Notes under the pieces: generated by a model
The model's database searches: none
Told to the model about the DNA's origin: nothing
Seen by the model: only the letters and a program-made list of their open reading frames with translations
NCBI GenBank assembly: GCA_039795225.1
Contig: JBDKEN010000001.1
Coordinates: forward strand, 85,610 to 149,609
DNA length: 64,000 nucleotides
Source of the DNA: Bacteroidota bacterium
GTDB lineage: Bacteria; Bacteroidota; Ignavibacteria; Kapaibacteriales; Kapaibacteriaceae
Direction of reading: 5' to 3'
Program-made: the position numbers and the translations under genes
In this document: positions 1-64,000 of the stretch, piece by piece
Layout: every line of letters begins with the position of its first letter
Position numbering within the stretch: the first letter of the stretch is position 1

Positions 1-2252
1 GAGGAACCATAGGTGCCCGTGCCAACTCCAGTGGAGACGAGTGTTGGATTGGGGTAGGTTCCTGTAAGATCACCTCCTGCTGCACCGCCAGGGGTGGTAC
101 CTGAGATGGTAATAGACGACAGCGCAACAACACGCCCATCACGATCCACTGTGATCACTGGTGTTGTGGTGGGCGACCCCAAGGGGCCGATTGGCGCTGG
201 CAGCAGATCACCGAGTTCATTGCCGTTGACGGTGTTTGCCCGCAGCTGTAAGTTCATCGAATCGAGGCTCCCTGTGACGGAGAGGTCTGATGCCGATACG
301 GTGCCGGGTGGTTCGATTTTCGATGCATCAATGACTGTGGTAGTAGTCGAATTGTTGATCGCATTGATGATCGTGTTGCCTGACGTTGAGACATTCAACG
401 TCGGATTCGGATACGTTCCGCTTAGGTCGCCCCCTGCCGCATCGCCGACCTTGATGGCATTGAGAGCAACGGATGTGAGCGACGTCACACGTCCATCGAC
501 ATCGACGCTGACAACAGGGATCTGCGTTATTCCTCCGACCGGACCCAATGCTGTTGTATGGAGGTTTGCCAGCTCGTTGCCGTTTACAACTCCAGTCTTG
601 ATTTGCAGGTTGAGCGAGTCGAGCTTTCCAGAAAGCGCAATGTCCGATGCTGGAATCGCAAGTGGCGGCTCGATACGAGAGCCGTCAATGAGCAACGAAT
701 CTTCGAGGTTGATCGACGTAATGATGTCGCCGCCAACAACGTCAAAATTGATCCGTGGATTGGGATAGTTACCCTTCAGGTCGCCACCAGCGGGATCTCC
801 TGGACGCATGGCGATGATAGGGATTGATGTTAACTCGCGCACCCGTCCGTCGGTATCGACGGTGATAACGGCAGAGGTGATCGCGTTACCTTGTGCCGTC
901 AGCGGAAGGCCAGGGACGTCCTGCAACTCATCAGTGCCAATAGTCGAAGGTTTGATTTGCAGGTTGAGACTATCAATTGCCCCGGACGAGAGGATATCGG
1001 AACCACTCAGTGTGCTTGGTCGGACTTGCCGATTCTGCACGAACGATACACGTCCCTTTGCATCGATTGTCAGCTGTGGTACATGGGTTGCGCTACCGTA
1101 GGTCCCAGCGGCCACCCCTGTGGCGCGGAGCTCCGGATTTGGATAGAGGCCAACGAGGTCGCCCCCTGCGGGTCCAAACGGCTGATTGTTGTCGATCGGT
1201 ACAGACTGTATGGCGGTGATTCGACCCGATCGATCGACGTTCAGAACCGGAACAGACGTTCCAGATCCATACGTGCCCGGCGTCAGCAGCATCGGAGACA
1301 TCTTCTCCGATGTGATCGCGAAATCAGCAACCTTCTGTGTGGAAACTGCGCCGTCCTGAATTTTCAACGAGGTCACGGCGCCATCTTGAATTTTCTGTGA
1401 TGTCACAGCGCCGTTGGCCATTCGCGAGGTCGTAACGGCTTCGGGTGCGATCTTCTCCGTAGTCACGGCACCCTCTCGGATGAGAGGGTTGGGATACGTA
1501 CCAACGAGATCACCTCCGGCAGCATCGCCACGACGCATGACGTCTGAGATATCTCCTGTGATCAGCTTGGGCTTCCATGATGACGAACCGCCATCCCACA
1601 CCAAGGCCTCACCGGGCTGCGCGCCGGCGCGCGCGATCAACGATGGGTCCACAGACTTGATCGCAAGATCAAGGTCGTGTTCATTCGTCAAGCGCACTTG
1701 AATCGAACCATCGAGTGATGTGATGCGCTGCACTGCCTTTGGCGTACTTATCGTAAACTTCTTTCCTGTTTGAATAATCGTTGTAGCACCCTCTCCCTCG
1801 AGAATCAGGTCGCCATCCACCCCATTGACGCTGCGAACGAATCCAGTTGCGCTCGATGAAAGGCTGTCGGCAACTCGTGCCCGTTCGGCAAAGAGCGCGT
1901 AGGGTACGGCTGTCAGTCGTGTTCTGGGTGTCATTTCACCTTCATCTGCGATTTCCACAGCCAGCCAGTACTGTTGGTCGAACGTGAGTGTAAGGGGCAC
2001 ACTGCGCCCCATCACTGCGTCAAAGACACCATTGACAGTGGTAATGGTATGTGTCTCCTCCCAAAGAGGTGCGCCCCCTATCGACTCGTTATACAGTCGG
2101 ATGGTCACTTCGTAGGGTCCATTCGGAACTGCATCACCACTGGGGGTGGTAAGAACGCCCTGATACGTAAACATTCGAGGGATGCTGGTCTGCGCCGGTG
2201 CCACGATAGCAAGGACCAACAGACAGCCAAGCACAAGGGCAAGACGTCGCAT
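1..2252 (-). CDS. Secreted tail-fibre-like repeat protein (N-terminal >750 aa; 3' end runs off the left edge of the window)
   Basis: Absent from the ORF track because no stop lies in the window. The reverse complement from ATG at 2252-2250 reads [49 protein letters not shown] (signal peptide). I saw no in-frame stop in the stretches I checked: nt 3-104, the five motif sites, and 2101-2252. There are at least 5 copies of a ~120-aa module, each with GD(A/P)AGGDLxGxYPNP (near nt 75, 430, 790, 1155, 1520) followed by ..VP..TVD..GRV.. Short GAVTxxKIxD repeats lie near 1290-1470. The + strand ORFs at 94-1701 are mirror frames of this gene. Confidence 0.8.
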
Positions 2253-2420
2253 AGTGAACTCCGAGAAGGTGTGTAAAACGAACTGCTCGAAACTCTTGGA
2301 TACGCGTTCGGGAAATCATGACAGGTGTCATGGGATGACTTCGGCATCACCAACACGAATTCACGTTTTGGTCACTATCTTCGTGGTACTACTGCATACG
2401 AAGATTTCTAGAGGATTACC

Positions 2421-2726
2421 ATGTCACACGACGCATCACACGGACACGATCACGTCCACGAACCAGATCATGCTGAGGATACCGTTGCTACGCGCCTGAT
2501 GGGTATTGCCATTGGTATCCTGACCATCTTCGTCTGCATTTCGCTTCAGCGTGCCATGGGATGGCACGAAGTTGTCGCTGGCATCCTGACGGGAACGTTT
2601 GGTATGTTTTTCGGAGCTCTTGGCACAAGTATCCGTCGCCCTTCAGGCGCCGCAATCCTTGGCTGGGCCGGTGGTATTGCCTTCTTCACGAGCATCCTGA
2701 TGTTCTTCGGGCTGCGAATCTTCTAA
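2421..2726 (+). CDS. Small membrane protein with His-rich N-terminus (hypothetical)
   Basis: 101-aa ORF. The N-terminus is MSHDASHGHDHVHEPDHAED (6 His in the first 17 residues), followed by about three hydrophobic helices. No family recognised. Confidence 0.55.
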   Translation: MSHDASHGHDHVHEPDHAEDTVATRLMGIAIGILTIFVCISLQRAMGWHEVVAGILTGTFGMFFGALGTSIRRPSGAAILGWAGGIAFFTSILMFFGLRIF

Positions 2727-2727
2727 G

Positions 2728-3285
2728 TTGACGTCGGTTACCGACGCAATGGTTCGCACCTCATGGCTCCGTTCGCTTCTACGACCACGTCTGGTCGTGA
2801 TCGGACTCGCCCTTGCAAGCATGATGTCGTGCGTGAACCCCTTTGCCCCTTCCCTTGATCGCTCAGGGGGCGACGATGTCTTGGGTGATCAACGGACCAT
2901 AGAGGGTCTGTTTCAGAATTTTCGCTATGCGTATCTATTCCGCGATACGCTCACCTACGGGCGATTGCTGGCACGGAACTTCACGTTCGTGTATCGCAAC
3001 TATGATCAGGGCATCGACGTTACGTGGGGCCGTGATGAAGACATGCTCGCCACCCACGGTCTTTTTACCGCCGCACAACAGCTTGATCTGGTGTGGAATG
3101 ACGTTATCATCGCTGATGGTGATAGCCTCAGCCAGAACATCTCCCGCGGCTTTAATCTGACCATCACCTTTAATCCTGCTGACATCCTCCGCGCACAAGG
3201 CCGCGTCAACCTCCTCGTTGAGCGCCCCTCTGCCACAGAACCCTGGAAGATCGTCCGCTGGCGCGACGAATCGAACTACTTCTAG
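2728..3285 (+). CDS. Hypothetical lipoprotein
   Basis: 185-aa ORF starting 1 nt after the upstream stop (TTG start in the track; a downstream Met is also possible). It has a lipobox-like LALASMMSC signal. No family recognised. Its TAG stop is immediately followed by the heptamer array. Confidence 0.55.
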   Translation: MTSVTDAMVRTSWLRSLLRPRLVVIGLALASMMSCVNPFAPSLDRSGGDDVLGDQRTIEGLFQNFRYAYLFRDTLTYGRLLARNFTFVYRNYDQGIDVTWGRDEDMLATHGLFTAAQQLDLVWNDVIIADGDSLSQNISRGFNLTITFNPADILRAQGRVNLLVERPSATEPWKIVRWRDESNYF

Positions 3286-3341
3286 GTACTGGGTACTGGG
3301 TACTGGGTACTGGGTACTGGGTACTGGGTACTGGGTACTGG
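3286..3341. repeat. Perfect tandem heptamer array (GTACTGG)x8
   Basis: Read directly: unit starts at 3286, 3293, 3300, 3307, 3314, 3321, 3328 and 3335. The first unit begins at the nucleotide after the TAG stop of the 2728-3285 gene. A 7-nt period is incompatible with coding. Confidence 0.95.
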
Positions 3342-3434
3342 GTGTAAAGCAGCTCTCCACAGGTCGAAGTCGATTCGGGTATCCTCAATCGCACGCAGCC
3401 ATCTTTGGTGAGCCACCTCATGCACCAGTCCTTC

Positions 3435-3567
3435 GTACTTAGTACTTAGTAATCAGTAATCAGTACTTGGTAATTAGTCCTTGGTCATTGGTACTTGTTC
3501 CCCAGTACCTAGTACCCAGTACCCAGTACCCAGTACCTAGTACCCAGTACCCAGTACCCAGTACCTA
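3435..3567. repeat. 19 consecutive in-phase degenerate heptamers; the last 9 units (3505-3567) are the inverted complement of the 3286-3341 array
   Basis: Units read in register: GTACTTA x2, GTAATCA x2, GTACTTG, GTAATTA, GTCCTTG, GTCATTG, GTACTTG, TTCCCCA, then GTACCTA, GTACCCA x3, GTACCTA, GTACCCA x3, GTACCTA. The reverse complement of GTACCCA is TGGGTAC, which is the left array read in a rotated register. Confidence 0.9.
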
Positions 3568-3576
3568 AAACCTGCG

Positions 3577-3584
3577 TAACTTTG
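3577..3584 (+). promoter_or_regulatory. Candidate Bacteroidota-type -7 promoter box TAACTTTG upstream of typA
   Basis: Perfect match to TAnnTTTG, 30 nt before the typA ATG and 9 nt after the heptamer array. No clear -33 TTTG was seen. Confidence 0.35.
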
Positions 3585-3614
3585 TAGCTATCCCAAATTC
3601 GAGAAACCCGTCTC

Positions 3615-5453
3615 ATGGCTTTACAGCAGCGCACAGATTACCGAAACATTGCCATCATCGCACACGTTGACCACGGCAAGACAACGTTGGTTGACCACAT
3701 GTTGAAACAGGGCGGGATGTTTCGCGAGAATCAGGTAGTAGCAGACCGGGTGATGGATTCGAACGACCTCGAGAGGGAACGTGGTATCACGATCATGGCG
3801 AAAAATGCCGCCGTTCGTTGGAAGGATATCAAGATCAACATCGTCGACACACCGGGTCACTCCGACTTTGGTGGTGAAGTGGAGCGCGTTCTCTCGATGG
3901 TTGACGGCGTTCTTCTGTTGGTAGATGCTGCAGAGGGACCTCTTCCGCAGACGCGGTTTGTCCTTCGCAAAGCACTTGATATGGGGCTAAAGCCGATTGT
4001 CGTCATCAACAAGATTGACCGTGGCGATGCTCGGCCGCAGGAAGTTTTCGATGAAGTCATGGAGCTCTTCATCAACCTTGGCGCATCGTATGATCAACTC
4101 GATTTCCCGGTGATTTATGCCATTGGGAAGCTTGGCCTAGCGAAGCGGAGTTTGACCGACGAAGCGGATAATCTTGAAGCTCTCTTTGAGGCGATTGTTG
4201 AACACATACCTCCTCCAACGGTTGATGTGGACGTTCCGTTTGCGATGGTAATCTCCGCATTGGACTGGTCGGACTATGTTGGACGAATTGCCATTGGCCG
4301 AATCATCGAGGGGGCTGTCAGCGTTGGTGACAACGTGAATCTGATTAAACCGGATGGTACGCGTGAGTCGTCGCGGATCACCAAGATGTACGTGCATGAA
4401 GGCATCACCCGTGCGGAAACGACCACGGCTGCAGCCGGCGAGGTCATCGCGCTTTCGGGCTTTGAGAATGTATATATCGGCGAGACGATCGCCGACAGCA
4501 CACGTACCGAACCGTTGTCGTACGTCAACATCGAAGAACCAACGATTGCCATGTATTTCATGGTGAACACTTCGCCCCTTGCCGGACGCGAAGGAAAGTT
4601 TGTGACGACGCCGAAGATTCGCGAGCGTCTTTACAAGGAGCTTCGCAACAACGTGTCTCTTCGGGTTGAAGACACCGACTCACCTGACGTTTTCAAGGTT
4701 TCTGGACGGGGTGAGTTGCAGTTGGCAATTCTCATCGAGACAATGCGTCGTGAGGGATATGAATTTGCTGCCTCACGTCCGGAGGTACTCTTCCGGCGTG
4801 ATGCTGACGGCAAGATGTTGGAACCTATTGAGCATGTTACCGTGGATGTTCCACAAGACCACGTAGGAACGGTGATCGAAAGTCTTGGTCGACGCAAAGG
4901 TGAAATGACCGCGATGAACCCTGGCAACGACAGTGTTCGTTGTGAGTTTCTCGTACCTGCTCGCGGACTCATCGGATTCCGTACTGAGTTCCTCACGTCG
5001 ACGCGTGGTCAGGGGATCATTCACCACACATTTGATTCATACCAGCCCTACAAAGGCGCTATTGCTGGGCGTCTACGCGGTGCCTTGGTATCGATGGAGA
5101 CGGGACAATCAACGGCCTATGCACTGGAAATGGTGCAGGAGCGTGGGGTACTGTTTATCGAGCCAGGACAGCCAGTCTACGAAGGCATGATCATCGGCGA
5201 GAATGCCCGTGAAGAGGATCTCAGCGTTAACGCCTGTCGCATGAAGCACCTGACGAATATGCGTTCAAGTGGATCGGATGGTCTCGTGCGTCTCGAGGCT
5301 CCGCGTCAGTTATCACTTGAGCAATGCATTGAGTTTCTCGAAGACGACGAGTTGCTGGAATGTACTCCGGTATCGGTTCGTCTTCGAAAGAAGATCCTCG
5401 ATACCACCATGCGTCAGCGTGCCAAGAAGCGAGAGGCAGCCTCACTCGAATAG
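3615..5453 (+). CDS. typA: Translational GTPase TypA/BipA
   Basis: 612 aa with G motifs AHVDHGKTTL, DTPGH and NKID. Full-length TypA/BipA-like layout. Confidence 0.97.
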   Translation: MALQQRTDYRNIAIIAHVDHGKTTLVDHMLKQGGMFRENQVVADRVMDSNDLERERGITIMAKNAAVRWKDIKINIVDTPGHSDFGGEVERVLSMVDGVLLLVDAAEGPLPQTRFVLRKALDMGLKPIVVINKIDRGDARPQEVFDEVMELFINLGASYDQLDFPVIYAIGKLGLAKRSLTDEADNLEALFEAIVEHIPPPTVDVDVPFAMVISALDWSDYVGRIAIGRIIEGAVSVGDNVNLIKPDGTRESSRITKMYVHEGITRAETTTAAAGEVIALSGFENVYIGETIADSTRTEPLSYVNIEEPTIAMYFMVNTSPLAGREGKFVTTPKIRERLYKELRNNVSLRVEDTDSPDVFKVSGRGELQLAILIETMRREGYEFAASRPEVLFRRDADGKMLEPIEHVTVDVPQDHVGTVIESLGRRKGEMTAMNPGNDSVRCEFLVPARGLIGFRTEFLTSTRGQGIIHHTFDSYQPYKGAIAGRLRGALVSMETGQSTAYALEMVQERGVLFIEPGQPVYEGMIIGENAREEDLSVNACRMKHLTNMRSSGSDGLVRLEAPRQLSLEQCIEFLEDDELLECTPVSVRLRKKILDTTMRQRAKKREAASLE

Positions 5454-5457
5454 GTTC

Positions 5458-6339
5458 ATGCAGAGCATCATCCCCATCCTTGCGTTGATCGCGTGTGCAA
5501 GCCCCCTGCTTGCACTGCAACCAGCTATCCAGGATGACGATGTCCTCATGCGGCTTTCGCTCAAACCCAACGCTACGTATCGGTACGCGATCAATTCGAT
5601 CCTTGAGCAGGACGTTGAAGCCACAGGCGGACCTTCAACGAGTGCCATTACAACAGACCTTGATCTCACGCTCTCCGTGACCGACGTCACACTTGGTCGG
5701 AGTACGCTGAAGTTTGTATCGGAACAGGGTGGCGTGCGAACGCGAACGCTCACCGACGTTCGGGCCCCTTTGATGGATTCGACAGCGCGCCTGAACAACG
5801 GCAAGGGGCTTTCCATTGTTGTCACGTGCGACCCAACGGGACGTGTACTGGCAATTGAGCGTTCCTCCGACGAGGATCACCTTGCCTTACTCAACAGCAT
5901 GCGCGTTTTTGATCGCGTCGTACTGCAGTTCCCCAAGGAGCGCGTGCGCCCGGGCGATCGTTGGGTCTCAGAAATGATCGACACAATGCCCGCTCCGGAG
6001 GGACAGGGCAGCATTATCACCTCGATCGAAATGCAGGAGACATTTACTGCTGTCGTCGACTCATTAGGTATCCCATGTTGGCTCATCGAGGGCGAGTCAT
6101 CCTCGATGAAGATCCACGGTGGAATTGCTGTTTCCGGTATGAACATCGACGTCTGGGGTAACGGGAGGATGCGCACGCGCGCCATGGTCGATTCACGAAC
6201 TGGCCTGCCTATGCGCAGTGAGCTGCAACTGGAAAACTCGATGACGCTGCGCGCTGCCGGTACGAATGATGACCTGGCAGTCCCGAGCAACGCCCGGATG
6301 CGCGTCGTGATCTCTCAGCGCCCAAGGAAGCAAGAATGA
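5458..6339 (+). CDS. Hypothetical secreted protein
   Basis: The in-frame ATG at 5458 gives an MQSIIPILALIACASPLLALQ signal peptide, 4 nt after the typA stop. The longer track start at 5269 overlaps typA and is rejected. No family recognised. Confidence 0.6.
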   Translation: MQSIIPILALIACASPLLALQPAIQDDDVLMRLSLKPNATYRYAINSILEQDVEATGGPSTSAITTDLDLTLSVTDVTLGRSTLKFVSEQGGVRTRTLTDVRAPLMDSTARLNNGKGLSIVVTCDPTGRVLAIERSSDEDHLALLNSMRVFDRVVLQFPKERVRPGDRWVSEMIDTMPAPEGQGSIITSIEMQETFTAVVDSLGIPCWLIEGESSSMKIHGGIAVSGMNIDVWGNGRMRTRAMVDSRTGLPMRSELQLENSMTLRAAGTNDDLAVPSNARMRVVISQRPRKQE

Positions 6340-7289
6340 GACATTGCCTCATACTGACGATGCTAGGGATCGTGTGGGCCTCGACATCGATTCTTGCGCA
6401 GATGCAGATTCGACCGGGTGGTAAGCCCATTATCCTCGGGGCTGATACGATTTGTTTTCGCTATCGTTTTTCCCCTGCCGACACTCTGTACTACCGCATA
6501 GAATCTCGCGACAGCATTGCTATCCCGGGATTTGATCCGGTCGAAAAGCAGCGCACCGAGGGCCTTCGTATCGTCTGCGACTCTGTGCGGGACGACATCG
6601 CCTTCCTCTCCATGCAGATCGAGGCCTATTCCGAACGTCAGCTCAGCGGCAATGATTCTTCAGCCCGCACGAGACATCCATGGATGCTGCGTACGATGCG
6701 ACTCGCCATCGACAGTCTCGGTCGCCGGGTAACGTCATCCGTTGACGGAGATCAGCGGGCAATCGCTTCTCCAGGTGGAATGTTCCAGGCCCTGCGCCTT
6801 CCGATTATCGATTCGACGTGCCGACGTCAGAATCAAAGTTGGATATCGGCCGACACGATCATGGTTGCTGAAAACGGCATCCCTGCTCCTGAGGTTCGCC
6901 AGCAAGCTCTGTGGCGGATGGGTGACATGCTTGATACGCTTGGCCGGGCTGCGGCATGGATGCAGTATACGCTCACGGGATTTGCCGGTGTCGACATACC
7001 AGACGCCAAGCTGAATGTGACCACAGTTGGAGCAATCGCCGAATATGGTCGCATCGTTGTTGATACTGAGCTCGGTGTTCCCCTTTCGTCGGGCATCTGG
7101 CAGGAAGTGCGATTCAAGATCCAGTCGGGGCAGACTCGGAACACTGCAGGCAGGCATCTTGTTGTGTCAACGATGAGTTTGATCGATGTGCGTTCACCGC
7201 GGTCAGAACGGCGCTGGCGGAATCCACTGACGGTCACTCAACAGCCGACGCAGACGCGTGCGAAGGGGATGCCGCGTAAGCGACGGTGA
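6336..7289 (+). CDS. Hypothetical secreted protein with a basic C-terminal tail
   Basis: 317 aa with signal peptide MRHCLILTMLGIVWASTSILAQ. It overlaps the upstream gene by 4 nt. Size and composition resemble the preceding protein. The C-terminus is rich in R/K/Q/T. Confidence 0.6.
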   Translation: MRHCLILTMLGIVWASTSILAQMQIRPGGKPIILGADTICFRYRFSPADTLYYRIESRDSIAIPGFDPVEKQRTEGLRIVCDSVRDDIAFLSMQIEAYSERQLSGNDSSARTRHPWMLRTMRLAIDSLGRRVTSSVDGDQRAIASPGGMFQALRLPIIDSTCRRQNQSWISADTIMVAENGIPAPEVRQQALWRMGDMLDTLGRAAAWMQYTLTGFAGVDIPDAKLNVTTVGAIAEYGRIVVDTELGVPLSSGIWQEVRFKIQSGQTRNTAGRHLVVSTMSLIDVRSPRSERRWRNPLTVTQQPTQTRAKGMPRKRR

Positions 7290-7377
7290 TCTGCACAATG
7301 AAACCTCCGACGAAATCGCATTGTCATAGGTTCGTTGGTGTGCAATTCGTGATGTCATGTGAAAGGGGCGTTCTGGA

Positions 7378-8736
7378 ATGAATGGTACGATATTTCTACG
7401 GTGTATTCTCGCGCTCACGCTTGGAGTGGTCGTGCCCAGCATGGCGCAAGAGCGGCTGACAGGACGTCGGCTAACGCTCGAAGAGTGCATCGCAATTGGC
7501 CTTGAGCGGAGTATCGATGTGCGCCGCTCTCAGGCTACAGCCAATGAAGCCTCTTCGCGACTGACAGCAGCGTTTGGTGCATACCTGCCGTCGATCGATC
7601 TCAATGCGAACTACAATCGACAGCTGACAAATCTTCGCACGCAGTTTTCGATCGTCAATGGTGTACCGATTGTTGGACAGCCCCTTCCCAACACGTACGG
7701 GCTAAACAGCCAGGCGAACCTGACGCTGTTTAATGGATTTCAACGGGAAGCTGATTTTGACGCGGCGAAGGCGAACATGAGTGCGGCCGCGGGTGACATC
7801 AGGTTTAGTCGGATGGCAACACGGTTTACAATCACACGACAGTACATCGAGCTACTGCGACGAATTCAGGTGCTTAATGCTCGTCGCGAGAGTCGAGCGC
7901 TAGCTGTTGCAACACTTGAACGGGTCCGGGCACTCTTTGATGCTGGTGCCGGCAGAGTGCAGGATGTGTCATCGCAACAGACTGAACTCGGCAACATCGA
8001 TGTGGCGCTTGTCCAAGCCGAAAACGACGTCATTGCAGCACGTGCACAGCTGCTGACGGCGATGAATATGGATGCAATGCAGGAGATTGATATCGACGAT
8101 CAGTCAATACGACAGGACGTGTCGTCAGCTCAGGTTCAGGGATTTCGTGATCGCTTTGGATCAGAATCAGAGCAGGCAGACCGTGCGCTGACTCGGCGCG
8201 CTGACCTGCTCGCTGCGCAGGATCGCTCGCGGGCAGCTGCCGAGGGAATCACCGGAGCACGATCCGGCTATTACCCAACGATCACGGCAACAAGCGGCTA
8301 CGCGTGGCGCAACTTTACGATTGCAGACTTCGATCGACAGGGTCAAGTGTTTGCCGGACTCTTCATTCAAGTTCCCATCTTTGACCGCTTTGTTACCCAA
8401 GCGCGCATTGCACAGGCGGAATTGAATCACACGCAGAATGAGCTTGAAGCGGAACGGGTTCGCAATCAGATCCGTAGCGATTTGCGCAATGCCTTTGCAC
8501 AGCTCGAACTAGCTGAACGAAGCCTCGAGATTTCGGGTCGTGCAGTTGAGTTTGCAACCACGAATGCGAATGCTGCACGTGAGCGCTTCGCTGCAGGTGC
8601 AGCCACGCTCATCGAACTTCAAAACTCCAACAACCAACTCATTACGGCGCAGATCAACCGCGTCACCGCAGTCTATGCCTATCATTCAGCGGTCGCTTCC
8701 GTTGAATTCGCAACAGGCATCTCGGAAGGAAAGTAA
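7378..8736 (+). CDS. TolC-family outer membrane efflux protein
   Basis: 452 aa with a signal peptide and long helical-repeat composition typical of TolC/OprM-type channels. It heads the adaptor-ABC-permease genes. Confidence 0.85.
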   Translation: MNGTIFLRCILALTLGVVVPSMAQERLTGRRLTLEECIAIGLERSIDVRRSQATANEASSRLTAAFGAYLPSIDLNANYNRQLTNLRTQFSIVNGVPIVGQPLPNTYGLNSQANLTLFNGFQREADFDAAKANMSAAAGDIRFSRMATRFTITRQYIELLRRIQVLNARRESRALAVATLERVRALFDAGAGRVQDVSSQQTELGNIDVALVQAENDVIAARAQLLTAMNMDAMQEIDIDDQSIRQDVSSAQVQGFRDRFGSESEQADRALTRRADLLAAQDRSRAAAEGITGARSGYYPTITATSGYAWRNFTIADFDRQGQVFAGLFIQVPIFDRFVTQARIAQAELNHTQNELEAERVRNQIRSDLRNAFAQLELAERSLEISGRAVEFATTNANAARERFAAGAATLIELQNSNNQLITAQINRVTAVYAYHSAVASVEFATGISEGK

Positions 8737-8738
8737 CC

Positions 8739-10028
8739 ATGGCTAAGAAGTCACGTAAACGTATCGTTATCGTCATCATCATCATGCTTCTTGCGATGAT
8801 TGGTACCGCAGTGTGGATGGTCTCCAATCGCACTGAAGCACCATTGCTCGTGAGTGTTGAACCGGTTGTCACCCGGACGATCACGCAAAGCGTCAGTGCC
8901 ATCGGCAAGCTTCAGCCTGAAGTGATGGTAAAGATCTCATCTGAGGCAAGTGGTGAGATCATCTACCTTGGAGTGCGTGACGGCGATACGGTGCGCATCG
9001 GACAGGAGCTCGTCCGCATTCGCCCCGACATGATGCAGTCTATGCTTGCGCAGACCCGGGCTGCCGCCGAAGCTTCGCGCATGGCAATTACGGTAGCCAA
9101 GGCTGACTATGACCGAACCGAGGCAGACCTGCGTCGGGCAACAGAGCTGTACAAGAAGCAGTTTGCCTCGCGTGAAGATTTCGACCGAGCAAGTGCAGCC
9201 TTCCAGTCTGCCTCAGGACGGTTGGCGCAGGCACAAGCAGACTATGAGCGGGCCAAGGGGGCTCTGCGCGAAACCCAGGTCAATGTCAATCGGACAACAA
9301 TCGCCGCTCCAATGTCAGGCGTAGTCACCTACCTCGGCGTCGAGAATGGCGAAAAGGTTGTTGGAACGGCCCAAATGCAGGGTACGGAGATCATGCGCAT
9401 TGCCGATCTCTCAACGATGAACGCGTGGGTTCAGGTCGATGAAAACGATGTTGCTCAGATAAGTGTCGGCGATACAGCTCGCATTCGCGTCGACGCTCTT
9501 CCAAACGTCGAGCTTCGCGGCATTGTCTATGAAATCTCGCACTCCCCGATCGTCTCCGGTCAGGGAACGCAGGAGGAAGTTGTGAACTTCCAGGTCCGTA
9601 TTCGCATCATTGATCCTGAGGGGCGAATGCGGCCAGGAATGTCATGTGCAGTGGACATCGAGACGGACACAAAGATGAATGCCATGGCTGTACCGATTCA
9701 ATCAGTGACGATCATGCAGGACGATGCGCTACCGACCCAGGAAGTCGACTATCGGAAGACCGATCGGAAGTCATCAGGTTCAAAGTCGAAGCGCCCGCAA
9801 AGCATTGTTTGGGTGACGAATGGGTCGACGGTTACTGCACGATCAGTAACCACGGGCATCAGCGATGAAGGATACATCGAGATAGCAAGTGGACTCCGCG
9901 CCGGAGAAAAGGTTGTCAGCAGTCCCTACGAGGCAATCAGCAAGCTGTTGAAGCCTGGCTCGAAGGTTACCATTGAAGACCCCGAACAGCGACGTGAGCG
10001 GTATCGCTCGATGAGGCAGGCGCAATGA
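8739..10028 (+). CDS. HlyD/MacA-type periplasmic adaptor subunit
   Basis: 429 aa with an N-terminal membrane anchor, a coiled-coil hairpin segment and barrel-sandwich-like motifs. Starts 2 nt after the TolC-like stop. Confidence 0.9.
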
Positions 10029-10723
10029 GCAGCCAGTCGATCATCGAGATTTCGAATCTTGTAAAGCGCTACGAGATGGGCGACGAAGAGGTCTACGCTC
10101 TTCGTGATGTCTCACTCACGATCGGACACAACGAATATGTTGCGATCATGGGGCCGAGCGGTTCAGGCAAATCGACGCTCATGAACATGCTTGGATGTTT
10201 GGATACGCCAACATCAGGGACCTATCTCTTCAGTGGACACAATGTCCGCGAGATGGACGATGACGATCTGGCTGAGATTCGCAATCGCGAAATCGGCTTT
10301 GTGTTCCAGACCTTCAACCTGTTGCCGCGAGCTACGGCGCTGCAGAATGTTGAGCTTCCCCTCGTGTACAGCGGTGTCAGCAAGGAAGAACGTCAGCGTC
10401 GTGCGCAAGAGGCCCTTGAACGAGTTCAGCTTGCAGACCGGATGACGCACAAGCCCAATGAGCTCTCCGGCGGTCAACGTCAGCGTGTGGCAATCGCTCG
10501 TGCGATTGTGACAGCCCCCTCCATCATTCTTGCCGACGAGCCGACGGGGAATCTGGATACCAAGACTGGACATGACATCATGGCATTGTTCCGTGATCTC
10601 TGGCAGGCTGGCAACACCGTTATTCTCGTGACACACGAAGAAGACATCGCGCGGCATGCACGTCGCATCATCCGCCTGCGTGATGGCCGCATTGAAACTG
10701 ATACGGTGAACCCAGATGCGTAG
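10025..10723 (+). CDS. ABC transporter ATP-binding protein (MacB/LolD type)
   Basis: Walker [10 protein letters not shown], signature LSGGQRQR and Walker [12 protein letters not shown]. 4-nt overlap with the adaptor gene. Confidence 0.95.
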
Positions 10724-11978
10724 AATCTCCGAGGTCTCCGAATCAATCCGCATTGCTGTAGAATCACTACGGATGAATCTACTGCGTTCGATCCTCACCA
10801 CAGCCGGTGTTGTCGTTGGTGTTGTTCTCGTCGTAGTGATGGGTTGGACAATCGGCGGACTCGATGCCGTGTGGGAGAAGACCATCTCGATCATCGGTAA
10901 AGACATGCTGTATATCGACAAGTGGGACTGGACTGGACGCGGAAATTGGAGGTCTCTGGAGTCGCGCAAAGACATTACCCTCCAGCATGCTGAGCTCTTG
11001 AAGCAGAAAATGGAATCATCTGAATACGTGATTCCAATTGCCCGCACTTGGGGTGGTTCTGTTGTTCGTGGCAACACGAGTCTTCGGTGCAGCATTAGCG
11101 GGACAACCACAGAGTATGGAAACACGTCAGCCGCCGAGCTCACTACGGGTCGGTTCTTCACCTCAATCGAAGAAGTGCGTGGTGAGAAAGTTGTCGTGAT
11201 CGGCCACGGAGTAGCCAAGAGTTTATTCAACGAACAAGACCCGGTCGGACAGCTTATCAAAATCTCGTCCGTCCCCTATCGAATCATTGGAGTCATCGAA
11301 AAGCGTGGATTCCTGTTTATGGATTTCATCGATAACCAGGTCTTCATTCCCCTTGCAGCATTTCGAAGTACGATCGGCATGTTCGAACGGAGTGTTTCTG
11401 TCGGTCTGAAGGCTGGTAGCGAGCGCATGCTCGCTGTTGTGCGAACCGAAGCAATCGGACATATGCGGGCGATTCGTAATGTCCCACCGGGATCCGCTGA
11501 TGACTTTTCGATCAATGAAATGCAAGCCTTTGATGAGCAGGCCAAGAACATCCGTGTTGGGATATGGATCGTTGGAATGGGGCTTACCATTCTCGCCTTT
11601 ATCGTGGGCTCGATTGGCATCATGAACATCATGTACGTATCGGTGACCGAGCGTACGAAGGAGATTGGAGTGCGGAAGGCAATTGGGGCCCGACGCAGCT
11701 CGATTTTGCTGCAGTTCCTCATCGAGTCGGCGATGCTCTGTGTAATTGGTGCCGTGATTGCCTTCCCAATTGCACAACTCATCGTTGGATCGGCTCGCTT
11801 CCTTGCTGTCGATGTACTTCATCAAGAATGGGCAAGCGTGGTGAGCCCCTTTGTACCGCTCGACCTACTTGGCATTGCCGTAGGAGTTTCGATCGTTGTC
11901 GGACTCGCTGCAGGATTTTTGCCAGCACTCAAGGCGTCGCGACTTGACCCCGTGGAAGCATTGAGGTTCGAGCAATGA
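10716..11978 (+). CDS. ABC transporter permease, FtsX/MacB-type
   Basis: 420 aa with an N-terminal TM helix, a large periplasmic domain and a C-terminal FtsX-type TM bundle carrying [14 protein letters not shown]. 8-nt overlap with the ATPase gene. Confidence 0.9.
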
Positions 11979-13222
11979 ACGCCTTTGAATCCGTTTCAAT
12001 TGCGCTTGATGCCGTGCGCTCGCAGAAGCTCCGATCCGGGCTCACGCTGCTCAGCATCGGAATTGGTGTGTTTGCGATCATCGCAGCTACGTCGATCATG
12101 TCAACCCTCAACCGCGCCGTCACGGGTCAGCTGGCAGATCTCGGCGAGAACTCCCTCTTGATCCAGCGGACACCATCGATAAACTTTGGGACGAACTGGG
12201 CCAAAATGCGTCGACGGAAGAACATTACCTACATGCAGGCCAAGGAGTTCCGCGACCGGATGGCAACAACGTCCATGATTGCTATCAGCAATGAGAATCC
12301 AGGCCAGACGATCAAGGCTGGAGACGCATCAACGAATCCTGACGTGACGTTGATTGGAATTGACGATATGTACTTTATCGTGAACGCGGTGTCGGTTTCC
12401 TCTGGTCGCCCCGTTACCGATGCCGAGGTAAACACCTCGCGACCCGTTGCAATCATTGGCCAGGATATCGTCACCGCACTCTTTCCCCGTGTTGACCCGA
12501 TCGGGCAGACCATTGCGATCAAGAACCAGTCGTTTACAGTCATCGGCGTCCTCACCAAAAAAGGGGGCGTCATGGGACAAAGTCAGGATAACCGTGTTCT
12601 CATTCCGATAACGGTCTTTAACAAGTACTTCACGTGGGAATGGGATGCGAGTGTCGACATCTCCGTGAAGGCATTGAATACGATGATGCTTCCAGTGACG
12701 TTGGATGAGGCAACTGGTATCATGCGCGCCTTGCGCGGTGTGAAGCCATGGGAAGAGAACAGTTTTGAAATCGATGCCAACGATGCCCTGACCGGTCAGT
12801 TTGCCGGTTTTACAACGGCTCTACTTGCTGTTGCGTGGATTAGCGGACTTGGTGCACTCATTGCTGCCGGAATTGGCATCATGAACATGATGCTCGTTAG
12901 CGTAAAAGAGCGCACACGGGAGATTGGCGTACGGAAGGCGCTAGGTGCTCGCAAACGGTGGATTGTGCGGCAGTTCCTGATTGAGAGTATTACACTGTGT
13001 CAGCTTGGTGGCATGACAGGAATGGCTGGAGGAATTCTTGCCTCGTGGGGCGTTACAGAGCTTCTCAGAATGAGTAACATGCCAACGCTCACCTATGTCT
13101 TCCCAACCTCGACAGTGATTTTCAGCGTGGTAATTTGCACGGTGATCGGTCTTGGGTTTGGCATCTACCCCGCCTGGCGCGCCGCAAATCTTGATCCGAT
13201 CGAAGCCCTGCGCTACGAGTGA
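11975..13222 (+). CDS. ABC transporter permease, FtsX/MacB-type (second copy)
   Basis: 415 aa with the same layout and motif ERTREIGVRKALGA. 4-nt overlap with the first permease gene. Confidence 0.9.
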   Translation: MNAFESVSIALDAVRSQKLRSGLTLLSIGIGVFAIIAATSIMSTLNRAVTGQLADLGENSLLIQRTPSINFGTNWAKMRRRKNITYMQAKEFRDRMATTSMIAISNENPGQTIKAGDASTNPDVTLIGIDDMYFIVNAVSVSSGRPVTDAEVNTSRPVAIIGQDIVTALFPRVDPIGQTIAIKNQSFTVIGVLTKKGGVMGQSQDNRVLIPITVFNKYFTWEWDASVDISVKALNTMMLPVTLDEATGIMRALRGVKPWEENSFEIDANDALTGQFAGFTTALLAVAWISGLGALIAAGIGIMNMMLVSVKERTREIGVRKALGARKRWIVRQFLIESITLCQLGGMTGMAGGILASWGVTELLRMSNMPTLTYVFPTSTVIFSVVICTVIGLGFGIYPAWRAANLDPIEALRYE

Positions 13223-13246
13223 CGCCTGTCACTCGTAACTTGTCGC

Positions 13247-14626
13247 ATGGTAGGACATCTTTTTGCACCGGAAATTGAACAGCTGGTGGCCGCACGCGAC
13301 TTTGCGACCATCCGTGAGGTGTGCAAAGAGTGGGATGCCGTCGAGCTAGCTGAGCTTGTTGCCGGACTCAAAGAAGAGAGCCGCGTCGTTGTCTTTCGTC
13401 TTCTACCAAAGCATCTCGCTGCGGAGACGTTCTCGTACAGTGACTTCGACACCCAGCAGGAGCTCGTGCACGATATGGCGCGAGAGGAAGTCGGAGCCCT
13501 GCTCAATGAGATGTCGCCCGACGACCGAACACAGTTATTCGAGGACCTGCCGGGCAATGTTGTATCGGAGTTGATCAACTCGCTGAGCGTCGAAGAACGG
13601 TCAGTAGCGCTTGCACTCCTGAATTGGCCGGAAGATTCAATCGGACGTCTTATGACGCCCGACTATGTCATCGTGAAGCGCCATTGGACAATCCAACAGG
13701 CACTCGACCATATCCGGAACTACGGCAAGGATTCTGAGACGCTCAACTACGTCTATGTGACCGAACATGGCACGTTGCTGGACGACATTCATATTCGCGA
13801 AGTCTTGCTTGCGCCTCCACAGAAGGCGATCTCGGAAATCATGGACCATCGGTTCGACTCTCTGCTTGCAACCGACGATCAAGAGACAGCGGTGAAGACC
13901 TTCAAGCGACTTGACCGATTTGCTCTACCTGTTGTGGACATCGACAACAAGCTTCTTGGAATCGTGACGTTGGACGACGTCCTCGATATTGCCGAAGAGC
14001 AAGCAACGGAAGAGATGCAGAAGTTCGGCGCTGTCCAGGCGCTTGATGACTCGTACATCGACGTGCCGCTCGCTGAGCTGATACGAAAACGCGCCACATG
14101 GCTTGTCGTTCTCTTTGTTGGCGGCTTTCTAACAGCCACGGCAATGTCAGCCTTCGAAGCGACGATCGACCAAGCGGTCATTCTAGCGTTATTCTTGCCC
14201 CTTATCATCTCATCAGGGGGTAACTCGGGTTCACAGGCTGCGACGCTCATCGTGCGAGCGTTGGCGCTTGGAGAGGTAACCCTCTCTGACTGGTGGCAGA
14301 TTATGCGTCGCGAGCTTGCCGCCGGATTGGTACTCGGTCTGATCCTCGGCGTTCTCGGCTTTGCACGGATCATGATCGGTCAAGCCATTGATGACACGTA
14401 CGATCCGGTAAACACACCCCTTATCGCTACAGTCATTGCGATTTCCCTGGTAGGAATTGTTGTTGCGGGAACACTCGCGGGCTCCATGCTTCCCCTTCTC
14501 ATGAAGCGTCTGGGATTTGATCCTGCGGCATCAAGCGCGCCATTTGTCGCGACCTTCAGTGATGTGACGGGAATCATCATCTATTTTACGATTGCCACGC
14601 TGCTCTTGCGCGGAGTACTGCTGTAA
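13247..14626 (+). CDS. mgtE: Magnesium transporter MgtE
   Basis: 459 aa with an MgtE N-domain, tandem CBS-like region and a C-terminal 5-TM domain carrying the SSGGNSGSQ motif. Confidence 0.95.
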   Translation: MVGHLFAPEIEQLVAARDFATIREVCKEWDAVELAELVAGLKEESRVVVFRLLPKHLAAETFSYSDFDTQQELVHDMAREEVGALLNEMSPDDRTQLFEDLPGNVVSELINSLSVEERSVALALLNWPEDSIGRLMTPDYVIVKRHWTIQQALDHIRNYGKDSETLNYVYVTEHGTLLDDIHIREVLLAPPQKAISEIMDHRFDSLLATDDQETAVKTFKRLDRFALPVVDIDNKLLGIVTLDDVLDIAEEQATEEMQKFGAVQALDDSYIDVPLAELIRKRATWLVVLFVGGFLTATAMSAFEATIDQAVILALFLPLIISSGGNSGSQAATLIVRALALGEVTLSDWWQIMRRELAAGLVLGLILGVLGFARIMIGQAIDDTYDPVNTPLIATVIAISLVGIVVAGTLAGSMLPLLMKRLGFDPAASSAPFVATFSDVTGIIIYFTIATLLLRGVLL

Positions 14627-14635
14627 CCTAGCCTC

Positions 14636-16468
14636 TCATCGACTGAGGATCCCAACGATCCATGCCGAAACATAGGCCAAAACGAACGTGATCACAAATG
14701 CGATCGCTGGCCACTTCCACGAGCCAGTTTCTCGCTTCATGATGGCCATGGTGCTGATGCACTGCAGTGCGAAAACGTAAAACGCCAGCAAGGAGAGTCC
14801 AACCGAGAGCGGGTATCGCGCGCGTAGTACCTCTCGAAGCTGCGTATCGCTCTCTTGGACATCAGATGCATAGATCTGCCCCATTGCCGCGACAAAGGTC
14901 TCCCGTGCGGCAAACGAGCTGATGATACCAAGTGTTACGCGCCAGTCGAATCCAAGGGGCTCGAACACCGGCTGGATCGTTCGTCCAAGGTCGGCCGCAT
15001 ATGACTGTTCGATCTGGATGCGGGAGGCGTCCACGGGCGATACAGCACCCGACACATCGGCGCGCGGCAGCTCGGTGAGAATCCACAAGGCAATGCTGAA
15101 GCCAAGGATGACAGTGCCGGCCGTCGTGAGGAAGTCCTTACTGCGGTTGACCATCGTCACCCCGATGCTCTTGGCCGACGGCAGACGATATGGCGGGAAC
15201 TCAATGAGAAACGGCACTGCACCACCGCGGAACATCGTGCGCTTGAGCACGAGTGCAATGAGCAATCCACTCACCGCTCCAGCAGCGTACAATGATGCCA
15301 TCACGACTGCCTGCAATGAGAAGACACCGAGGACTGTCGTAGCAGGAATCATCGCACCGATGAGGAGCAGATATACTGGTAGACGCGCCGAACAGGTCAT
15401 CAAGGGTGTGGCCATGATGGTCGCCATGCGGTCGCGATACGATGGGATGATCCGAGCGGACATGATGCCGGGGATTGCGCAGGCAAATGATCCGAGCAGT
15501 GGGATAAAGGATCGACCCTGTAGTCCAAACAGTCCCATGGCGCGGTCGACAAGAAAAGCGGCTCGTGCCAGATATCCGCACTCTTCGAGGAAGGTGACCA
15601 AGAGATTCAAGAGTAAGATCTGTGGCAGGAATACGACCACGGATCCAACTCCTCCGATGATACCATTGATTACGAATGAAGCGAGCAGTGGATTCGAGAT
15701 TGATTGTTCAAGCAGTGCCTGCAATGAACCCACTCCGGCATCGATGAGATCCATAAGGGGCTGAGCCCACGTGAAGATGGACTGAAAGAAGAGTCCCATT
15801 ACCACGATGAAGGTTAGTGTGCCCCACACGGGATGAAGGAGCACAGCATCAAGTCGGGCACTGCGCGTATCAGCCTTCCCCTCAACAAGCACATCTGCAC
15901 ATACTGAACGGGACCAGGCAAAGCGCTTGACGATGTCAGCATCAAGATCTACAACAGCCTTTGGCACGGACCACTCAGCACGAAGAAGCCCATCTCGCAG
16001 ATCACCGACACCAATACCCTTGCGTCCGACAACGGCATGCACAGGAACACCAAGTGCATGACTCAGCGTAATGTCGTCAAACACCCCTCCCCGCCCCTTG
16101 ACAGTATCGACCATGGTCGACGCGATGATCATGGGTAAACCAAGCTGTGAAAGGTGACTAAACAGCACGAGACACTTCTCTGGTGCCGAGGCATTCATCA
16201 CGAGCAGAATGGCATCTGGAGCCTGAATCGACGGATGGCGTCCAGCAAGAACATCGATGGAAAGACGCTCATCTTCCGACGTCGCAACCATACCGTAGAT
16301 GCCTGGTAGATCAATGAGTTCAACCGATGTCGCTCCCTCGGTGATCCGCCCAACAAGGGGCTCAACAGTCACCCCAGGGAAATTTCCCACGCGCTGCTGC
16401 AACCCTGTCAGTTCATTGAACAGGGTCGACTTTCCAACATTCGGGGTGCCGACTACAGCAACACGCAT
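14636..16468 (-). CDS. feoB: Ferrous iron transporter FeoB
   Basis: The in-frame ATG at 16468 gives MRVAVVGTPNVGKSTLFN (G1 motif), followed by a polytopic membrane domain. The longer track start at 16687 overlaps feoA and is rejected. Confidence 0.95.
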   Translation of the reverse strand: MRVAVVGTPNVGKSTLFNELTGLQQRVGNFPGVTVEPLVGRITEGATSVELIDLPGIYGMVATSEDERLSIDVLAGRHPSIQAPDAILLVMNASAPEKCLVLFSHLSQLGLPMIIASTMVDTVKGRGGVFDDITLSHALGVPVHAVVGRKGIGVGDLRDGLLRAEWSVPKAVVDLDADIVKRFAWSRSVCADVLVEGKADTRSARLDAVLLHPVWGTLTFIVVMGLFFQSIFTWAQPLMDLIDAGVGSLQALLEQSISNPLLASFVINGIIGGVGSVVVFLPQILLLNLLVTFLEECGYLARAAFLVDRAMGLFGLQGRSFIPLLGSFACAIPGIMSARIIPSYRDRMATIMATPLMTCSARLPVYLLLIGAMIPATTVLGVFSLQAVVMASLYAAGAVSGLLIALVLKRTMFRGGAVPFLIEFPPYRLPSAKSIGVTMVNRSKDFLTTAGTVILGFSIALWILTELPRADVSGAVSPVDASRIQIEQSYAADLGRTIQPVFEPLGFDWRVTLGIISSFAARETFVAAMGQIYASDVQESDTQLREVLRARYPLSVGLSLLAFYVFALQCISTMAIMKRETGSWKWPAIAFVITFVLAYVSAWIVGILSR

Positions 16469-16475
16469 GCAATGC

Positions 16476-16757
16476 TCACCCGACGTTGGCAGCAGTGTTC
16501 TGACGACGCATGAGTTGCTGGTGGGCAGCATCAAGAACTTCGACCAGGATCGATAGCTCGTTACCAAGACGTACACCAAGCCGCGAGCGTCCCATCGAAA
16601 TCTCGACAGGTCCATCAAATGGGGCTCGGCGTTCAATCGAACAGCAGACGCCCTCCACAAGGCCCAACTCGTTTGCACGACGCACACACGAATCGTCCCC
16701 AGTAACTGAGAGAATCCTGCATTGCGTCCCCACGGGACATGTGTGTAGCGGCTTCAT
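16476..16757 (-). CDS. feoA: Ferrous iron transport protein FeoA
   Basis: ATG at 16757 gives a 93-aa FeoA-like protein (MKPLHTCPVGTQCRILSVTGDD..ELGLVEG..). The first 24 codons of the track ORF (MKPETRNLKPETC..) begin inside the heptamer array, which supplies the repetitive start, and also span the candidate promoter box. Confidence 0.85.
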   Translation of the reverse strand: MKPLHTCPVGTQCRILSVTGDDSCVRRANELGLVEGVCCSIERRAPFDGPVEISMGRSRLGVRLGNELSILVEVLDAAHQQLMRRQNTAANVG

Positions 16758-16777
16758 ATGTTTATTTGGACTGAATC

Positions 16778-16785
16778 CAAAGATA
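16778..16785 (-). promoter_or_regulatory. Candidate -7 promoter box TATCTTTG upstream of feoA
   Basis: The + strand CAAAGATA is TATCTTTG on the - strand, a perfect TAnnTTTG. It lies 20 nt before the feoA ATG and 8 nt after the heptamer array. Confidence 0.4.
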
Positions 16786-16793
16786 CGGAAACA

Positions 16794-16828
16794 GGTTTCA
16801 GGTTTCAGGTTTCGGGTTTCAGGTTTCA
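16794..16828. repeat. Tandem heptamer array: 5 units, GGTTTCA x4 with one GGTTTCG variant at position 3
   Basis: Units at 16794, 16801, 16808 (GGTTTCG), 16815 and 16822. The last unit contains the TGA stop (TCA on the + strand, 16826-16828) of the OmpA-like gene. Confidence 0.9.
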
Positions 16829-18775
16829 TTTTATAGGTACGACGGCTGTGATCCTTACCACACGCTGCAGCATGCGTTCTTCGGGTAGACGCTGACTCTG
16901 CGAGGTGCCGGGCTCGCCGCGGCCGACGGCTGTTACACGACCCGGGAGCTGGGCGGCAACGGCGCGGGCTCGCTCAAGACTGATGCGATCGTTATCCTCG
17001 GTGGTGCCAATGATGTCCGTGTAGCCCTCCACCTGGATGCGGGCCCCTTTGCCTACGCGGCTCCGCACGAATTCCATCACGCGTCGGTGCTCATCGGTCA
17101 GCTCGGCACTGCGGAACGGAAACACAACAAGTTCAAATCGCTCAATGATGCTGTCGTTTTGACGCTCACGACGCTTGTCAATGAGACGTATGGTCTTGAT
17201 GGCAAGCTCAAGCGTGTCCGATACAGAAGCCCCCTTATGATCGCCGGACAGGGAGAGGCGAAGCTTGCCGCCCTGGATGAGCTCGCGCGCAGCCGCACCA
17301 TCGGGCGTGAAGACGATGTCGTTGGTCAGTGGCCGTGACGATGAGTCTACACGATCATCATTGACCCGCAGACTCCAGCGGTTGATCGGCGTGCCATCAC
17401 TCGAGCGCGCCTTTACCGTCACGCTCGGCGGCGTCATTGCGCCTACGGTGTCGGCTGTTCTGAAAGGAGCTAGCACATCGCTGTTGGATGACGTGATCTC
17501 CACGCGTCGGTTCTCCTCATCGGCAAGGGGCGCTTCAGTGCCGGTAGCGATCGATGCATTCACCGGAAGACGTCGCGCGCGGACCTTTACGCGCTTTGCG
17601 GCAATGCCGTATCCCTGTGTAAGTGCCGAAGCAACCGAGCGTGCCCTACGCAGTGCGATGGTTGTATCGGGGTCGTCGCTTGCACACGTGCCGACAAGCG
17701 TGACGTCTGAAGTTGGGAACTGTCGCATCCGCTCGGCAACAACCGACAGCAGACGATGGTGGAATTGCACCGGTGTGAGCCGCGCCGAGATTGCAGCCGA
17801 TGACGATGATGTCTCATATCGGTTCGGGATCACGTCCGAGCCCCGTTCAAAGAACACGTACGGCAGGATCGGCTGGTAGCGTTCTTCTTCGATCTCTTCG
17901 ATGCGTATCGCCTCGCGCACATCAGCCGACAGCTCGACGCCATACGTGTCCTGCTTGGGTTGCTGCACCGGAGTCTTGGGTGTCTCGGTCTTCGTGACTA
18001 CCGTCTGCGCGGGCTTCTGCGGCTCTGGTCTGCGCGCAGGGGGCTGAGCGGGCACGGTTCCGAACTCGTAGGACAGCCGCAGTCCGATCGACGGAACCGT
18101 GATGGTCCAGTCGGTGACGGACGTCAGATTCGCAAAGCCCCAGGCAAGCCCAACCTCGGGTGTAAGACGCCAGCTGCGTTGCCTATTCAGTGCGATGTCC
18201 AGGCCGACCGAGCTGACGCCGTAGAGCGTGCCGCTCAAGGACTCTGGCACGTTACCACTGCGGACGTTTCGCACGTTCGAGCGGGTATCGGCGAACAACG
18301 CGCCCGATGGTGCGGTAATCTCCTCGCGTGCACGCAAACGTCCGAAGGTGCGCGCTGCATAGCCCCCTCCCAAGCGTACAACGAGATTGCTCCACCGATA
18401 GCCGAGCGACGTCTCAATGCCATACTCGCTCAGCGGTGTTTCGATGCTGTGCGTTATCGCTCCCTGGACGATCGCATTGCCAACGATGATGTCCTGAACC
18501 TCGGTGGTCGAAAGCGTGTGTGAGCGGTCACTGAAGGCAAGGCGCACACTGCCGAAGAGTGAGCTCCAAACGGGAACATCAACGCCCACGCTGAGCTGTC
18601 CGCCCGTGCCCGAGCCCCCATCGAAGGATGGACAGCACGACGGGAACCCGGGCAGTTGCCGGAACGATGCACTAGCCGTGGTGAAGCCAACGGACGTTCC
18701 GGCATCGAGGCGGATCTGTGCAATGACAGATGTGAACTGAAGAACGACAATGCCGATGACAACGAATGCTCTCAT
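16826..18775 (-). CDS. Outer-membrane protein: N-terminal beta-strand-rich domain plus two OmpA_C-like peptidoglycan-binding domains
   Basis: ATG at 18775 (MRAFVVIGIVVLQFTSVIAQ signal peptide) overlaps the upstream stop (ATGA). A ~250-aa beta-rich region and a P/K/Q-rich linker precede two OmpA_C-like segments (..EENRRVEITS.. and ..VEGYTDIIGTTEDNDRISLERARAV..). Confidence 0.85.
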   Translation of the reverse strand: MRAFVVIGIVVLQFTSVIAQIRLDAGTSVGFTTASASFRQLPGFPSCCPSFDGGSGTGGQLSVGVDVPVWSSLFGSVRLAFSDRSHTLSTTEVQDIIVGNAIVQGAITHSIETPLSEYGIETSLGYRWSNLVVRLGGGYAARTFGRLRAREEITAPSGALFADTRSNVRNVRSGNVPESLSGTLYGVSSVGLDIALNRQRSWRLTPEVGLAWGFANLTSVTDWTITVPSIGLRLSYEFGTVPAQPPARRPEPQKPAQTVVTKTETPKTPVQQPKQDTYGVELSADVREAIRIEEIEEERYQPILPYVFFERGSDVIPNRYETSSSSAAISARLTPVQFHHRLLSVVAERMRQFPTSDVTLVGTCASDDPDTTIALRRARSVASALTQGYGIAAKRVKVRARRLPVNASIATGTEAPLADEENRRVEITSSNSDVLAPFRTADTVGAMTPPSVTVKARSSDGTPINRWSLRVNDDRVDSSSRPLTNDIVFTPDGAAARELIQGGKLRLSLSGDHKGASVSDTLELAIKTIRLIDKRRERQNDSIIERFELVVFPFRSAELTDEHRRVMEFVRSRVGKGARIQVEGYTDIIGTTEDNDRISLERARAVAAQLPGRVTAVGRGEPGTSQSQRLPEERMLQRVVRITAVVPIK

Positions 18776-21393
18776 CGTACCACCTCGAAAAGCGTGGTGG
18801 CAACTGTCGATGGCGATTGAACCATAAACACGTACGTGCCTGCGGTCAGCCAGGACGGAATCTGCCATTCCACAGCGTCACCATCTGATGAGCCGACGCC
18901 AAGCTGAATCTCCTCACCAAGCATCGTAACGATCCGAGCCGTTGACGTCCGGGCATCCTCACCGACGGCGCTACCGATAGCCCCCTCGGGTCCGACGGGA
19001 TTCGAGGCAACCGCAACAGCAAGCCGCGCACGTCGGAATGTGACAAAGCGTCCGACCGAGTCGATGCGGCAGATGCCCGCCGCTTTGAATGGCAGCTGCA
19101 CTGGCGTAGCACCGGCAACACATGGGTCAAAGTCGAGACTGTCAACGATGATCGATGTGCTGTCGCGGTCACCGAGCGCAACGCGCAGATCGAAGAATCC
19201 GAGCGTATCGCTTGATGGCTTGCGACGTCCGGTGACCTTGATCGAGCGCAGCGAATCATCGGTTGTTCCGCGGCCAAGGGGCCGTACGGGAAACAGCATG
19301 GTCTTGTTGAAGCGGACAACGGCGGACCAGTCGGTGGGAAGCGACTCCAGTTTCGTTCCGTTCGGAGCAGCAACGCGCATGACAACGCGAACAGTCGATC
19401 CAACCGTTGCACTGTCAGCTCCGGCATAGGACATCAGCAGCGGCGTGCTGCCGCTCGACGATGACGTTATGACCGTAACTGTGTCCGTGGTTACCGAGCA
19501 GCCGTCTGGTGAGAAGACCACAGCATAATACCGACCTGGCGTGCGAACCCTTATCGAGCGAACCTTAACGATGGTATCTGCGCTCAACACGCCAGTAGAC
19601 CAAAAAACACGTTCAATGTTCTGCCCAGAGAGTGTCAGCAGAACGCCCGACGTATCACAAATCGACACTGTGTCTATCGGTGTGAGCTTGACTGACGGCA
19701 GAAGGCCGGGCTTGATAACAATGCTATCGGCGTACTCACAACCACCGGCGTTGTACCTGACATTGTATGTGCCGGCCGTCGTGATCACTCTCGTTGATGA
19801 AACGTTGCCATCTCCCCATACCACATTGGCTGGCGAAGGCTGCAGCGTCAACGTTACACTATCCCCTGTTGCACAGAGCACAGTGTCGGATGCAAGAATC
19901 TTGGTCGTGCTAGCACCGCATCCGATCTTCACAAGGAAACCGTCGCGCTCGCCCCCTGACGATCTCTGAAACACTGGCCCTGGTGCATTGGTACCGGGCA
20001 TGACGGTGCTAGTTGTCGTGCCGCATATGTAGCTCGAGTTGGGGCCTTCGTCGATACCACCGAAGCCAAAGCGGAATTGCTCTGTGTCGAGCGTGAGTTC
20101 ATCAGCGTTACCGCAAAACTCGCTCAGTCCAACTGGATTGGTACCTGGATAAGGATTCAACCGAAACGCACTGAATCGACCAATCTTGCAGAAATAAAAA
20201 CCGTTGGAAAAGAGCAGAGGTCCATTATTCGTATTGCCTCGTGTGAACGAGCACAGGATATCGTCACCTGGTGTGTTTACGTACCACGTAACCGCCGTAA
20301 CGGTGGGCTCTGTTGTTATCAGCAGCATAAATGCATCACCACCCAAAGCACTGCCACCGGCGTAAGGCATACCTCCTGTTGGACTACCAGGAGCTGGGAA
20401 CGGACCACCGTTGTAGAGGCCACAAACACGCAGGGTGAACTTCTCACCACCAGCTCCAGGTTGATTGGAGCGGAACGGCTGCAAGCCATACACAACCTCA
20501 TTGCCTGCTCCGCCGCAATACGTAGACCACTGACACTCCAGCGTAGTGGAGTCTAGTCGTGCTACAAATCCATCATCATCGAAGACGGTGCCAAGTCGCG
20601 CTGGCTGAAGCACGGGGTTGCCCGGTAGCTTATCACTTCGGGTGCGCCCACCCACGTATACGTGGCCGAGCGTGTTGCGTACACGCACCACCAGCACTTC
20701 ATCAAGGTAGCGTCCGCCGAAATATGTAACCACATCTGGCACAATTTGCCAGCCGCTTGGTGACTGAACGAGACTCAACTTGGCAACAAACCCATCTCCA
20801 ATGCCTTGCCCAGCAAGGCCACCACCCTGATAACTAGCCTGCATAGCATTCGCCGTTGTCGGGAAGTCGCGCGACTCTGTGACGCCCCCTACGTAGATCG
20901 TGTTTCCTACAATGTCAACACTTGTTGCAACATCTGCCTCTGATCCTCCGAGAAACTGGTCGCGAGCGAACCGTTCTCCGAGCGTTGTAAACGTCGATAC
21001 TGTTGCATCCACATTGCCGCATTGATTGGCTATTGAGCCCACCATGACGAGCACTCCCGCATCTGAAATCGCAAGCTCTAGTGGTCGGACGCAACTGAAA
21101 TACTGCAGCCAACGCATCTCCCCTGTTGGACTAAACGAAGCGAGATAGCCACCGGGTCCAACTGTGTCAAATGAAGTTGGCACATTACGGGGCTTGGGGA
21201 AATCCGTGCTCGTGAACACTCCGCACACATAGACATTGTCATCACGATCGACGCAGAGATCGCGCATTTCGTCCTTCCCAGAGCCGCCAAGGAAGGTTGC
21301 CCATTGCACTTCTAGCTGCTTTTGGGCAGACACAGTCACTGATGCTAGCCTGAACATCAGAAACATCAACACCACATAATGACCGAGATTCAT
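18772..21393 (-). CDS. Large secreted SBBP-type beta-propeller repeat protein with a T9SS-like C-terminal sorting domain
   Basis: 873 aa with signal peptide MNLGHYVVLMFLMFRLASVTVSAQ. SBBP-like repeats include FLGGSGKDEMRDLCVDRDDNVYVCGVFTSTDFP and FLGGSEADVATSVDIVGNTIYVGGVTESRDFP. The C-terminal ..LTAGTYVFMVQSPSTVATTLFEVVR resembles a T9SS type A CTD. Confidence 0.8.
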   Translation of the reverse strand: MNLGHYVVLMFLMFRLASVTVSAQKQLEVQWATFLGGSGKDEMRDLCVDRDDNVYVCGVFTSTDFPKPRNVPTSFDTVGPGGYLASFSPTGEMRWLQYFSCVRPLELAISDAGVLVMVGSIANQCGNVDATVSTFTTLGERFARDQFLGGSEADVATSVDIVGNTIYVGGVTESRDFPTTANAMQASYQGGGLAGQGIGDGFVAKLSLVQSPSGWQIVPDVVTYFGGRYLDEVLVVRVRNTLGHVYVGGRTRSDKLPGNPVLQPARLGTVFDDDGFVARLDSTTLECQWSTYCGGAGNEVVYGLQPFRSNQPGAGGEKFTLRVCGLYNGGPFPAPGSPTGGMPYAGGSALGGDAFMLLITTEPTVTAVTWYVNTPGDDILCSFTRGNTNNGPLLFSNGFYFCKIGRFSAFRLNPYPGTNPVGLSEFCGNADELTLDTEQFRFGFGGIDEGPNSSYICGTTTSTVMPGTNAPGPVFQRSSGGERDGFLVKIGCGASTTKILASDTVLCATGDSVTLTLQPSPANVVWGDGNVSSTRVITTAGTYNVRYNAGGCEYADSIVIKPGLLPSVKLTPIDTVSICDTSGVLLTLSGQNIERVFWSTGVLSADTIVKVRSIRVRTPGRYYAVVFSPDGCSVTTDTVTVITSSSSGSTPLLMSYAGADSATVGSTVRVVMRVAAPNGTKLESLPTDWSAVVRFNKTMLFPVRPLGRGTTDDSLRSIKVTGRRKPSSDTLGFFDLRVALGDRDSTSIIVDSLDFDPCVAGATPVQLPFKAAGICRIDSVGRFVTFRRARLAVAVASNPVGPEGAIGSAVGEDARTSTARIVTMLGEEIQLGVGSSDGDAVEWQIPSWLTAGTYVFMVQSPSTVATTLFEVVR

Positions 21394-23537
21394 CGTATTC
21401 CTTCATCAAGCATGAGCTTTGTGCGGACGTTGGTTCCGAAACGCGCGACGATCACATATGGCTGATGGTGGTTCTGTGGCAAATAGTCGGCACCGACACC
21501 CACACATCGTCCATCCAGGAGGTACCATACCACTTCATCGGCACTCTGCAATTGTTCTCGGGTGAGGCCCTCGACTTCGTCTACCGACGAAATCGGCAGA
21601 GGCCATGGTTCCTTCAGTCGTAGTACCCTTCCATCTGCTGTGCCCACAATCATCGACTCTGTATCGGAATGCACCGATACAAAAACAACGGGTGCCCCTC
21701 CTGTTTCAAGGGTCTTCACACGCAAGCCCGATGCAGCTTCGACGATCACGACCGTACCGTCGTCCTGTCCTACCGAAAAGTGCTTGGCAGACTTTGAACA
21801 GGCAATGCGATTCCCAAGGAATCCATCGATGAAGGGCTTACCGATTGCCGGAAGAACGTTGACTTCTTGTAACGTCTCGGCATCTATGATCACGGCGTCG
21901 ATAGCATCTGCACTTGATAGTCCATACTGCATGAGCACCAATACATCAGACTCTCCAACACGCGAAGCGGGCACAAGGATATCGATCACGGATGTAGGAA
22001 CAGACTTGGTCGCTAGAATCTGTCCGGTTAGCCCGTCCAGGACTCGTAGCGTACTGTCGGCGCAGCTTGTAACAATGCGCCCATTGCGTGTGGAGGTTGC
22101 CACCCAAGGGATACAGGTAGCAATAGCGGACGAGGTAAGGGGCTCGGGGTTGCCAGATGTAAGAGCGAATGCACTATCACTTGTTAGGACGATTATTCGG
22201 TCAGTCGTCCTGCTCGCAACAACTGAGGTAGCTCTTCGAGAGAACGAGGTATCCATGGATTTCGATTGAACGTCATACCGGCGCAAACGTCGTATACCAT
22301 CATTGGCAACGGGTGTGAAGTACAACGACTGCATGGCGTTATCAAACACCATGGAAGCCGGCGTAGCAAAGCCCCAAGGCTGGTTCCCAACCGTATGAGT
22401 AACAGAACCATTTGCAACATCGATAAGACGAATCCGATCCGAGCTTGACGACGCGGTAGCTATCATTTTTCCATCGATAGACCAAGCCGCACGGCGTAGG
22501 TACCCAGTCATGCCCTCGAGGTCGAACATGAACCTATCCGTCGTGAGATCCCATACCTGGACATCGCTACCCTGTGTGGCCACGTAGAGACGTTTTGCAG
22601 GCTGGTCGACGGCGAGGGCCGAAACCTGGCGTCCAAACTCGATGATCGTATCAGCATCGGAGCGCCCGTCCGTGTACCGACGCAGTCCGGCAAAGAGCAC
22701 GCCCGCCGTAATCGTTCGAGTTGCGTCTTCAAGAACAACGAACTCAGGTCCACCAGCGATGCCATAGTCTACATCACGTCTACTCTGAACGGCGCCTGTG
22801 GCTGCATCCACGGTAAGGATTGCATTCGATGCAGCCATCCGGATGGTAGTGGATGTGGCATAGGCCGCAGCATAAATAGGAGAACTTCCTCCAGAGCCGG
22901 GTGCAGCACCGTCAACCACCGCACGTATGGCTAGTCCAGGAACCCCTACAATTCGGGCAGGGTTCGGCACTGATGGCGAGTCCTTTCCACCTGCCCGCGA
23001 CGTTGTGATTGTCATGGAAGCACCGTCTGGGTTCACGGCAATGGAGCGGACAGGCGACCCAAGGCGCATCGTGTCGAGAATTGCTCGATTGTTCAGATCC
23101 CACCTTCGCACCACACCCGCATCGTCACCTACGGCAACCCAATCTCCATTTGGAGAGCAAGCAATATCATTTACTTGAAGGGTGTGCTTTCCCAGAGTAA
23201 AGAGTAGTCGCCCTGATTCGATCGACCAACACCTTACCCAACCGTCGGCATCACCCGTGATCACGATCGCTTCATCCGGCGTTATAGCCATGGAGCGTCC
23301 ACCCAGGAATCGCGTCGTGATCAATGTGAGCGTACTACTCTTTGTGGCTAGGTCCCAAACACGCACAGAACCATCAAAGGAGCCAACCAGCAGACGTCCG
23401 TTTGATAGCGGCACTAAGTCGTAAGCAGGACGAGTGTTTCCGCCACGTTCCCAAAGCACATCAGGTATCTGCGATTGTGCCGTAAGCAAACAAGAGACAC
23501 AGCAGAACGCAGCCAGCAATTGAACGGTGCTAAACAT
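21390..23537 (-). CDS. Secreted WD40-repeat beta-propeller protein
   Basis: ATG at 23537 gives an MFSTVQLLAAFCCVSCLLTAQSQ signal peptide. WD40-like repeats include DGSVRVWDL, DGWVRCWSI and AGVVRRWDL. The stop overlaps the next gene's start (ATGA at 21390-21393). Confidence 0.8.
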   Translation of the reverse strand: MFSTVQLLAAFCCVSCLLTAQSQIPDVLWERGGNTRPAYDLVPLSNGRLLVGSFDGSVRVWDLATKSSTLTLITTRFLGGRSMAITPDEAIVITGDADGWVRCWSIESGRLLFTLGKHTLQVNDIACSPNGDWVAVGDDAGVVRRWDLNNRAILDTMRLGSPVRSIAVNPDGASMTITTSRAGGKDSPSVPNPARIVGVPGLAIRAVVDGAAPGSGGSSPIYAAAYATSTTIRMAASNAILTVDAATGAVQSRRDVDYGIAGGPEFVVLEDATRTITAGVLFAGLRRYTDGRSDADTIIEFGRQVSALAVDQPAKRLYVATQGSDVQVWDLTTDRFMFDLEGMTGYLRRAAWSIDGKMIATASSSSDRIRLIDVANGSVTHTVGNQPWGFATPASMVFDNAMQSLYFTPVANDGIRRLRRYDVQSKSMDTSFSRRATSVVASRTTDRIIVLTSDSAFALTSGNPEPLTSSAIATCIPWVATSTRNGRIVTSCADSTLRVLDGLTGQILATKSVPTSVIDILVPASRVGESDVLVLMQYGLSSADAIDAVIIDAETLQEVNVLPAIGKPFIDGFLGNRIACSKSAKHFSVGQDDGTVVIVEAASGLRVKTLETGGAPVVFVSVHSDTESMIVGTADGRVLRLKEPWPLPISSVDEVEGLTREQLQSADEVVWYLLDGRCVGVGADYLPQNHHQPYVIVARFGTNVRTKLMLDEGIR

Positions 23538-23663
23538 GACAAAATACCCCTGTGTATTGACGATTAGATGTTCACACCCGTGTCCAACTGCAATGTCACA
23601 TCCGTGGCTGGATGGCCAGTGAAATGTGACGTTTGTCTGCATTCAGGGGTGTATACTTGCTAC

Positions 23664-24221
23664 GTGCTTACCCCACCAGCGCATATTGTCCCAACAGAAT
23701 TGCTTTGTGCAGTAAACAACCCTGCAACGAGAGATGCCTCTTTCGCAGAATTCTACGATGCGCTCAGCAGACACGTGTATATGTACGCACTGCGCATGAC
23801 ATCAAACGAGTTAGATGCTTCTGACGTAACGCAGGAGACGTTCATCCGCGTACATGCACACCTCGTAAGGGGCAACACCATCGTTGATCCACTCCCCTTC
23901 TGCCTGATGATCGCACGTCAGCGCGTGATCAACATGCACCGCGACCGCAAGGTCACGGTGGAGCTCGATGAACAGCATAGCACTGTCGACCCCTATATCG
24001 ACATTGAGCGCGAGGACATCCGCGAACACGTCGAGCATGCCGTTGCGCGTCTGCCGGTGCTTCTGCGCGATGCGTTTGTCTTGAGATACTACGATGGTCT
24101 TTCGTATGAAACGATTGCAACGATGATCTCAGAATCAGCCGGCACCGTGCGTATGCGCGTGCATCGCGCCAAGGCCATCCTTCGTCAGTCGCTGGCGCAT
24201 CTCGTCAGGGAGAAAAGCTGA
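23664..24221 (+). CDS. ECF-type RNA polymerase sigma-70 family factor
   Basis: Region 2 (DASDVTQETFIRVHAHL) and a region 4 HTH (LSYETIATMISESAGTVRMRVHRAKAIL) are present. The start is uncertain. The track ATG at 23568 adds a Cys-rich ~30-aa extension, whereas GTG 23664 or TTG 23700 fit the family length better. Confidence 0.85.
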   Translation: MLTPPAHIVPTELLCAVNNPATRDASFAEFYDALSRHVYMYALRMTSNELDASDVTQETFIRVHAHLVRGNTIVDPLPFCLMIARQRVINMHRDRKVTVELDEQHSTVDPYIDIEREDIREHVEHAVARLPVLLRDAFVLRYYDGLSYETIATMISESAGTVRMRVHRAKAILRQSLAHLVREKS

Positions 24222-25264
24222 TGCGCGCCAGTGCTCACATCCTTATCCAGCGATATCTCGACGGAGAGCTCTCCGAGCTCGAGCTCCAGGCCTTTCTCCA
24301 GGACCTTTCGCAGAGCCCAGAGCTTGCATCAATGCTGGAGCAAGAAGTCAACATCGAAGCAGCGATCATCAACGATGCGTATTCCATAGAGCCCCCTGCC
24401 GAGCTACGTGCTGCCGTGTTGCAGTCGCTTCCTGACGTAGGTTCTTCCTGGACACTCAGCGTGGTCGGTCAGATGGCGTTGAGTATTGCCATGGGCGGAG
24501 TGTTCCTGCTTACATCGCTTGTCAGTATTGGTACAAACAGCATGCGACGGGTAGATGCTCCCGCGTCGAAGGTTGCACCCGTAATTGCCACTTCGGCCTC
24601 GTCCCGTGCGGTCGAACATTCGAGGTCCGCACCAGGCAGAGTTCTCAGCATCGATGCATCAATTCCTCGATCATTCTCATCACGTGACGTTGTTGCCGAC
24701 GTCGAGAGTGCTGATGTCTTGGTTGAGCCGACACGACACGTGCACATGCCGTTTGAGACTCTGCAACGTTCATGGGGTGAGCAGCACTCTGATCGATTCC
24801 TCGGCCTGGGTGGTGCATCCGTCTCGTCGCTTCCGACAGGTCTGTTCGGTGGGATGGTGGGAACCAGCATGGTCTCGCTGCGATACGAGCTCGACCTTCT
24901 CGAAGATTCACAGGTCTTCGTCGAGGCAGGGGGCTTGCAGCAGCCGCGCACGTCAACAGCATACGTCAACGGTGCAACGGCTTCCGTCATCTCCAGTGGC
25001 ATATCGCCATTTGTGAGCATTGGCATTGCCGGAAGTGTCCTCGATCTAGACATGCTCGGCCGGCCCATCAGCGGCGCAGCGTCGATCGGCGTCACGAGCG
25101 CCGGCCCCATTGCTATAGCGGATGTATCGGCTCCGATCATTGACCTCGGCCACACCACGCTTGACGTGGGCGTGCGCTTCTCCGCGCGGTTCGATCTTGG
25201 TTCACGTAGCACCAGCTCCGTCAGCGCAGCCCCTTTCATCCGTGTGGGCATTCCTCTGAGGTGA
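24221..25264 (+). CDS. Putative membrane anti-sigma factor
   Basis: The start overlaps the sigma gene stop (TGATG). The N-terminal LIQRYLDGELSELELQAFLQDL looks like an anti-sigma helix. One TM helix (VVGQMALSIAMGGVFLLTSLVSI) precedes a ~240-aa beta-rich extracytoplasmic domain of unknown family. Confidence 0.65.
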   Translation: MRASAHILIQRYLDGELSELELQAFLQDLSQSPELASMLEQEVNIEAAIINDAYSIEPPAELRAAVLQSLPDVGSSWTLSVVGQMALSIAMGGVFLLTSLVSIGTNSMRRVDAPASKVAPVIATSASSRAVEHSRSAPGRVLSIDASIPRSFSSRDVVADVESADVLVEPTRHVHMPFETLQRSWGEQHSDRFLGLGGASVSSLPTGLFGGMVGTSMVSLRYELDLLEDSQVFVEAGGLQQPRTSTAYVNGATASVISSGISPFVSIGIAGSVLDLDMLGRPISGAASIGVTSAGPIAIADVSAPIIDLGHTTLDVGVRFSARFDLGSRSTSSVSAAPFIRVGIPLR

Positions 25265-25336
25265 GAGAGCGCTTCACGCAGGTTTGAGGTGTGGGGTTTG
25301 GGGTGTGGGGTCATTTGTCATTCGTCATTGGTCACT
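25265..25336. repeat. Composite array element, copy 1: leader GAGCGCTTCACGCA plus 8 in-phase heptamers
   Basis: The leader is at 25267-25280, 2 nt after the TGA stop of the anti-sigma gene. The units from 25281 are GGTTTGA, GGTGTGG, GGTTTGG, GGTGTGG, GGTCATT, TGTCATT, CGTCATT, GGTCACT. Confidence 0.85.
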
Positions 25337-25364
25337 TTTCATGATATACATTTCTTTCGTTGTA

Positions 25365-25372
25365 TATCTTTG
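25365..25372 (+). promoter_or_regulatory. Candidate -7 promoter box TATCTTTG upstream of vapB
   Basis: Perfect TAnnTTTG, 24 nt before the vapB ATG and 28 nt after the array. Confidence 0.4.
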
Positions 25373-25396
25373 TGCTGAAATTTCAGGACCGACACT

Positions 25397-25627
25397 ATGC
25401 GCGTATCAAAATGGGGTAATAGTCTGGCCGTGCGACTTCCGGCCAGCATTGTCGAGGAGTTGAACCTTAAGGAGGGCGACGAGATCGAACTCGTAAGCTC
25501 CGATATGGAATCATTTATCCTTCATCGGTACGACAATCCCGCGCAGCTTCTCGAGCGCATCCGACGCTTCAGGGGGCGACTCCCCAAGGGATACAACTTC
25601 GATCGGGAGGGGGCTCATGAGCGCTAA
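25397..25627 (+). CDS. vapB: AbrB/MazE/SpoVT-family antitoxin (VapB-type)
   Basis: 76 aa. MRVSKWGNSLAVRLPASIVEEL is the classical swapped-hairpin AbrB-type antitoxin N-terminus. Overlaps the PIN gene by 11 nt. Confidence 0.85.
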   Translation: MRVSKWGNSLAVRLPASIVEELNLKEGDEIELVSSDMESFILHRYDNPAQLLERIRRFRGRLPKGYNFDREGAHER

Positions 25628-26021
25628 GACGTTCATCGACACGAACGTCCTGCTCTACCTCCTCTCGCATGATGCGCGCAAAGCGTCGTCCGTTGAGCGT
25701 CTGCTCCTGCAGCAGCCCACCATCAGCGTACAGGTGTTGAATGAGATCGTTGCGGTTGCCACGAGGAAGCTCCGCATGCCGATGCCCGAGATACTCGAGT
25801 TCTGTCAGGTCATCCGCCGTCTCTGCAACGTCGAGCCAATCACGCCGGACCATCATGATCTTGCTCTATCGATCATGCAACGATTCAACTACAGCATATA
25901 CGATGCTCTCATCATTGCCTCTGCCCTTCTCGCAGACTGTCGAAGGCTCTCTACGGAAGACCTCCAGCATGGCCAGGTCATTTTGAAGCAGCTGAGAGTA
26001 GAAAATCCTTTTCGAGTGTGA
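25617..26021 (+). CDS. vapC: PIN-domain toxin VapC
   Basis: 134 aa with the acidic PIN residues in FIDTNV, LNE and YDALI. Small size and antitoxin pairing fit VapC. Confidence 0.9.
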   Translation: MSAKTFIDTNVLLYLLSHDARKASSVERLLLQQPTISVQVLNEIVAVATRKLRMPMPEILEFCQVIRRLCNVEPITPDHHDLALSIMQRFNYSIYDALIIASALLADCRRLSTEDLQHGQVILKQLRVENPFRV

Positions 26022-26117
26022 GCGCTTGGCGCAGGTGTGAGGTTTGGGGTGTGAGGTAATTGGTAATTGGTAATTGGTAATTCGTCATTAGTAATTGGTC
26101 ATTGGTAATTGGTATTT
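26020..26117. repeat. Composite array element, copy 2: leader GAGCGCTTGGCGCA plus 12 in-phase heptamers
   Basis: The leader at 26020-26033 overlaps the vapC TGA stop (26019-26021). The units from 26034 are GGTGTGA, GGTTTGG, GGTGTGA, GGTAATT x4, CGTCATT, AGTAATT, GGTCATT, GGTAATT, GGTATTT. Orientation and internal order match copy 1. Confidence 0.85.
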
Positions 26118-26153
26118 GGCCCCTTACCTCCGTTCCTCCGTAATTTCTTTCCC

Positions 26154-27374
26154 ATGCTTCGCTCCCTGTACGTTGATCTGAACTCATACTTCGCTTCTGT
26201 TGAGCAGCAGGAGCAGCCGGAGCTCCGTGGACGTCCGGTGGCGGTAGTGCCGGTGATGGCCGACTCTACATGTGCGATCGCGGCGTCGTATGAGGCGAAG
26301 AAGTTTGGCGTCAAGACGGGAACGATCATCGCCGAGGCCAAGCAGAAGTGTCCGGAGCTGGTGCTGGTACAGGCCCGGCATTCACTGTATGTGGAGTATC
26401 ATCACCGCATTGTGGAAGCCGTTGAACAGACGATCCACGTCAAGAGTGTGAACTCGATCGATGAAATGGTATGCGAGCTTACGGGCTCTGATCGGCAGCG
26501 CGAAAAAGCCATAGAGATCGCTCATGCGGTGAAGGCATCGATCAAGGCCAATGTGGGTGACACAATGACCTGCAGCGTGGGCATCGGCCCGAACGACTAT
26601 CTGGCCAAGACGGCGTCGGATATGCAGAAGCCCGATGGACTGGTGATCGTTGAAGAGGAGCAATTGCCTGACGTGCTGTACGCACTCGAGCTGCGCGACC
26701 TCTGCGGCATCGGCAAGCAAATGCATGCGCGGCTTCGCAAGCATGGCATCTTCACCGTGGAAATGCTCTGCACAGCACCGAAGCACCAGCTGCGCGAGGT
26801 ATGGGGCGGCATCGAGGGAGAACGCATGTGGGCCCGCCTGCGAGGGCAGGATGTACCGATGGCCGAAACGCAGAAGTCCACGGTCGGACACTCTCACGTT
26901 CTCGAGCCCGAACACCGCTCTGTTCAGGGGGCGAAAGCCGTCGTGCATCGTCTTCTGCAGAAGGCCGCCATGCGCCTGCGTCAGTACGAGCTCCATACGG
27001 CGGAGGTCACCGTTAGCGTACGCTATGTCGATGGAACCAAGTGGAAGCAGGCACGCGAGATCACACCCACACAGGATGTGCTGCAGCTGACGACGATCAT
27101 GAGCACCATGCTCGAGGCCATGCCAGAGCTTGGAACGCCGTTCAAGGTGACGATCGCGCTTAACAAGGTGAGCCCCCTTGAATCAACTCCACTACCGATC
27201 TTCGAAAACGTTGGCCCAGCTCGCTCGGCACTGAACAACTCGATCGATGCCATCAACAAGAAGTATGGCAAGAACACGCTCTACGTCGGCACCGCCTGGA
27301 ACGCCCTCTCGAGCGCACCAATGCGCATTGCGTTCAACCACATTCCGGATGCGGAAGTGGATGATGATGAGTAA
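26154..27374 (+). CDS. Y-family DNA polymerase (DinB/ImpB/UmuC superfamily)
   Basis: ATG at 26154 gives MLRSLYVDLNSYFASVEQ (catalytic Asp motif). The SIDEM catalytic D-E motif is present. 406 aa. The first 15 codons of the track ORF read out of the heptamer array and are rejected. Confidence 0.9.
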   Translation: MLRSLYVDLNSYFASVEQQEQPELRGRPVAVVPVMADSTCAIAASYEAKKFGVKTGTIIAEAKQKCPELVLVQARHSLYVEYHHRIVEAVEQTIHVKSVNSIDEMVCELTGSDRQREKAIEIAHAVKASIKANVGDTMTCSVGIGPNDYLAKTASDMQKPDGLVIVEEEQLPDVLYALELRDLCGIGKQMHARLRKHGIFTVEMLCTAPKHQLREVWGGIEGERMWARLRGQDVPMAETQKSTVGHSHVLEPEHRSVQGAKAVVHRLLQKAAMRLRQYELHTAEVTVSVRYVDGTKWKQAREITPTQDVLQLTTIMSTMLEAMPELGTPFKVTIALNKVSPLESTPLPIFENVGPARSALNNSIDAINKKYGKNTLYVGTAWNALSSAPMRIAFNHIPDAEVDDDE

Positions 27375-27567
27375 CCAATGTTTCATGGATTAGGAATCTG
27401 CAGATTTCACAGATTCGGCGAGCTAGATGGTCGTCGATCTCGCGATGACGTGGCACAGCGCTCTTGCGCTTGCCCGTACTGTTGACCCAGATGGAATGAC
27501 GACCTCCCTCCCGAAGTAATCGGCATCCATGTGATTCAAGGTGCGCGACCAGGTCGCGCAGTTTCAC
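27334..27567 (-). CDS. hicA: HicA-family toxin, with a possibly frameshifted 3' end
   Basis: The GTG start at 27567 overlaps the hicB stop (GTGA). MKLRDLVAHLESHGCRLLREGGRHSIWVN..VPRHREI matches HicA, including the conserved His. The last ~24 aa are atypical and overlap the polymerase gene by 41 nt. An alternative frame gives ..NLQIPNP* ending at 27383. Confidence 0.8.
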   Translation of the reverse strand: MKLRDLVAHLESHGCRLLREGGRHSIWVNSTGKRKSAVPRHREIDDHLARRICEICRFLIHETLVTHHHPLPHPECG

Positions 27568-27776
27568 AGTGCTATTGCATACTCCTCAAACTCGGCCCCA
27601 GCCTCACGACGAGACTGCTCCCGATTGAGTTCGATGACCTCTGCGAGAGTGACGCGGAGCGTATCAAGGAGATCTTCCTTCGTCGACTCCTGGCAGTTAA
27701 CGCCTGGAATCTCTTCGATCCAGCCTATCCACCACTCTCCACTGCGCTTGATGACCGCAGTATAGACTTGCGACAT
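27564..27776 (-). CDS. hicB: HicB-family antitoxin (short form)
   Basis: MSQVYTAVIKRSGEWWIGWIEEIPGVNCQESTKEDLLDTL matches the HicB/UPF0150 N-terminal fold. Alternative starts lie at 27788 and 27812. It is only ~70 aa, and no C-terminal DNA-binding domain is evident. Confidence 0.75.
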   Translation of the reverse strand: MSQVYTAVIKRSGEWWIGWIEEIPGVNCQESTKEDLLDTLRVTLAEVIELNREQSRREAGAEFEEYAIAL

Positions 27777-27931
27777 GATTCTATCCATGTTGTTTGCTCC
27801 AGTAAGATACAATGAAACAATTGTGCCTCATGACTGACGATGAGTCTACTCGCGAAAGGGTCTCGAGAGAACTCACAGTGAATGTGCATTCATGGCATAA
27901 AAACGTGACATTGTGATGCGCCCTTTGCCCC

Positions 27932-28708
27932 CTACCTCTTCTCCGCAACCATGCGTCCAACGCGCACGACGATGCTGCGAGGCGTAAAGCGAAGGAGCAT
28001 GATCGTGATCCGGTTCAGAAGGCCATGAACGGCAACAGTCTTGCCGCGTAGCATGGCGTTGTACCCAAAGCGAGCAACCTCGGCTGAGGTGGCCATCAGA
28101 CGCGCATCAGCCATACGTGCCTGATGCATGGCGGCAACATCCTGGAAGCCAGACGTTGTCGGACCCGGACAAAGTGTTGTGACGGTGACTCCCCTGTCGG
28201 ATACTTCATTGTTGAGTGCTTCAGAAAAGCTCAGCACATAAGCCTTCGTTGCGCTGTACTGGGCAAACAATGGAACGGGCTGAAACGACGCCGTGGAGGC
28301 AACATTCATGATCCGTCCGGAGCGGCGGCGCAGCATGTCCACGACAAACAGACGTGTTAATGTAGTGAGCGTCACAACGTTCAGTTCGAGCATTTCAAGA
28401 CCACGCTCAACATCGCTTTCTTCAAAGAGACCATACTGACCAAACCCGGCGTTGTTGATGAGAATATCAACCGTCAGCCCCTTGGTAGCAACAGCATCAT
28501 AGAGCGCCTGAGCACTACCGCGGCTTGCCAGATCCATGCCGATGACATACACCTTCACGCCGTACGTCGACTCCCACGCCGACTGATACTCACGGAGTTT
28601 ATCTTCACGGCGTGCAACGAGGATCACATCCCCACCTCTTCGCACGTGCTCAAGAGCAAGCTCGTATCCAATTCCTCCGGATGCGCCGGTGATGAGGGCT
28701 GTAGACAT
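27932..28708 (-). CDS. Short-chain dehydrogenase/reductase (SDR)
   Basis: 258 aa with TGASGGIG, NNAG and YSATK motifs. Confidence 0.9.
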   Translation of the reverse strand: MSTALITGASGGIGYELALEHVRRGGDVILVARREDKLREYQSAWESTYGVKVYVIGMDLASRGSAQALYDAVATKGLTVDILINNAGFGQYGLFEESDVERGLEMLELNVVTLTTLTRLFVVDMLRRRSGRIMNVASTASFQPVPLFAQYSATKAYVLSFSEALNNEVSDRGVTVTTLCPGPTTSGFQDVAAMHQARMADARLMATSAEVARFGYNAMLRGKTVAVHGLLNRITIMLLRFTPRSIVVRVGRMVAEKR

Positions 28709-28743
28709 TAATTCTCTCCGTTGTCGTGAACGTGTAAGGGGGC

Positions 28744-30501
28744 TTAGCGGACGGGCACCATCGACGTGCGGTGGTGATTGGTGCGGTCCATTGAGTTGTG
28801 CGGGTGGTTTTTCACATACGGCTGCACAAACCGGTAGTCTTCGTCGTTCAGGATCAGCAGCATCGGCGCATTGTCGATGGCGATCTGTTCGGCCTTGCGA
28901 TACAACGTCATCCGCTCGGCCCGGTTCGTCGTTGAGATCGCCTGCTCAAAGAGCCGATCGAACTCGGCACTGCGGAACCGCGTGGAGTTGATTGGTGAAT
29001 CCTCGTTATCCGACGGAACGAGCTTGCCATAATAGAGATTCAGGAACGACTCCGGGTCGGGATAGTCCGCCACCCAGCCGAGACGGAAGAACGGCGCCTT
29101 GCCCTTATCGATGTCCGTTAAATGCTGTGCGAATTCCACCTGCTGCAACTTGACGCTGATGTTGAGATGCTCCTTGAGCATACCCTGAATCGCCTCGGCG
29201 ATGGAGACGTTACGTCCGCCCCCTGCATTGAGCTGCAAGGTAATCTCCGGAAATCCAGCACCATTGGGGAAGCCGGCTTCAGCAAGAAGCTCACGAGCAC
29301 GTGTAGGGTTGAACGAATAACCACTGACGCTGTCCGAGCGGTAGTCGGGCATGGACGGTGGCACGAGTCCGTGGTGGGCCGGACCCGCGGCCTGACCCTT
29401 GAGAACGTACCGAATGATACGATTGCGGTCGACGGCGAAGTTGATGGCCCGACGCACCCGCGCATCGCGGAAGACGTCCTTGGTGGTGACCATGCCATAG
29501 AACTGCGTTGACAACGCGGTCTTGTGCAGGAGCTGAAACCGCGACCATTTGCCCTTGGGATTCTTGTTTTCATCAACGATGTCGGCAAAGAACTCATTCG
29601 GAATGCGGTAGCTCTCCTCAAGATTGCCCGCGGCAAACTCCAGAAGCTGCAGCTTATCGTCCTTGATAAACGAAAAGCGAATACCATCGAGATACGGCAG
29701 CCTGTTGCCGTGCTCGTCCACGTCCCAGTATGTTGGGTTGCGTTTCACAACGAGGTCACGGTCAGGTGTCCACGATACAAACCGAAACGGTCCCGATCCG
29801 ACGGGATGTTGGAAGAAGTCCTTGCCGTAATACTCCACAGCCTCACGCGGGACGATACCCATGGATGTCTGCGTGACGGTGTATTCGAACGGGGCGAAGG
29901 GCTTCACCAGTCGGATGACAAACGTCGTATCGTCAGGTGCCTCAAATCCCTGCACACCTCGAACGCGTGGTGTTTGCCCCGTGCGCGCAGCCTCTTGTGT
30001 GGCGCGATAATAGGCAGTTGCGCCAATGACCTTGTCACGGAAATAGGAATCATTGCGTGACTGCGAACGCACATCACAAATGCGCGTAAAACTGTAGAGC
30101 ACGTCCCGAGCGGTGACTCGTCGCCCCCTACCATTCGGGAAGCATGGATCATCATGAAACACCGCGTTTGAGCGCAGGATGTAGGTATACGTCAGTCCAT
30201 CATCGGAGACGAACCAGCGCCTGGCCAGACCTGGCACCATGTTCAGGTCTGTATCGAAATGCACGAGCTGATCAAAGATGTTAATCGACACATGTGACGA
30301 TGTCACATCATTGATCTGCGCTGGATCCAGCGTGCGGATTTCACCCGTTTCATTCTGTCGGTAGATCCCGCCGTAATATAGTCCTCCCTGAGCAGAGCGC
30401 AGCGTTCCCTCCGGAGCACCGGGTTTGGTGCATCCAACAGCAAGGAGGACGGCGGCAAGGAAAAAGCAGAGGAAGGGGCGCACAACGATCATGGAGCACA
30501 A
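28744..30501 (-). CDS. ABC-type peptide/nickel solute-binding lipoprotein (family 5, OppA/DppA-like)
   Basis: 585 aa with a lipoprotein signal (FLAAVLLAVGC) and full-length family-5 SBP-like composition and motifs. No permease or ATPase genes are adjacent. Confidence 0.88.
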   Translation of the reverse strand: MCSMIVVRPFLCFFLAAVLLAVGCTKPGAPEGTLRSAQGGLYYGGIYRQNETGEIRTLDPAQINDVTSSHVSINIFDQLVHFDTDLNMVPGLARRWFVSDDGLTYTYILRSNAVFHDDPCFPNGRGRRVTARDVLYSFTRICDVRSQSRNDSYFRDKVIGATAYYRATQEAARTGQTPRVRGVQGFEAPDDTTFVIRLVKPFAPFEYTVTQTSMGIVPREAVEYYGKDFFQHPVGSGPFRFVSWTPDRDLVVKRNPTYWDVDEHGNRLPYLDGIRFSFIKDDKLQLLEFAAGNLEESYRIPNEFFADIVDENKNPKGKWSRFQLLHKTALSTQFYGMVTTKDVFRDARVRRAINFAVDRNRIIRYVLKGQAAGPAHHGLVPPSMPDYRSDSVSGYSFNPTRARELLAEAGFPNGAGFPEITLQLNAGGGRNVSIAEAIQGMLKEHLNISVKLQQVEFAQHLTDIDKGKAPFFRLGWVADYPDPESFLNLYYGKLVPSDNEDSPINSTRFRSAEFDRLFEQAISTTNRAERMTLYRKAEQIAIDNAPMLLILNDEDYRFVQPYVKNHPHNSMDRTNHHRTSMVPVR

Positions 30502-30506
30502 TACGG

Positions 30507-32672
30507 TTAGCGGAGCGGTGTGACGAGCTCGATCTGAACCGTACGAGAATACGAACGCCCTTCGGGAGTATCATTCTCAAAGATCAATCGATCAGAACCA
30601 ACAGGTTCGAGGGTGACGCGATCATCGGACAGGCCCAGCACCTTCTGCACTTCAAGACAGCGCTTGCGTGCAAGAGTTCGATTGTACTCCGGATTACCGG
30701 TCTTATCTGCATAGCCAACGATGCGTACACGCGAGTCCGGCTGAATACGAGCTTTAACCCGTTCCATCGTGCGCTGATTCGCAGGATTCAACTGCGCGCT
30801 GTTAAAGTCGAACACGATGAGCGAGTATCTCTCAACAATCTTACCTTCCTCTTGTCGAGCTCGAATGGTCTGAAGTGTGACGTACTCTACCGCAACAGTG
30901 TCGAAGGCTTCTACGGCAGCCCCTTGATCGTTCCGAACTCGAATGCGCGCAATGATAGGGTCATCCTTCCGCGGACGGGCTGTGGCCTTTGCGGGATCCC
31001 ATGTAACCTGCTCGGGGGGGCCATCGCCCTTCGCCGTGTAGAGAAGTCGTCCTGCCTGCTCAAGGACCAACGTCCAGCTGGCAATATCATCTTCCTCTCG
31101 CAACGCCGATCCAATTCCAATCGTCGGTGGAGTGACGATCAAATCCTTGTCACGGAATTCAATTGGCTCCAGGATTGCAGGTGTTGATGCTGTGATTTCG
31201 ACGCGTTGATTTTCAGCGCGACCCTCGGGCGTGGCTGAATTGGCTGGCTGCTCGGGAAGCAAGCCACCTCTTGTTTTGATACGGACCGGATCGATACTCC
31301 ACACCGATGTGAGATATGTTTTGACAGATTCGGCGCGATTGCGCGACAACTCGCGGCTGCCCGCCTCGGGTCCCACATTGCTACCGTATCCAGTGATGAC
31401 GATGGTCGCCGTTGGATCAACTATCAACCGTTGAGCAATGATGTTCAACAGATTCGCATACACACCTATCTGGTCGCGTGAGAGCATCGATGTCGAAAAG
31501 GTGGATACATCCGTCGGCGTGAGCAGCCGTTGCTTCGTCTTTGTGAGATCGGCACTGCCCTCCGGAAAGAAGAGCTGCGGAAGCATCGGATAATTTTCGA
31601 TGACATCAAGTTCCTCGACACGCATCCGTGTGAGATCACGCGCCGTGTCTGCCGAGCCCCCTGCCATGATCTGCACACGTAAGCCCGGATCAAATGGAGC
31701 AGGCAGTTCACGTCGATACCGTTCGTTAATCGTCGTCGTAACGTATACCGTATCACCTTCTCGGCGTGTAGCATCATCAGAACTCGTCTCGACGAGCTCT
31801 ATCCGCGGCTCGTTGATGCCTCGTCGCACAAGCACGGAGGTATCACGCCGATACGTTGTGTCGCGAATCAGGATGGCATCAGTTGGACGGTACATACCGA
31901 AGCGAACACTGACACCGAACTGAATGGCATGCACCGACCAAGGGACATCGGAAACGGTGCTAAGGGGCAATGCATAGCGCAGTTCCGGCGAAACCGTGTA
32001 GGAATTTGTCCGTACCAGATCGTAGCGCAGTCCTGCAATGGCATGAAACTGCTGCACGACAGGGAGAGGGATCGGTCCTTCCGACTGATTCCGTATCGTC
32101 GACCCATTCAGGAAAACGTACCCTTCCGGTTCGACGAGCGTTTCCTTCTGCATGAATGATGTTCCCCCCATGATACCGATGCGTATTCCCGCCTGGATTG
32201 TCAGCCGGTCCAACGGAGAGGTCAACACGGAGGGCTCAATCGTAAACAATGGGATCGACGATGTGAAGTCATGCCGGACAAGCACGTCGCGTCGGCGCGG
32301 AGCTGGACCCAGTCCATCCTCGAGTACCGGCTCGTTTCCGATCTTCTCTTCCCGTGTAAAATCACCCGACAGCGACGTATATCCCAGACGCGCCTCAAAC
32401 CTTAGACCATGCTTCCATGGAAACTCACCAAGCAGACCAAATGATGCGGAGGTTGAGGCACTACCGGAAAAGGAAGAACAGCACGACAGTATGCCGGGCA
32501 GTGCACCAAAGTCAACGTCGTGTATCGACTGCACACCGTGGATGTACCCACCCAGACGGTATTTCAGGATCATGGTCTGTCGCGTACTGTCATCCACGTA
32601 CATCTCCTGCGATTGTCCAGCGACGAACGTCAGGAACAGAACCAACATCATGATCGAGACACTGCGATTCAT
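30507..32672 (-). CDS. Outer-membrane protein: N-terminal beta-strand-rich domain plus two OmpA_C-like domains (paralog of 16826-18775)
   Basis: ATG at 32672 (MNRSVSIMMLVLFLTFVAGQSQ) lies 4 nt after the giant gene's stop. Motifs are shared with the other copy: NQRVEITAS vs NRRVEITSS, VERYSLIVFDFNSAQL vs IERFELVVFPFRSAEL, VGYADKTGNPEYNRTLARKR vs VEGYTDIIGTTEDNDRISLERA. Confidence 0.85.
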   Translation of the reverse strand: MNRSVSIMMLVLFLTFVAGQSQEMYVDDSTRQTMILKYRLGGYIHGVQSIHDVDFGALPGILSCCSSFSGSASTSASFGLLGEFPWKHGLRFEARLGYTSLSGDFTREEKIGNEPVLEDGLGPAPRRRDVLVRHDFTSSIPLFTIEPSVLTSPLDRLTIQAGIRIGIMGGTSFMQKETLVEPEGYVFLNGSTIRNQSEGPIPLPVVQQFHAIAGLRYDLVRTNSYTVSPELRYALPLSTVSDVPWSVHAIQFGVSVRFGMYRPTDAILIRDTTYRRDTSVLVRRGINEPRIELVETSSDDATRREGDTVYVTTTINERYRRELPAPFDPGLRVQIMAGGSADTARDLTRMRVEELDVIENYPMLPQLFFPEGSADLTKTKQRLLTPTDVSTFSTSMLSRDQIGVYANLLNIIAQRLIVDPTATIVITGYGSNVGPEAGSRELSRNRAESVKTYLTSVWSIDPVRIKTRGGLLPEQPANSATPEGRAENQRVEITASTPAILEPIEFRDKDLIVTPPTIGIGSALREEDDIASWTLVLEQAGRLLYTAKGDGPPEQVTWDPAKATARPRKDDPIIARIRVRNDQGAAVEAFDTVAVEYVTLQTIRARQEEGKIVERYSLIVFDFNSAQLNPANQRTMERVKARIQPDSRVRIVGYADKTGNPEYNRTLARKRCLEVQKVLGLSDDRVTLEPVGSDRLIFENDTPEGRSYSRTVQIELVTPLR

Positions 32673-32676
32673 TGAG

Positions 32677-35600
32677 TTACCGCACGATCGAAAGTGGAAG
32701 GACACGTCGACGAGAAGGCGTTTCCAGAATGAGCTGATAGACGCCGGAGACAAGAGCTTCAAAGGGCAGAGCATGCTGGCGAACAGGATTCGTTGAATCA
32801 TGTTCCCATTGCGCGATGCTCACCAATCCCCCATCAAGACTTAGCAGGATCAACCGATGTATGCCCCGCTCATAGGTTTCAGTGGTGATCTGACTCCAAC
32901 TTCCAACAGGATTAGGATGGACCTCTACACGCAGGCGGCCAGCGCGCGTGATCAGGCGCTTGCCCCCAGCTTCACACAACGTCGTTACGAGCGATCCATC
33001 ATTGGTTGTGAATCGCGCCGTTACATTCGGAGCACGCATCGTTGCACGCTCGAACTCGAGTGTCGTCGAGTCAACCGGTCCGATGGTTACATCGCCAATA
33101 AGTTCGGCAATCACGCTTCCACCGGAAGCAATTGACGCATTGTTGATGTCGAGATCAACAACCGTGAAGCCCCCTACGGTTTCATGCCGATGGATTACCC
33201 CACCGACCACCTCTCGCAGGGCAAACATCGACGAGACGTAGCGGATCCGCATTGAGAAGGACACACTGTCAAGCTGCGTTGCCTCGCCCGAGACGGCCGC
33301 CGAGATCGGGATTCGTGCATCACGTTGCGTTGGCAGCTCAACAAGATCCGGCAACGATGCAATGACGTCGACGATCACAACCCCTGTTCCGCTGAGCGCG
33401 AGCACTCGCGTCTCGGGGCATGGCTGATCAATCGTGATGATGACACCATCTGAATATGCATCCTGACGCTTGGGAGAAAAGTCAACGATGACCTCAAACG
33501 TCCCACCCGGAGGAATCGTCATTGGCGTTGTGGGATTTGAACGGACCCGAAAAGCACTCGTGGGCCCACTTGCTAGCGAAACGGAACTTATGGCAAGGGG
33601 CTCAGTACCCATATTGCTGAACACAAGACTCTGCGTACTGATCGATGTAATGCTTACACGTCCAAACACGATACTGGAAGGGTTCAGCGATAACGAGGTC
33701 CGACGCTCGCCTTTGACCTCGCAGATAACCGGCACCAGCACATCATTGATCTTTGCAAGAATTGTCACATCGGCGATCTTGATGCCATCAGCTGCAGCCG
33801 ATGGATCGAACTCCACGCGAAGCACACGCTGCTCACCCGGAGCAAGCGTCTGCGCACGAACCACTTCAGGGTTCAGCAAACGAAATGCAGCTGCATCAGC
33901 TCCGCTGATTCCTACCACGTCGATGAGCTGAATCGGGAACGCACCACTGTTGACGTAAATGACACTGTCGATGCGCTTTGCACACTCGCTGACGATCCCA
34001 AAATTGAGTTTTTGGCTTGCGCTCAGCTGATCGATTCCACCACGAGCTCGAACGATTACCGAGATCGTATCGACGCATGGCTCATCAATGGCCAAGAGCA
34101 CTGTGTCCTGCACATCTTCCTCTGCCCCGCAGAGATACGTATATGTAATGTCCCGCGTCTGGCCTGGGTCGATTCGTATCTGCGAAGGATTTACTCCAAC
34201 ACGTCCACCGCCGTTGACTAGGGTAGCAACGATATGGATCGCAAGCAGCGTCGGGTTGGTATAGGAAAACGACACGCTGCGGGACGAACCAACGCGCACT
34301 GACCCCAAATCCACAACGCGTGGTCCTAGCAGCTCGACCGATGTTCGCTGACCATTGAGGTTGACGCTGATAGTGCCGATCGTCTGATCATCTGTTCGAA
34401 CAGCGAAGACGGCCGACTTGACACCATCGGGACCTTGACTTCCGCGAAACTGAATGGCATACGTCAACGAGGCACCGGGCCGCAAGGACGTGTCTTGTTG
34501 TGCACCACCGGACCAGGTGAACGACGAGGCGTTGACGCCATTGATAACCGGTGGATACAGCAGTGTGAATGTTGTCTTGCCGTTATTCGTAATCGTTACT
34601 TGCTGTTGGGCACTGTCACATGCAGCCACTGGTGAATACGTTAGCGATGTGGACGAGAGGCCGATGTCTGAGGTGATACCAGTTCCTGCGAGAAGAATCT
34701 CCGCACTATCAGAACAGCTCACCAGCGACGAATCCGCAAGAATCTGCATCTGCGTAGCTGAGCGTCCAACAACAGTGGGCGTGAAGGCAACGACGATAAT
34801 GATAGATGAGCCAGGCGATATTCTTGCTGGCAGAGGGGGCGTGATAGAGACGATGCTGAACGGGGCCGGAAGCACTGGACGTGTTGTAATGTCGAGGTCA
34901 CTCGTTCCCGTGTTTCGCAATTCGAAGACCGATTCGCGCCGATCGCCAAGTCGAACATCACCGAACTGCCCATTGCCAATGACATTTATCTGCGACTCTA
35001 CGCCGATATGGCGAAGAAAGATCGTATCGAGTTCATCACATTCCCGAAAGCGGACAAGGATGGGCACGACCTGCGCTCCGACGCGCTTCGCTGAGAAGGT
35101 AAGGGCTATCTGTGTGAAGCTGATAGAATCCCGGAGTGTGATTGGTACCCCTCCGGTGACACTCATCACAGCTGGACTTGCGGAGGTAAACGAGACAATC
35201 GTAAGCACCGGTCGTCCCGTCTTCCTGATCGTAACTTGCTCGGCAAGTGGACGTCCGATACACACGCGACCAATGTCTAATGTGTCGCGTCGCAGTCCGC
35301 GCCAGAAGTAGTTGACCATCGTCGGCGTTGCATCGGCAGTGAGCTTTACGATACGCGTGTACGTATCGTTGTAATTGATGCGCAACTCTGAACGCTGAAT
35401 ACCCGTCTGGCCGGGCTGAACTTGGTACGAGACGATAAATGTGGCTGTTTCGAAAGGGGCCAGCACAAGTGGAAAAGTCGGCTGCTGATCAATAGCAAAT
35501 CCAGCCAAGGGTCCAATCTGCGAACCGGTCAATCGCACAGGATCCGGTCCAGGATTTCGAACAATGATCGTGTCGCGCACGGCACCACCCGGACACTGTG

Positions 35601-37443
35601 CCTGACCCATGTTTCGGAGGGTGTCAACCTCGAGCACAGGGACAAGCACGCGACGAACAACATTCCATGCTGACTGCGAGAAGACCACGCCGGGCTGCTG
35701 GCGGAAGGCTGCTGAAGAGGGATTCGGGACCTCTGCGGCAGCAACAACGTACATGATGCTGTCACCGCTCACCCATGGTATTGATGCGGTCCATTGATCC
35801 GCCGGCGTAAAGATTTGTGATGGACCGACCACTTGCGTCCACTGTCCAGATGTTGTGCGTGCCCAGACGAAGATTCCATCGGCACCCTTCGTCCCACGAA
35901 CGGTAACAGTTGTTTGTGAGCGATCGAGGAACTCCATCGAAACGCCTGCCCATGCTCCTGCAACACCGCGCACTGGTCCATCAACTCGCACACGCCCCTT
36001 GCCTCCGGTGAGATGTCGTGTTGCAGCAGAACCAGCAGCATCAAATCCACCATCAACGTCAACAACAACATCCTCTGGGAATGACAGCCGACTGCGTGCA
36101 CCGGCGATGACTCCACCGCCAGATCCACAGCCGCCCTGTAAGTCCTGCCGAGTAGGAATTCCTCCTCGTGCAACGAGGCGGATGTTCGACAGCTCGCGTC
36201 CGTGAATGCTCATCGCACCACCACCACCACCACCGCCCGCAGCGATTGATCGCGTTACATCAGGATTGCCCCCTGCCCCACCGCTGCCACCGGCAAGAGG
36301 CACGAGCTGGACGTTGCCAACCTCGATGCCACCGTTGCTAAATGAAGATTCCGTTTCACCAGGCGTCGAGTAGCCACCAGCCCCGCCGCGTCGGCCCTCC
36401 TGTGAGCCCGATCCTCCGCCTGCTCCGCCAAGGGTCTGGCAGGTGGTACGTTCTCCACAACCTGTGCCGCTTGATCCAAACGGATGACCTGTTCCTCCAC
36501 CGGCATTTTCGTGCGACGTTGTCGACTCGCCGCCACGTGTGCCATTGAGCGATGGAGAGCCCGTCGTGTTGGTTGACGATTGAGGAAGTGCAGCACCTGT
36601 GCCGACACCTGGTGTGCGCTTGGTGCGTGCAAAATTGTAGCCGCCCGGGCCGCCGCCCGTGAATCCATCGCCACCATCCGTTCCTGCCTGCCCACTAAAA
36701 TTGAGATTCACATAGGCACCAGCTCCACCGCCACCGCCGGGTCCGCCCCGAATTCCTGCCGCACTCACAGAGATCTCTGTGGCGATCTGATCCGCAACAC
36801 GTGGTGCACGAATAGGGCCAATCGCGTACAGCGTCAATGGAAGGTAACCTTGGTTACCATTTGTGCTCTGGTCACAATCATTCGTGGAAACCTGGTAAAG
36901 CGCCGATGCAGCCAGGACGAGCGAGTCAACAATCATCGCCCCTCGACGTGATCGGCGTCCGAGTGCCCCCTGACCGAAAATCCTATCAGACAAGGATGCA
37001 ACCGAGCCGAGTGGCCAGGGCTTGACGATGTAAAAGGTGTCGATCGGAGACGCAACACCATTAACAACTACCCTGATGGGAATCCGGAACTCGGACCGCA
37101 GCTTTGTCCAGTCATGATCATTCGGCTGCACCTCGGGGTTCACAAAGGCAACCGTTGAAATGAGTCGACCAGACCAGCTGACATGAAGTGGACCGAATGT
37201 GAGCTTTGACATATCCGACGGTCGAGCACACTCAACACGTACGGCATCGCCCGGATTGTTGAACGACGTACCGTCACTGCCGAAGCTTCCTGTGGCCGTT
37301 GCTGGCGCGACAATCTCGAGCACGCTGCCCATGCCAGGAGCACCGATGTCAGGCAAGATGTACGACACCACCGGCTGCGCATCGAGATGCACGGCCACGA
37401 CCCAGAAAAGAATGCCCACGGCGATGATGGCACGACGCATCAT
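32677..37443 (-). CDS. Giant secreted surface protein (1588 aa): IPT-like N-terminus, Gly-rich segment, multiple Ig-like (ASH / choice-of-anchor-D-like) repeats, cohesin-like module, T9SS-like CTD
   Basis: Uninterrupted ORF with signal peptide MMRRAIIAVGILFWVVAVHLDAQ. A Gly-rich block spans aa ~230-485. Repeated FG.V..G......F.N.G...L.I-type modules occur, e.g. GQFGDVRLGDRRESVFELRNTGTSDLDI and VDLGSVRVGSSRSVSFSYTN. The C-terminal ..LVSGVYQLILETPSRRRVLPLSIVR resembles a T9SS CTD. The start overlaps the RidA stop (ATGA). Confidence 0.85.
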   Translation of the reverse strand: MMRRAIIAVGILFWVVAVHLDAQPVVSYILPDIGAPGMGSVLEIVAPATATGSFGSDGTSFNNPGDAVRVECARPSDMSKLTFGPLHVSWSGRLISTVAFVNPEVQPNDHDWTKLRSEFRIPIRVVVNGVASPIDTFYIVKPWPLGSVASLSDRIFGQGALGRRSRRGAMIVDSLVLAASALYQVSTNDCDQSTNGNQGYLPLTLYAIGPIRAPRVADQIATEISVSAAGIRGGPGGGGGAGAYVNLNFSGQAGTDGGDGFTGGGPGGYNFARTKRTPGVGTGAALPQSSTNTTGSPSLNGTRGGESTTSHENAGGGTGHPFGSSGTGCGERTTCQTLGGAGGGSGSQEGRRGGAGGYSTPGETESSFSNGGIEVGNVQLVPLAGGSGGAGGNPDVTRSIAAGGGGGGGAMSIHGRELSNIRLVARGGIPTRQDLQGGCGSGGGVIAGARSRLSFPEDVVVDVDGGFDAAGSAATRHLTGGKGRVRVDGPVRGVAGAWAGVSMEFLDRSQTTVTVRGTKGADGIFVWARTTSGQWTQVVGPSQIFTPADQWTASIPWVSGDSIMYVVAAAEVPNPSSAAFRQQPGVVFSQSAWNVVRRVLVPVLEVDTLRNMGQAQCPGGAVRDTIIVRNPGPDPVRLTGSQIGPLAGFAIDQQPTFPLVLAPFETATFIVSYQVQPGQTGIQRSELRINYNDTYTRIVKLTADATPTMVNYFWRGLRRDTLDIGRVCIGRPLAEQVTIRKTGRPVLTIVSFTSASPAVMSVTGGVPITLRDSISFTQIALTFSAKRVGAQVVPILVRFRECDELDTIFLRHIGVESQINVIGNGQFGDVRLGDRRESVFELRNTGTSDLDITTRPVLPAPFSIVSITPPLPARISPGSSIIIVVAFTPTVVGRSATQMQILADSSLVSCSDSAEILLAGTGITSDIGLSSTSLTYSPVAACDSAQQQVTITNNGKTTFTLLYPPVINGVNASSFTWSGGAQQDTSLRPGASLTYAIQFRGSQGPDGVKSAVFAVRTDDQTIGTISVNLNGQRTSVELLGPRVVDLGSVRVGSSRSVSFSYTNPTLLAIHIVATLVNGGGRVGVNPSQIRIDPGQTRDITYTYLCGAEEDVQDTVLLAIDEPCVDTISVIVRARGGIDQLSASQKLNFGIVSECAKRIDSVIYVNSGAFPIQLIDVVGISGADAAAFRLLNPEVVRAQTLAPGEQRVLRVEFDPSAAADGIKIADVTILAKINDVLVPVICEVKGERRTSLSLNPSSIVFGRVSITSISTQSLVFSNMGTEPLAISSVSLASGPTSAFRVRSNPTTPMTIPPGGTFEVIVDFSPKRQDAYSDGVIITIDQPCPETRVLALSGTGVVIVDVIASLPDLVELPTQRDARIPISAAVSGEATQLDSVSFSMRIRYVSSMFALREVVGGVIHRHETVGGFTVVDLDINNASIASGGSVIAELIGDVTIGPVDSTTLEFERATMRAPNVTARFTTNDGSLVTTLCEAGGKRLITRAGRLRVEVHPNPVGSWSQITTETYERGIHRLILLSLDGGLVSIAQWEHDSTNPVRQHALPFEALVSGVYQLILETPSRRRVLPLSIVR

Positions 37444-37856
37444 ATCGTGGCAACAACCTTCAGCTCAACGGCAATTGGAGTTGGCAGCGCACCAATTTCG
37501 ATCGTCGTTCGGCAGGCATCAACCCCCGAAAAGTGCTCTGCATAGAGACGGTTAAACGTCGGGAAGTCTGCCTTCATGTTGGTGAGATACACCTGTACAT
37601 CGACGATGTTTTCCCACGTTGAACCGGCGTCTTCCAGGATGTATCGGATGTTCCGAAACACACTGAGCGTCTGTGCCTCGATATCGTAGTCGAGGATCTG
37701 GCCGTCCGCTCCGAGCGTAACGCCAGGGATGACCTTCGTTCCGCGCTCACGAGGGCCTACGCCGCTCAGGTACAACATGGTGCCCACACGGCGTGCATGT
37801 GGGTATGCTCCGACGGGCTCAGGCGCCCGCTCGGAATTGATAACAATCTTTTCCAT
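37440..37856 (-). CDS. RidA/YjgF-family enamine/imine deaminase
   Basis: 138 aa with ..APEPVGAYPHARRVGTMLYLSGVGP.. and ..RTTIEIGALP..VELKVVA, typical of the YjgF/YER057c/UK114 fold. Confidence 0.9.
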   Translation of the reverse strand: MEKIVINSERAPEPVGAYPHARRVGTMLYLSGVGPRERGTKVIPGVTLGADGQILDYDIEAQTLSVFRNIRYILEDAGSTWENIVDVQVYLTNMKADFPTFNRLYAEHFSGVDACRTTIEIGALPTPIAVELKVVATI

Positions 37857-37873
37857 TCCTCAATGTGCTGCGT

Positions 37874-39322
37874 TTATGGTGCGATTTGTAAACAGATGTT
37901 TTTTGGTTCCGTGAAAAAGCGTAGAGCCTCGGTTCCCCCCTCGCGACCTACACCACTGTGTTTCATCCCTCCGAACGGTGTTCGCAGATCCCGCATCAAC
38001 CATGTGTTGATCCACACAATGCCCGATTCGAGACGATTTGCCGTGCGATGCGCACGATGAACATTTGTCGTCCAGATACTCGATGCCAGACCGTAGACAG
38101 TGTCGTTGGCCATGGCGATCACCTCATCTTCGCTATCGAACGCTATAATCGTTGCAACAGGACCAAAGATCTCTTCGCGGTTGACACGACATTGCTGCGG
38201 TAGTCCACCGATCAGTGTTGGTTCGATAAAGAAACCGCCTGCGCATCGTCCCTCCAGATGCACACGGTGTCCGCCCGAGAGGATAACTCCTCCCTCCTGC
38301 TTTGCCAGTTCGATGTATCCGAGAATTTTCTCCATGTGTGCAGCATTCACCACCGCGCCCGTGCGCGTGTCTGACTCGAGTGGATCACCAACAACGAATC
38401 GCTGCGTCTCGGCAATAAGTGCTGTGGTGAAGGCTTCCAGAATCGTCCGCTGAACGAAGATGCGCGAGCCACACAAGCAGATCTCACCCTGATTTGTGAA
38501 GGCCGCACGGGCCACGTGACGTGCCGTTGACGCAATCTCAACATCGTCGTACACGATTGTTGGATTCTTGCCTCCCAGCTCAAGTGAGAGCTTCTTGAAC
38601 ATTGGAGCTGCCGTTGCCGCAATGGCTTTGCCGGTAACAGTTCCCCCGGTAAAGGAAATTGCCTTCACCTCTGGGTGTTCGACGATTGCCTGCCCGCATT
38701 CAGGTCCGTAGCCGTGCACAATATTCAACACGCCCGGTGGCAGACCTGCATCCATGCAAATCTGCGCAAGAAGGAAAGCCGTCATCGGGGTTAGCTCACT
38801 TGGCTTTGCCACCACGGTGTTTCCTGCTGCCAGCGCGGGTGCAATCTTCCACGTAAACAGATAGAGTGGCAGGTTCCATGGAGATATGCATCCAACAACG
38901 CCAAGGGGCCGCCGGATGGTGTAGTTGATGACATGCTCGTCCGTCTGGTGCGCGTCGGTATGGGTGTGGAGGATCTCTGTGGCGAAGAACGCCATGTTGT
39001 CCACCGCACGGGGGATATCGACGCTTTTTGACAACCAAAGGGGCTTTCCCTGATCGTTTGTCTCGGCGAGTGCGAGATCGTCAAGGTGCAGCTTGATACG
39101 CCGGCTGATCTCCAGAAGGACCTCCGAGCGCCCCTTGGCGGGCAAGGATGACCATGCAGGAAATGCTTCCTGGGCAGCACGGACGGCGTCGGCAACATCA
39201 CGTGCGTCACTGCGGGAAATACGTGCGTCGACCTGACCGGTGGATGGATTGATGTTCTCAATCCACAGTCCCGAATGAGGATCGCAGTAGTGTCCGCCGA
39301 TGTAGTTTCTGATATGCAACAT
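37874..39322 (-). CDS. NAD(P)-dependent aldehyde dehydrogenase (resembles the hydroxymuconic/aminomuconic semialdehyde dehydrogenase clade)
   Basis: ATG at 39322 (MLHIRNYIGG..) gives 482 aa. It carries ELGGKNP, the catalytic Cys in GEICLCGSR, and EEIFGPV. The track's longer start at 39439 overlaps the xer gene. Clade assignment is from memory only. Confidence 0.9.
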   Translation of the reverse strand: MLHIRNYIGGHYCDPHSGLWIENINPSTGQVDARISRSDARDVADAVRAAQEAFPAWSSLPAKGRSEVLLEISRRIKLHLDDLALAETNDQGKPLWLSKSVDIPRAVDNMAFFATEILHTHTDAHQTDEHVINYTIRRPLGVVGCISPWNLPLYLFTWKIAPALAAGNTVVAKPSELTPMTAFLLAQICMDAGLPPGVLNIVHGYGPECGQAIVEHPEVKAISFTGGTVTGKAIAATAAPMFKKLSLELGGKNPTIVYDDVEIASTARHVARAAFTNQGEICLCGSRIFVQRTILEAFTTALIAETQRFVVGDPLESDTRTGAVVNAAHMEKILGYIELAKQEGGVILSGGHRVHLEGRCAGGFFIEPTLIGGLPQQCRVNREEIFGPVATIIAFDSEDEVIAMANDTVYGLASSIWTTNVHRAHRTANRLESGIVWINTWLMRDLRTPFGGMKHSGVGREGGTEALRFFTEPKNICLQIAP

Positions 39323-39341
39323 ACCGTTACCCTTAGACTTA

Positions 39342-39349
39342 CAAAGATA
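39342..39349 (-). promoter_or_regulatory. Candidate -7 promoter box TATCTTTG upstream of the aldehyde dehydrogenase gene
   Basis: The + strand CAAAGATA is TATCTTTG on the - strand, 19 nt before the ATG at 39322. It lies inside the 31-nt divergent gap to the xer gene. Confidence 0.4.
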
Positions 39350-39353
39350 TCGT

Positions 39354-40271
39354 ATGTTTGGTGAAATGGACCTGAGAAGCGCCATACGGTCATTTCTTTC
39401 CACACTCGATGTGGAAAAATCTGCAAGTCGGCACACCACGATGACCTATGAAACGGCACTCGACCAGTTCTGTGTCTATCTGGCCGAATTCGCCGATCCG
39501 CTCCCCAATGTTGATGAGATAACAGAGGCGGACATCCGTCCGTTCCTTGGATGGCTGCATGACAGGGGGCTTGGCAAGACGTCCATCCGGTTAAAGCTCG
39601 CAGCCGTTCGCAGCCTGTTTCGCTTTCTACTCCGCAATGGTGTCATCGACCGAAATCCAGCACGTTTGCTGGCCTCACCCAAAACATCGCGCCCCTTGCC
39701 CTCGTTCATCAATGTGCACGAGGCATCACGTCTGTGGGACGGGTTCGACCGCGACAGTGTCAGTGGTCTGCGTGATAGGGCCCTGTGCGAACTGCTGTAT
39801 GGATCAGGTTTGCGTATCAGTGAAGCTCTTGCGCTGGACATTCATCAGGTTGACGCTGCGAGTCAGTCCATCAAGGTAACCGGGAAAGGCGCAAAGCAGC
39901 GTATTGTGCCGTTAACACGTGAAACCATTGATGCTGTGCGCTCCTACCAGGAACGACGACTCGAACTTCAGCCGGCCAGCGACGAACTGGCACTGTTTCT
40001 TGGCGACCGTGGCAAACGCATGACAAGCTCCTCCGCGTGGCGAATCGTGCGCCGGGCCCTAGGTCCAGTTACCGAGGCACGACGGAAGAGTCCACACGTG
40101 CTGCGTCACTCCTTCGCAACGCATCTGCTTGATAACGGGGCAGACCTCACAGCTGTCTCTGATATGCTTGGGCATTCATCCCTGTCAACCACACAGATTT
40201 ACACCCACGTGAGTGTTGAGCGCCTCAAAGAAGCGTACAAACGCGCTCATCCACGTGGCTCGCATTCGTAA
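39354..40271 (+). CDS. Tyrosine recombinase XerC/XerD family
   Basis: 305 aa with a SAM-like N-domain. Catalytic motifs are LYGSGLRISEAL, HVLRHSFATHLL and LGHSSLSTTQIYTHV. Confidence 0.9.
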   Translation: MFGEMDLRSAIRSFLSTLDVEKSASRHTTMTYETALDQFCVYLAEFADPLPNVDEITEADIRPFLGWLHDRGLGKTSIRLKLAAVRSLFRFLLRNGVIDRNPARLLASPKTSRPLPSFINVHEASRLWDGFDRDSVSGLRDRALCELLYGSGLRISEALALDIHQVDAASQSIKVTGKGAKQRIVPLTRETIDAVRSYQERRLELQPASDELALFLGDRGKRMTSSSAWRIVRRALGPVTEARRKSPHVLRHSFATHLLDNGADLTAVSDMLGHSSLSTTQIYTHVSVERLKEAYKRAHPRGSHS

Positions 40272-40290
40272 CCACCTCATCACCTCCTCT

Positions 40291-41253
40291 ATGCGCATAT
40301 CCGTCATCGGCACTGGACACCTCGGAGCGATTCATACCAAGCTTCTCACACAGCACGAGGATGTAACACTCGCCGGCATCGTTGATCCCAACCCCGAGCG
40401 CGGTCGTGAGATCGCCACGCTATATAACGCGCAGTGGTTTCCGACGATTCAGGCCATGCCCGATGTCGATGCCGTCATCATTGCCTCGCCAACGTCCACG
40501 CACTTCGATGTTGTAACCGAATGCCTGGCAAGGGGCTTCCATTGCTTTGTGGAAAAGCCGGCAACAGCTACCTATGACGAAGCGCAACAACTTCTTGCTC
40601 AGCTTGAAGGGAGCAACCGCATTGTGCAGGTCGGACATGTCGAACGATTCAATCCTGCGGTACGTGCGCTGGCGAGTATGTCGATTGAACCGCTCTTTAT
40701 CGAGATACACCGATTAGCCCCTTTCAAGCCCCGGGCAATTGATGTCAGCGTGATACACGATCTGATGATTCATGACATCGACCTTTTGCTCTGGCTCACG
40801 TCATCAACCGTCACAGATATTCAGGCAACGGGTGTGAGTGTTCTTACGCAGACCACTGATATCTGCAATGCGCGACTCACCTTTGCCAACGGCTGTGTTG
40901 CGAACGTAACCGCTTCGCGGATTACGGCAACACCGATGCGGAAACTGCGCATCTTTCAGCGCGATCGGTATGTCTCGTTGGATCTGGCGGCCGGAGCAGC
41001 AGAAATGTATCGTCTGCTGGACAGTTCCTCGATTGATGTCGCCCACCAGACACCCTTGGGAATGGTCACAACCCAACACGGAGATAACGTCATCGTGCAC
41101 GAAACACCGGAGATTTCTCCAACAAATGCCATATTGGACGAGCAGCGGTCGTTCATCGACAGTATTCGGTCGAATACGCCCGTAGCGGTTCGTCTGCATG
41201 AGGGAGCAGAGGCCATCCGCATCGCTGAATGGATTGGGAGTCTCATCTCGTAG
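40291..41253 (+). CDS. Gfo/Idh/MocA-family oxidoreductase
   Basis: ATG at 40291 gives the Rossmann motif MRISVIGTGHLGAIH. The EKP motif (CFVEKPA) is present. Confidence 0.85.
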   Translation: MRISVIGTGHLGAIHTKLLTQHEDVTLAGIVDPNPERGREIATLYNAQWFPTIQAMPDVDAVIIASPTSTHFDVVTECLARGFHCFVEKPATATYDEAQQLLAQLEGSNRIVQVGHVERFNPAVRALASMSIEPLFIEIHRLAPFKPRAIDVSVIHDLMIHDIDLLLWLTSSTVTDIQATGVSVLTQTTDICNARLTFANGCVANVTASRITATPMRKLRIFQRDRYVSLDLAAGAAEMYRLLDSSSIDVAHQTPLGMVTTQHGDNVIVHETPEISPTNAILDEQRSFIDSIRSNTPVAVRLHEGAEAIRIAEWIGSLIS

Positions 41254-41269
41254 CACGAACACACCGCCT

Positions 41270-42730
41270 ATGCGTCAACGTCGCCTCGGTACCCTCATTG
41301 GAATCCTGCTCTGGCTTTTCCTGCAGATAGAAGCACGGTCACAGACCGAGATCAGTGATTACGGCAGATTAGGTCATGCAGCCTTTCTGACGACTACCGT
41401 TTCCGATTATCAGTGCATCGGAATCAACCCGGCAAACCTAGGCTTCTCCCCAGAGCTGGACATTTCCGGAATATCGACACCAATCGCTGCGGGCATGACG
41501 TTCTCACGTCGCCACTGGTCACTCGGAATTGGCCAAGTTGGCATCTCAGCCCGGAGCGACGCGCTCTCAAAGCCTCGTCTGCTGGATTTGCTCTACCAGC
41601 GCGGTTCGGCAACGGCCTTCACGCCACAAGATCAAATTCAAGCTGCACAGGAATTCGCCGATCGCGGCGTGCGCTTCAACATCGACATCCTTGTCTTTGG
41701 CGCTTCCTATCAATCAAAGCGCTTTGGCGGTTTTGGGGTGACTGTTCGTGACCGATTCAATGGCGCATTCAAGCTCAACGCCGACGCCTCGAAGATCATC
41801 TTTCAGGGTCGACGGGCAGACTACTTCGATTCATCGTATACGAACTGGCGCGGAGACACCATTGGTGTTGCACGTCAGCCGCAACTGTTTTCGCAGTTGT
41901 TCGATGGCACACGCCTTGCACTTTCGTGGACCCGGGAATTCAACGTGTCGATTGGAATTCCATTGTGGATTGCAGCTGATCAGCGGCTGTGTGTTGGTAT
42001 GACCGGAAAATACCTGCAGCCGTTTGCCTATCTCGAAGCCAACGCCGGTGGCGGGGCCTTTACTGCGTACAGTGCTCTGAGTCCATGGTTCAACATCAAC
42101 TACGGGAATGCTGTAACACCATCACGCATAGCAGGTACCGCACTTCAACCTGTCGGATTAGGATTCGGTGTCGATCTCGGCATGACATATCAGAGCAAGT
42201 CGATCTCTGTTGCCGTGTCGATCATCGACATCGGAACGATCACGTACAATGGTAATGTCTTTTCTGCTGGAGATACGGTCGTCAATGGACTCGGTACGAC
42301 TGGCTTCGACAGTTACAACTTGTTTGAAGAGGCACCCAAGATTACTGGCGAGGGAAAATACTTTGTCTGGTCAGGCCTGCAGAGCACAGCTGCACCTCTC
42401 CCTACGCGCATGCGCGCCGGTGTGTCGTACTCGGTCGATCCACGACTGACCTTCGGCTTCGATTGCACTGTTCCCATGGGCAGTTCTGGCATCAACCCCG
42501 AAAGCATGATCCTGTCCACAGGGCTATCGGTAAAACCATATCAATGGCTGACGCTTGGAACGGGGCTCGGCACTGGCGATGGAATGGATATCTTCGTGCC
42601 GGGCAGTATCCTGATTAGCATGGGTAAACTGTGGGAGTTCGGCGTGTCAACCTTCGACCTTTCATCCCTGTTCACAGACCGTCTGCCAATCGTCTCGACA
42701 ACCGTCGGATTCGTGCGCCTTCGATTCTAA
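41270..42730 (+). CDS. Putative outer-membrane beta-barrel protein (hypothetical)
   Basis: ATG at 41270 gives a signal peptide (..LLWLFLQIEARSQ). 486 aa, beta-rich with Gly/aromatic alternation. The C-terminal ..VGFVRLRF ends in Phe, an OMP signature. Confidence 0.6.
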   Translation: MRQRRLGTLIGILLWLFLQIEARSQTEISDYGRLGHAAFLTTTVSDYQCIGINPANLGFSPELDISGISTPIAAGMTFSRRHWSLGIGQVGISARSDALSKPRLLDLLYQRGSATAFTPQDQIQAAQEFADRGVRFNIDILVFGASYQSKRFGGFGVTVRDRFNGAFKLNADASKIIFQGRRADYFDSSYTNWRGDTIGVARQPQLFSQLFDGTRLALSWTREFNVSIGIPLWIAADQRLCVGMTGKYLQPFAYLEANAGGGAFTAYSALSPWFNINYGNAVTPSRIAGTALQPVGLGFGVDLGMTYQSKSISVAVSIIDIGTITYNGNVFSAGDTVVNGLGTTGFDSYNLFEEAPKITGEGKYFVWSGLQSTAAPLPTRMRAGVSYSVDPRLTFGFDCTVPMGSSGINPESMILSTGLSVKPYQWLTLGTGLGTGDGMDIFVPGSILISMGKLWEFGVSTFDLSSLFTDRLPIVSTTVGFVRLRF

Positions 42731-42767
42731 ATGATGGAGCCAACATCGGGAGTTGCACGGCACATCA

Positions 42768-43739
42768 TCACCAGGCATACGCCTCTGGCGCTTGTCCTCC
42801 CGGACCTGGCCAAATGCGGTCCAGCTCGGCGAGCGTCTCGGCATCAAGCGTTATACTCATAGACGCAACGTTTGCATCCAGCTGCGCAACCGTGCGCGGT
42901 CCGATGATTGGACTCGTCACACCGTCACGCTGGAGAACCCACGCCAGGGCAACATCCGCACAGTCCAAACCAAGCTTGCCACAAAGCGCTTCGTACTGCT
43001 CAATTTGTGGACGGAGCTTTTCTGCCGATTCCAGGAGTTGCGGACGCTTACGTCGAACTGAATCCGACGACGAGAATATGCCAGCAAGCAAGCCCCCTGC
43101 AAGTGGACTCCAAGGGATCACTGCCATGCCGTAAGCCTTGGACGCAGGGATCACCTCAAGTTCGATGTGCCGATTGCGAAGCGAATACACGCTCTGCTCA
43201 CTAACAAGCCCCAAAAAGTGACGGTGCTTTGCCATCTCGTTGGCCTGCGCAATGTTCCATGCCGCAAAGTTGCTCGAGCCGACGTAGAGAATCTTCCCCT
43301 CGCGGACCAACTGCTCCATGGCCTGCCATACTTCGTCCCACGGCGTTGAACGATCGATGTGGTGCATCTGATAAAGATCGATGTGATCTGTCTTCAAACG
43401 ACGCAGCGAATCTTCGCAAGCTTTCTTGATGTGATACGCCGAGCACCCCCGGTCATTCACGCCATCACCCATCTGTCCATACAGCTTCGTAGCCAGTACG
43501 ATCTTATCACGACGTGATGGATCCTGCGCGAGCCAGTTGCCGATCACTTCTTCAGTACGCCCCTTACCCTTATCCCATCCGTACACATTGGCGGTGTCAA
43601 AAAAGTTGATTCCATGCTCAAGTGCACGACTCATTACCGGGTATGATTCCTGCTCCTCAATCCAGTAGCCGAAATTCATCGTTCCAAGACAGAGCTGAGA
43701 TACTTTAAGGCCTGTGCGACCAAGGTTGACGTAGTTCAT
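42768..43739 (-). CDS. Aldo/keto reductase
   Basis: 323 aa. The N-terminal MNYVNLGRTGLKVSQLCLGTMNFG is typical of the AKR family. Confidence 0.92.
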   Translation of the reverse strand: MNYVNLGRTGLKVSQLCLGTMNFGYWIEEQESYPVMSRALEHGINFFDTANVYGWDKGKGRTEEVIGNWLAQDPSRRDKIVLATKLYGQMGDGVNDRGCSAYHIKKACEDSLRRLKTDHIDLYQMHHIDRSTPWDEVWQAMEQLVREGKILYVGSSNFAAWNIAQANEMAKHRHFLGLVSEQSVYSLRNRHIELEVIPASKAYGMAVIPWSPLAGGLLAGIFSSSDSVRRKRPQLLESAEKLRPQIEQYEALCGKLGLDCADVALAWVLQRDGVTSPIIGPRTVAQLDANVASMSITLDAETLAELDRIWPGPGGQAPEAYAW

Positions 43740-43862
43740 GGGAGTGCGGCCGAGGATATGGTGAGAGGGCTTTTTCTACGTATGCGCATCCGATACGCAA
43801 TGGTCACAAATCTACGATCTCTTGAGGTCGATCTTGCCCGTGCCTGCCCCCTATATTTGCGC

Positions 43863-46412
43863 ATGCATTATCCGTTCGCATCCATCGAAGAAAAGTGGCA
43901 ACGCCACTGGGCAGACAACCGCACATATCGTGTTTCGGAAGACCACTCCAAACCGAAGTACTATGTTCTTGACATGTTCCCCTACCCATCGGGTGCCGGC
44001 CTTCATATCGGGCATCCAGAGGGCTACACGGCTACCGACATTGTGAGTCGCTACAAGAGGATGTGCGGCTTCAATGTCCTGCATCCAATGGGTTTCGATG
44101 CCTTCGGCTTGCCAACTGAACGCTATAGCATGACAACGGGGATCCACCCATCGATTGCCACGGCAAACAACATTGCCACGTTCAAGCGCCAGCTCAATGC
44201 CATCGGATTTGACTACGACTGGTCGCGCGAGATCAACACAACGCTGCCGGAGTACTACCGGTGGACGCAGTGGATGTTTTTGATGATGTACAATGCCTGG
44301 TTCGACCGCGGTCTGGGCAAGGCACGGCACATTGATGAGCTGCCGGTCCCCGCAGAGCTGACCTCGTCAGAGGACGTTGAGACGTACCGCGACAGTCGAC
44401 GTCTGGCCTATATCGCGTATTCACCCGTGAACTGGTGCGAAGCGCTCGGTACAGTGCTGGCGAATGAAGAGGTCGACGAATGGAAGGAAAAGGGCTACAC
44501 CGTCGAACGGCGTCCAATGCGACAGTGGATGCTGCGCATCACGGAGTATGCCGAGCGATTGCTGAATGACCTTCAGCTGCTGAATTGGCCATCCTCAACG
44601 CTTGATATGCAGCGCCATTGGATCGGGAAGAGTCAAGGCGCTGAGGTACACTTTGCCATCCAGGATCATGAGCACTCGATAACGGTGTTTACGACACGTC
44701 CTGACACGCTGTTTGGTGCGACATACCTGGTCGTTGCTCCCGAGCATCCGATTGTTGACCATATCGTATCGGACACGCAGCGTAATGAAGTGATGGCCTA
44801 CCGTGAAGCAACGGCTCTTAAGAGCGACCTCGAGCGAACAGAGTTGAGCAAGGTCAAGACCGGTGTGTTCACGGGCTCGTATGCGGTCAATCCTGCAACA
44901 GCAACCGCCGTGCCGATCTGGGTTGCCGATTATGTCCTCGCGCATTACGGAACTGGTGCCATTATGGCAGTTCCCGGGCATGACGAGCGCGACCATGAGT
45001 TTGCCTGTGCCTTTGGCCTGCCTATCGTCCAGGTAGTAGCACCGGTCGATGGGTCGACGATCGACGTTGCAGCTGCGGCATTTTCGGATGAGGGCGTGGG
45101 AGTACATTCTGAACATGCGCAGGTTAGTCTCAATGGACTGCCGACATCCGATGCCAAGGCTACAATCATCGCCTGGCTTGAATCATCCGGATATGGGAAG
45201 GGGCGAACGCAGTACCGCCTTCGAGACTGGCTGTTCTCGCGTCAGCGTTACTGGGGTGAACCAATTCCGATCATGTTTTTCGAAGACGGCACCAAGCGTG
45301 CCCTTGATCCTGATGAGTTGCCACTGCTGTTGCCGGATGTTGCCGAATTCAAGCCTGCTGGTACGGGTGAATCGCCACTGGCTACGGTTGAGAGCTGGGT
45401 GAATTTCATCGACGCGAAGACAGGCAAGCGTGCACGTTTTGAAACGAACACGATGCCACAATGGGCTGGTTCATGCTGGTATTACTTGCGGTACTGCGAC
45501 CCATCAAATCTGACATCATTCTGTGACGATACACAAGAGCGGTATTGGATGGGTGCCAACGGGGTTGATCTCTATGTCGGCGGTGGTGAACACGCTGTGC
45601 TCCACCTGCTCTATGCCCGTTTCTGGCACAAGGTCCTCTATGACTTCGGGCATGTATCAACTCCTGAGCCGTTCAAGCGTCTGTTTCATCAGGGCCTGAT
45701 CATGGGAGAGGATGGACGGAAGATGTCAAAGTCTCTCGGCAACGTCGTCAACCCTGACGAAGTTATCCGTTTGCACGGCGCTGATGCATTGCGTCTCTAC
45801 GAAATGTTCCTCGGACCGCTCGAAGCCTCAAAACCTTGGAATACCACTGGCATCGAGGGGATCACACGGTTTCTCAATCGTGTGTGGCGCATGATCGCAT
45901 CCGAGGACGGGGAGCTTCTTCCCGCTGTTCAGGATGTACCATGCACAGTGGAGCAGGATCGTGTGCTTCATGCAATGATCAAGAAGACCGGAGAAGACAT
46001 CGACAACTTGAGCTTCAACACGGCCATTGCACAGTTCATGATCTTCGTCAATGAGTTTACGAAGGCTGAAGTGCGTCCACTGGTGGCGATGAAGCACATT
46101 ATCCAGTGTCTCGCCCCCTTCGCACCGCACATTACCGAAGAACTGTGGCACATCCTCGGTGGCGAGGGTTCGGTTCATCATGCACCATTCCCATCGTTTG
46201 ACGCCAACAAGCTTGTACTGAATGAGGTTGAGATCGTCGTACAAGTCAGCTCGAAGATCCGTGGCAAGCTCGTGGTTCCTACTGGCGCAGATGGCGCAAC
46301 GATGGAGTCGATGGCTCGGGCTGATGACAACGTTCAGAAGCACCTTGAGGGTCGGGAGATTGTCAAGGTGATCACTGTACCTGGCAAGCTCATCAACTTC
46401 ATTGTGAAGTAG
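43863..46412 (+). CDS. leuS: Leucine--tRNA ligase
   Basis: ATG at 43863 (MHYPFASIEEKWQRHW). The HIGH motif (GLHIGHPEGY) and KMSKS motif (RKMSKSLGN) are present. 849 aa. Confidence 0.97.
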   Translation: MHYPFASIEEKWQRHWADNRTYRVSEDHSKPKYYVLDMFPYPSGAGLHIGHPEGYTATDIVSRYKRMCGFNVLHPMGFDAFGLPTERYSMTTGIHPSIATANNIATFKRQLNAIGFDYDWSREINTTLPEYYRWTQWMFLMMYNAWFDRGLGKARHIDELPVPAELTSSEDVETYRDSRRLAYIAYSPVNWCEALGTVLANEEVDEWKEKGYTVERRPMRQWMLRITEYAERLLNDLQLLNWPSSTLDMQRHWIGKSQGAEVHFAIQDHEHSITVFTTRPDTLFGATYLVVAPEHPIVDHIVSDTQRNEVMAYREATALKSDLERTELSKVKTGVFTGSYAVNPATATAVPIWVADYVLAHYGTGAIMAVPGHDERDHEFACAFGLPIVQVVAPVDGSTIDVAAAAFSDEGVGVHSEHAQVSLNGLPTSDAKATIIAWLESSGYGKGRTQYRLRDWLFSRQRYWGEPIPIMFFEDGTKRALDPDELPLLLPDVAEFKPAGTGESPLATVESWVNFIDAKTGKRARFETNTMPQWAGSCWYYLRYCDPSNLTSFCDDTQERYWMGANGVDLYVGGGEHAVLHLLYARFWHKVLYDFGHVSTPEPFKRLFHQGLIMGEDGRKMSKSLGNVVNPDEVIRLHGADALRLYEMFLGPLEASKPWNTTGIEGITRFLNRVWRMIASEDGELLPAVQDVPCTVEQDRVLHAMIKKTGEDIDNLSFNTAIAQFMIFVNEFTKAEVRPLVAMKHIIQCLAPFAPHITEELWHILGGEGSVHHAPFPSFDANKLVLNEVEIVVQVSSKIRGKLVVPTGADGATMESMARADDNVQKHLEGREIVKVITVPGKLINFIVK

Positions 46413-46414
46413 GA

Positions 46415-47593
46415 ATGCCGATTCACCAGATATTGCTGGTTGCTCTTGTCGCAGCAACGGCCTGCGCTCAGCCGCCACAGGTATGGTTTGGTGGACCCTT
46501 TCGCGTTGGTACTACGCCCATCGAGACGCTACCGGAGGTCTCCGGCATTGTCAGTTCGATAGCCAATTCCAGCGTCCTATGGATGCACAATGATTCTGGC
46601 GATGAGCCGCGGATCTTTGCCGTAACGCTTCCAGGACGTGTCGTGGCTCAAGTGCGCCTTGAGGGGGCCAAGCATCTTGATTGGGAAGATATTGCCAAGG
46701 GGCCTGGACCTGTGGCTGGTGCAGCCTACCTTTATATCGCGGACATCGGCGACAATGGAGCTCGTCGCAGCACGGTCGTGATTTACCGAATCAGGGAGCC
46801 GCGTATTGATACGACAATGCGCGATCAACAACTGGTAATACCGGCCGATTCGATTGAGCGATTCACCGTAGCCTATGCAGACGGTCCGCGCGATGCAGAG
46901 GCATTGCTTGTTGACCCTGCAACAGGCGACATTGTCATCGTGACCAAGCGTGAGCAACGCTGCCGCGTGTATGTTGCACCTGCGCCACAGAGTACAACCG
47001 GCATCGACACCCTCAGATATCATGGTGACATCCCACTTCAACTTGTAACAGGGGGCGATGTGTCGCCGGATGGATCGACGATCCTCCTCAAAACATATCT
47101 CCATGTTCGTCTCTGGAAACGTCAACCCGGACAGTCCCTGGCATCAGCCATCACCGGTGCCGGGAAGCCCCTTCCATACATGCCTGAACGTCAGGGTGAG
47201 GCTATCGGCATGACACCTGCAGGTGATGGCTTCTACACAACATCTGAATGTGAACACGGAGGTTCAGCCGCCGCTATCATGTTCTACCCGCAGGCAGAGA
47301 CGGCATCGGCAGCAGAGCAACTTCGCGATGTGCGGCTTCCGTCGATTTCTGCCAATCGACTCAATCCAACCAGTAAGACTGTTCGTATTCGGTACACCGT
47401 TCCAGACGTTGAGAGGATTTCGATTACGCTCCGCAACGCAGCGATGTTCAACGTCATGACGATCGCGGAAGATTCTGCTGAAGCAGGACTGCAGGAGCGT
47501 GACATTGACATCTCGAAGCTCCCGCCTGGTAGCTATGCCGTGGTGTTGGAAACCACTTCCCAACGTGTCTCGACACTCCTTGAGGTTCGATGA
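46415..47593 (+). CDS. Hypothetical secreted protein with a T9SS-like CTD
   Basis: 392 aa with signal peptide MPIHQILLVALVAATACAQ. Motifs seen are ..WMHNDSGDE.., DWEDIA and YLYIADIGDNG. The C-terminal ..LPPGSYAVVLETTSQRVSTLLEVR resembles a T9SS CTD. Confidence 0.65.
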   Translation: MPIHQILLVALVAATACAQPPQVWFGGPFRVGTTPIETLPEVSGIVSSIANSSVLWMHNDSGDEPRIFAVTLPGRVVAQVRLEGAKHLDWEDIAKGPGPVAGAAYLYIADIGDNGARRSTVVIYRIREPRIDTTMRDQQLVIPADSIERFTVAYADGPRDAEALLVDPATGDIVIVTKREQRCRVYVAPAPQSTTGIDTLRYHGDIPLQLVTGGDVSPDGSTILLKTYLHVRLWKRQPGQSLASAITGAGKPLPYMPERQGEAIGMTPAGDGFYTTSECEHGGSAAAIMFYPQAETASAAEQLRDVRLPSISANRLNPTSKTVRIRYTVPDVERISITLRNAAMFNVMTIAEDSAEAGLQERDIDISKLPPGSYAVVLETTSQRVSTLLEVR

Positions 47594-48888
47594 TAATGCC
47601 AACGTTCTCTCCCATTCTCACATCGCTGATTCTCACAATCGTTACCGGCACACTCTGCCTTCATGCTGATGATACAGCAATCAACCGACGATTATCGGAT
47701 GTATGCACGATCATCTCTGGCGGGCCACTTCGCTATGATGCCGTCTTCACCGAGCAGTTTCTCAAGCAGGTACCACCTGCGCAGCTGACAATGCTGGTGC
47801 AGCAACTCACCAAGGAAACCGGTTCGTGCACCGGCATGCGCATCGTGGAACACCGCTCATCGTATCAGGTAACAGCCGAGGCGACCACGAAGAATGGCTA
47901 TTCCATTCCGGTGATACTCACAATCGAGCAGCAAGCCCCCTACCTGATCGCTGGACTTTTCCTTCGGCCACCAGTAAAGGCAGTAACAAACCTCGCATCT
48001 CTTCAACAGGAGTTTGCAGCGTTAGGGGGTACTGTTTCATTCATGGCACTGAACGTCACAGGAGGATCAGTGGTGAGCTCTTTGGATGCCTCCACGCACC
48101 TTCCAATCGGTTCAACGTTCAAGCTCTACGTACTCGGTGAGCTTGTGCGTTCCATTCGGCAGAAAGAGCGAGCATGGACCGACGTCGTGCGTATTGATTC
48201 CGGATCGCGATCTCTGCCTTCTGGTCGACTTCATACATGGCCTGTCGGAGCTCCCCTAACGCTCCACACGTTGGCAGCAATGATGATCTCCGAGAGTGAC
48301 AATACGGCAACTGATGTTCTGATCCGCCTGCTTGGTCCGAGTCGAATAGCCCAGCAGATGTCAGCCATGGGTCACGATCGTCCCGACATGAACGTACCAT
48401 TTCTCACCACGCTGCAGGCCTTTAAACTCAAGTACGGCGCCGAGAGCATTGGCCGGAAGTATGGCAACGCGGGCATCGATGAACGAAATGTCCTGCTACG
48501 TCAAATTGACACCGCCATTGTGCGTGACTCGATTCTGCCGAAGATGTCGCCCACACTTGTTGATACCGTCGAATGGTTTGCAAGTGCTGCTGAATGCTGT
48601 CGGGCTATGGATTGGTTTCGGCGTGATGCGCTCACACACAAGGACGACACCCCTCTTCAGATTCTCGGAATTAACCCGGGGGTCGAAGCAGGCACATCGT
48701 GGAGGCGCGTCTGCTACAAAGGTGGTTCCGAACCTGGGGTTGTGAATATGACCTTTCTTCTGGAGCATCCTGACGGCACATGGTATGCCCTGAGCGGCAC
48801 ATGGCGTGAACGGGGTGGGAATGCCGATGTGACACGTTTTGCAGGCCTGATGGAGCGGGCTATCCAGTTGCTGGCCCCAACAGAGTAA
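47590..48888 (+). CDS. Class A beta-lactamase-fold serine hydrolase with an N-terminal extra domain
   Basis: 432 aa with STFK (S-x-x-K), SESDNTA (SDN) and YKGGSEPG (KTG-like) motifs in the canonical order. A ~140-aa N-terminal region of unknown family precedes them. ATGA overlap with the upstream gene. Confidence 0.7.
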   Translation: MIMPTFSPILTSLILTIVTGTLCLHADDTAINRRLSDVCTIISGGPLRYDAVFTEQFLKQVPPAQLTMLVQQLTKETGSCTGMRIVEHRSSYQVTAEATTKNGYSIPVILTIEQQAPYLIAGLFLRPPVKAVTNLASLQQEFAALGGTVSFMALNVTGGSVVSSLDASTHLPIGSTFKLYVLGELVRSIRQKERAWTDVVRIDSGSRSLPSGRLHTWPVGAPLTLHTLAAMMISESDNTATDVLIRLLGPSRIAQQMSAMGHDRPDMNVPFLTTLQAFKLKYGAESIGRKYGNAGIDERNVLLRQIDTAIVRDSILPKMSPTLVDTVEWFASAAECCRAMDWFRRDALTHKDDTPLQILGINPGVEAGTSWRRVCYKGGSEPGVVNMTFLLEHPDGTWYALSGTWRERGGNADVTRFAGLMERAIQLLAPTE

Positions 48889-48890
48889 CT

Positions 48891-49472
48891 TTGCACATGC
48901 TGTGTCTACAATGTGAATCCAATCCTGAATGGATTGGTGTTGCGAACAACCACCTCATCGAGATTTTGATCGATCACGCTCATTGTGAGAAGAAGGCAGC
49001 GGCATTCGCCCTGGCGATGATCAACCGCTACCCGGAGCGCACGCGACTTGTGAAAGACATGATCGATCTCGCGAAGGAAGAGATCGAGCACTTTGAACTC
49101 GTCATTCATGAACTCGAAGCGCGCGGTGTTTCGTTGACCCACGACACAGGGAATCGCTACGCACAACTTCTGCATGACCACATCCGCAGAAGTGAGCCCC
49201 ACCGGCTCCTGGACTCTCTGATCGTTGGGGCATTCATTGAGGCGCGCTCATGTGAGCGATTTTCCTTACTGGCTGATCATGCTTCTTCGCAGGACATGCG
49301 TGATCTCTACAAGAGTTTACTAGCAAGTGAAGCTGGACATTACCGTGCCTACACGGATATTGCACGGGAATACTTCCCCGTTGAGGATGTGCGACAGCGC
49401 CTGAAGGAGTTTGGTGAGATTGAGGCATCGATCATTCGATCCATGCAGAACCAACCAACGATGCACGGCTGA
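48891..49472 (+). CDS. miaE: tRNA-(ms2io6A)-hydroxylase MiaE
   Basis: 193 aa, ferritin-like di-iron protein with HAHCEKKAA, EEIEHF and SEAGHY motifs. Overall MiaE-like. Confidence 0.85.
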   Translation: MHMLCLQCESNPEWIGVANNHLIEILIDHAHCEKKAAAFALAMINRYPERTRLVKDMIDLAKEEIEHFELVIHELEARGVSLTHDTGNRYAQLLHDHIRRSEPHRLLDSLIVGAFIEARSCERFSLLADHASSQDMRDLYKSLLASEAGHYRAYTDIAREYFPVEDVRQRLKEFGEIEASIIRSMQNQPTMHG

Positions 49473-50416
49473 TGTCTTCGATCATCTTCATGGGAACTCC
49501 AGAGTTTGCCGTACCGGCCTTGGAGTCGCTTCACCGATCATGCGGCGTTGCAACCGTTGTCACCGTGCCGGACCGGCCCCGAGGTCGCGGACTGCATGTG
49601 TTGCCGAGTCCTGTCAAGGTTGCTGCTATGGGGCTTGGAATCACCGACATTCTTGAACCCGCCTCATTGCGGGATCCTGCATTTATCGATGCGATTCGAC
49701 AGCGTCAGCCGGACATCCTGTGTGTTATTGCCTTTCGGATCCTTCCGCGAAGTGTGTACGAGGTGGCTCGACTGGGGGCGTTCAACGTCCACGCGTCACT
49801 CCTGCCCAAATACCGCGGTGCCGCACCAATCAACCATGCCATCATGAACGGTGAGTCGACAACTGGTGTGACGTCGTTCCTGCTGAACGACGTGGTGGAT
49901 ACCGGGACGATCATCGAACAGCGCAGTCTGACTATCCCGGATGAGATGACTGCCGGCGAACTGTACGGCGCGCTGATGCCGCTCGCTGCCGAATGTGCTG
50001 TATCGACAACCCAGAAACTTTTATCGGGGAATGTTACGCCCCTTGCACAAGATGATACGCTGGCAACAGGTGCCCCGAAGGTGTTCCGTGAGCATGCGGG
50101 CATAGACTGGCAAGGATCACGGGAACAGGTGCGGAACTTTATCCGGGCGCATTCCCCCGTACCTACCGCATGGAGTTCTTGGAACGGCGCTGTGCTGAAG
50201 ATCTATGCAGCTTCCCGTGCGGAAGAGCGGGTCCCATCGGGTCACTGGAAGATCATCAATGGACAGCTCATCGCCGGATGCGGTGATGCCTCGCTGTCGC
50301 TCGATGACGTTCAACTTCCTGGCAAACGTCGTATGCACTTTGCCGATATTGTACGCGGCTATCGGGGCCCTACCGAGGGCTGCTTTTCACAATCGCTTCA
50401 GGAGAAGCACTCATGA
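49472..50416 (+). CDS. fmt: Methionyl-tRNA formyltransferase
   Basis: 314 aa with MGTPEFAVP and HASLLPKYRGAAPI motifs. 1-nt overlap (TGATG) with miaE. Confidence 0.95.
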   Translation: MSSIIFMGTPEFAVPALESLHRSCGVATVVTVPDRPRGRGLHVLPSPVKVAAMGLGITDILEPASLRDPAFIDAIRQRQPDILCVIAFRILPRSVYEVARLGAFNVHASLLPKYRGAAPINHAIMNGESTTGVTSFLLNDVVDTGTIIEQRSLTIPDEMTAGELYGALMPLAAECAVSTTQKLLSGNVTPLAQDDTLATGAPKVFREHAGIDWQGSREQVRNFIRAHSPVPTAWSSWNGAVLKIYAASRAEERVPSGHWKIINGQLIAGCGDASLSLDDVQLPGKRRMHFADIVRGYRGPTEGCFSQSLQEKHS

Positions 50417-51189
50417 TTCCATTCAACGAGTTCGTTGAAGAGAATGCATTCATCATCTGCGCACACCGCGGTGCATCCGGTATAGCGCCGGAAAACACCA
50501 TGGCTGCTGTGGGCATGGCACTCGAATACGGCGCGCCGATGATCGAGATTGATGTTCAGTACACCGCTGACCGGCATATGGTTGTCTTTCACGATGACAC
50601 GCTGGAACGCACTACCGATGGAAGCGGGCCCATCATCGATCGATCACTCGATGAGCTTCTTGAACTTGATGCCGGGTCGTGGTTTAGTCCCAGCTTTGCC
50701 GGACAGAAGATTCCGAAACTGATCGATGTACTTGAGGAGATTCGGGGAAAGGCATACGTCAACATCGAGATTAAGCCCCGTCCTGCCTCGGAACAAACGG
50801 CACGTGAGATGGCTGAACTTCTTGAGCTTGTGCGCTCACTCGACCTTCTCAATGCATGTGCGTTTTCGTCATTCGATCACGCAGCACTCGTATACATCCG
50901 ATCTATTGTGCAGGATGCGCGCACCATCGCCCTAAATGTACCAGGTGATGAACGTTCACCTGCCCGCGTTGTGCGCGCATGCGGTGCCGATGGCTACGGA
51001 TGCTCTCTTGAAGAAGTAAATCGTCAACGTGCTGATATCTGCCAGCACCTTCGCATTCCATACGGAGTCTATACGGTCAACACCCCGCAAGAACTTGAGT
51101 TTGTGCTTGATCATGGGGCCAGTGGCATTGTTACCAATATGCCACAGGTGATCATTCCTCATTACCGCATGATTGCATCGACAAGCTAA
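50413..51189 (+). CDS. Glycerophosphodiester phosphodiesterase family protein
   Basis: 258 aa with AHRGASGIAPENT, EIDV and FHDDTLERTT motifs. Confidence 0.9.
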   Translation: MIPFNEFVEENAFIICAHRGASGIAPENTMAAVGMALEYGAPMIEIDVQYTADRHMVVFHDDTLERTTDGSGPIIDRSLDELLELDAGSWFSPSFAGQKIPKLIDVLEEIRGKAYVNIEIKPRPASEQTAREMAELLELVRSLDLLNACAFSSFDHAALVYIRSIVQDARTIALNVPGDERSPARVVRACGADGYGCSLEEVNRQRADICQHLRIPYGVYTVNTPQELEFVLDHGASGIVTNMPQVIIPHYRMIASTS

Positions 51190-51195
51190 GGCCCT

Positions 51196-51477
51196 ATGTC
51201 TGCACTTGACCCAGTTACACTTCTTGGTCTGCTTGCTGGTTGCTGTTCGACATTCGCACTGGCACCACAAGCTCTTCGCGTATGGCGAACGCAACAGGTT
51301 GAACAACTCAGCGTTGGCATGCTTTGGCTGATGATTTCAGGATGCATTCTCTGGCTTACGTACGGTCTGATCCGAGTCGACATCAGCATCGTTTGGGCCA
51401 ATGGTGTTGCGTTCATCTTCATCACGTATATGCTCACAAAAAAGCTACGCGACATTCGCGCCACAGGACGACGATGA
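51196..51477 (+). CDS. SemiSWEET / PQ-loop small membrane transporter
   Basis: 93 aa with three predicted TM helices and a PQ motif (FALAPQALRVW) in the first helix region. Confidence 0.7.
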   Translation: MSALDPVTLLGLLAGCCSTFALAPQALRVWRTQQVEQLSVGMLWLMISGCILWLTYGLIRVDISIVWANGVAFIFITYMLTKKLRDIRATGRR

Positions 51478-51929
51478 GCGCAACAACCCTTCCAGGATTG
51501 ATCTTTCCGACCTTTGAGATGAAGATCACCTCCGATGGTGGGACAACACGCATCTATGATCCAGTTCGCCGGAGCTACGTAGCACTCACCCCTGAGGAAT
51601 GGGTACGGCAACACTGTCTGCACTGGCTTCTCTCACGAGGCTATCCTCTGGGTCGATGCAGCATCGAGCGCCGAGTATCAGCTACTACGGCCTCGTCGGC
51701 ACAACGCTTCGATCTGCTTTGGCGCGACGCACAACTACGACCATTCCTCCTTGTTGAATGTAAAGCCCCCTCCGTACCCCTCGACGAATCAACGCTACGG
51801 CAGACGGCATGGTACAACATCGAACTAAAGGCACCCTACATCGTGCTCACGAATGGCCTCTCAGCCTTTTGCACCAAGGTGAACCAGGATGGGAGTATCA
51901 CACCACAAGACGATATTCCAGACTATTGA
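51474..51929 (+). CDS. HsdR N-terminal-domain-like (PD-(D/E)XK-like) small protein
   Basis: ATG at 51474 overlaps the upstream stop (ATGA). 151 aa with ..LTPEEWVRQH.., ..LLVECKAPSV.. and ..IVLTNGL.., the pattern of the stand-alone HSDR_N-type proteins common in Bacteroidota (recollection). Confidence 0.8.
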   Translation: MSATTLPGLIFPTFEMKITSDGGTTRIYDPVRRSYVALTPEEWVRQHCLHWLLSRGYPLGRCSIERRVSATTASSAQRFDLLWRDAQLRPFLLVECKAPSVPLDESTLRQTAWYNIELKAPYIVLTNGLSAFCTKVNQDGSITPQDDIPDY

Positions 51930-51944
51930 TCAACAAGTATATCT

Positions 51945-52946
51945 ATGGACATTGTTCTTCGCTCTCCCCTTGATATGCATCTCCATGTCCGACAAGACGA
52001 GATGCTCAATCGCGTTGCCCCACTATCAGCACAGCATTTCGCAGGTGCTGTTATCATGCCCAACCTGCTGCCACCAGTAGATAGTGTCGATAGACTCCAC
52101 TGGTACACACAGGAGGTTCGCCGCGCAACAGCTGGCTATGCATTCGAACCGTTCATGACACTGTTTTTTCGCGACTACACACGCGAGGAGCTCCTGGCTG
52201 CAAAGCAGCACATCATTGGCATCAAGCTCTATCCAGCCGGCGCAACAACCAACAGTGATAGTGGTGTTCGTGAGGTTCTAGCCATGGATCACGTCTTTGC
52301 CATGATGGAGGAACTCGGGATTCCCCTGCTTGTTCATGGCGAGACACATGGGTTTGTGATGGATCGTGAAGAAGAGTTCTGTGAAGTCTACCGTGCCCTG
52401 GCGACGCGCTACCCCAAGCTGCAGATTACGATGGAGCACATTACAACTGCCAAGGCTGTTGGCTTGCTCGACGAATACGAGAATCTTCGTGCGACGGTAA
52501 CTCCGCATCACCTCATCATTACGCTTGATGATGTTGCAGGGGGCCTGCTGAATCCACATCTGTTCTGCAAGCCAATCGCAAAGCGGCCCGAGGATCGCCA
52601 GGCTCTGCTATCGGCCGCATTGGCAGCACATCCAAAGCTCATGCTGGGGAGTGACAGCGCACCACATCCGCGGGATAAAAAGGAAGCTCCAGGTTGTGCA
52701 GCGGGCGTGTTTACGGCGCCGATTATCCTCCCGATGCTCGCCGAGCTATTCGCGCGTCATGGCGCTGAAGGCAATCTGCAGGCATTCGTCAGTGATAATG
52801 CTCAGCGCCTCTATGGCGTCACTCCTCCAGCGACAACCGTCCGACTGTCTGCGACTCCGATGCTGATCCCTGATTCGTATGGTGACGTAGTTCCAATGTG
52901 GGCAGGTAAAGAACTCTCATGGAGCGTCGTCGAGGTATCTGCATGA
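51945..52946 (+). CDS. pyrC: Dihydroorotase (homodimeric, class II type)
   Basis: 333 aa with [18 protein letters not shown] and LVHGE motifs. Confidence 0.93.
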
Positions 52947-53743
52947 TCGTCCGCAGACATGCGGTGCTCAGTATCCTGCTCTTGCTAGCAGGACTGTACC
53001 AGGCCGTCTATGCACAATCCGTTTTCGATACTTGTGGTGCTGAGGGTAGTGCCGTCAGATCCGATGTGCGCGCTATCAACCGCAAGAAGAATCGGGATGG
53101 ATTCCCCACCGATGCGCAGATTAATCGGTCGGTGACGTTCGGGGCTATGCTCGCTGCGCGTGAAGCCCCGGCAACATTCCGTGAGGGGGAGGCAGCAGAG
53201 ATCACCGCGTATGTTTCAGACGTCAAGATTGGTGCTGTTGAGAGTGTGAACTGTAAGGCGAAAGACCACTGGCACCGAGATACCCATATTGAACTAACGC
53301 TCGATCCCAATGATGCCAATAACCCGGCAAAGATCCTGGTGGTAGAAGTAACACCTCGGTTCCGTCAGGCAATGAAGGATCGTGGTATCGACTGGTCGCA
53401 GCAGGCACTGCGAGACAACTTCCTCGGACGCTGGGTTACGGTTCGTGGTTGGCTCTTTTATGATGCCCTACATGCCGACGAGTCTGCTGGCGCAGGTTCA
53501 TCCAAGATCTGGCGAGGCTCACCTTGGGAGATTCATCCCGTGACCGACCTGAGGGTTACCTCTCGGCCATCTGTCATTGAACGTGTTCCAGCTTCGGCAC
53601 CTCCAACCGAAGGTATCAAACGCGCCCCAGAGGGCCCGTCGAACAGGTCACGTTCACAATGCCAGGGGGTGACGAAGGCTGGTCGGCGGTGCTCACGGAC
53701 AACTACAGATGCGACTGGATTCTGTTGGCAACACCAACGATGA
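52943..53743 (+). CDS. Hypothetical secreted protein with a C-terminal Cys/His zinc-ribbon-like tail
   Basis: ATG at 52943 ([25 protein letters not shown]) overlaps the pyrC stop (ATGA). The central ..[19 protein letters not shown].. motif is of unknown family. The tail is [27 protein letters not shown]. Confidence 0.6.
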
Positions 53744-53764
53744 TTTCGGCTGTATCTTCGCCAC

Positions 53765-55054
53765 ATGATACGCACCCGTCCACGTTCCGTCTGGACGCCC
53801 CCTAGCGACATTCTTCTTCCCAACGGCATTCGCATCGTTTGCGATCCCGTGTCCCACGTCGACTCAGCAGCCATTGGCATCTGGGTTCGTGCGGGAACGC
53901 GTGATGAGCCCCGTGGAAGTCATGGCGTTGCTCATTTTGTTGAACACACCTCGTTTCGTCGAACGCGAAACCGCACGGCCTCGAAGATTTCAAAAGACTT
54001 TGAAAATCGAGGGGCATACGCCAACGCGTATACCACCAAGGAGGAGACGTGCTACTATGTGCGCACGCTGAGCGAGCACATCGACAACGTCCTTGACACC
54101 CTGGTTGATGTTGTTCTGTGGCCAACCTTTGTCGATGCGGATATTGAGAAGGAACGGTCGATCATCACCGAGGAGATCCGATCGTACGAGGATGAACCCG
54201 AAGAGCACATTTTTGATATTGGTGAAACGCAGATGTTTCCGCGGCATGCTCTTGGCTCGCCGATTGTGGGGACGGTACAGGACGTGCAGCGATTGCAATC
54301 CGAAGATGTTCGTTCATTTCATCAACGTCATTATCATGCCGGCTCGATTGTTGTTGCCGTCAGCGGACGATGCGAACCAGATGTTCTTGCGCGTAGCGTC
54401 GAAAAGCTGATGTCGCTGGCCCCCGCACGCCAGTCATTGCATCGGCGGTCGGCACCAATGCCCCGCGAGGCTACCCACATCACAGTCGATCGACCGTCAC
54501 AACAGGCACATGTGCTCTGGCAAACACGAACACCCGGTTGCCGCGATGAAGACCGTTTTGCACTGCAGATTTTAAATGTCGTGCTTGGTGATGGAATGTC
54601 TTCCCGGCTGAACGTTCGACTGCGTGAGTCACGCGGTCTAACCTACTCTGTCTACTCACAGCTGCAACTCTTTGCCGATTGCGGCCTCATGGCAATCTAT
54701 GCCGGCGTTGATGAGGATAATCTTGCGAAAGCTGAAGGGGGCATACGCCGCGTTCTTACTGAGATTGCCGATTCGGGTATTACCGCGGCTGAATACCGTC
54801 GGGCTATTGCACAGCTGCGTGCCGGCAAACTCATGTCACTCGAGTCCCTGACTGCCAGAATGACGCTCCTTGGTAAAGGAGTTATGGAGCTTGGTACACC
54901 CGAGGATCCTAGCGCTACAATCGAGTCATTACTCGCTGTTCGTCGTGAGGACGTCGCAAGAGTCGCCGCGAAATACTGTCAGCCGGATCAATGGAGCACC
55001 TGTACGATGCGGCCGATTGCCGAAGGGAACCGCGCCGGCGAGATCATGGAGTGA
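53765..55054 (+). CDS. M16-family zinc peptidase (pitrilysin-like)
   Basis: 429 aa with the HxxEH motif as HFVEH. Typical two-domain M16 length. Confidence 0.9.
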   Translation: MIRTRPRSVWTPPSDILLPNGIRIVCDPVSHVDSAAIGIWVRAGTRDEPRGSHGVAHFVEHTSFRRTRNRTASKISKDFENRGAYANAYTTKEETCYYVRTLSEHIDNVLDTLVDVVLWPTFVDADIEKERSIITEEIRSYEDEPEEHIFDIGETQMFPRHALGSPIVGTVQDVQRLQSEDVRSFHQRHYHAGSIVVAVSGRCEPDVLARSVEKLMSLAPARQSLHRRSAPMPREATHITVDRPSQQAHVLWQTRTPGCRDEDRFALQILNVVLGDGMSSRLNVRLRESRGLTYSVYSQLQLFADCGLMAIYAGVDEDNLAKAEGGIRRVLTEIADSGITAAEYRRAIAQLRAGKLMSLESLTARMTLLGKGVMELGTPEDPSATIESLLAVRREDVARVAAKYCQPDQWSTCTMRPIAEGNRAGEIME

Positions 55055-55058
55055 TGTG

Positions 55059-58000
55059 ATGCTGAATCCACAACAGCTCGCGGCGCTCGACCGCCATGTG
55101 CACTGTGCTGTTGTTGCCAACGCAGGTTCTGGCAAGACGGCAGTCCTCGTCGATCGGTTCATGCAGATTCTGCTGCTCGAGCCTATCCGTCTTGATCAGG
55201 TGGTCGCAATTACCTTCACACGCGCTGCTGCAGCAGAAATGCGCCAGCGCTTGCACGAGAAAATTCAAGAGCTGCTCAGCTCGGAAGAGGCACGAGCCCC
55301 ATACCGGGATCATCTCTCCAATGATGCACTTCTTGCTCGTCTTCAAACGCTGTCGGTCCAGATTGGGTCTGCACGCATCAGCACCTTCCACAGCTTTTGT
55401 GCAGGCCTCGTGCGTCAGTACGCCGACGTGATCGGCAGAAGTGCTGATACTGCCGATGCCGATGCTCGACTTCGGCAAGAGCTTTGTGCTGAAGCTGTTG
55501 ACCGGACATTCCGGCAAATGCTCAGTCGTGAAGGCATCCAAGATGAGGAGATGCAGCAGATTCTCGACATCATGCCGGCCACGTCACTTCAATCACTTGT
55601 CTCTGGTTTGACCCTCAACTCTGCGCTTCGACGTGAGGTCGAACGTGTTCTCGACGAACCTGTCGACGAGGCACTGACGCGACGCCGTGCAGAAAGTGAT
55701 GCACAAATTCACGTCGCTGGCATCGAGCTTGCACGGCGGTTTGCTGCCTTCCTCACGCCATGGTGTAACGTTCCAGAAATCATGAGCTGTCATGATGAAT
55801 TTCTGAGCCTCGCCGATCGTCTGGCAGTCAACGACCCTTCAGCAGGAACAGATCTTGCGCAGCATCTGGCAGCGTGGTTCACGTCCACGCGGACAGTTCG
55901 AAAGAATCAGCTCTCGTCGGCTTCAAAAACTGCAAGCCTTCCCGAGGCCTATCCCTCGTCATTCAATGCGCTCATCGCCACCGCAACGGCATCATGGGAC
56001 GAGGATGTTGAGCGACAACAGCTTGGAATCATTCGTGGCCTCGCCCGACTGGCGCAGCAATCGGCTGCGGAGTTTGGACGTTTAAAACGGCGACGGAACG
56101 TTATTGATTTCGATGATATGATTGACGACGCAATGCACTTGCTGCAGCATCCGGAGATCTCAGCCTCGTTGCGCTCATCTATCGCCTACATCATGATCGA
56201 CGAGTTCCAGGATACAGATCCAACGCAGTATCGAATGCTTGAATTACTCGCACCGGCGCTTACCGATCAGTCAGGGGGCGGACCGAATGTCTACATTGTC
56301 GGCGACGATAAGCAGAGCATTTATCAATTCCGTAATGCCGACGTTCGATTGTTTCGTCGCGCACGTAACGCCATTGCCAGTGCGAACAATTGGCGACAAT
56401 CAAGTGACACAGGTTTGCGTCCAATGTCAATGTCCTACAGGATGCACCAGCATCTCGTTGCTGACATCAACGTGCTCTGCCGACATGCCTTTGGAAGTGT
56501 CGCCGCACCGGCTGACGATGATGAGAAGTCATACGACGTTGCCTATGCGGATCTTGAGGCCGCGCTGATACGAGATACCGAACCAACAAGCTCATCGATC
56601 CGTCTAATCACAACACCTATTGAAGCGATGAAGACGGCCTCTGAGTTTGAGGCCATTGCTGAGCATATCGTCTCGATTCTGCATCCAGAATCGGACCTGG
56701 TAGTTTTTGACAAGGCTGTTCCGCGACGATCGCCACGTGCTGGTGACATCGCCGTGCTGGTGTATAGCAATGCCATGAAGAATCTCATGGCGGATGCGCT
56801 GCGAAGCCGCGGCATTCCAAGCATTGTCTACGGTGGACGATCCTTCTTTTCGCGACCTGAGATTGCGGACATCCGTGCAGCGATCCGTGCAGCACTCGAT
56901 CCTCTCGACGACCTTTCAACGGCAATCGTTATGCGATCGCCGCTGTTACGATGCAATGATGAGATCATCACCGCTGCTGCGCTACTGGGACGTAAGTCCA
57001 GCCTCCAAGATGGACTTGCGACCCTCGCAAATGCGCCAGATGCCCCTTCTGAAGCGCAGGCGGCATTGGCGTTTTTGCATAGCGTTCGTAACGATCTACG
57101 TGTGCATCCAATCAGCGAGGTTATCAAGCCAATGCTTCAGCAGTGTGCATGGCATCTTGCTGTGGCACATGATGTTCGGTACGAGCAAATGTTGGCGAAC
57201 ATCGATAAACTTCAGACGGTATGTGCTGACTACGAGCAGACCCAATCCTCATCATTGGCTGATGTTCTCAATGCAATCAGTATTCCGGAGGAAGATCTCG
57301 AGGCTGAAGGCATCGTCGTGAGCAATGAGAATGCTGTTCACATTATGACGATTCACGGGGCGAAGGGGCTCGAGTTTCCGATCGTGGCTCTGGCAGGACT
57401 TCAGACATCCTACTCGGCTGATCAGTTCATTGTCTCGAATCAGATTGGCCCATCCATCAGCACTCCCGCCAAGCGTTCAGATCTCCAAAATCCTCTTGCT
57501 ATCGTCTCGCAACCGCAGGCATGTTCACACGAAGCGAATAAATACATCGCCCTGCGTCGTGAGGAAGCACAGTATCGACGGCTCCTCTACGTGGCACTTA
57601 CGCGTGCCAAATCCCATCTGCTTCTCTCCGTGCCAACGCCAGAGACGGCCACTGCTGCGACGGGGCTGCTGGGTATTCTAACAAGTGCAATTGATGCAGT
57701 TGGGAAGCGCCACGAATGGACTGTACCATTGCCGTCTCGCTCGTATGTAGAGATGTTGACATCACCCATTGAGAGGGCCTCCGACAGCCCGGTCTATGAT
57801 GTCATACCTGCACCAGCACCGATCCTTGTTACAGCAAGTGATCTGCATCGGAGGCATCAAACGATGCAAGCATCCGGTTCACTACGGCGCATAACACGAG
57901 GTGAGACGTCGTCAAGCGTCTATGGTTCGGCTGTGCATTCTGCATTTGTGGAGGTTCTTCGTAACCAATGCTACGAACCTTCGGACACTCGCACATCATG

Positions 58001-58451
58001 TATCATCGCTGCGCTTTCCCATTCGGAGCTCGATCGCATCGAAGCAGAGCGGGCCCTGAACGAAGTCATGGCAGTATTCGACAGCGCACTGTTTAATGAT
58101 CACCGTGAGAAATTCTTTGCCGCAGTTGTCGAAGGGGCTCTCATCGCCCTCCATGGTGATACGCTGATTGAGGGAGTACTCGACGTTCGTATGGAGCCCC
58201 GTGATGGGATCGTCGAAGTTTGGGATTGGAAGACGAACGTCGTCAGTTCCGAAGAGCATCTCCATCGGCTTGCGAAGCAGTACGAGACGCAAATGCAGAC
58301 CTACGCATGGCTTTGTCGGCAAGTGATACCGGGATGTCAACACGTGACCACTCGCCTCGTGTTTACGAAGGCAGCCGTGCTTGGTTTCCCAGAGATTGAT
58401 GTCGTGCAGCACTGGACTGCTGCGACAATCACCCTACCCGACGTTGACTAA
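55059..58451 (+). CDS. UvrD/AddA-type helicase with a C-terminal PD-(D/E)XK nuclease domain
   Basis: ATG at 55059 (MLNPQQLAALDR) lies 4 nt after the M16 stop. Helicase motifs are NAGSGKT, IMIDEFQDTD, VGDDKQSIYQFRNAD, TIHGAKGLEF and YVALTRAK. The C-terminal VWDWKT..QYETQMQTYAW is RecB-nuclease-like. The track start at 54870 overlaps the M16 gene and is rejected. Confidence 0.9.
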   Translation: MLNPQQLAALDRHVHCAVVANAGSGKTAVLVDRFMQILLLEPIRLDQVVAITFTRAAAAEMRQRLHEKIQELLSSEEARAPYRDHLSNDALLARLQTLSVQIGSARISTFHSFCAGLVRQYADVIGRSADTADADARLRQELCAEAVDRTFRQMLSREGIQDEEMQQILDIMPATSLQSLVSGLTLNSALRREVERVLDEPVDEALTRRRAESDAQIHVAGIELARRFAAFLTPWCNVPEIMSCHDEFLSLADRLAVNDPSAGTDLAQHLAAWFTSTRTVRKNQLSSASKTASLPEAYPSSFNALIATATASWDEDVERQQLGIIRGLARLAQQSAAEFGRLKRRRNVIDFDDMIDDAMHLLQHPEISASLRSSIAYIMIDEFQDTDPTQYRMLELLAPALTDQSGGGPNVYIVGDDKQSIYQFRNADVRLFRRARNAIASANNWRQSSDTGLRPMSMSYRMHQHLVADINVLCRHAFGSVAAPADDDEKSYDVAYADLEAALIRDTEPTSSSIRLITTPIEAMKTASEFEAIAEHIVSILHPESDLVVFDKAVPRRSPRAGDIAVLVYSNAMKNLMADALRSRGIPSIVYGGRSFFSRPEIADIRAAIRAALDPLDDLSTAIVMRSPLLRCNDEIITAAALLGRKSSLQDGLATLANAPDAPSEAQAALAFLHSVRNDLRVHPISEVIKPMLQQCAWHLAVAHDVRYEQMLANIDKLQTVCADYEQTQSSSLADVLNAISIPEEDLEAEGIVVSNENAVHIMTIHGAKGLEFPIVALAGLQTSYSADQFIVSNQIGPSISTPAKRSDLQNPLAIVSQPQACSHEANKYIALRREEAQYRRLLYVALTRAKSHLLLSVPTPETATAATGLLGILTSAIDAVGKRHEWTVPLPSRSYVEMLTSPIERASDSPVYDVIPAPAPILVTASDLHRRHQTMQASGSLRRITRGETSSSVYGSAVHSAFVEVLRNQCYEPSDTRTSCIIAALSHSELDRIEAERALNEVMAVFDSALFNDHREKFFAAVVEGALIALHGDTLIEGVLDVRMEPRDGIVEVWDWKTNVVSSEEHLHRLAKQYETQMQTYAWLCRQVIPGCQHVTTRLVFTKAAVLGFPEIDVVQHWTAATITLPDVD

Positions 58452-59625
58452 GTGCCTCGGCAGCAGCAACAGCAGAAGACCAGGCCCATTGAAAGTTGTA
58501 GCCACCTAGCCACCCGGTGACGTCGACGACTTCGCCGATGAAGAACAGACCATCAACAATCATACTCTCCATCGTCTTGGATGACAAGCGAGTGGTGCAC
58601 ACACCACCCGAGGTGACTTCGGCCTTGGCATAACCTTCCGTTCCGACTGGATGCAGCCTCCACGACTTCAGCGCTTGGATTGTCGATACAATCTCTGTGC
58701 GCTTGACGGAGTTGACGGCCCGATCAAGAACTGGACTTGGCCAGACATCTAGCAGCCTCTGAGGCAGATACTCAGAAAGCACCGAGCGCAGATACCGACG
58801 CTCTGAAGGATAGTCATCAATGACTGCATCGGCAGGAAGATCGGGCAACAAATCGATTGTAAACTCTGAGCTATCTCGCAGATAGCTGGAGATCTGCAGG
58901 ATTGCCGGACCACTCATTCCACGGTGCGTGAAAAGTATATTTTCACGAAATCGACCTTGCGCTGTGGAAACAACTGCCTCACAGGAAATCCCAGAGAGAG
59001 CCCCATACGTGTGCCAGTCGGATACTGGGAACGTGAGTGGAACAAGAGCTGGAAGGGGCGACACTATCGGGTGTTGAAATGTTTGCGCAATACGATACCC
59101 AAGATCAGAGGCACCCAAGGATGGAATACTCAACCCGCCGGTCGCAACAACGAGGGACGGAGCTACCACAGTAGCGATGCCATCGTCTGTTCCGTAGCTG
59201 ACTTCATACATATCCGCATGCTTCCAGGAGGAGATCTGTGCACGGTAGAGAATCTTCACCCCGCCACGCTCACACTCTGACAGAAGCATATCAATGATCT
59301 GTTGAGCGGAACCGTCGCAAAAGAGCTGGCCAAGCGTCTTTTCATGCCACGCTATGCGATATGAATCGACGAGCTCAATAAAGTCTTGAGGTCGATAGCG
59401 CGCTAATGCCGACCGAGTAAAGTTTGGATTTTGTCCAATAAACTGGTGGTGTGATACGGATCGATTCGTGAAGTTGCACCGGCCTCCACCGGAGATGCGG
59501 ATCTTCTTCCCCGGTCGATCATTGTGCTCAAGAACAACGACGCGACAGCCACGCTGCGCTGCTTGCGCAGCGCACATCAGGCCAGCGGCCCCGCCACCAA
59601 GGATAACAACATCGAACTGGTGCAA
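58429..59625 (-). CDS. NAD(P)/FAD-dependent oxidoreductase, HI0933/YhiN (BaiN-like) family
   Basis: 398 aa with VVILGGGAAGLMCA and GKKIRISGGGRCNFTN motifs. Its 3' end overlaps the convergent helicase gene by 23 nt. Confidence 0.9.
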   Translation of the reverse strand: MHQFDVVILGGGAAGLMCAAQAAQRGCRVVVLEHNDRPGKKIRISGGGRCNFTNRSVSHHQFIGQNPNFTRSALARYRPQDFIELVDSYRIAWHEKTLGQLFCDGSAQQIIDMLLSECERGGVKILYRAQISSWKHADMYEVSYGTDDGIATVVAPSLVVATGGLSIPSLGASDLGYRIAQTFQHPIVSPLPALVPLTFPVSDWHTYGALSGISCEAVVSTAQGRFRENILFTHRGMSGPAILQISSYLRDSSEFTIDLLPDLPADAVIDDYPSERRYLRSVLSEYLPQRLLDVWPSPVLDRAVNSVKRTEIVSTIQALKSWRLHPVGTEGYAKAEVTSGGVCTTRLSSKTMESMIVDGLFFIGEVVDVTGWLGGYNFQWAWSSAVAAAEALSQRRVG

Positions 59626-59631
59626 TGGTAC

Positions 59632-62600
59632 CTACTTGGCGATCACGAATGGAACAGTCGACGAGAACACACCAGCATTGATGCGCAGCACATACATTCC
59701 CGATGAAAGATCCGCAGTATCAAAGCGTACCGCGTATTCACCGCCTGCCAACGTCAGAGACCCATCAAGCACGGTTCGCACAACCGTTCCGCGTGAGTCG
59801 ACTACATCGAGAACCACGGGAACTGTCTCTTGCATCCTGAAGGATACAAGCGCTTCATCAACCGCTGGCTGCGGTTGAATCTGTACGCGCGGCTTACCGA
59901 CGTTCGAGAACCTGACAACCGTGATGTTACACTTCCCAGAGATCTCGACGGGTGATGATCCAGGCTGCGAAACAATGTCAAGAAACTGCAGGCTATCCGA
60001 GGTGTACCCACTTGATGTGACGCTCATCGTTGTGTTGGCCTGCTCCGGTGCCATGAGGACAAACCGCAGCTGCGCGATCGGACCCGAACGCAAGCTGTCG
60101 GCCCCCTTCACACCAATCCCAATCGTTCCCAAGGCTGGAGTGACGGTAGTGTTGGCTGGCTTTGCAGCAGATACCATATCGACAAACTTCAGCGATTGCG
60201 GATCATACGTCAGGTTAACGTCAAAGTTGAGTCCATTCAAGAAATGCGTCACACCGTTATAGGTCACGGAGATGTCTTTATCCATCATCACAGGAACGAC
60301 AATCGTATCTCCGATCCCGCCTTGGAATGGGGTTGACACAAAGAATTTCGAGGTCGGCATAAGGGCAAGGTCGAACTCAGGTGCATAGCCCCATCCTTCG
60401 GCCGTCGTCGTATCACGCACATCACATGGATATCCGCTAACGACGCGTGGTGAGGAGGAAACATATTCTTCCTTGCGCGGACAGAATCGTAGCGTGACGA
60501 CGGCTGAATCTCCGGGTGCAATCGAATCACCGATTGCCGGCACAGCGTTCACGATGGTCGTCCACGTGGGTAGATCCAAAAGCTCTGTGACGGCATTGCG
60601 AACATCGCCGGTATTGAACACGGTGATTGTTCGATCGGCACACTCGAGGATGCGAACAGAATCAAAGTCGACAGGTTGTTGGATGAGAATGTCTGACTTC
60701 ACAGCTCGGATACGCCCCTTATCACCATCAGCGATGAGCTTGTAAAGGATAACATCCTCCGTGTCAAAACTGATACTATCGATCGTTAGCTGACTGTTAG
60801 CGCGGTTATTGTTCTTCGTCACAAACCGCATCGTTGCAAACATCGCACCAGAGTCAACCTTACAGAAGTTCTTGAGCACGAGAGTATACCCCCAGGACGG
60901 GGCTTGAGTAACGTTGATCGATGGTTTGTACTTGACACCACCGGTCACTGATGTGCACTCATTGAGCAAGATCGGCGAGCTGACATCAAGGAGTCGCAAC
61001 TGCGTTGTGTCAAAATCCAAGCGCATTGCAATGTCGACCACCGAAGCATCGATTGCCTTTGAGCTATAGATAGGAACAACAAGCGTATCACAGGAAATCA
61101 TCGAGAAGGTATCGAGCACTGTAGTCTTCGGGTTGAAGACAAACTGCATACCCTTGATCTGTGCAAATCCTGAGCCGCGAACGAGCACGGTAGTGTCCCA
61201 TCCGACACAAGGAGAAGAGATCCAGAACTTGAGACGTGTACGATAATCCTTTGGCGCTCGTGGACGCTGTCGCAATTGAACCGTGAGTGTTCCGCCGGGC
61301 TTGATCTTCTGCGGCCAAACCGTTGGAGCCGCGATGACGAATACGCGGTCGTCTGGCATGAATGTAACAGAGTCCACCACGACCGAATCCTGATTGGGGT
61401 TCAGCCGGAAGTCAGGAATCTCGAGGGTGACGTTCAGGATCTGCGGACTGAGGACATCGATCACACCTGGTGGGAACTGTACCGATGTTGGCTTAGGTCG
61501 GAATGTAAGCGAGCGCTTTCCGACCAAGAAGGTCTCAAGTGTATTGCTCCACTGTGACCCAGAGGCTTTGATGTGCATGGCTGCCCGACACTCCATGAGT
61601 GCAGAGTCCGCCGGCGTTCGTGGGCAGAAGTTAATTGTTACAGTATCTCGCTCGCCAGGGGGCACCTTGTAGGGTACCGCCCCTGTTGGTGAGAACTTCG
61701 ACTTCCATGTAAAGAATTGTGGCTTACCACCGGGAACCCCAGCCGAATCGATCCACATGTTCTCAACGGTCATGTCGAACCGAAGCGATCCATTTAAGAG
61801 TTCGATACTGCGCTCAATACATTCACATGGACGCACGTAACCGAAGTTCACAAGCGACAGGGCGCTTTCGAGTTTGATGATAACACCCCGTCCCGTCATT
61901 GCACCCGTGCCTGTAATCACGCACGGATCAGAAGAATAGGCTGTGAGTGTTCCTGAATACCCGCGAGCAGCATCTGGAGCAAACTCGACGTCGACCCGAA
62001 TCGAATCTCGTGGGCCGAGGACAAGTGGAACTGCACGACTTGTACCCAGGATGCGGAACCCTTGGGCAATTCCGAGTGAGTCTACTCGCACCGGCAGTGA
62101 TGATGTGTTTTCGATGATCATCTGCATGCGTTTGACATCGCCCACCTCTACGGTTCCAAAGGCCGTGTTTTGTGACACGAACAGCTTTGGAGCAACAGAT
62201 GTCCCGATCAACTGCACCTGCCAGTCTGCTCGACTCGCATCTTTGAATCGAATGTAGGCACGATCTGCACGATCACGGGCAGGATCGATTGGCGTATAGC
62301 GCGTCTTGAACGTAATCGAACCGTTCGCTGGAATTGTCCGCGATGTACCGTTGATCGATGTTGGTGGATCAATGATGGCCATGCGTCCGCCCGAGAGGTC
62401 AACAAACTGGAGCTCGTCGATGCGCCGCGGGGTATCAGTCATGTTGTTGATCGATACCGAGTCCTCACGAGACTGACACGAAATAACATTCTGCGTTTCC
62501 ATGACCAGAGGCTGGAACCGGAAAATCTCCATTCTCCCCCGCCCCTTGAGATCAATACAATCTGTCGTGTAGCATCGAGTTTCGAACAGACACAGCCGGT

Positions 62601-64000
62601 CGAGATAGGTTAGCGAGTCCGTCGGTCGGAATGTAATCGGAATCGTTGTTGAGTCATTGGGTGGTATCGTGCGGCTCGTACCGCCGAGAAGGGCAAACGA
62701 CTCACCTCGTTCAACGTACAGCGCAACAGTCAGCGGATCAATCTTGCTGTTATTCCGGGCTGTAACGTTGATCGTTCGCTGCTGGCCAACGAGAACGTCT
62801 CCGAAATCAACCAGACCATTGACCGACCATTCAACCTTGTTGTCGAGGCCTCGACCGGAAACGTAAATCTTCCGCTCGATCCGGCAGCCCTGGATCTGTG
62901 TCTTGATAATGATCGAATCCGAGACAAAACCAGGTTGACGCGGTAGGAACCGAACCGCATTGAAGTTGTATCCCTTCTTGGGCTCGAGACGGAATGGGAA
63001 CCGGATTCGATAGTGCGTAAAGTCCTTCGGGACGATGATCGTATCGACAATAAGATCCGAGAGCGTCAAATTCTGCCACGTGTAGTTCTGCGGATTACTC
63101 AGCTGCCCGGGACATGTTGGCTCGAACCGCATCGTATCGATACGACGCGAGCCCGAGGTGTTCCGAATGGAGATGACTTCCTGCGTGCGTCCGACAACAG
63201 CAACCGTGATTGGTGTCTTCTGACACTCATCATCCGTAATGATCTGTATCGTATCACGATAGTCGGCAGTTGTATCGCGCACAAATGATCGAATAACCAA
63301 TGTTGTGCACTGACCCGGCTGCAGGACAATAGGATATGTCACGCCGACTACGCGAAAACCCTGCGGCTCATTCGAAATCGTGTTCTTGATTGTTAGGGGG
63401 CGCGGACGACCCAGCACATCGGAGGTATTGCAAACAATAACCGTGGAATCAACAGTTGTCTTGTCAACGCAACCAACCCATAGGGTGTCGAAGACAATGG
63501 CTCGACGGTTAATACCCGTTTGTGTGATCCGATTCAGCTCCATACGTACCTGAATGTTCGGCAATCCACATCGGTTGGTTGGACGAATCTCCAGGGTATC
63601 GATAAAGGTCCCCACAAGTGTTCCACGATAGGTGACGGTGACAACTTGGGGTACACCTCCTGCGAGATTGACCGTTGTTGGACTGACCGTAAAGAGGCCG
63701 GCTTCAGGTCCACGCATCACAAGATTGGCTGTGCTGCCGCAGATTGCAGCATCGCTAATCGTGAACTGCCATGATTTTACCGAATCACAAAGAATGTCCT
63801 CCTTGATCGAGGATGGCGACACCGTAAGAGTCCGAGGCACGGTCCGATCTGAACGCTGATTCGATGCTCCGGATCGGAGCAATCCCGTGTGGCCATTACC
63901 AGTGGCATCGCAGAGTGTGGTGATATTGTTGACGCCTTCATTACACCGAAGATAGACGCGCAGCCCAGCTTCATTACCGTTGAGCGAGCGTTGCATCTGG
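59632..64000 (-). CDS. Giant secreted surface protein (>1455 aa, 5' end probably beyond the right edge): Ig-like (ASH / choice-of-anchor-D-like) repeats, cohesin-like modules, T9SS-like CTD
   Basis: The frame is open to the window edge (the codon before the first Met is in frame, with no stop). The first residues (..LRVYLRCNEGVNNITTLCDATGNGHTGLL) look like the end of a LamG-type domain. Many FG.V.VG...-type modules occur, e.g. VDFGDVLVGQQRTINVTARN and TAFGTVEVGDVKRMQMIIENTS. The C-terminal ..LSSGMYVLRINAGVFSSTVPFVIAK resembles a T9SS CTD. Confidence 0.85.
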   Translation of the reverse strand, partial: QMQRSLNGNEAGLRVYLRCNEGVNNITTLCDATGNGHTGLLRSGASNQRSDRTVPRTLTVSPSSIKEDILCDSVKSWQFTISDAAICGSTANLVMRGPEAGLFTVSPTTVNLAGGVPQVVTVTYRGTLVGTFIDTLEIRPTNRCGLPNIQVRMELNRITQTGINRRAIVFDTLWVGCVDKTTVDSTVIVCNTSDVLGRPRPLTIKNTISNEPQGFRVVGVTYPIVLQPGQCTTLVIRSFVRDTTADYRDTIQIITDDECQKTPITVAVVGRTQEVISIRNTSGSRRIDTMRFEPTCPGQLSNPQNYTWQNLTLSDLIVDTIIVPKDFTHYRIRFPFRLEPKKGYNFNAVRFLPRQPGFVSDSIIIKTQIQGCRIERKIYVSGRGLDNKVEWSVNGLVDFGDVLVGQQRTINVTARNNSKIDPLTVALYVERGESFALLGGTSRTIPPNDSTTIPITFRPTDSLTYLDRLCLFETRCYTTDCIDLKGRGRMEIFRFQPLVMETQNVISCQSREDSVSINNMTDTPRRIDELQFVDLSGGRMAIIDPPTSINGTSRTIPANGSITFKTRYTPIDPARDRADRAYIRFKDASRADWQVQLIGTSVAPKLFVSQNTAFGTVEVGDVKRMQMIIENTSSLPVRVDSLGIAQGFRILGTSRAVPLVLGPRDSIRVDVEFAPDAARGYSGTLTAYSSDPCVITGTGAMTGRGVIIKLESALSLVNFGYVRPCECIERSIELLNGSLRFDMTVENMWIDSAGVPGGKPQFFTWKSKFSPTGAVPYKVPPGERDTVTINFCPRTPADSALMECRAAMHIKASGSQWSNTLETFLVGKRSLTFRPKPTSVQFPPGVIDVLSPQILNVTLEIPDFRLNPNQDSVVVDSVTFMPDDRVFVIAAPTVWPQKIKPGGTLTVQLRQRPRAPKDYRTRLKFWISSPCVGWDTTVLVRGSGFAQIKGMQFVFNPKTTVLDTFSMISCDTLVVPIYSSKAIDASVVDIAMRLDFDTTQLRLLDVSSPILLNECTSVTGGVKYKPSINVTQAPSWGYTLVLKNFCKVDSGAMFATMRFVTKNNNRANSQLTIDSISFDTEDVILYKLIADGDKGRIRAVKSDILIQQPVDFDSVRILECADRTITVFNTGDVRNAVTELLDLPTWTTIVNAVPAIGDSIAPGDSAVVTLRFCPRKEEYVSSSPRVVSGYPCDVRDTTTAEGWGYAPEFDLALMPTSKFFVSTPFQGGIGDTIVVPVMMDKDISVTYNGVTHFLNGLNFDVNLTYDPQSLKFVDMVSAAKPANTTVTPALGTIGIGVKGADSLRSGPIAQLRFVLMAPEQANTTMSVTSSGYTSDSLQFLDIVSQPGSSPVEISGKCNITVVRFSNVGKPRVQIQPQPAVDEALVSFRMQETVPVVLDVVDSRGTVVRTVLDGSLTLAGGEYAVRFDTADLSSGMYVLRINAGVFSSTVPFVIAK

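Follow-up and report, generated by a model that had tools for sequence, protein, structure and literature searches.

The four intergenic sites with in-phase heptamer arrays in the 64-kb stretch of DNA analysed here (the window) are heptanucleotide microsatellites of the STRR or long-simple-sequence-repeat type, a kind that is already known. We consider it reasonably probable that they are slippage-driven, largely non-adaptive filler of the stretch from a stop codon to the following promoter. Strand slippage, together with unequal or ectopic recombination between arrays, would give rise to them and alter their length, by 7 nt at a time or by higher-order blocks of 14, 28 or 42 nt. In such a tightly packed genome, the arrays would persist in the sole unconstrained DNA, which runs from the stop codon to where the next Bacteroidota-type promoter begins, and their stop-proximal, co-directional placement would follow because no other DNA is unconstrained. 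Sequence-specific function is probably lacking. The relevant features are as follows.

3283-3285: stop codon TAG of a 178/185-aa hypothetical gene, with array 1a directly after it
3286..3343, + strand: array 1a, perfect (GGTACTG)x8.4 by TRF and register print-out; 5' arm of a predicted hairpin
3344..3427, + strand: unique, non-repetitive part of the hairpin loop
3428..3497, + strand: array 1b, about ten mixed in-phase units (GTACTTA, GTAATCA, GTACTTG, GTAATTA, GTCCTTG, GTCATTG); remainder of the loop
3498..3573, + strand: array 1c, (GTACCCA/GTACCTA)x9 with a 28-nt higher-order period; 3' arm of the hairpin
3577..3584, + strand: TAACTTTG, Bacteroidota-type -7 promoter box of typA/bipA (typA start 3615)
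16778..16785, - strand: TATCTTTG, -7 box of feoA-feoB (feoA ATG 16757), kept in the relatives L085 and L087
16794..16828, - strand: array 2, (GAAACCT)x5 on the gene strand, which is (GGTTTCA)x5 on the + strand
16826..26153: lineage-specific block of 9.3 kb (OmpA-like, SBBP-repeat, WD40, ECF sigma, a 347-aa protein, MazE-PIN)
25265..25280, + strand: non-repeat head GAGAGCGCTTCACGCA, common to sites 3 and 4 (upstream stop 25262-25264)
25281..25336, + strand: array 3, GGTTTGA GGTGTGG GGTTTGG GGTGTGG, then GGTCATT TGTCATT CGTCATT GGTCACT
25365..25372, + strand: TATCTTTG, -7 box upstream of mazE (mazE start 25397)
25397-25627, + strand: MazE/AbrB-type antitoxin of the toxin-antitoxin (TA) cassette between arrays 3 and 4
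25617-26021, + strand: PIN toxin of the same cassette (stop 26019-26021)
26022..26033, + strand: non-repeat head GCGCTTGGCGCA, paralogue of the site-3 head
26034..26119, + strand: array 4, GGTGTGA GGTTTGG GGTGTGA, then nine GGTAATT-type units (Y-family polymerase start 26154)

The arrays were analysed by TRF and by a register print-out. The phase was never interrupted by an indel: about 390 nt of array hold many substitutions and zero indels. At all four sites almost every unit had GT at its positions 2-3, and the GGT strand was the + strand of the window in five of the six arrays. Units within a single array differ at up to four of seven positions, and variant units are spread blockwise: array 1c has a 28-nt period with 100% identity, and array 4 a block of 42 nt. 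When runs were counted in the window with a single scoring scheme, period 7 gave seven, period 6 gave two, and periods 4, 5 and 8-12 gave none, making period 7 the sole enriched non-coding period. The period-7 autocorrelation was 0.45-0.62 in the four array gaps versus about 0.25 in other intergenic gaps. Unrelated loci totalling 1.34 Mb gave a like result: among periods not divisible by 3, period 7 led with 33 runs, and periods 5, 8, 10 and 11 had 1, 10, 2 and 1, in line with Mrazek 2007 as recounted in PMC4679880.

Each of the four gaps separates co-directional genes. The distance from stop codon to array was 0 nt at site 1, 16 nt at site 3 and 12 nt at site 4; at site 2 the stop TGA of the 649-aa OmpA-family gene on the minus strand (16826-16828) lies within the first unit of array 2 on the gene strand. 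The distance from array to start codon was 47, 36 and 60 nt at sites 1, 2 and 3, and about 34-36 nt at site 4. A box scan of the whole window found nine perfect TAnnTTTG boxes, three of them in the array gaps (3577-3584 and 25365-25372 on the + strand, 16778-16785 on the - strand) and none at site 4. The four in-phase sites, the co-directional placement, the stop and start distances and the box at three of four sites had all been described in the first-pass annotation, and every detail was reproduced here; its view that the arrays are non-coding and not CRISPR is likewise supported. Of the two heptamers that it had read literally in this DNA, TTGGTCA occurs three times, always as a single unit; CCCAGTA is the unit of the long array and is one base from STRR1. 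CCCCAGT occurs once.

Mazel et al. in 1990 reportedly described CCCCAGT, TTGGTCA and CAACAGT as the STRR heptamers of heterocystous cyanobacteria. The present arrays share with STRR the tandem heptanucleotide, the intergenic location, the drifting units and the literal TTGGTCA, but the host is a Kapaibacteria-like member of the Bacteroidota and its long arrays use GGTACTG, GGTAATT, GGTTTCA and GGTKTGR. The STRR-like kind that had been proposed gains support from HIP1-rich (cyanobacterial-type) metagenome contigs, in which GGTAATT, GGTACTG and CCCAGTA arrays were found alongside CCCCAGT, CAACAGT and TAACTGA arrays. Enterobacterial REP/BIME elements, of debated function, are likewise lineage-specific, hairpin-capable intergenic filler, spread genome-wide on the 3' side of genes in co-directional or convergent arrangement. 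A REP, however, is one imperfect palindrome of about 35 nt that a RAYT transposase mobilises, not a tandem heptamer array, and no RAYT was seen here.

Three tandem heptanucleotides have been reported in Calothrix PCC 7601 (PMC4692102). As far as Mrazek, Guo and Shah 2007 is recounted in PMC4679880 and PMC4692102, long simple sequence repeats have units of 5-11 nt with heptanucleotides most over-represented, occur sporadically across lineages and were proposed to be generated by polymerase slippage; the present arrays are the same in kind, and their Kapaibacteria-like host is a further lineage. Rehm et al. 2015 described G-rich heptamer repeats, (GGGAATC)n or (GGGANTN)n in Xanthomonas and GGGGA(C/T)T in Nostoc (PMC4692102). 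Those of Xanthomonas are 89-93% intergenic, have mean distances of 28 nt to the ORF upstream and 160 nt to the one downstream, lie mostly between co-directional genes, and have heterogeneous units, some inverted pairs and lengths that vary among close relatives (PMC4692102). The present arrays resemble them in stop-proximal, co-directional placement, heterogeneous units, length variation and an inverted pair, but G3 runs occur in only one array, and three of four sites lie at insertion borders rather than at conserved locations. TAACTGA direct repeats are present in marine Beggiatoaceae, cyanobacteria and five Bacteroidetes (MacGregor 2015, PMC4679880). They share with our arrays the occurrence in Bacteroidetes, mixed heptamers, absence from the closest relative with the same neighbourhood and 7-nt indel steps; the unit is different, and the Beggiatoaceae arrays abut start codons, whereas a promoter box intervenes here (one relative, L084, has a start-abutting array). 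The non-cyanobacterial context, put forward in the first-pass annotation, is not new: heptamer arrays are already published for five Bacteroidetes, Beggiatoaceae and Xanthomonas, and so is their stop-proximal location between co-directional genes (PMC4679880, PMC4692102).

The same array sequences were found in JGI contig Ga0451703_0000019, in a second JGI/NCBI sample and in the Logan assembly of SRR30127143; array 3 is identical in the independent Logan assembly, where the contig is broken within arrays 2 and 4. With three independent assemblies carrying them, it is confirmed that the arrays are real and not an assembly artefact. Over 36 kb, the window differs from Ga0451703_0000019 by a single indel of 42 nt (6 units) within array 4, whose GGTAATT part is 65 nt in the window and 107 nt in the other contig. 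This may be copy-number heterogeneity of the sort that had been suggested as a check; the difference could instead reflect assembler collapse of a higher-order repeat and not population polymorphism. By gene coordinates, sites 2 and 3 had equal lengths in three samples.

The closest named relatives are Candidatus Kapabacteria, Ignavibacteria and Melioribacter MAGs, which supports the FCB-group host presumed earlier. In the two genomes with 89% identical TypA (L002 and L003), the upstream gene and the TAtcTTTG box (TATCTTTG) are kept and the arrays are absent; L002 has a 66-nt spacer upstream of typA. The earlier proposal that arrays fill the stop-to-promoter gap is supported, with a promoter box that is retained in array-less relatives. 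Where polymerase identity is 72-76%, the relatives carry GTTCGCT and ATTCGCT arrays in other gaps; L084, with 96% polymerase identity, has an oppositely oriented array of GGGTTAT type, which occupies the entire 34-nt gap before the polymerase start codon. As read from these genomes, the arrays are lineage-specific.

Site 1 consists of two complementary arrays. Array 1a (3286-3341) can be written as (GTACTGG)x8 with 100% identical units. Arrays 1b and 1c (3435-3567) form 19 units in one register, each beginning with GT, that drift into GTACCCA/GTACCTA; the 1b units resemble the GGTAATT and GGTCATT units of site 4. Array 1c is the reverse complement of array 1a over 64 nt (95% complementary), and the predicted fold is a 62-bp stem with a 157-nt loop, at -169 kcal/mol and z = -14 for the RNA. 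The stem may be a putative double-stranded target of RNase III, or a 3'-end block that would separate the upstream transcript from typA. The unique part of the loop contained no ORF, no Rfam match and no similarity to a PF05635 gene, and it was unmatched in any fetched locus.

Ralph and McClelland in 1993 reportedly described 23S rRNA intervening sequences (IVS) with an S23p/PF05635 ORF. An example is the Coxiella IVS (PMC4990558). Like an IVS, site 1 has a long terminal inverted-repeat stem around a loop; unlike one, it lies outside an rRNA gene, its loop has no ORF and its stem is made of tandem heptamers. On other contigs, genes of the PF05635/TIGR02436 "23S rRNA intervening-sequence protein" family were enclosed by inverted 7-8-nt arrays in eight of eight independent contexts. 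In one of them (L182), GGTACTG/CAGTACC arms with the polarity of site 1 surround a decayed PF05635 gene inside an RND operon. In two others (L189 and L219), different proteins are enclosed by a common octamer, CATTGTTn, which suggests that the arrays move together with the PF05635 gene. Site 1 is best read as an ORF-less hairpin element of the intervening-sequence type, resembling the hairpins whose loop in other genomes contains a small, selfish gene.

Sites 2-4 are located around the 9.3-kb block, which is absent from relatives; L087 has a divergent feoA/polymerase spacer of roughly 150 nt there. Array 2 forms the left border and array 4 the right border, and array 3 is an internal cassette border, the left direct-repeat copy beside the MazE-PIN module. 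Arrays 3 and 4 are paralogous, with about 60 nt in common including the non-repeat head, and their similarity extends about 18 nt into the preceding coding ends. In the 64 kb of genome, three of four sites thus lie at borders of lineage-specific insertions, a link that rests on three to four sites. The first-pass annotation had passed over this border position, the paralogy of sites 3 and 4 around the TA module and the inverted pair of site 1.

These borders bear on a second explanation, in which the arrays are recombination handles: shared units would give portable homology through which DNA is captured, duplicated and lost. A circle with an array and its cargo would join a resident array to give array-cargo-array, inverted pairs would take their cargo into the loop, and sites 2-4 would be scars or substrates of acquisitions. 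The direct repeats around MazE-PIN, the bracketing of the 9.3-kb block by arrays 2 and 4 in the same orientation, and the PF05635 genes between inverted arrays, with the octamer shared by L189 and L219, are consistent with it, as are the differing TA modules upstream of the polymerase in L084, L085 and L086, with an array at the junction in L084. However, an array is lacking at another synteny break of the window (27375-27931, with two extra genes), site 1 carries no cargo between its unchanged flanking genes, no recombinase is encoded nearby, and Xanthomonas arrays are at more conserved locations (Rehm 2015, PMC4692102). New junctions are also the least constrained DNA, where arrays may arise secondarily. 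We consider this explanation unlikely.

The strict register, and the GT kept in nearly all units despite drift, would also suit a periodic platform, on which a single-stranded DNA- or RNA-binding protein with about 7 nt per monomer, such as a cold-shock-domain protein or a HutP/TRAP-like oligomer, coats RNA or unwound DNA and modulates termination, read-through or translation of the neighbours. The units GTCATTG, GTCCTTG and GTCATTT, as candidate sites of this kind, are one mismatch from the Bacillus CspB optimum GTCTTTG/T (PMC1904285). One cold-shock protein binds per heptamer, such proteins have been suggested for the TAACTGA repeats, a Nostoc preprint gives expression effects upon deletion of heptamer repeats, and the L084 array reaches the polymerase start codon as in Beggiatoaceae. 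On the other hand, the G-rich strand is the sense strand at array 1a and sites 3 and 4 and the antisense strand at site 2, array 1c and L084, so that array orientation is independent of transcription direction. This makes the sequence-specific RNA-binding platform suggested earlier improbable as a general rule. The units are variable within one array, the nearest genomes lack arrays at orthologous sites while keeping the promoter box, and no binding protein for the arrays was identified; we judge a platform of this kind distinctly unlikely.

Copy-number change by slippage might switch or tune the promoters of typA, feoAB, mazE-PIN and the Y-family polymerase. The 6-unit difference in array 4 fits such contingency tracts, array 2 stops 8 nt short of the feoA -7 box and covers the -33 region of that promoter, and stress-related functions (iron uptake, TA module, translesion polymerase) are encoded downstream. 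Lineage specificity and proneness to slippage, both part of the earlier proposal, are borne out, but a classical contingency switch is not: no array lies within an ORF or between -33 and -7, and copy number leaves reading frame and promoter spacing unchanged. The constant lengths of sites 2 and 3 also speak against it, and known contingency loci, with units of 1-5 nt, belong to host-adapted pathogens (PMC4692102), unlike this free-living, environmental organism. This reading is very improbable. Scarcely credible is a G-quadruplex regulatory role of the kind proposed for the Xanthomonas GGGAATC and Nostoc GGGGAYT heptamers, since, in spite of the window's only canonical G3N4 motif, (GGGTACT)x8 at 3291-3342 (shuffled sequence mean 2.6), three GGGG runs in site 3, the GGGTTAT-type array of L084 and a placement as in Rehm 2015 (PMC4692102), G runs in the GGTAATT, GGTCATT and GGTTTCA arrays are no longer than GG, every fourth unit interrupts the complementary arm of site 1, and the duplex or hairpin with that arm competes.

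Several observations count against slippage-driven filler. Strict phase over some 390 nt might reflect selection on periodicity and not neutral turnover. The constant GT and the preference of GGT for one strand would not be expected from slippage alone and hint at a shared constraint or a bias of strand. Finally, neighbouring related arrays at all loci were inverted in 36 cases and direct in 7, an excess that pure slippage leaves unexplained.

Slippage-driven filler is still our preferred reading. The sequences themselves show the anatomy of the repeats, their lineage specificity, their differing length, their location at insertion borders and the predicted stem; slippage as the generator, the lack of a sequence-specific function and an RNA-level role of the stem are inferred from them. 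The best explanation is that the arrays are not conserved regulatory sites but young, lineage-specific and length-polymorphic tracts, concentrated at the junctions of recently acquired DNA. To a kind of repeat already known, they add new details: the stem of site 1, the paralogy of sites 3 and 4, the bracketing of 9.3 kb of DNA, the 42-nt difference and the association with PF05635.

The intergenic arrays of the window were located with TRF (scores 38-134) and laid out in rows of seven, and a single register with zero indels was kept at every site. The first-pass annotation had described these arrays exactly to the base.

Heptamer arrays (TRF coordinates) and their flanking genes
Site 1, array 1a (left arm), 3285-3343: GGTACTG x8.4, 100% identical, in register eight perfect GTACTGG units; the site lies between a hypothetical 178/185-aa gene and typA/bipA
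Site 1, arrays 1b (loop part) and 1c (right arm), 3427-3567: 19 units, each beginning with GT, passing from GTACTTA/GTAATCA/GTCATTG-type units to nine GTACCCA/GTACCTA units
Site 2, 16792-16828: GGTTTCA x5; minus strand, between an OmpA-family gene and feoA-feoB
Site 3, 25281-25342: GGTTTGA GGTGTGG GGTTTGG GGTGTGG, then four GGTCATT-type units; between the gene for a 347-aa protein (after an ECF sigma factor) and that for a MazE-type antitoxin
Site 4, 26033-26119: GGTGTGA GGTTTGG GGTGTGA, then nine GGTAATT-type units; between the PIN toxin and Y-family DNA polymerase genes

Under one scoring scheme, seven runs of period 7 and two of period 6 were found in the window, and none of periods 4, 5 and 8-12. 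The period-7 autocorrelation was 0.45-0.62 in the four array gaps, as compared with about 0.25 across all other intergenic gaps. As in heptanucleotide long simple-sequence repeats (LSSRs), head-to-tail units within 5-11 nt form runs longer than chance. The contiguous 7-nt units have no spacers, and this anatomy ruled out a CRISPR array, with its 23-50-nt repeats and unique spacers, as had been asserted. The arrays lie 0 nt from the upstream stop codon, overlapping it, 16 nt and 12 nt after it at sites 1 to 4, and 47, 36, 60 and 36 nt from the next start; these distances agree with those first claimed when counted from the real feoA ATG, 16757. A scan for the TAnnTTTG promoter box detected only nine in the window, below the shuffled-sequence count, and three of them are perfect boxes between array and start codon, at three of the four sites as had been noted. 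One, TAACTTTG, is the putative typA box. The GGT-containing strand is the plus strand in five of the six arrays regardless of gene orientation (the site 2 genes are on the minus strand), and this bias may be linked to replication direction. The part of the genome that was read, 64 kb plus about 6 kb, holds four sites; cyanobacterial STRRs are dispersed in numerous copies through each genome.

Spurious ORFs are made or lengthened by the arrays at 16476-16829 (-), 2935-3360 (-) and 3218-3442 (+), and those across site 1 give YWVLGTG/QYPVPST peptide repeats. FeoA was called by one pipeline as 117 aa, starting within array 2 at 16829, and by another as a 39-aa fragment. An Rfam gathering scan of the whole window gave zero families and no rRNA, ARAGORN found zero tRNA/tmRNA in it, and a scan of site 1 for a sigma-70 promoter and an intrinsic terminator found nothing.

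The arrays are genuine. The window matches the JGI metagenome contig Ga0451703_0000019 (206 kb), and gene coordinates agree with it in a second JGI/NCBI sample. In the Logan assembly of SRR30127143, site 3 is identical and contig ends lie within arrays 2 and 4, as expected of short-read assemblers. Since three assemblies agree, an assembly artefact was rejected. TypA places the window nearest to an Ignavibacteria MAG and an uncultured Melioribacter (89% identity), and the closest named polymerase homologues are from Candidatus Kapabacteria MAGs; these neighbours and the TAnnTTTG boxes support the proposed FCB-group host. The family Kapaibacteriaceae belongs to the Bacteroidota, within the FCB group.

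Two relatives' typA loci, L002 and L003, contain no period-7 runs. In L002 the counterpart of the hypothetical 178/185-aa gene precedes typA with a spacer of only 66 nt, and the promoter box is kept (TATCTTTGTAGCT, as compared with TAACTTTGTAGCT in the window); L003 likewise retains the box, and the 50 nt of sequence available ahead of it are array-free. Site 1 therefore represents about 265 nt of inserted or expanded sequence exactly between stop codon and promoter, and the idea of a lineage-specific filler at this position was borne out. The window and Ga0451703_0000019 are identical over 36 kb apart from one 42-nt (6-unit) indel in array 4, whose GGTAATT part is 65 nt in the window and 107 nt in Ga0451703_0000019; the extra 42 nt are one copy of a six-unit higher-order block. 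This indel may be a genuine polymorphism or may stem from repeat collapse, and under either reading array 4 is the only unstable spot in the compared 36 kb. The copy-number heterogeneity envisaged earlier, and the whole-unit length change between close relatives that marks LSSRs, were thus seen as a six-unit difference at array 4, for which assembler collapse is possible.

Relatives at 72-76% polymerase identity carry ATTCGCT/GTTCGCT arrays downstream of feoB and in the gap that follows the polymerase gene. In L084 (96% identity), a GGGTTAT-type array in the opposite orientation occupies the entire 34-nt gap from a different antitoxin gene to the polymerase start. L085, another relative's polymerase locus (NCBI MAG contig JADIZM010000012.1), also has a stretch of about 500 nt (5859-6369) made up almost purely of poly-C and poly-G, probably an assembly or polishing artefact.

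Site 1 has a feature that was absent from the first-pass annotation, namely an inverted pair. Its arms, 3280-3343 and 3507-3570, are 64 nt each and 95% complementary, and the predicted RNA fold has a 62-bp stem and a 157-nt loop (-169 kcal/mol, z = -14). No significant RNA fold was obtained for sites 2, 3 and 4 or the L084 array (z = -2.1 to +0.3), and the terminal inverted repeats and long stable stem of an intervening-sequence (IVS)-type element were seen at site 1 only. The right arm (3501-3567) has a perfect 28-nt higher-order period, with each fourth unit CCTAGTA replacing CCCAGTA, whereas the left arm is homogeneous, which suggests that the arms expanded separately or were homogenised separately.

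PF05635 is the "23S rRNA intervening-sequence protein" family, alias four-helix-bundle protein TIGR02436. The site 1 loop contains no ORF; a six-frame profile search with every filter switched off gave no PF05635 match in it, and BLAST gave none beyond its own contig. The profile search found no PF05635 gene anywhere in the window. On these profile and BLAST results, a decayed gene or a copied sequence in the loop was rejected. ORF-less IVSs occur in other bacteria. However, an IVS-type cassette has a PF05635/S23p ORF in its loop, whereas the site 1 loop is ORF-less without a detectable remnant, and classical IVSs lie in helix 25 or 45 of 23S rRNA, whereas site 1 is flanked by a hypothetical gene and typA. 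By analogy, site 1 behaves like an ORF-less IVS-type element, yet it lacks the ORF and the rRNA location that define membership.

Sites 3 and 4 are paralogues, which have TGA-GAGCGCTTnnCGC-AGGTkTGAGGTkTGGGGTGTGrGGT in common from the stop codon on and flank the MazE-PIN toxin-antitoxin (TA) module as direct repeats. In L087, a relative's polymerase locus, feoA and the polymerase gene stand side by side in divergent orientation with about 150 nt between them, whereas in the window they are separated by 9.3 kb of other genes. Array 2 forms the left border of this block, array 4 the right border, and array 3 an internal border ahead of the TA module. Neither the paralogy nor the position at the block borders was part of the earlier account.

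The lineage has a TA-module hot spot in the intergenic gap that precedes the Y-family (DinB-like) polymerase gene.

TA content upstream of the polymerase gene
Window, 25397-26153: MazE-PIN
L084, 744-1365: HigB-HTH_3
L085, 9352-9987, and L086, 8772-9877: RelE-like gene and dnstrm_HI1420
L087: nothing

At site 4 (26034-26153), a G-rich head, GAGGTTTGGGG, is complementary to a C-rich tail, CCCCTTACCTC, beyond the array, and pairing of the two in RNA could thus loop out the GGTAATT array; the fold is barely better than shuffles (z = -1.9). An integron attC reading of sites 3 and 4 was rejected, because there was no significant fold (z = 0.29 and -1.9) and no GTTRRRY core on inspection. No integrase was found near these two sites.

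The cyanobacterial STRR units, which Mazel reportedly described in 1990, are CCCCAGT, TTGGTCA and CAACAGT. In cyanobacteria these units stand in tandem, whereas in the window TTGGTCA occurs only as single units in mixed arrays and CCCCAGT once, and the pure arrays are of GGTACTG/CCCAGTA, GGTAATT and GGTTTCA, unlike the STRR units. The STRR host is a (heterocystous) cyanobacterium, whereas the window host is near Ignavibacteria, Melioribacter and Candidatus Kapabacteria MAGs. The label "STRR-like" is thus apt for the heptamer kind and for a unit family common to cyanobacterial-type contigs, and fails for the STRR units and host. Mrazek and co-workers are reported to have found heptanucleotide units commonest among prokaryotic long simple-sequence repeats and to have proposed polymerase slippage (PMC4679880). 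TAACTGA and mixed heptamer arrays have been described in Beggiatoaceae, cyanobacteria and five Bacteroidetes, with long arrays lacking in the closest relative despite the same gene neighbourhood and between-strain indels in 7-nt steps (MacGregor 2015, PMC4679880). The TAACTGA repeats lie within a few nt upstream of the start, whereas the window has no TAACTGA array (the unit closest to it, TCAGTAA, differs from the reverse complement at one position) and a promoter box separates array from start at three sites. The (GGGANTN)n arrays of Xanthomonas and Nostoc fall between genes in 89-93% of cases, with mean distances of 28 nt to the upstream ORF and 160 nt to the following one; the flanking genes are mostly co-directional, and some of the arrays are paired in inverted orientation (Rehm et al. 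2015, PMC4692102). Their intergenic placement, nearer the upstream ORF end and mostly co-directional, is matched by the window arrays, which share the anatomy published for heptamer repeats and are hence already known in kind.

Our own counts are consistent with these papers: unrelated loci retrieved through TypA (1.34 Mb) contained 33 runs of period 7, as compared with 1, 10, 2 and 1 of periods 5, 8, 10 and 11. A metagenome scan for (GGTAMTK)x4 gave at least 120 contigs, mostly cyanobacterial-type among the matches listed, and no contig of the host organism was among these. In the 120 contigs listed, HIP1 (GCGATCGC) was 44-fold enriched (349 occurrences vs 7.9 expected; carried by 63), and CCCCAGT, CAACAGT and TAACTGA arrays were also present, which indicates that this family of units is shared with cyanobacterial STRR-type repeats. 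About 15 listed contigs with higher G+C and without HIP1 carry the family too. With a crude ORF caller, the array gaps in the 120 listed contigs were co-directional in 107 cases, convergent in 32 and divergent in 13; arrays lay a median 46 nt from the stop and 63 nt from the start, with 60 of them nearer the stop vs 47 nearer the start, so that stop-proximity among these matches is only weak. In IMG/VR, at least nine viral contigs (L090-L098) have (GGTAMTK)x4 arrays, and heptamer repeats therefore occur on phage or prophage DNA too. Several Acidobacteriota MAGs have heptamer arrays directly up- or downstream of typA (L024:9665-9928, L023:9840-9864, L042:9885-9918, L028:11786-11816, L072:11799-11836). 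The unit CAGGTTT of locus L026 is that of site 2, and a CAG/CTG or ACTG core is common to many units across phyla.

Among related neighbouring arrays in all fetched loci, 36 pairs were inverted and seven direct, a count in which short-distance direct pairs are under-represented because directly abutting in-phase arrays fuse to one run. In 22 inverted pairs the loop is only 5-51 nt, giving long heptamer-built hairpins (e.g., L141, L170, L035, L026 and L085:11201-11322, the last between convergent genes). A 2.5-kb metagenome contig (L173:1771-2185, G+C 0.60) has an inverted (ACCCTAA)n/(GGGTTTA)n pair, 203 nt apart, of the plant-type telomere heptamer, possibly eukaryotic or a fold-back artefact.

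In one locus, L182 (G+C 0.54), a decayed PF05635 gene is enclosed by (GGGTACT)n and (ACCCAGT)n arms with the same unit and polarity as site 1 (fold z = -11.8), and the block separates the membrane-fusion gene of an RND operon from its permease gene. Further PF05635 genes were sampled independently by profile search and then by context look-ups. Complementary 7- or 8-nt tandem arrays, inverted, were found around or beside the gene in eight of eight independent contexts from at least five phyla-level groups.

PF05635 contexts and their arrays
L182, 2745-3465: GGGTACT/ACCCAGT arms
L219, 4955-5421: ATTGYTnC octamers; upstream of ruvC
L232, 4959-5400: AGTRCCTG octamers; Cloacimonetes genome
L240, 2961-3469: GACTGAG heptamers; Desulfosarcina alkanivorans
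L050, 19310-19805, L226, and L243, 3367-3458: GAGTACT heptamers; Acidobacteria locus beside a peptidase S9 gene
L195, 5460-5914: AGTRCTA heptamers
L189, 4230-4665: CATTGTTn octamers
L102, 5940-6450: CCCAGTA/CCAAGTA heptamers and a 12-bp inverted repeat

These genes lie outside rRNA operons, and the arrays pair into a long predicted stem with the ORF in the loop. In loci not selected for arrays, an array was within 150 nt of six of six PF05635 genes and 11 of 58 other genes (Fisher p = 1.7e-4), where the six include three from a single ancestral context, and neighbours of the PF05635 gene make up many of the 11. The stem-plus-loop-ORF design is shared with the classical 23S rRNA intervening sequence, which has a long terminal stem (28 bp in Coxiella) and an S23p ORF in the loop and is excised by RNase III (PMC4990558). 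PF05635 genes are known within cas operons (PMC3936711); PADLOC gave no defence-system assignment for the PF05635 proteins. No published account of tandem-repeat stems around PF05635 genes was found in the searchable literature. It is a tentative, rather doubtful possibility that the 7-8-nt arrays are arms, possibly recombination handles, of widespread hairpin cassettes outside rRNA genes, with site 1 an ORF-less copy and sites 2-4 solo or duplicated arms. The complete form would have a PF05635/TIGR02436 four-helix-bundle (Avd-like) gene in the loop, the site 1 copy would have inserted between stop codon and typA promoter, and the TA module and the 9.3-kb block would have been captured through the direct arrays at sites 2-4.

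We consider it probable that the arrays are slippage-generated, largely non-adaptive microsatellites: strand slippage would generate them, and they would persist in the gap between stop codon and promoter. The length change by whole units and higher-order blocks, the missing arrays at orthologous sites, the different units in sister lineages and the array orientation independent of transcription all argue for this. Slippage leaves unexplained the unbroken phase over about 390 nt, the GT invariant in nearly every unit and the inverted-pair excess, and these keep three rivals alive. Arrays acting as recombination handles or cassette parts are unlikely. Inverted pairs with long loops frequently flank ordinary genes, which indicates that not every pair is a cassette. 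A periodic single-strand-binding platform, e.g., for a cold-shock protein, is quite unlikely; the units GTCATTG and GTCCTTG differ at one position from GTCTTTG/T, the CspB optimum (PMC1904285), a resemblance that may serve as a lead only. A phase-variable contingency locus has its tract in an ORF or between promoter elements, whereas the window arrays follow stop codons and lie upstream of the -7 box, and array 2 overlaps the -33 region, but added units leave the spacing unchanged. Copy number thus alters no promoter spacing, and a contingency tract is highly unlikely. A quadruplex role is very unlikely, as the motif of Rehm et al. (2015), four or more G3+ runs joined by short loops, fits only 3291-3342 and is absent from arrays 2, 3 and 4 and arm 1c. 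From the earlier interpretation, the lineage-specific stop-to-promoter filler stands, and the platform and contingency readings rank low.

These results extend heptamer microsatellites to a Kapaibacteria/Ignavibacteria-related Bacteroidota lineage and provide a clean natural experiment, in which identical flanking genes and promoter box occur with and without arrays. In practice, short-read assemblies break at the arrays, and gene-calling errors arise from them, as with feoA extended through array 2 by one pipeline. Heptamer arrays tend toward complementary pairs, such pairs enclose PF05635 genes, and this link deserves its own census. If the association holds genome-wide, it would give a testable selfish-element or RNA-processing hypothesis for STRR-type repeats, and the hairpin cassettes, if real, would offer a concrete selfish-element explanation for the 35-year-old STRR puzzle.

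Follow-up and report, generated by a model that had tools for sequence, protein, structure and literature searches.

In the genome of an uncultured member of the Kapabacteria, two copies of a short motif, each followed by 7-base tandem repeats, bracket a vapBC toxin-antitoxin (TA) pair. The locus was analyzed within a stretch of 64 kb, referred to here as the window, and relatives were compared as genome fragments (L numbers). We see about an even chance that the two copies are the tails of two neighboring gene blocks at a rearrangement-prone spot, with slippage-prone, STRR/LSSR-like arrays located at the seams between modules. The locus contains the following features.

23568..24221, + strand, ECF-type sigma-70 factor gene (Pfam Sigma70_r2, Sigma70_r4_2; gene calls in L009/L010)
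24221..25264, + strand, putative anti-sigma factor gene, 347 aa (ATGA overlap with the ECF sigma gene)
25267..25280, + strand, left leader GAGCGCTTCACGCA, 14 nt (17 nt with the next GGT), 2 nt past the anti-sigma stop
25281..25308, + strand, left G-rich heptamers GGTTTGA GGTGTGG GGTTTGG GGTGTGG (direct reading, TRF)
25309..25342, + strand, left GTCATT-type heptamers GGTCATT TGTCATT CGTCATT GGTCACT (25309-25336) and a partial unit (TRF)
25343..25372, + strand, vapBC operator/promoter, inverted repeat GATATACA-N10-TGTATATC overlapping TATCTTTG
25397..25627, + strand, vapB antitoxin gene, 76 aa, MazE/AbrB-type SpoVT fold (Pfam PF04014, E = 4e-13)
25617..26021, + strand, vapC PIN-domain toxin gene, 134 aa (Pfam PF01850; vapC alignment)
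26020..26033, + strand, right leader GAGCGCTTGGCGCA, overlapping the vapC stop TGA (26019-26021)
26034..26054, + strand, right G-rich heptamers GGTGTGA GGTTTGG GGTGTGA (direct reading, TRF)
26055..26119, + strand, right GGTAATT/GGTCATT heptamer array, about 9 units (9.3; direct reading, TRF)
26154..27374, + strand, Y-family (DinB-like) DNA polymerase gene (Pfam IMS, IMS_C, IMS_HHH_1; homologues)
27334-27567, - strand, hicA (Pfam HicA_toxin)
27564-27812, - strand, hicB-like gene, partner of hicA (no Pfam match)

Both copies run in the order of leader at a TGA stop, GGTKTGR heptamers, and GGTMATT heptamers, and a repeat search aligned them as a 68-nt ungapped direct repeat with 76% identity and a spacing of 753 nt. 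The sequence-only reading had described two direct copies with the same orientation and internal order, each at or next to a TGA (2 nt past the anti-sigma stop on the left, overlapping the vapC stop on the right) and with only a short sequence box, vapB, and vapC between them, and all of this was borne out. The likeness extends beyond generic heptamers, as that reading had supposed. The non-repetitive 17-nt leader matches at 15 of 17 positions between the copies, and the 17-nt pattern GAGCGCTTNNCGCAGGT, with up to two mismatches allowed, occurs exactly twice in 64 kb, at 25267 and 26020. The chance expectation is 0.10 per 64 kb, and none of 100 shuffles contained two or more matches. The leader is specific within the window, and other Kapabacteria have it too. 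Exact identity between the copies extends over 13 nt at most, the palindrome in the leader measures just 3-4 bp, and no inverted repeats were found within either flanking element.

The upstream gene is called a putative anti-sigma factor gene from its position, that is, the ATGA overlap with the ECF sigma gene; it gave no Pfam match. Orthologue comparison identified it as the last gene of a conserved module, OmpA-SBBP-(WD40)-sigma-anti-sigma. The gene ends in TGA (25262-25264) in the window and in L001, and in TAG or TAA in more distant orthologues. The true start of the ECF sigma gene is probably later; relatives are annotated at 146-200 aa.

vapC overlaps vapB by 11 nt, and the gene order and domains are those of a type II VapBC pair. 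The acidic residues D8, E43, D96, and D115 of VapC are invariant in an alignment of 16 relatives, as expected of the PIN active site. At its end, the last two codons and the stop (RV-TGA) replace the TAG that comes right after ...NPF in the 132-aa relatives. We rejected the idea that the element cut the C-terminus of vapC short, because the PIN domain is complete and just the stop is shifted by two codons. The operator/promoter consists of GATATACA (25343-25350), TGTATATC (25361-25368), and TATCTTTG (25365-25372), and it is kept together with the module in L026, L027, and L030. TATCTTTG fits the Bacteroidota-type -7 box, TAnnTTTG, of FCB-group promoters. Neither intrinsic terminators nor sigma-70 promoters were found in 24800-26600, which includes the interval between vapC and the polymerase gene, and with no terminator recognized there, transcription of vapBC probably extends into the Y-family polymerase gene. 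The hicA gene and its hicB-like partner form a second TA module (27334..27812) that converges on the polymerase gene, with a 41-nt overlap at the 3' end of the latter.

Rfam gave nothing at the gathering threshold on the whole window. A structured RNA or riboswitch was rejected, as Rfam on 25150-26250 gave just a chance snoRNA-like match (E = 0.67); the z-scores of folding lay between +1.0 and -2.0, whether or not G-quadruplex terms were included, which is no different from shuffles. A tRNA-linked islet was also rejected, because there is no tRNA in the window. Features of an integrase-made islet with attL and attR were not recognized: the recognized genes between the repeats are vapB and vapC only, the cassette and its immediate neighborhood contain no recombinase gene, and the one tyrosine recombinase gene seen, XerC/D-like (39354-40271) and the nearest, is 13 kb away. 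Neither do the flanks have the form of a transposon or MITE with a target-site duplication, since no terminal inverted repeats were found at 25343 and 26021, the longest exact repeat is 13 nt, and the flanking repeat is at least 68 nt and inexact.

The leader with its G-rich tail recurs after unrelated genes in other Candidatus Kapaibacterium genomes. The leader and G-rich heptamers follow a class II aaRS gene in L011, form the last six codons of a Rieske oxygenase in L015, and follow higA in L016, where they are 93% identical to the 45 nt at 25267-25311. All these tails are co-oriented with the upstream gene and either lie within 5 nt of its stop or overlap it, and their leaders match those of the window at 15/17 to 16/17 positions. 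With the strict pattern, there are one to two leader copies per MAG. As we read the sequences, all family members have one G-rich unit consensus in common. GTCATCCCYGCGAAAGCRGGGATC hairpin elements follow the tails in L011, L016, and L027. The REP hairpin GTCATCCCYGCGAAAGCRGGGAT, also considered, is absent from the window. Three of the six leader matches in genome contigs (Pseudoroseomonas, a cyanobacterial MAG, and an alphaproteobacterial MAG) were dismissed as chance; the cyanobacterial match, the one of the three that was read, has no heptamers. A leader scan of metagenome contigs gave two matches, both chance matches in unrelated coding sequences, and this collection evidently lacks contigs of the lineage.

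Period 7 is enriched among the tandem arrays of the window, with five arrays versus 0-2 for each of periods 5, 6, 8, and 9. TRF located the five at these positions.

3285-3343, period-7 array
3427-3567, period-7 array
16792-16828, - strand, (AAACCTG)5 array (CAGGTTT on the + strand), starting in the TGA stop of an OmpA-family gene
25281-25342, period-7 array of the left copy
26033-26119, period-7 array of the right copy

The array at 16792..16828 lies at the opposite edge of the 8.5 kb OmpA...anti-sigma module and adjoins the feoA promoter region. At this same site, after GATACGGAAAC, the window has (CAGGTTT)5, whereas the orthologous site in L016 has GGTTTTG/GGTATTG units. Further period-7 arrays occur in L011, L016, L017, and L022, and 10 of the 13 arrays in Kapabacteria loci abut or contain the stop codon of a real gene. 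The right array has 9.3 units in the window versus 15.3 units (+42 nt, six units) in contigs that are 99.7% identical, and the spacing from vapC to the polymerase gene is 133 nt versus 175 nt in both JGI contigs; in part, this length difference could come from a 42-nt duplication that collapsed in assembly. Upstream of the polymerase gene, GGTCATT units are also found in L016, the arrays fill the entire stop-to-start interval in L017, and they abut the polymerase start codon in L022 and L023. The units before this gene differ completely at orthologous positions (GGTAATT, CCCAnAA, CAACCTG). Array lengths change by whole heptamers between near-identical strains, and the units have been homogenized differently at orthologous sites.

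An assembly artefact in a single contig does not account for the arrangement. Exactly this VapC occurs on five contigs, and of the three places shown, two have the anti-sigma gene, vapBC, and the polymerase gene in succession. Other near-identical contigs break inside the right array, and no vapBC-less allele was seen among the near-identical contigs, which carry vapBC or end in this way. In L001 (same species, 96.8% DNA identity), the identical left leader and G-rich units are present without vapBC and without the polymerase gene; homology ends inside the left array at 25311, and the GTCATT-type part is not in common. Outside the strain group of the window, the anti-sigma and polymerase genes are not neighbors, and synteny 3' of the anti-sigma gene is not kept even at 80% identity. 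Close relatives without the tail also exist. An empty site, consisting of the anti-sigma gene, one array, and the polymerase gene, was not found through the orthologues of either gene. The precise excision foreseen by the sequence-only reading, which would leave one array before the polymerase gene, was not supported: no empty single-array site was found in relatives, where the two genes are not adjacent, no near-identical contig without vapBC was seen, and no exact identity is longer than 13 nt. Also against it, no arrays flank vapBC in relatives at 71-77% identity.

In three other contexts, homology to vapBC covers just the operator (25341-25343) to the last codons (26012-26028). Sequence comparison supports the view that vapBC (~680 bp) is a compact portable module. 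The array-free VapBC relatives at 71-77% identity keep the native TAG stop. In L026, an 88% identical VapC with the same RV-TGA end and an apparent degenerate leader lies behind a different upstream gene, a helicase gene. Across 16.8-26.2 kb, the homology boundaries against relatives (16817-16833, 25262/25311, 25341-25343, 26012-26028, and 26121) are all exactly array edges; block boundaries coincide with array edges, and leaders travel with their upstream genes in other contexts. Seams without arrays are those at WD40, at hicAB/adh_short, and at the indel between L018 and L019. By our own count in the compared stretch, arrays are present at three of eight seams versus none of about 10 conserved junctions (Fisher p about 0.07 by hand calculation, marginal). 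Which TA module occupies the seam upstream of the polymerase gene depends on the lineage: it is vapBC in the window, higBA in L017 and L022, and higBA with an ATPase gene in L016. Four small genes occupy this site in L018 and L020 and nothing does in L019 and L021, and one species shows presence and absence of a module there. In three genomes, the higBA module is bounded at the same points, spanning 624 nt from just past an array (in two of the three) to the higA stop.

In the reading that we prefer, the flanking elements would be members of a family of 3' 'tails' that is specific to this lineage and occurs in some Candidatus Kapaibacterium genomes. Such a tail would consist of a 14-17 nt leader (GAGCGCTTNNCGCAGGT) and (GGTKTGR)n, usually continued by heptamers of other kinds or by a small hairpin element. 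These tails would represent one form of the STRR/LSSR-like arrays in module seams, typically starting at the stop codon of the upstream gene. Two tailed modules, the OmpA...sigma/anti-sigma block and the ~680 bp vapBC, would adjoin between feoAB and the Y-family polymerase gene, so that vapBC would come to be bracketed. Because the leaders of L001 and L026 occur in other contexts, juxtaposition explains the bracket better than duplication upon insertion. The earlier suggestion that the cassette inserted into, or duplicated, a pre-existing array finds partial support in the portability of vapBC, the TA turnover at the site, and the divergence from L001 at 25311; the separate occurrence of the leaders speaks against duplication upon insertion. 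The arrays may lengthen and shorten by slipped-strand mispairing, and the common G/T-rich units could provide short homology, with modules being joined, replaced, and lost by homology- or microhomology-assisted recombination that would need no dedicated recombinase. Deletion of vapBC between the copies would be possible in principle; it should be rare, because the exact identity is 13 nt at maximum, and should be counter-selected by the TA pair. Efficient RecA recombination usually needs roughly 23-27 bp, and 13 nt falls below this. Several points go against the preferred reading. No recombination event was seen directly, some seams have no arrays, and seams are naturally intergenic, where arrays can build up passively. 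Slippage alone also hardly accounts for a 17-nt leader that is kept from species to species and from locus to locus. This conservation may point to a mobile mini-element or some specific function of the leader, which module seams leave unexplained.

An unlikely origin of the bracket is that a circular or incoming vapBC cassette with one array joined a single resident array in a Campbell-type event, which would have duplicated the array and made the two copies recombination sites for precise excision of vapBC. The direct orientation, the same internal order, and the 68-nt repeat at 76% agree with it, as do the minimal and sharp boundaries of the vapBC module. The left copy is a hybrid, with the leader and G-rich part as in L001 and the GTCATT part not, and the GGTMATT units before the polymerase gene are common to L016, as expected of a right copy that is half cassette and half chromosome. 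However, the anti-sigma and polymerase genes are adjacent in no relative, and therefore no single ancestral array lay between them. Nor was an empty site or a vapBC-less allele seen among the near-identical contigs, and VapBC relatives in other places are free of arrays. Housekeeping genes, too, are followed by the leader, the 13-nt exact identity is short, and a recombinase gene is missing from the cassette and its immediate flanks. We also think it doubtful, yet worth considering, that the tails and arrays act in cis on expression, the bracketing being incidental. The heptamers may be binding sites of a post-transcriptional or DNA-binding regulator, they may block antisense transcription, an idea that comes from the C-rich, G-poor complementary strand, or they may serve as a length-variable spacer adjusting read-through from the TA operon to the polymerase gene. 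The leader is conserved across species, and its position and orientation are strict relative to stop codons at five independent loci. The filled interval in L017, the arrays abutting the polymerase start in L022 and L023, and the whole-unit variation of a right array with no terminator between vapC and the polymerase gene fit such roles, and start-codon-proximal TAACTGA repeats, proposed as regulator sites, are a precedent (PMC4679880). On the other hand, the complete divergence of units at orthologous positions (GGTAATT, CCCAnAA, CAACCTG) argues against a sequence-specific binding site, no significant RNA structure was found, and the leader is present at one to two copies per MAG, with close relatives lacking the tail.

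That independent slippage arrays arose in dispensable spacers, and that their likeness has neither historical nor functional meaning, seems very unlikely to us. Heptamer arrays with diverse units are scattered in these genomes, and the common G-rich unit consensus would agree with such a coincidence. The leader, however, is non-repetitive and matches at 15/17 between the copies and at 15/17 to 16/17 in other genomes, two of its very few copies lie 753 nt apart, and every copy is co-oriented with its upstream gene. Going beyond module seams, the tails might be cis-acting joints of an integron-like module-shuffling system, either recombinase-independent or run by an unknown enzyme. They would be placed at the last sense codon, replacing the stop, and the arrays would act as portable seams for stacking, swapping, or stabilizing modules at hot spots such as the feoAB-dinB interval. 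We hold this extension to be quite improbable.

The arrays resemble STRR and LSSR in being period-7 tandem arrays, mostly intergenic, with several loci and unit types per genome, a patchy phylogenetic distribution, and whole-unit length variation; the period, the multiple arrays, and the length variation were all found here. They differ in their host, which is Kapabacteria (FCB group) and not cyanobacteria, and in their composite structure, with a non-repetitive 14-17 nt leader, a start at stop codons, and an abrupt change of unit. GGTCATT is presumably a cyclic permutation of the STRR2 unit TTGGTCA, and we take CCCAGTA to be one base from STRR1 CCCCAGT. We know of no function for STRR/LSSR or for the arrays here. 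Heptanucleotide LSSR were surveyed by Mrazek et al. 2007, as cited in PMC4679880. TAACTGA heptamer direct repeats occur in Beggiatoaceae, cyanobacteria, and some Bacteroidetes (MacGregor 2015, PMC4679880). Most sets have 2-6 copies located just before start codons, and a role as translational regulator sites was proposed for them. Gramella and Aequorivita have long arrays where gene neighborhoods differ from those of relatives, for which a role in gene rearrangement was suggested (PMC4679880). Heptamer arrays with such a suggested role are on record for Bacteroidetes and cyanobacteria (PMC4679880). The arrays here share with them the intergenic heptamer direct repeats and the breaking of assemblies within arrays. 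They differ in unit sequence, in abutting stop codons, and in flanking TA modules, and by direct reading the TAACTGA unit is absent from the arrays flanking vapBC.

Integron cassettes, including TA cassettes of chromosomal integrons, are likewise small modules with a recurring 3' element, stacked at a hot spot with varying content. Unlike them, the repeats here are direct heptamers with no attC-type imperfect palindrome, the locus has no integrase (its neighbors are the sigma/anti-sigma and polymerase genes), vapBC has its own promoter, and the same tail also follows housekeeping genes. REP/BIME are also short dispersed elements at gene 3' ends, and GTCATCCCYGCGAAAGCRGGGATC hairpins are found in L011, L016, and L027. 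However, the window copies are without such a palindrome and the copy number of the leader is very low, and we do not class the tails as REP/BIME. The dinB-yafN-yafO-yafP operon of E. coli also links a Y-family polymerase gene to a type II TA pair, which lies downstream of dinB under LexA control and is physically and transcriptionally linked to it (PMC3105422, PMC2814082). In contrast, TA pairs here lie both upstream (vapBC/higBA) and downstream (hicAB) of the polymerase gene, with heptamer arrays between. In enterobacteria and cyanobacteria, genomic instability has been linked to intrastrand triplex motifs, at whose loci close relatives show more rearrangement (Holder et al. 2015, PMC4666352). 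These motifs, prone to non-B DNA structure, are likewise short and repetitive; their sequence class differs.

To our knowledge, heptanucleotide arrays have been catalogued for decades in cyanobacteria, Beggiatoaceae, Bacteroidetes, and other bacteria with no agreed function. This locus is a compact and comparable case in a different lineage, in which the arrays lie exactly on the boundaries of exchangeable modules, the conserved leader marks a recognizable sub-family, native stop codons are replaced at the junctions, and one chromosomal seam holds differing TA modules beside an error-prone polymerase gene. If the arrays promote exchange, bacteria would have a simple, integron-free route to cassette-like variable regions. 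Otherwise, the locus is still an example of TA modules and simple repeats piling up at rearrangement-prone seams. The likely co-transcription of the TA pair and the polymerase gene would be a separate and testable link of stress-responsive TA promoters to mutagenic repair.

The vapBC module is bracketed by two same-strand copies of a composite tail, in which a 14-nt leader and G/T-rich heptamers precede GGTMATT-type heptamers, as the sequence-only reading had described:

25262-25264, TGA of the left-hand upstream gene, a 347-aa ORF (presumed anti-sigma) that overlaps the ECF sigma gene
25267-25280, left leader GAGCGCTTCACGCA, starting two bases past the anti-sigma TGA
25281-25308, four left G/T-rich heptamers, GGTTTGA GGTGTGG GGTTTGG GGTGTGG
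25309-25336, four left GTCATT-type heptamers
26020-26033, right leader GAGCGCTTGGCGCA, overlapped by the vapC TGA (26019-26021)
26034-26054, right G/T-rich heptamers, GGTGTGA GGTTTGG GGTGTGA
26055-26119, right GGTAATT/GGTCATT array of about nine units

With up to two mismatches, GAGCGCTTNNCGCAGGT matched only the left and right sites in the 64 kb (0.10 expected), and two matches were seen in no shuffled sequence. In a repeat search the copies aligned without gaps over 68 nt, as a direct repeat at 76% identity with a spacing of 753 nt. Both arrays have period 7 by TRF, and this period is specifically over-represented in the window. Pfam confirmed Sigma70_r2/r4, the MazE-type antitoxin, the PIN toxin and the Y-family polymerase; the presumed anti-sigma protein had no Pfam match. 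The exact VapC is present in five contigs, and two of the three places shown have the order anti-sigma, vapBC, polymerase; other contigs break off within the right array. The bracketing of vapBC is real and non-random.

The leader and first units were scanned against one genome per species, returning six DNA stretches. Three are from Candidatus Kapaibacterium-type MAGs; the others were set aside as chance, and the cyanobacterial one, the only one of these read, lacks heptamers. A leader scan of metagenome contigs added nothing to the family. Polymerase and VapC homologues were also labelled Kapabacteria, Ignavibacteria or Bacteroidota. Alignment gave the consensus GAGCGCTTnnCGCAGGTkTGAGGTkTG... 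at five independent loci in three genome lineages, namely that of the window and its relative L001, plus two other MAGs. All five leaders lie on the same strand as the upstream gene, at its end. Besides the two window copies, the leader overlaps the TGA of a class II aaRS gene (locus L011), codes the final six codons (ERFAQV) of a Rieske oxygenase whose stop is supplied by the first heptamer (L015), and lies 5 nt past a higA antitoxin gene (L016). In L011 and L016, a GTCATCCCYGCGAAAGCRGGGATC hairpin element, absent from the window, follows the G-rich units. Searches for RNA structure, terminators and Rfam families turned up nothing to account for the leader element. The element is dispersed; it is neither a vapBC feature nor specific to the cassette.

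Further heptamer arrays occur in the window (3285-3343, 3427-3567 and 16792-16828). Many more, with quite different units, are found in L011, L016, L017 and L022, and L002, L004, L005-8, L018-21, L027 and L030 are essentially free of them. The stop codon of a real gene lies at or within the array edge in 10 of 13 arrays. The minus-strand (AAACCTG)5 array at 16792-16828 starts in the TGA stop of an OmpA-family gene and extends to the feoA promoter region. Its orthologue, the first array of L016 (2339-2386), follows the same GATACGGAAAC as the window (CAGGTTT)5 and has GGTTTTG/GGTATTG units, which suggests an old array under concerted evolution.

Other arrangements were also observed. Window 3285-3567 is an inverted array pair within a single intergenic region: (GGTACTG)8 starts inside the TAG stop of a 185-aa ORF and is followed by an 83-nt spacer, mixed AGTACTT/AGTAATC/GGTAATT/GGTCATT units and the reverse-complementary (CCCAGTA)9, which ends 48 nt 5' of the ATG of a 612-aa ORF (3615-5453, translational-GTPase-like by eye). 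Tandem arrays of small GC-rich hairpin units (GACGGCTGCGCCGTG, GACGCCTTCGGCGTG, GGACCTGCGGTG) lie 3' of the polymerase gene in L017 (2586-2844, beginning within the polymerase stop codon) and L022 (4340-4680). L022 also has (GTGACGA)10 at 2264-2334, upstream of higB, and about 30 complementary units (TCGTCAC/TTGTCAC/TCGTAAC) at 4689-4901, downstream of the polymerase. The higBA-polymerase segment is thus framed by inverted arrays, which contain the stops of the two outer genes. In L027, the seam upstream of a vapBC relative (4240-4640) is occupied by hairpin elements instead of heptamer arrays: dense REP-like hairpins (GTCATCCCCGCGAAAGCGGGGATC and its complement, CCCACGGCTTCAGCCGTGGG) with short GTGACAA repeats.

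Module limits were determined by BLAST comparison of all fetched loci with the window. L001 is 96.8% identical over 3.7 kb (window 21582-25311), and therefore from the same species; the match spans the anti-sigma gene, leader and G-rich units. Past 25311 it diverges completely, with neither vapBC nor the polymerase gene, and continues with a hairpin and minus-strand genes including a TonB-dependent receptor, a neighbourhood similar to that of the 80% relative L002. The left leader/G-rich block thus belongs to the anti-sigma module. More distant anti-sigma orthologues end in TAG or TAA with no tail; the stop in the window and L001 is a TGA within the heptamer-like GGTGAGA. The window, L001 and L009 have a WD40 beta-propeller gene (750 aa, window 21390-23642, minus strand) between the SBBP and sigma genes. 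This insertion, which no arrays flank, is missing from the orthologous module of L002 and L005-8.

Homology of all vapBC relatives with the window runs from 25341-25360 to 26012-26028, so that the portable unit is the operator/promoter, vapB and vapC alone. VapC relatives of 71-77% identity have 132 aa, end in NPF-TAG and have no arrays. The window VapC and its 88% relative in L026 end in NPFRV-TGA, with the stop within a GTKTGA unit; in L026, where the gene upstream encodes an SF1 helicase, vapC is followed by a degenerate-looking leader. From L001 (anti-sigma) and L026 (vapC), each gene flanking the arrays has its own tail in another context.

The interval between feoA and the polymerase gene varies among relatives. 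L018-L021, contigs of one species with an identical polymerase protein (75% identical to that of the window), share its outer genes on both sides: mgtE, feoB and feoA, then the polymerase, then SBP_bac_5, OmpA and a large ASH protein. Between feoA and the polymerase gene (about 4770-5980), L018/L020 carry a 1.2-kb block with four small minus-strand genes, one of them for an HI1420-type antitoxin; L019/L021 lack the block, and its junctions are sharp and without heptamers. The same hot spot is thus polymorphic for the presence of a TA module. A higBA pair lies upstream of the polymerase gene in L017 (polymerase protein 96% identical) and in L022 and L023 (76%). CCCAnAA heptamers fill the space from higA stop to polymerase start in L017, and CAACCTG heptamers adjoin the polymerase ATG in L022. 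The order in L016 is feoA, GGTTTTG-type heptamers, higBA, leader with G-rich heptamers, hairpins, a DUF4143 ATPase gene, (GGTCATT)2.7, a hairpin and the polymerase; the window right-array region is matched by these GGTCATT units and the 35 nt preceding the ATG. The limits of the higBA module, 624 nt long, are identical in all three genomes. In the window, both an 8.5-kb OmpA-SBBP-WD40-sigma-anti-sigma module and vapBC lie in this interval, and the three seams coincide exactly with three arrays (16792-16828, left and right). Arrays are absent at the WD40, hicAB/adh_short and L018 vs L019 seams; by our own count and hand calculation, their presence at 3 of 8 seams versus 0 of about 10 conserved junctions is only marginally significant.

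Two other window features were recorded:

27334-27812, minus strand, hicA and a hicB-like partner (no Pfam match), convergent with the polymerase gene, whose 3' end hicA overlaps by 41 nt; with vapBC upstream, TA modules thus flank the polymerase gene on both sides
39354-40271, plus strand, 305-aa tyrosine recombinase (Phage_integrase and SAM_1, XerC/XerD-like in size and architecture), 13 kb from the locus and with no evident link to the arrays

Apart from the right array, L009 matches the window at 99.7% identity over 16.4 kb; the array has 15.3 units there against 9.3 in the window, owing to a six-unit duplication of 42 nt. Assembly collapse might account for this length difference. The vapC-to-polymerase spacing is 175 nt in both JGI contigs versus 133 nt in the window. 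This change in unit number, and homogenised units that differ between orthologous arrays, fit slipped-strand mispairing. Precise excision of vapBC by recombination between the copies, as suggested earlier, found no support: their longest exact identity is 13 nt (25 nt with two mismatches), and efficient RecA recombination in E. coli needs about 23-27 bp. No vapBC-less allele was seen among the near-identical contigs, consistent with counter-selection of type II TA loss through the stable toxin.

The most economical history would have three steps. The feoA-polymerase seam would already have held a TA module followed by a leader/G-rich/GGTMATT tail, like that of L016; the OmpA-to-anti-sigma module, with its own L001-like leader/G-rich tail, would then have come to lie upstream, leaving vapBC bracketed by the two tails. 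The sequence-only reading proposed that vapBC was inserted into one array; such a Campbell-type event may have occurred, but it found no direct support, and there was no single ancestral array. What stands of that reading is that vapBC is portable and that the arrays mark seams, and they coincide with joints under either history. At several joints (anti-sigma, vapC, the L015 oxygenase) the native stop codon has been replaced, a striking and puzzling regularity. The arrays may be a cause of rearrangement, its remnant, or mere build-up in dispensable spacers. A regulatory role, either in TA-operon read-through into the polymerase gene or in blocking antisense transcription, is a live alternative, although unit sequences at the same position are completely different between lineages.

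Heptanucleotide arrays are a known class, and those in the window are of the same general kind. TAACTGA repeats were described in Beggiatoaceae, cyanobacteria and Bacteroidetes (MacGregor, PMC4679880); the Mrazek survey, as cited there, found heptamers to be the commonest long simple repeats, and some arrays in Gramella occur in places of altered gene neighbourhood (PMC4679880). Rearrangement hot spots have been linked to repetitive, non-B-DNA-prone motifs (PMC4666352), and E. coli dinB is linked to a TA pair (PMC3105422, PMC2814082). When tested for each, the locus did not classify as an integron, MITE, REP or integrase islet. In a limited literature search, neither the leader nor heptamer arrays in Kapabacteria were found described. 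The novel points are the Kapabacteria host, a conserved leader that defines a sub-family of tails, junctions precise to the stop codon, and a TA hot spot with modules delimited by arrays.

Follow-up and report, generated by a model that had tools for sequence, protein, structure and literature searches.

The window analysed here, a 64,000-nucleotide stretch of contig JBDKEN010000001.1 from an uncultured member of the Kapaibacteriaceae, carries two pairs of genes in which an open reading frame (ORF) for a secreted protein, referred to below as the cargo, is followed on the reverse strand by one for a barrel-OmpA_C protein, its partner (Table 1). The ORF of cargo 1 ends with a TAA stop codon that is separated by 4 nt (ctca) from the ATG of partner 1, and in the second pair the end of cargo 2 overlaps the start of partner 2 in an ATGA; the ORF coordinates reproduced both junctions as they had been described in the first-pass annotation. 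The cargo and partner genes are probably co-translated. The WD40 protein encoded by the first gene of the second operon had no detected tail of the kind discussed below and is not among the matches of the tail HMM built from this genome. A Pfam search found the SBBP repeat in cargo 2 (3.8e-09), which bore out the identity proposed earlier for this 873-aa protein, while orthologues of cargo 1, of 1579-1595 aa, were found at the equivalent locus in relatives. A scan of the 27.8-39.7 kb region for sigma-70 promoters and terminators returned counts at shuffle level. The first pair is followed by a gene for a family-5 solute-binding lipoprotein, which is kept at most orthologous loci.

Table 1 Features of the two cargo-partner pairs, in positions of the window
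Feature	Position	Strand	Remarks
Cargo 1, 1588-aa secreted protein	32677..37443	(-)	signal peptide, Gly-rich segment, choice-of-anchor-D/ASH Ig-like repeats (NF012200, 7 stretches), C-terminal cassette
Cohesin-like beta-sandwich of cargo 1	33031..33372	(-)	directly before tail; AlphaFold2 model of last 260 residues, pLDDT 65-91 here
Linker motif CEAGGKRL of cargo 1	32953..32976	(-)	Cys 99 residues from C-terminus
Divergent type-A-like T9SS CTD of cargo 1	32680..32922	(-)	VHPNPV ... GVYQLILETPSRR ... SIVR
Partner 1, 721 aa	30507..32672	(-)	signal peptide, 12-strand barrel, beta linker, OmpA_C, Ig-like domain, second OmpA_C
Outer-membrane beta-barrel of partner 1	31884..32576	(-)	residues 33-263; OMP_b-brl_2 type
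Barrel loop 1 of partner 1	32463..32513	(-)	DFGALPGILSCCSSFSG; vicinal Cys64-Cys65; predicted outward-facing
First OmpA_C of partner 1	31188..31589	(-)	aligned to 3td3 and 6jfw
Ig-like beta-sandwich spacer of partner 1	30879..31163	(-)	between OmpA_C domains; modelled strands 504-598
Second OmpA_C of partner 1	30513..30845	(-)	canonical Asp + Arg (GYAD ... ARKR)
750-aa WD40 protein	21390..23642	(-)	opens second operon; ATGA overlap with cargo 2
Cargo 2, 873-aa SBBP beta-propeller protein	18772..21393	(-)	type-A-like tail 18775-19011
Linker motif CRIDSVGRF of cargo 2	19045-19071	(-)	
Partner 2, 649 aa	16826..18775	(-)	paralogue of partner 1, architecture alike
CC loop of partner 2	18632-18637	(-)	
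OmpA_C domains of partner 2	~17483-17878 and 16829-17149	(-)	

The kinship of the two partners, suggested earlier from their common architecture, was confirmed by BLASTP, which aligned their C-terminal halves with 26% identity over 382 residues (E 3e-27) and their N-terminal halves with an E value of 1e-09. All three motif pairs that had been quoted in support (NRRVEITSS/NQRVEITAS and two more) were found in the translations. The proposal of two OmpA_C-like domains per protein also held, the Pfam model PF00691 giving two stretches in each partner (E 1.8e-23 and 2.9e-14). The first OmpA_C domain of partner 1 has Ser (GYGS) in place of the Asp at the diaminopimelate-binding site and retains the Arg; we take the roles of Asp and Arg at this site to be those that they have in A. 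baumannii OmpA. The N-terminal half, described initially as beta-rich, is predicted to be a barrel: the AlphaFold2 model of partner 1 (mean pLDDT 84.9) has 12 strands over residues 33-263, where pLDDT is ~90, the Foldseek matches of this region are the Ail and OmpA barrels, and PF13568 (OMP_b-brl_2) is matched by 20 of the 41 orthologues of partner 1. Given the even strand count and the periplasmic C-terminus, loop 1 would face outwards; its two cysteines, C64 and C65, are invariant across the 41 orthologues. In databases the family carries no annotation beyond 'OmpA family protein'.

At least 14 paralogues of this family are encoded in the genome. Ten of the 14 lie directly downstream of a tailed gene on the same strand, compared with a background of 5.0% (binomial P 9e-11), and four are unpaired; the intergenic gap of most pairs is between -4 and +9 nt. 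Barrel-only paralogues, which have no OmpA_C, are linked to a tailed gene likewise in three of four cases. As tailed proteins make up ~7.5% of the genes here (~107 among roughly 1,400 called), some adjacency by chance is to be expected. The locus had originally been described as a duplicated two-gene module. There are indeed two pairs and their partners are paralogous, but with at least 14 paralogues that description understates the case, and the pairs do not stem from a single module duplicated recently. The CC motif of loop 1 is present in eight of the 14 paralogues, all eight of which adjoin a cargo gene, and is kept in relatives too. It was nonetheless rejected as a marker of partnered barrels on the figures from relatives (12/14 vs 11/11, P 1.0), where some CC matches fall within signal peptides.

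The partnered cargo proteins have a recurring C-terminal cassette made of a cohesin-like domain, a Cys-x2-GG-x-R-L linker and a divergent type-A-like tail. Their bodies are unrelated to one another, and their C-terminal 230 residues are related in 16 of 45 pairs. In the AlphaFold2 model of the last 260 residues of cargo 1, the cohesin-like domain had 2w1n (a cohesin + FnIII construct) as its top Foldseek match with an E value of 1e-4, and 2jh2 and 4ums were also matched. The pLDDT of this model drops below 50 exactly across the linker motif and is 77-89 in the tail, for which the mirolase CTD 8qb1 was matched with a TM of 0.66 and an rmsd of 3.0, but at rank 50 and with an E value of 0.04. The linker Cys is invariant in nine aligned cargo tails and is placed 98-100 residues from the end of the protein in seven of ten partnered cargo proteins.

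Both cargo proteins had been called T9SS-tailed, a description that holds in part. An HMM built from the genome's own tails, other members of which pass PF18962, identified 107 C-terminal tails in the genome and included those of cargo 1 (E 2.3e-11) and cargo 2 (E 1e-09), but no curated tail model was reached, neither tail matching PF18962 or TIGR04183 at E<=0.1 or E<=1. PF18962 is passed at 57 places in the genome; one of the ten partnered cargo proteins exceeds its cut-off, with two weak matches, compared with 55 of the 97 other tailed proteins (Fisher 0.006). For type B CTDs, no PF13585 match over the cut-off was found anywhere in the genome. The linker motif is present in 7/10 partnered and 2/97 other tailed proteins of this genome (Fisher 1.6e-7), and in relatives in 19/23 upstream cargo proteins versus 10/27 other tailed proteins (P 0.0016). 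The [TS]-P-[ST] turn before the last tail strand was also considered as a signature and set aside, as it was less clean than the linker motif (11/22 upstream cargo proteins vs 5/28 other tails in relatives). The partnered tails do not form a clade, a tree of the 107 tails requiring 10 changes, equal to shuffled labels; what defines the cargo subclass is its linker motif together with its weak model fit. Tail similarity and barrel similarity co-vary weakly (Mantel P 0.07).

Using a start-trimming ORF caller, we surveyed 19 other genomes from 10 families of the class and retrieved 58 family genes. A tailed gene is located directly upstream in 23/58 (~40%) and directly downstream in 10/58 (17%), with none detected for the remainder, these related genomes being non-independent samples. 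Eleven genes with a different N-terminus had no tailed neighbour on either side (0/11). Orthologous pairs, 43-71% identical, are retained, also where the solute-binding gene next to them is missing, and the adjacency seen in the window is thus conserved elsewhere. Since many family genes in relatives have no detected cargo neighbour, pairing is either non-obligatory or some cases are overlooked by the ORF or tail calls.

Nearly all that is understood of type IX secretion comes from Bacteroidia, where type A cargo is passed to PorV and then attached to lipopolysaccharide, and PorP/SprF barrels retain type B cargo, in some cases together with a PorE wall anchor. In the source genome, which is 70% complete, the only T9SS machinery found was a PorV-like gene; SprA and PorU were not found in it, which is probably explained by its incompleteness, as relatives have both. 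SprA was found in five complete relatives, a same-genus genome included. Twelve relatives were sampled within the same genus and order, and each has PorU and PorV; in relatives, a PorV gene adjoins porU. The presence of this PorV gene makes the barrel-OmpA_C family an addition to PorV, not a replacement for it. Neither partner matches the PorP/SprF models (PF11751, TIGR03519), which gave no match in the genome at E<=1. Searches of three complete relatives, one sharing the genus, one the family and one the order, and of 13 other genomes of the class likewise found no PorP/SprF. The possibility that the barrel is a remote PorP/SprF homologue was rejected by hhalign, with a probability of 2.9% between a 56-sequence barrel profile and a 23-sequence PorP/SprF profile.

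From these sequence data we consider it probable that partners 1 and 2, of 721 and 649 aa, are members of a lineage-specific outer-membrane family of dedicated, wall-tethered partners of one T9SS cargo subclass. On the best reading of the genomic evidence, the family would be a fused, non-homologous counterpart of the PorP/SprF and PorE anchoring scheme, which suggests an undescribed mode by which type IX-secreted proteins are fastened to the cell surface. Taking gene linkage as the basis for physical binding, for a role in anchoring or export and for the order of events, we propose that the cargo would cross the outer membrane via the SprA translocon, that its C-terminal cassette would then be taken up by the 12-strand barrel of the partner, in the manner of SprF/PorP-like barrels and type B cargo, and that the OmpA_C domains of the partner, certainly the second, would hold the complex on peptidoglycan. 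The cargo would in this way become a fixed surface structure that is neither released nor carried on lipopolysaccharide. Points that speak against this reading are the four unpaired paralogues, the adjacency expected by chance, the family genes of relatives that have no detected cargo, the scatter of the partnered tails in the tree and the weak covariation of tails and barrels. If this is true, dedicated cargo-barrel-wall anchoring arose more than once and from different parts, and secreted proteins fixed to the wall could be predicted from their sequence by a simple rule, namely a cohesin-like domain, a Cys linker and a divergent tail. The pair would also constitute a compact two-gene system, testable in a tractable host.

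Other functions can be envisaged for the partners. General OmpA-like envelope stabilisers, which would rivet the outer membrane to the wall and be expressed alongside bulky surface proteins but bind no specific cargo, would fit the bare database annotation of the family, its many copies in relatives that have no tailed neighbour, the generic OMP_b-brl_2 class of the barrel and the ordinary character of the OmpA_C domains. Such a role nevertheless appears rather unlikely to us: it leaves unexplained that the tailed neighbour belongs to one linker-motif subclass, that barrel-only paralogues without OmpA_C are equally linked (3/4), and that junctions of -4 to +9 nt are preserved among paralogous pairs. 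We also judge it unlikely that the barrel is a cognate shuttle that pulls the cargo from the translocon, as an SprF-like export factor and not the final anchor, with OmpA_C serving only to place it close to the secretion apparatus. Relatives encode the type A shuttle PorV and the tails here resemble type A, a barrel fixed to the wall would be ill suited to shuttling, and the PorE-linked sets of F. johnsoniae have been interpreted as static complexes (PMC12618676). A shuttle would nonetheless be consistent with the existence of barrel-only paralogues, with PorP/SprF not being found in the relatives checked, and with the finding that secretion of type B cargo in F. johnsoniae requires the SprF-like gene downstream (PMC12618676).

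The retention of the family-5 solute-binding lipoprotein gene after the first pair at most orthologous loci would be in line with a capture-and-uptake pair, in which whatever the surface protein captures would be imported by the barrel, acting as a small channel or receptor. We find this very improbable, however, because the solute-binding gene is absent at one orthologous locus and from all other paralogous pairs, the combination of a 12-strand barrel with two wall-binding domains resembles an anchor and not a transporter, and the cargo bodies (WD40, SBBP, Ig repeats) are too diverse for a common substrate.

If the family does consist of dedicated wall-tethered partners, the attachment could conceivably be covalent, through a disulfide between a Cys of barrel loop 1 (LPG-P-[NS]-C-C, near-invariant) and the single conserved Cys of the cargo linker (C-x2-GG-x-R-L), a suggestion that we regard as doubtful. 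Of 33 pairs, 31 have both cysteines and one has neither, the three barrels in relatives without a loop Cys have no tailed neighbour, and in a 295-aa cargo protein (contig C2:18161-19048) the linker Cys is the sole Cys of the mature protein, all of which counts for such a bond. It is only the complete loss of the loop Cys that tracks with cargo loss. Counting against the bond, cargo 1 orthologues have another conserved Cys where the cohesin-like domain begins, which could be an alternative mate of the linker Cys, the CC pair of loop 1 could form its own vicinal disulfide, and the topology of the loop is itself a prediction. Were the disulfide real, an outer-membrane protein would rivet the cargo to peptidoglycan, and T9SS surface attachment would have a third mode in addition to lipopolysaccharide linkage and the non-covalent binding by PorP.

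The SprB-SprF and PorE precedents invoked in the first-pass annotation are real. PorE-PorP-PG1035 of Porphyromonas gingivalis and SprF-SprB have been described (PMC9143113), and operons of F. johnsoniae contain PorE-like, type B substrate and SprF-like genes (PMC12618676). The annotation had also supposed that the pairing was undescribed for type-A-like tails, and a full-text literature search indeed gave no description of such a partner for them. The pairs studied here share with the PorE-PorP-PG1035 set and the F. johnsoniae operons a T9SS cargo gene followed by an outer-membrane barrel gene, an OmpA_C module that would tie the set to peptidoglycan, many cognate pairs per genome, and orphan barrels and cargo. 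As for PorP/SprF, the barrel gene is directly downstream of the cargo gene (10/14 here and 23/58 in relatives); the barrel, however, is non-homologous and is fused with two OmpA_C domains in one polypeptide, unlike in PorE-PorP. The tails of the cargo resemble type A and not type B, and they follow a cohesin-like domain and a Cys linker, and the lineage is Kapabacteria, not Bacteroidia. PorE likewise has a C-terminal OmpA_C, and the second OmpA_C of the partner retains both Asp and Arg, but the family lacks the TPR, WD40 and CRD domains of PorE and has a barrel as its N-terminus, whereas PorE is a lipoprotein; the PorE model NF052230 scored 25.6 bits on the partner, compared with a cut-off of 600, and matched the OmpA part only.

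OmpA and OprF are similarly built, with an outer-membrane barrel and after it a single C-terminal OmpA_C that binds peptidoglycan in the periplasm; the Asp and Arg of its binding site are those kept in the second domain of the partner. They differ in having eight strands, compared with the 12 predicted here, and the eight-strand barrel model OmpA_membrane (PF01389) gave no match at E<=0.1. The partners additionally have a beta linker, an Ig-like spacer and a second OmpA_C, occur in at least 14 copies per genome and are genetically tied to secreted cargo. PorV resembles them as an outer-membrane barrel that handles type A tailed proteins, but it is a single-copy, FadL-like, 14-strand protein that has no wall-binding domain and serves all type A cargo. 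The family described here would instead represent a different barrel family, fused to wall-binding domains, with cognate-pair genetics and a recognisable cargo cassette.

Both gene pairs that the first-pass annotation had described in the window, one with a short intergenic gap and the other with overlapping ends, were borne out by the ORF coordinates (see the table), and the motif pairs it had listed were all found in the 721-aa and 649-aa proteins. The 750-aa WD40 gene preceding cargo 2 also overlaps it by ATGA. Sequence comparison identified the two partners as paralogues: their C-terminal 380 residues are 26% identical (E 3e-27), and their N-terminal 215 residues are similar to a lesser degree (E 1e-09); Pfam assigned two OmpA stretches to each. 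The claim of a duplicated module held in that both pairs are present. It did not hold as a mere duplication, as the window's own genome (1.83 Mb assembled, 70% complete) codes for about ten full-length and four barrel-only paralogues.

Gene pairs in the window (nucleotide positions) and predicted segments of partner 1 (residues)
Feature	Position	Strand	Remark
Cargo 1 ORF, 1588 aa	32677-37443	minus	ends in TAA
Partner 1 ORF, 721 aa	30507-32672	minus	starts 4 nt after cargo 1 TAA
Cargo 2 ORF, 873 aa	18772-21393	minus	ATGA overlap with partner 2 start
Partner 2 ORF, 649 aa	16826-18775	minus	starts inside ATGA shared with cargo 2
Signal peptide	partner 1 N-terminus		predicted structure
12 long strands	33-263		predicted structure
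Beta-rich linker	267-361		predicted structure
First OmpA_C domain	362-495		predicted structure
Ig-like sandwich	504-598		predicted structure
Second OmpA_C domain	610-720		predicted structure

The structure of partner 1 was predicted from an alignment of 41 homologues (mean pLDDT 84.9). The beta-rich N-terminal half was indeed modelled as a barrel: besides the 12 strands, Foldseek matched this part to Ail and OmpA barrels and also returned OmpA_C domains, and PF13568 (OMP_b-brl_2) was matched by 20 of the 41 homologues. When aligned to solved structures, the second OmpA_C domain retained the Asp and Arg to which diaminopimelate binds in A. baumannii OmpA, and the first had Ser where Asp is expected. 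A 510-aa predicted outer-membrane protein (41198-42730, plus strand) also lies in the window; the records of its orthologues in related loci name PF18990 (DUF5723), so this barrel has a Pfam family.

Neither cargo tail matched any curated T9SS tail model. An HMM built from the genome nevertheless placed both (cargo 1, E 2.3e-11; cargo 2, E 1e-09) among 107 proteins carrying the tail at their extreme C-terminus, and PF18962 matched 81 places, 57 of them over cut-off. On sequence grounds, these matches make the window tails divergent representatives of a true type-A-like family. Tailed proteins, i.e. those with such a C-terminal domain, make up about 107 of the 1426 called genes (7.5%), which is a very large proportion at a genome size of ~2-2.6 Mb. 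When the C-terminal 260 residues of cargo 1 were modelled (pLDDT 68.9), the result comprised a cohesin-like sandwich (best match 2w1n, E 1e-4), a low-confidence linker and a tail sandwich that superposed on the mirolase CTD 8qb1 with a TM-score of 0.66, at rank 50 only. Two more tailed proteins in the window, one of 392 aa (46415-47593, plus) and the start of one of 1698 aa (59632-63996, minus), adjoin no family gene and lack the linker motif described below.

On a simple gene map, 10 of the 14 paralogues were partnered, i.e. immediately preceded by a co-oriented tailed gene, against a background of 5.0% of 1426 genes (binomial P 9e-11), with gaps mostly of -4 to +9 nt. The ten cargo bodies were unrelated, a single weak match joining two of them, and their last 230 residues were related in 16 of 45 comparisons; the recurrent unit is a C-terminal cassette plus partner gene behind varied passengers. 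Tail and barrel similarities were weakly correlated (Spearman 0.35, Mantel P 0.07). Partnered tails fitted PF18962 less well, passing its cut-off in one of ten cases versus 55 of 97 other tails (Fisher 0.006; rank test 0.0007), but did not cluster in a tree of the tails. Partnered and other tailed proteins are clearly separated by a linker motif that immediately precedes the tail, C-x(2-5)-G-x(0-3)-R-[LYMFIT] (CxxGGxRL in its typical form), present in 7/10 versus 2/97 (Fisher 1.6e-7). In seven of the ten partnered cargos the Cys of this motif is 98-100 residues away from the C-terminus, and an alignment of nine tails, taken from the window and five other metagenomic loci, shows it without exception.

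Several further arrangements were observed. A 2190-aa gene without a T9SS tail, whose 5' part occupies 3-2252 (minus) of the window, continues past the window start to C5:79526; downstream are genes for a cohesin-like tailed protein (307 aa) and a barrel-only paralogue (270 aa). The same trio, made up of a giant with the ending ..W.E.T.., a small tailed protein (~300 aa) and a barrel, recurs on other contigs at C2:16094-26553, where the barrel is a full-length paralogue including OmpA_C domains, and at C6:580342-585930, with a related giant pair at C1:32689-40441. The block at 16826-26000 (partner 2, cargo 2, the WD40 gene, an ECF sigma/anti-sigma pair and vapBC) lies between FeoB and a Y-family polymerase gene, which in five related loci are adjacent with FeoA alone in between, and therefore resembles an insertion mobilised as a whole.

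Homologues 43-77% identical occur in Kapabacteria- and Ignavibacteria-labelled metagenome genomes, named there just 'OmpA family protein'. Across the class, ~35 of 81 genomes gave at least 12-20 family matches each (13 candidates scored per genome), and in a phylum sample the family was found in six same-class genomes, including the window's own, and in one of ~75 outside the class. Adjacency was conserved in other genomes: six orthologous loci kept the order aldehyde dehydrogenase, RidA, ~1590-aa protein and ~720-aa partner, the gene pair persisting in the one where the solute-binding gene after the partner was missing. In a survey of 60 loci from 19 genomes of 10 families, 23 of 58 family genes were immediately preceded by a co-oriented tailed gene and 10 had one directly downstream, figures which, like the others for relatives, are descriptive and not strict tests, related genomes being non-independent. 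The linker motif was found there in 19/23 upstream cargos versus 10/27 other tailed proteins (P 0.0016), several of these ten lying just downstream of a family gene. Elsewhere, a 30%-identical paralogue overlaps at its start an upstream 1447-aa WD40 protein gene. In one related metagenome genome (locus L009, 4360-8998) the cargo 1 orthologue is broken into three ORFs (337, 467 and 646 aa), through either frameshifts or assembly errors, and the partner gene is intact.

Two Cys residues in the first barrel loop (F..LPG.P[NS]CC..F..G) were invariant in the 41 homologues. This loop presumably faces outwards, judging solely by the strand number being even and by a C-terminus in the periplasm. The CC pair was present in eight paralogues of the window's genome, all eight adjoining cargo; as a marker of pairing it was rejected, the association test failing in relatives. 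Nearly all barrels there keep at least one loop Cys, and a tailed neighbour accompanied 0/3 barrels without it versus 30/44 others (Fisher 0.04). Among 33 cargo-barrel pairs, both Cys were present in 31, neither in one and the barrel Cys alone in one; one cargo of 295 aa has, in its mature form, no Cys other than that of the linker. These data would fit a possible intermolecular disulfide between cargo linker and barrel loop. In cargo 1 orthologues, the linker Cys could instead pair with a second conserved Cys ~148 residues upstream.

Less probable roles for the family are those of a generic envelope rivet, an export-only shuttle or one half of an uptake pair. Surveyed genes whose N-terminus differs from the family barrel had a tailed neighbour on either side in 0 of 11 cases. 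Proteins of 790-955 aa sharing the double-OmpA C-terminal half behind other N-terminal domains, VWA in several (P0060-P0074; loci L025, L049, L055, L066 and L069), had none among those surveyed, so it is the barrel, rather than the OmpA half, that the link to cargo follows. We consider it somewhat probable that the family provides one subclass of cargo with a dedicated wall-tethered partner, be it an anchor or a shuttle. The first-pass observation is confirmed and widened, and its interpretation is supported as far as sequence analysis reaches.

Of the T9SS machinery, only a PorV-like gene was found in the window's incomplete genome; SprA was present in five complete relatives, one of the same genus, and the 12 sampled members of the same genus and order all had PorU and PorV, usually side by side. 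No type B tail exceeded the model cut-off in the window's genome. PorP/SprF was not found there, in complete relatives at genus, family and order level, or in 13 further genomes of the class, but was present in 14/47 other Bacteroidota. Comparison of the barrel and PorP/SprF profiles gave no homology signal (probability 2.9%). Our literature search found no description of the arrangement, in keeping with the earlier remark that no account of such pairing was known for type A-like tails.

The closest described systems are the PorE-PorP-PG1035 complex and the SprF-SprB pair (PMC9143113). Close to them are five F. johnsoniae operons in which a PorE homologue is encoded together with a type B substrate and an SprF-like shuttle, and whose products were read by the authors as static wall-anchored complexes (PMC12618676). 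The genetic logic is alike: the cargo gene comes first, the barrel gene second, and OmpA_C serves as the anchor to the wall. However, in the present family the barrel is unrelated, barrel and anchor form a single chain with two OmpA_C domains, and the cargo tails are type-A-like, preceded by a cohesin-like domain and a Cys linker. It is this common logic with differing parts that leads us to read the family as a dedicated wall-tethered partner.
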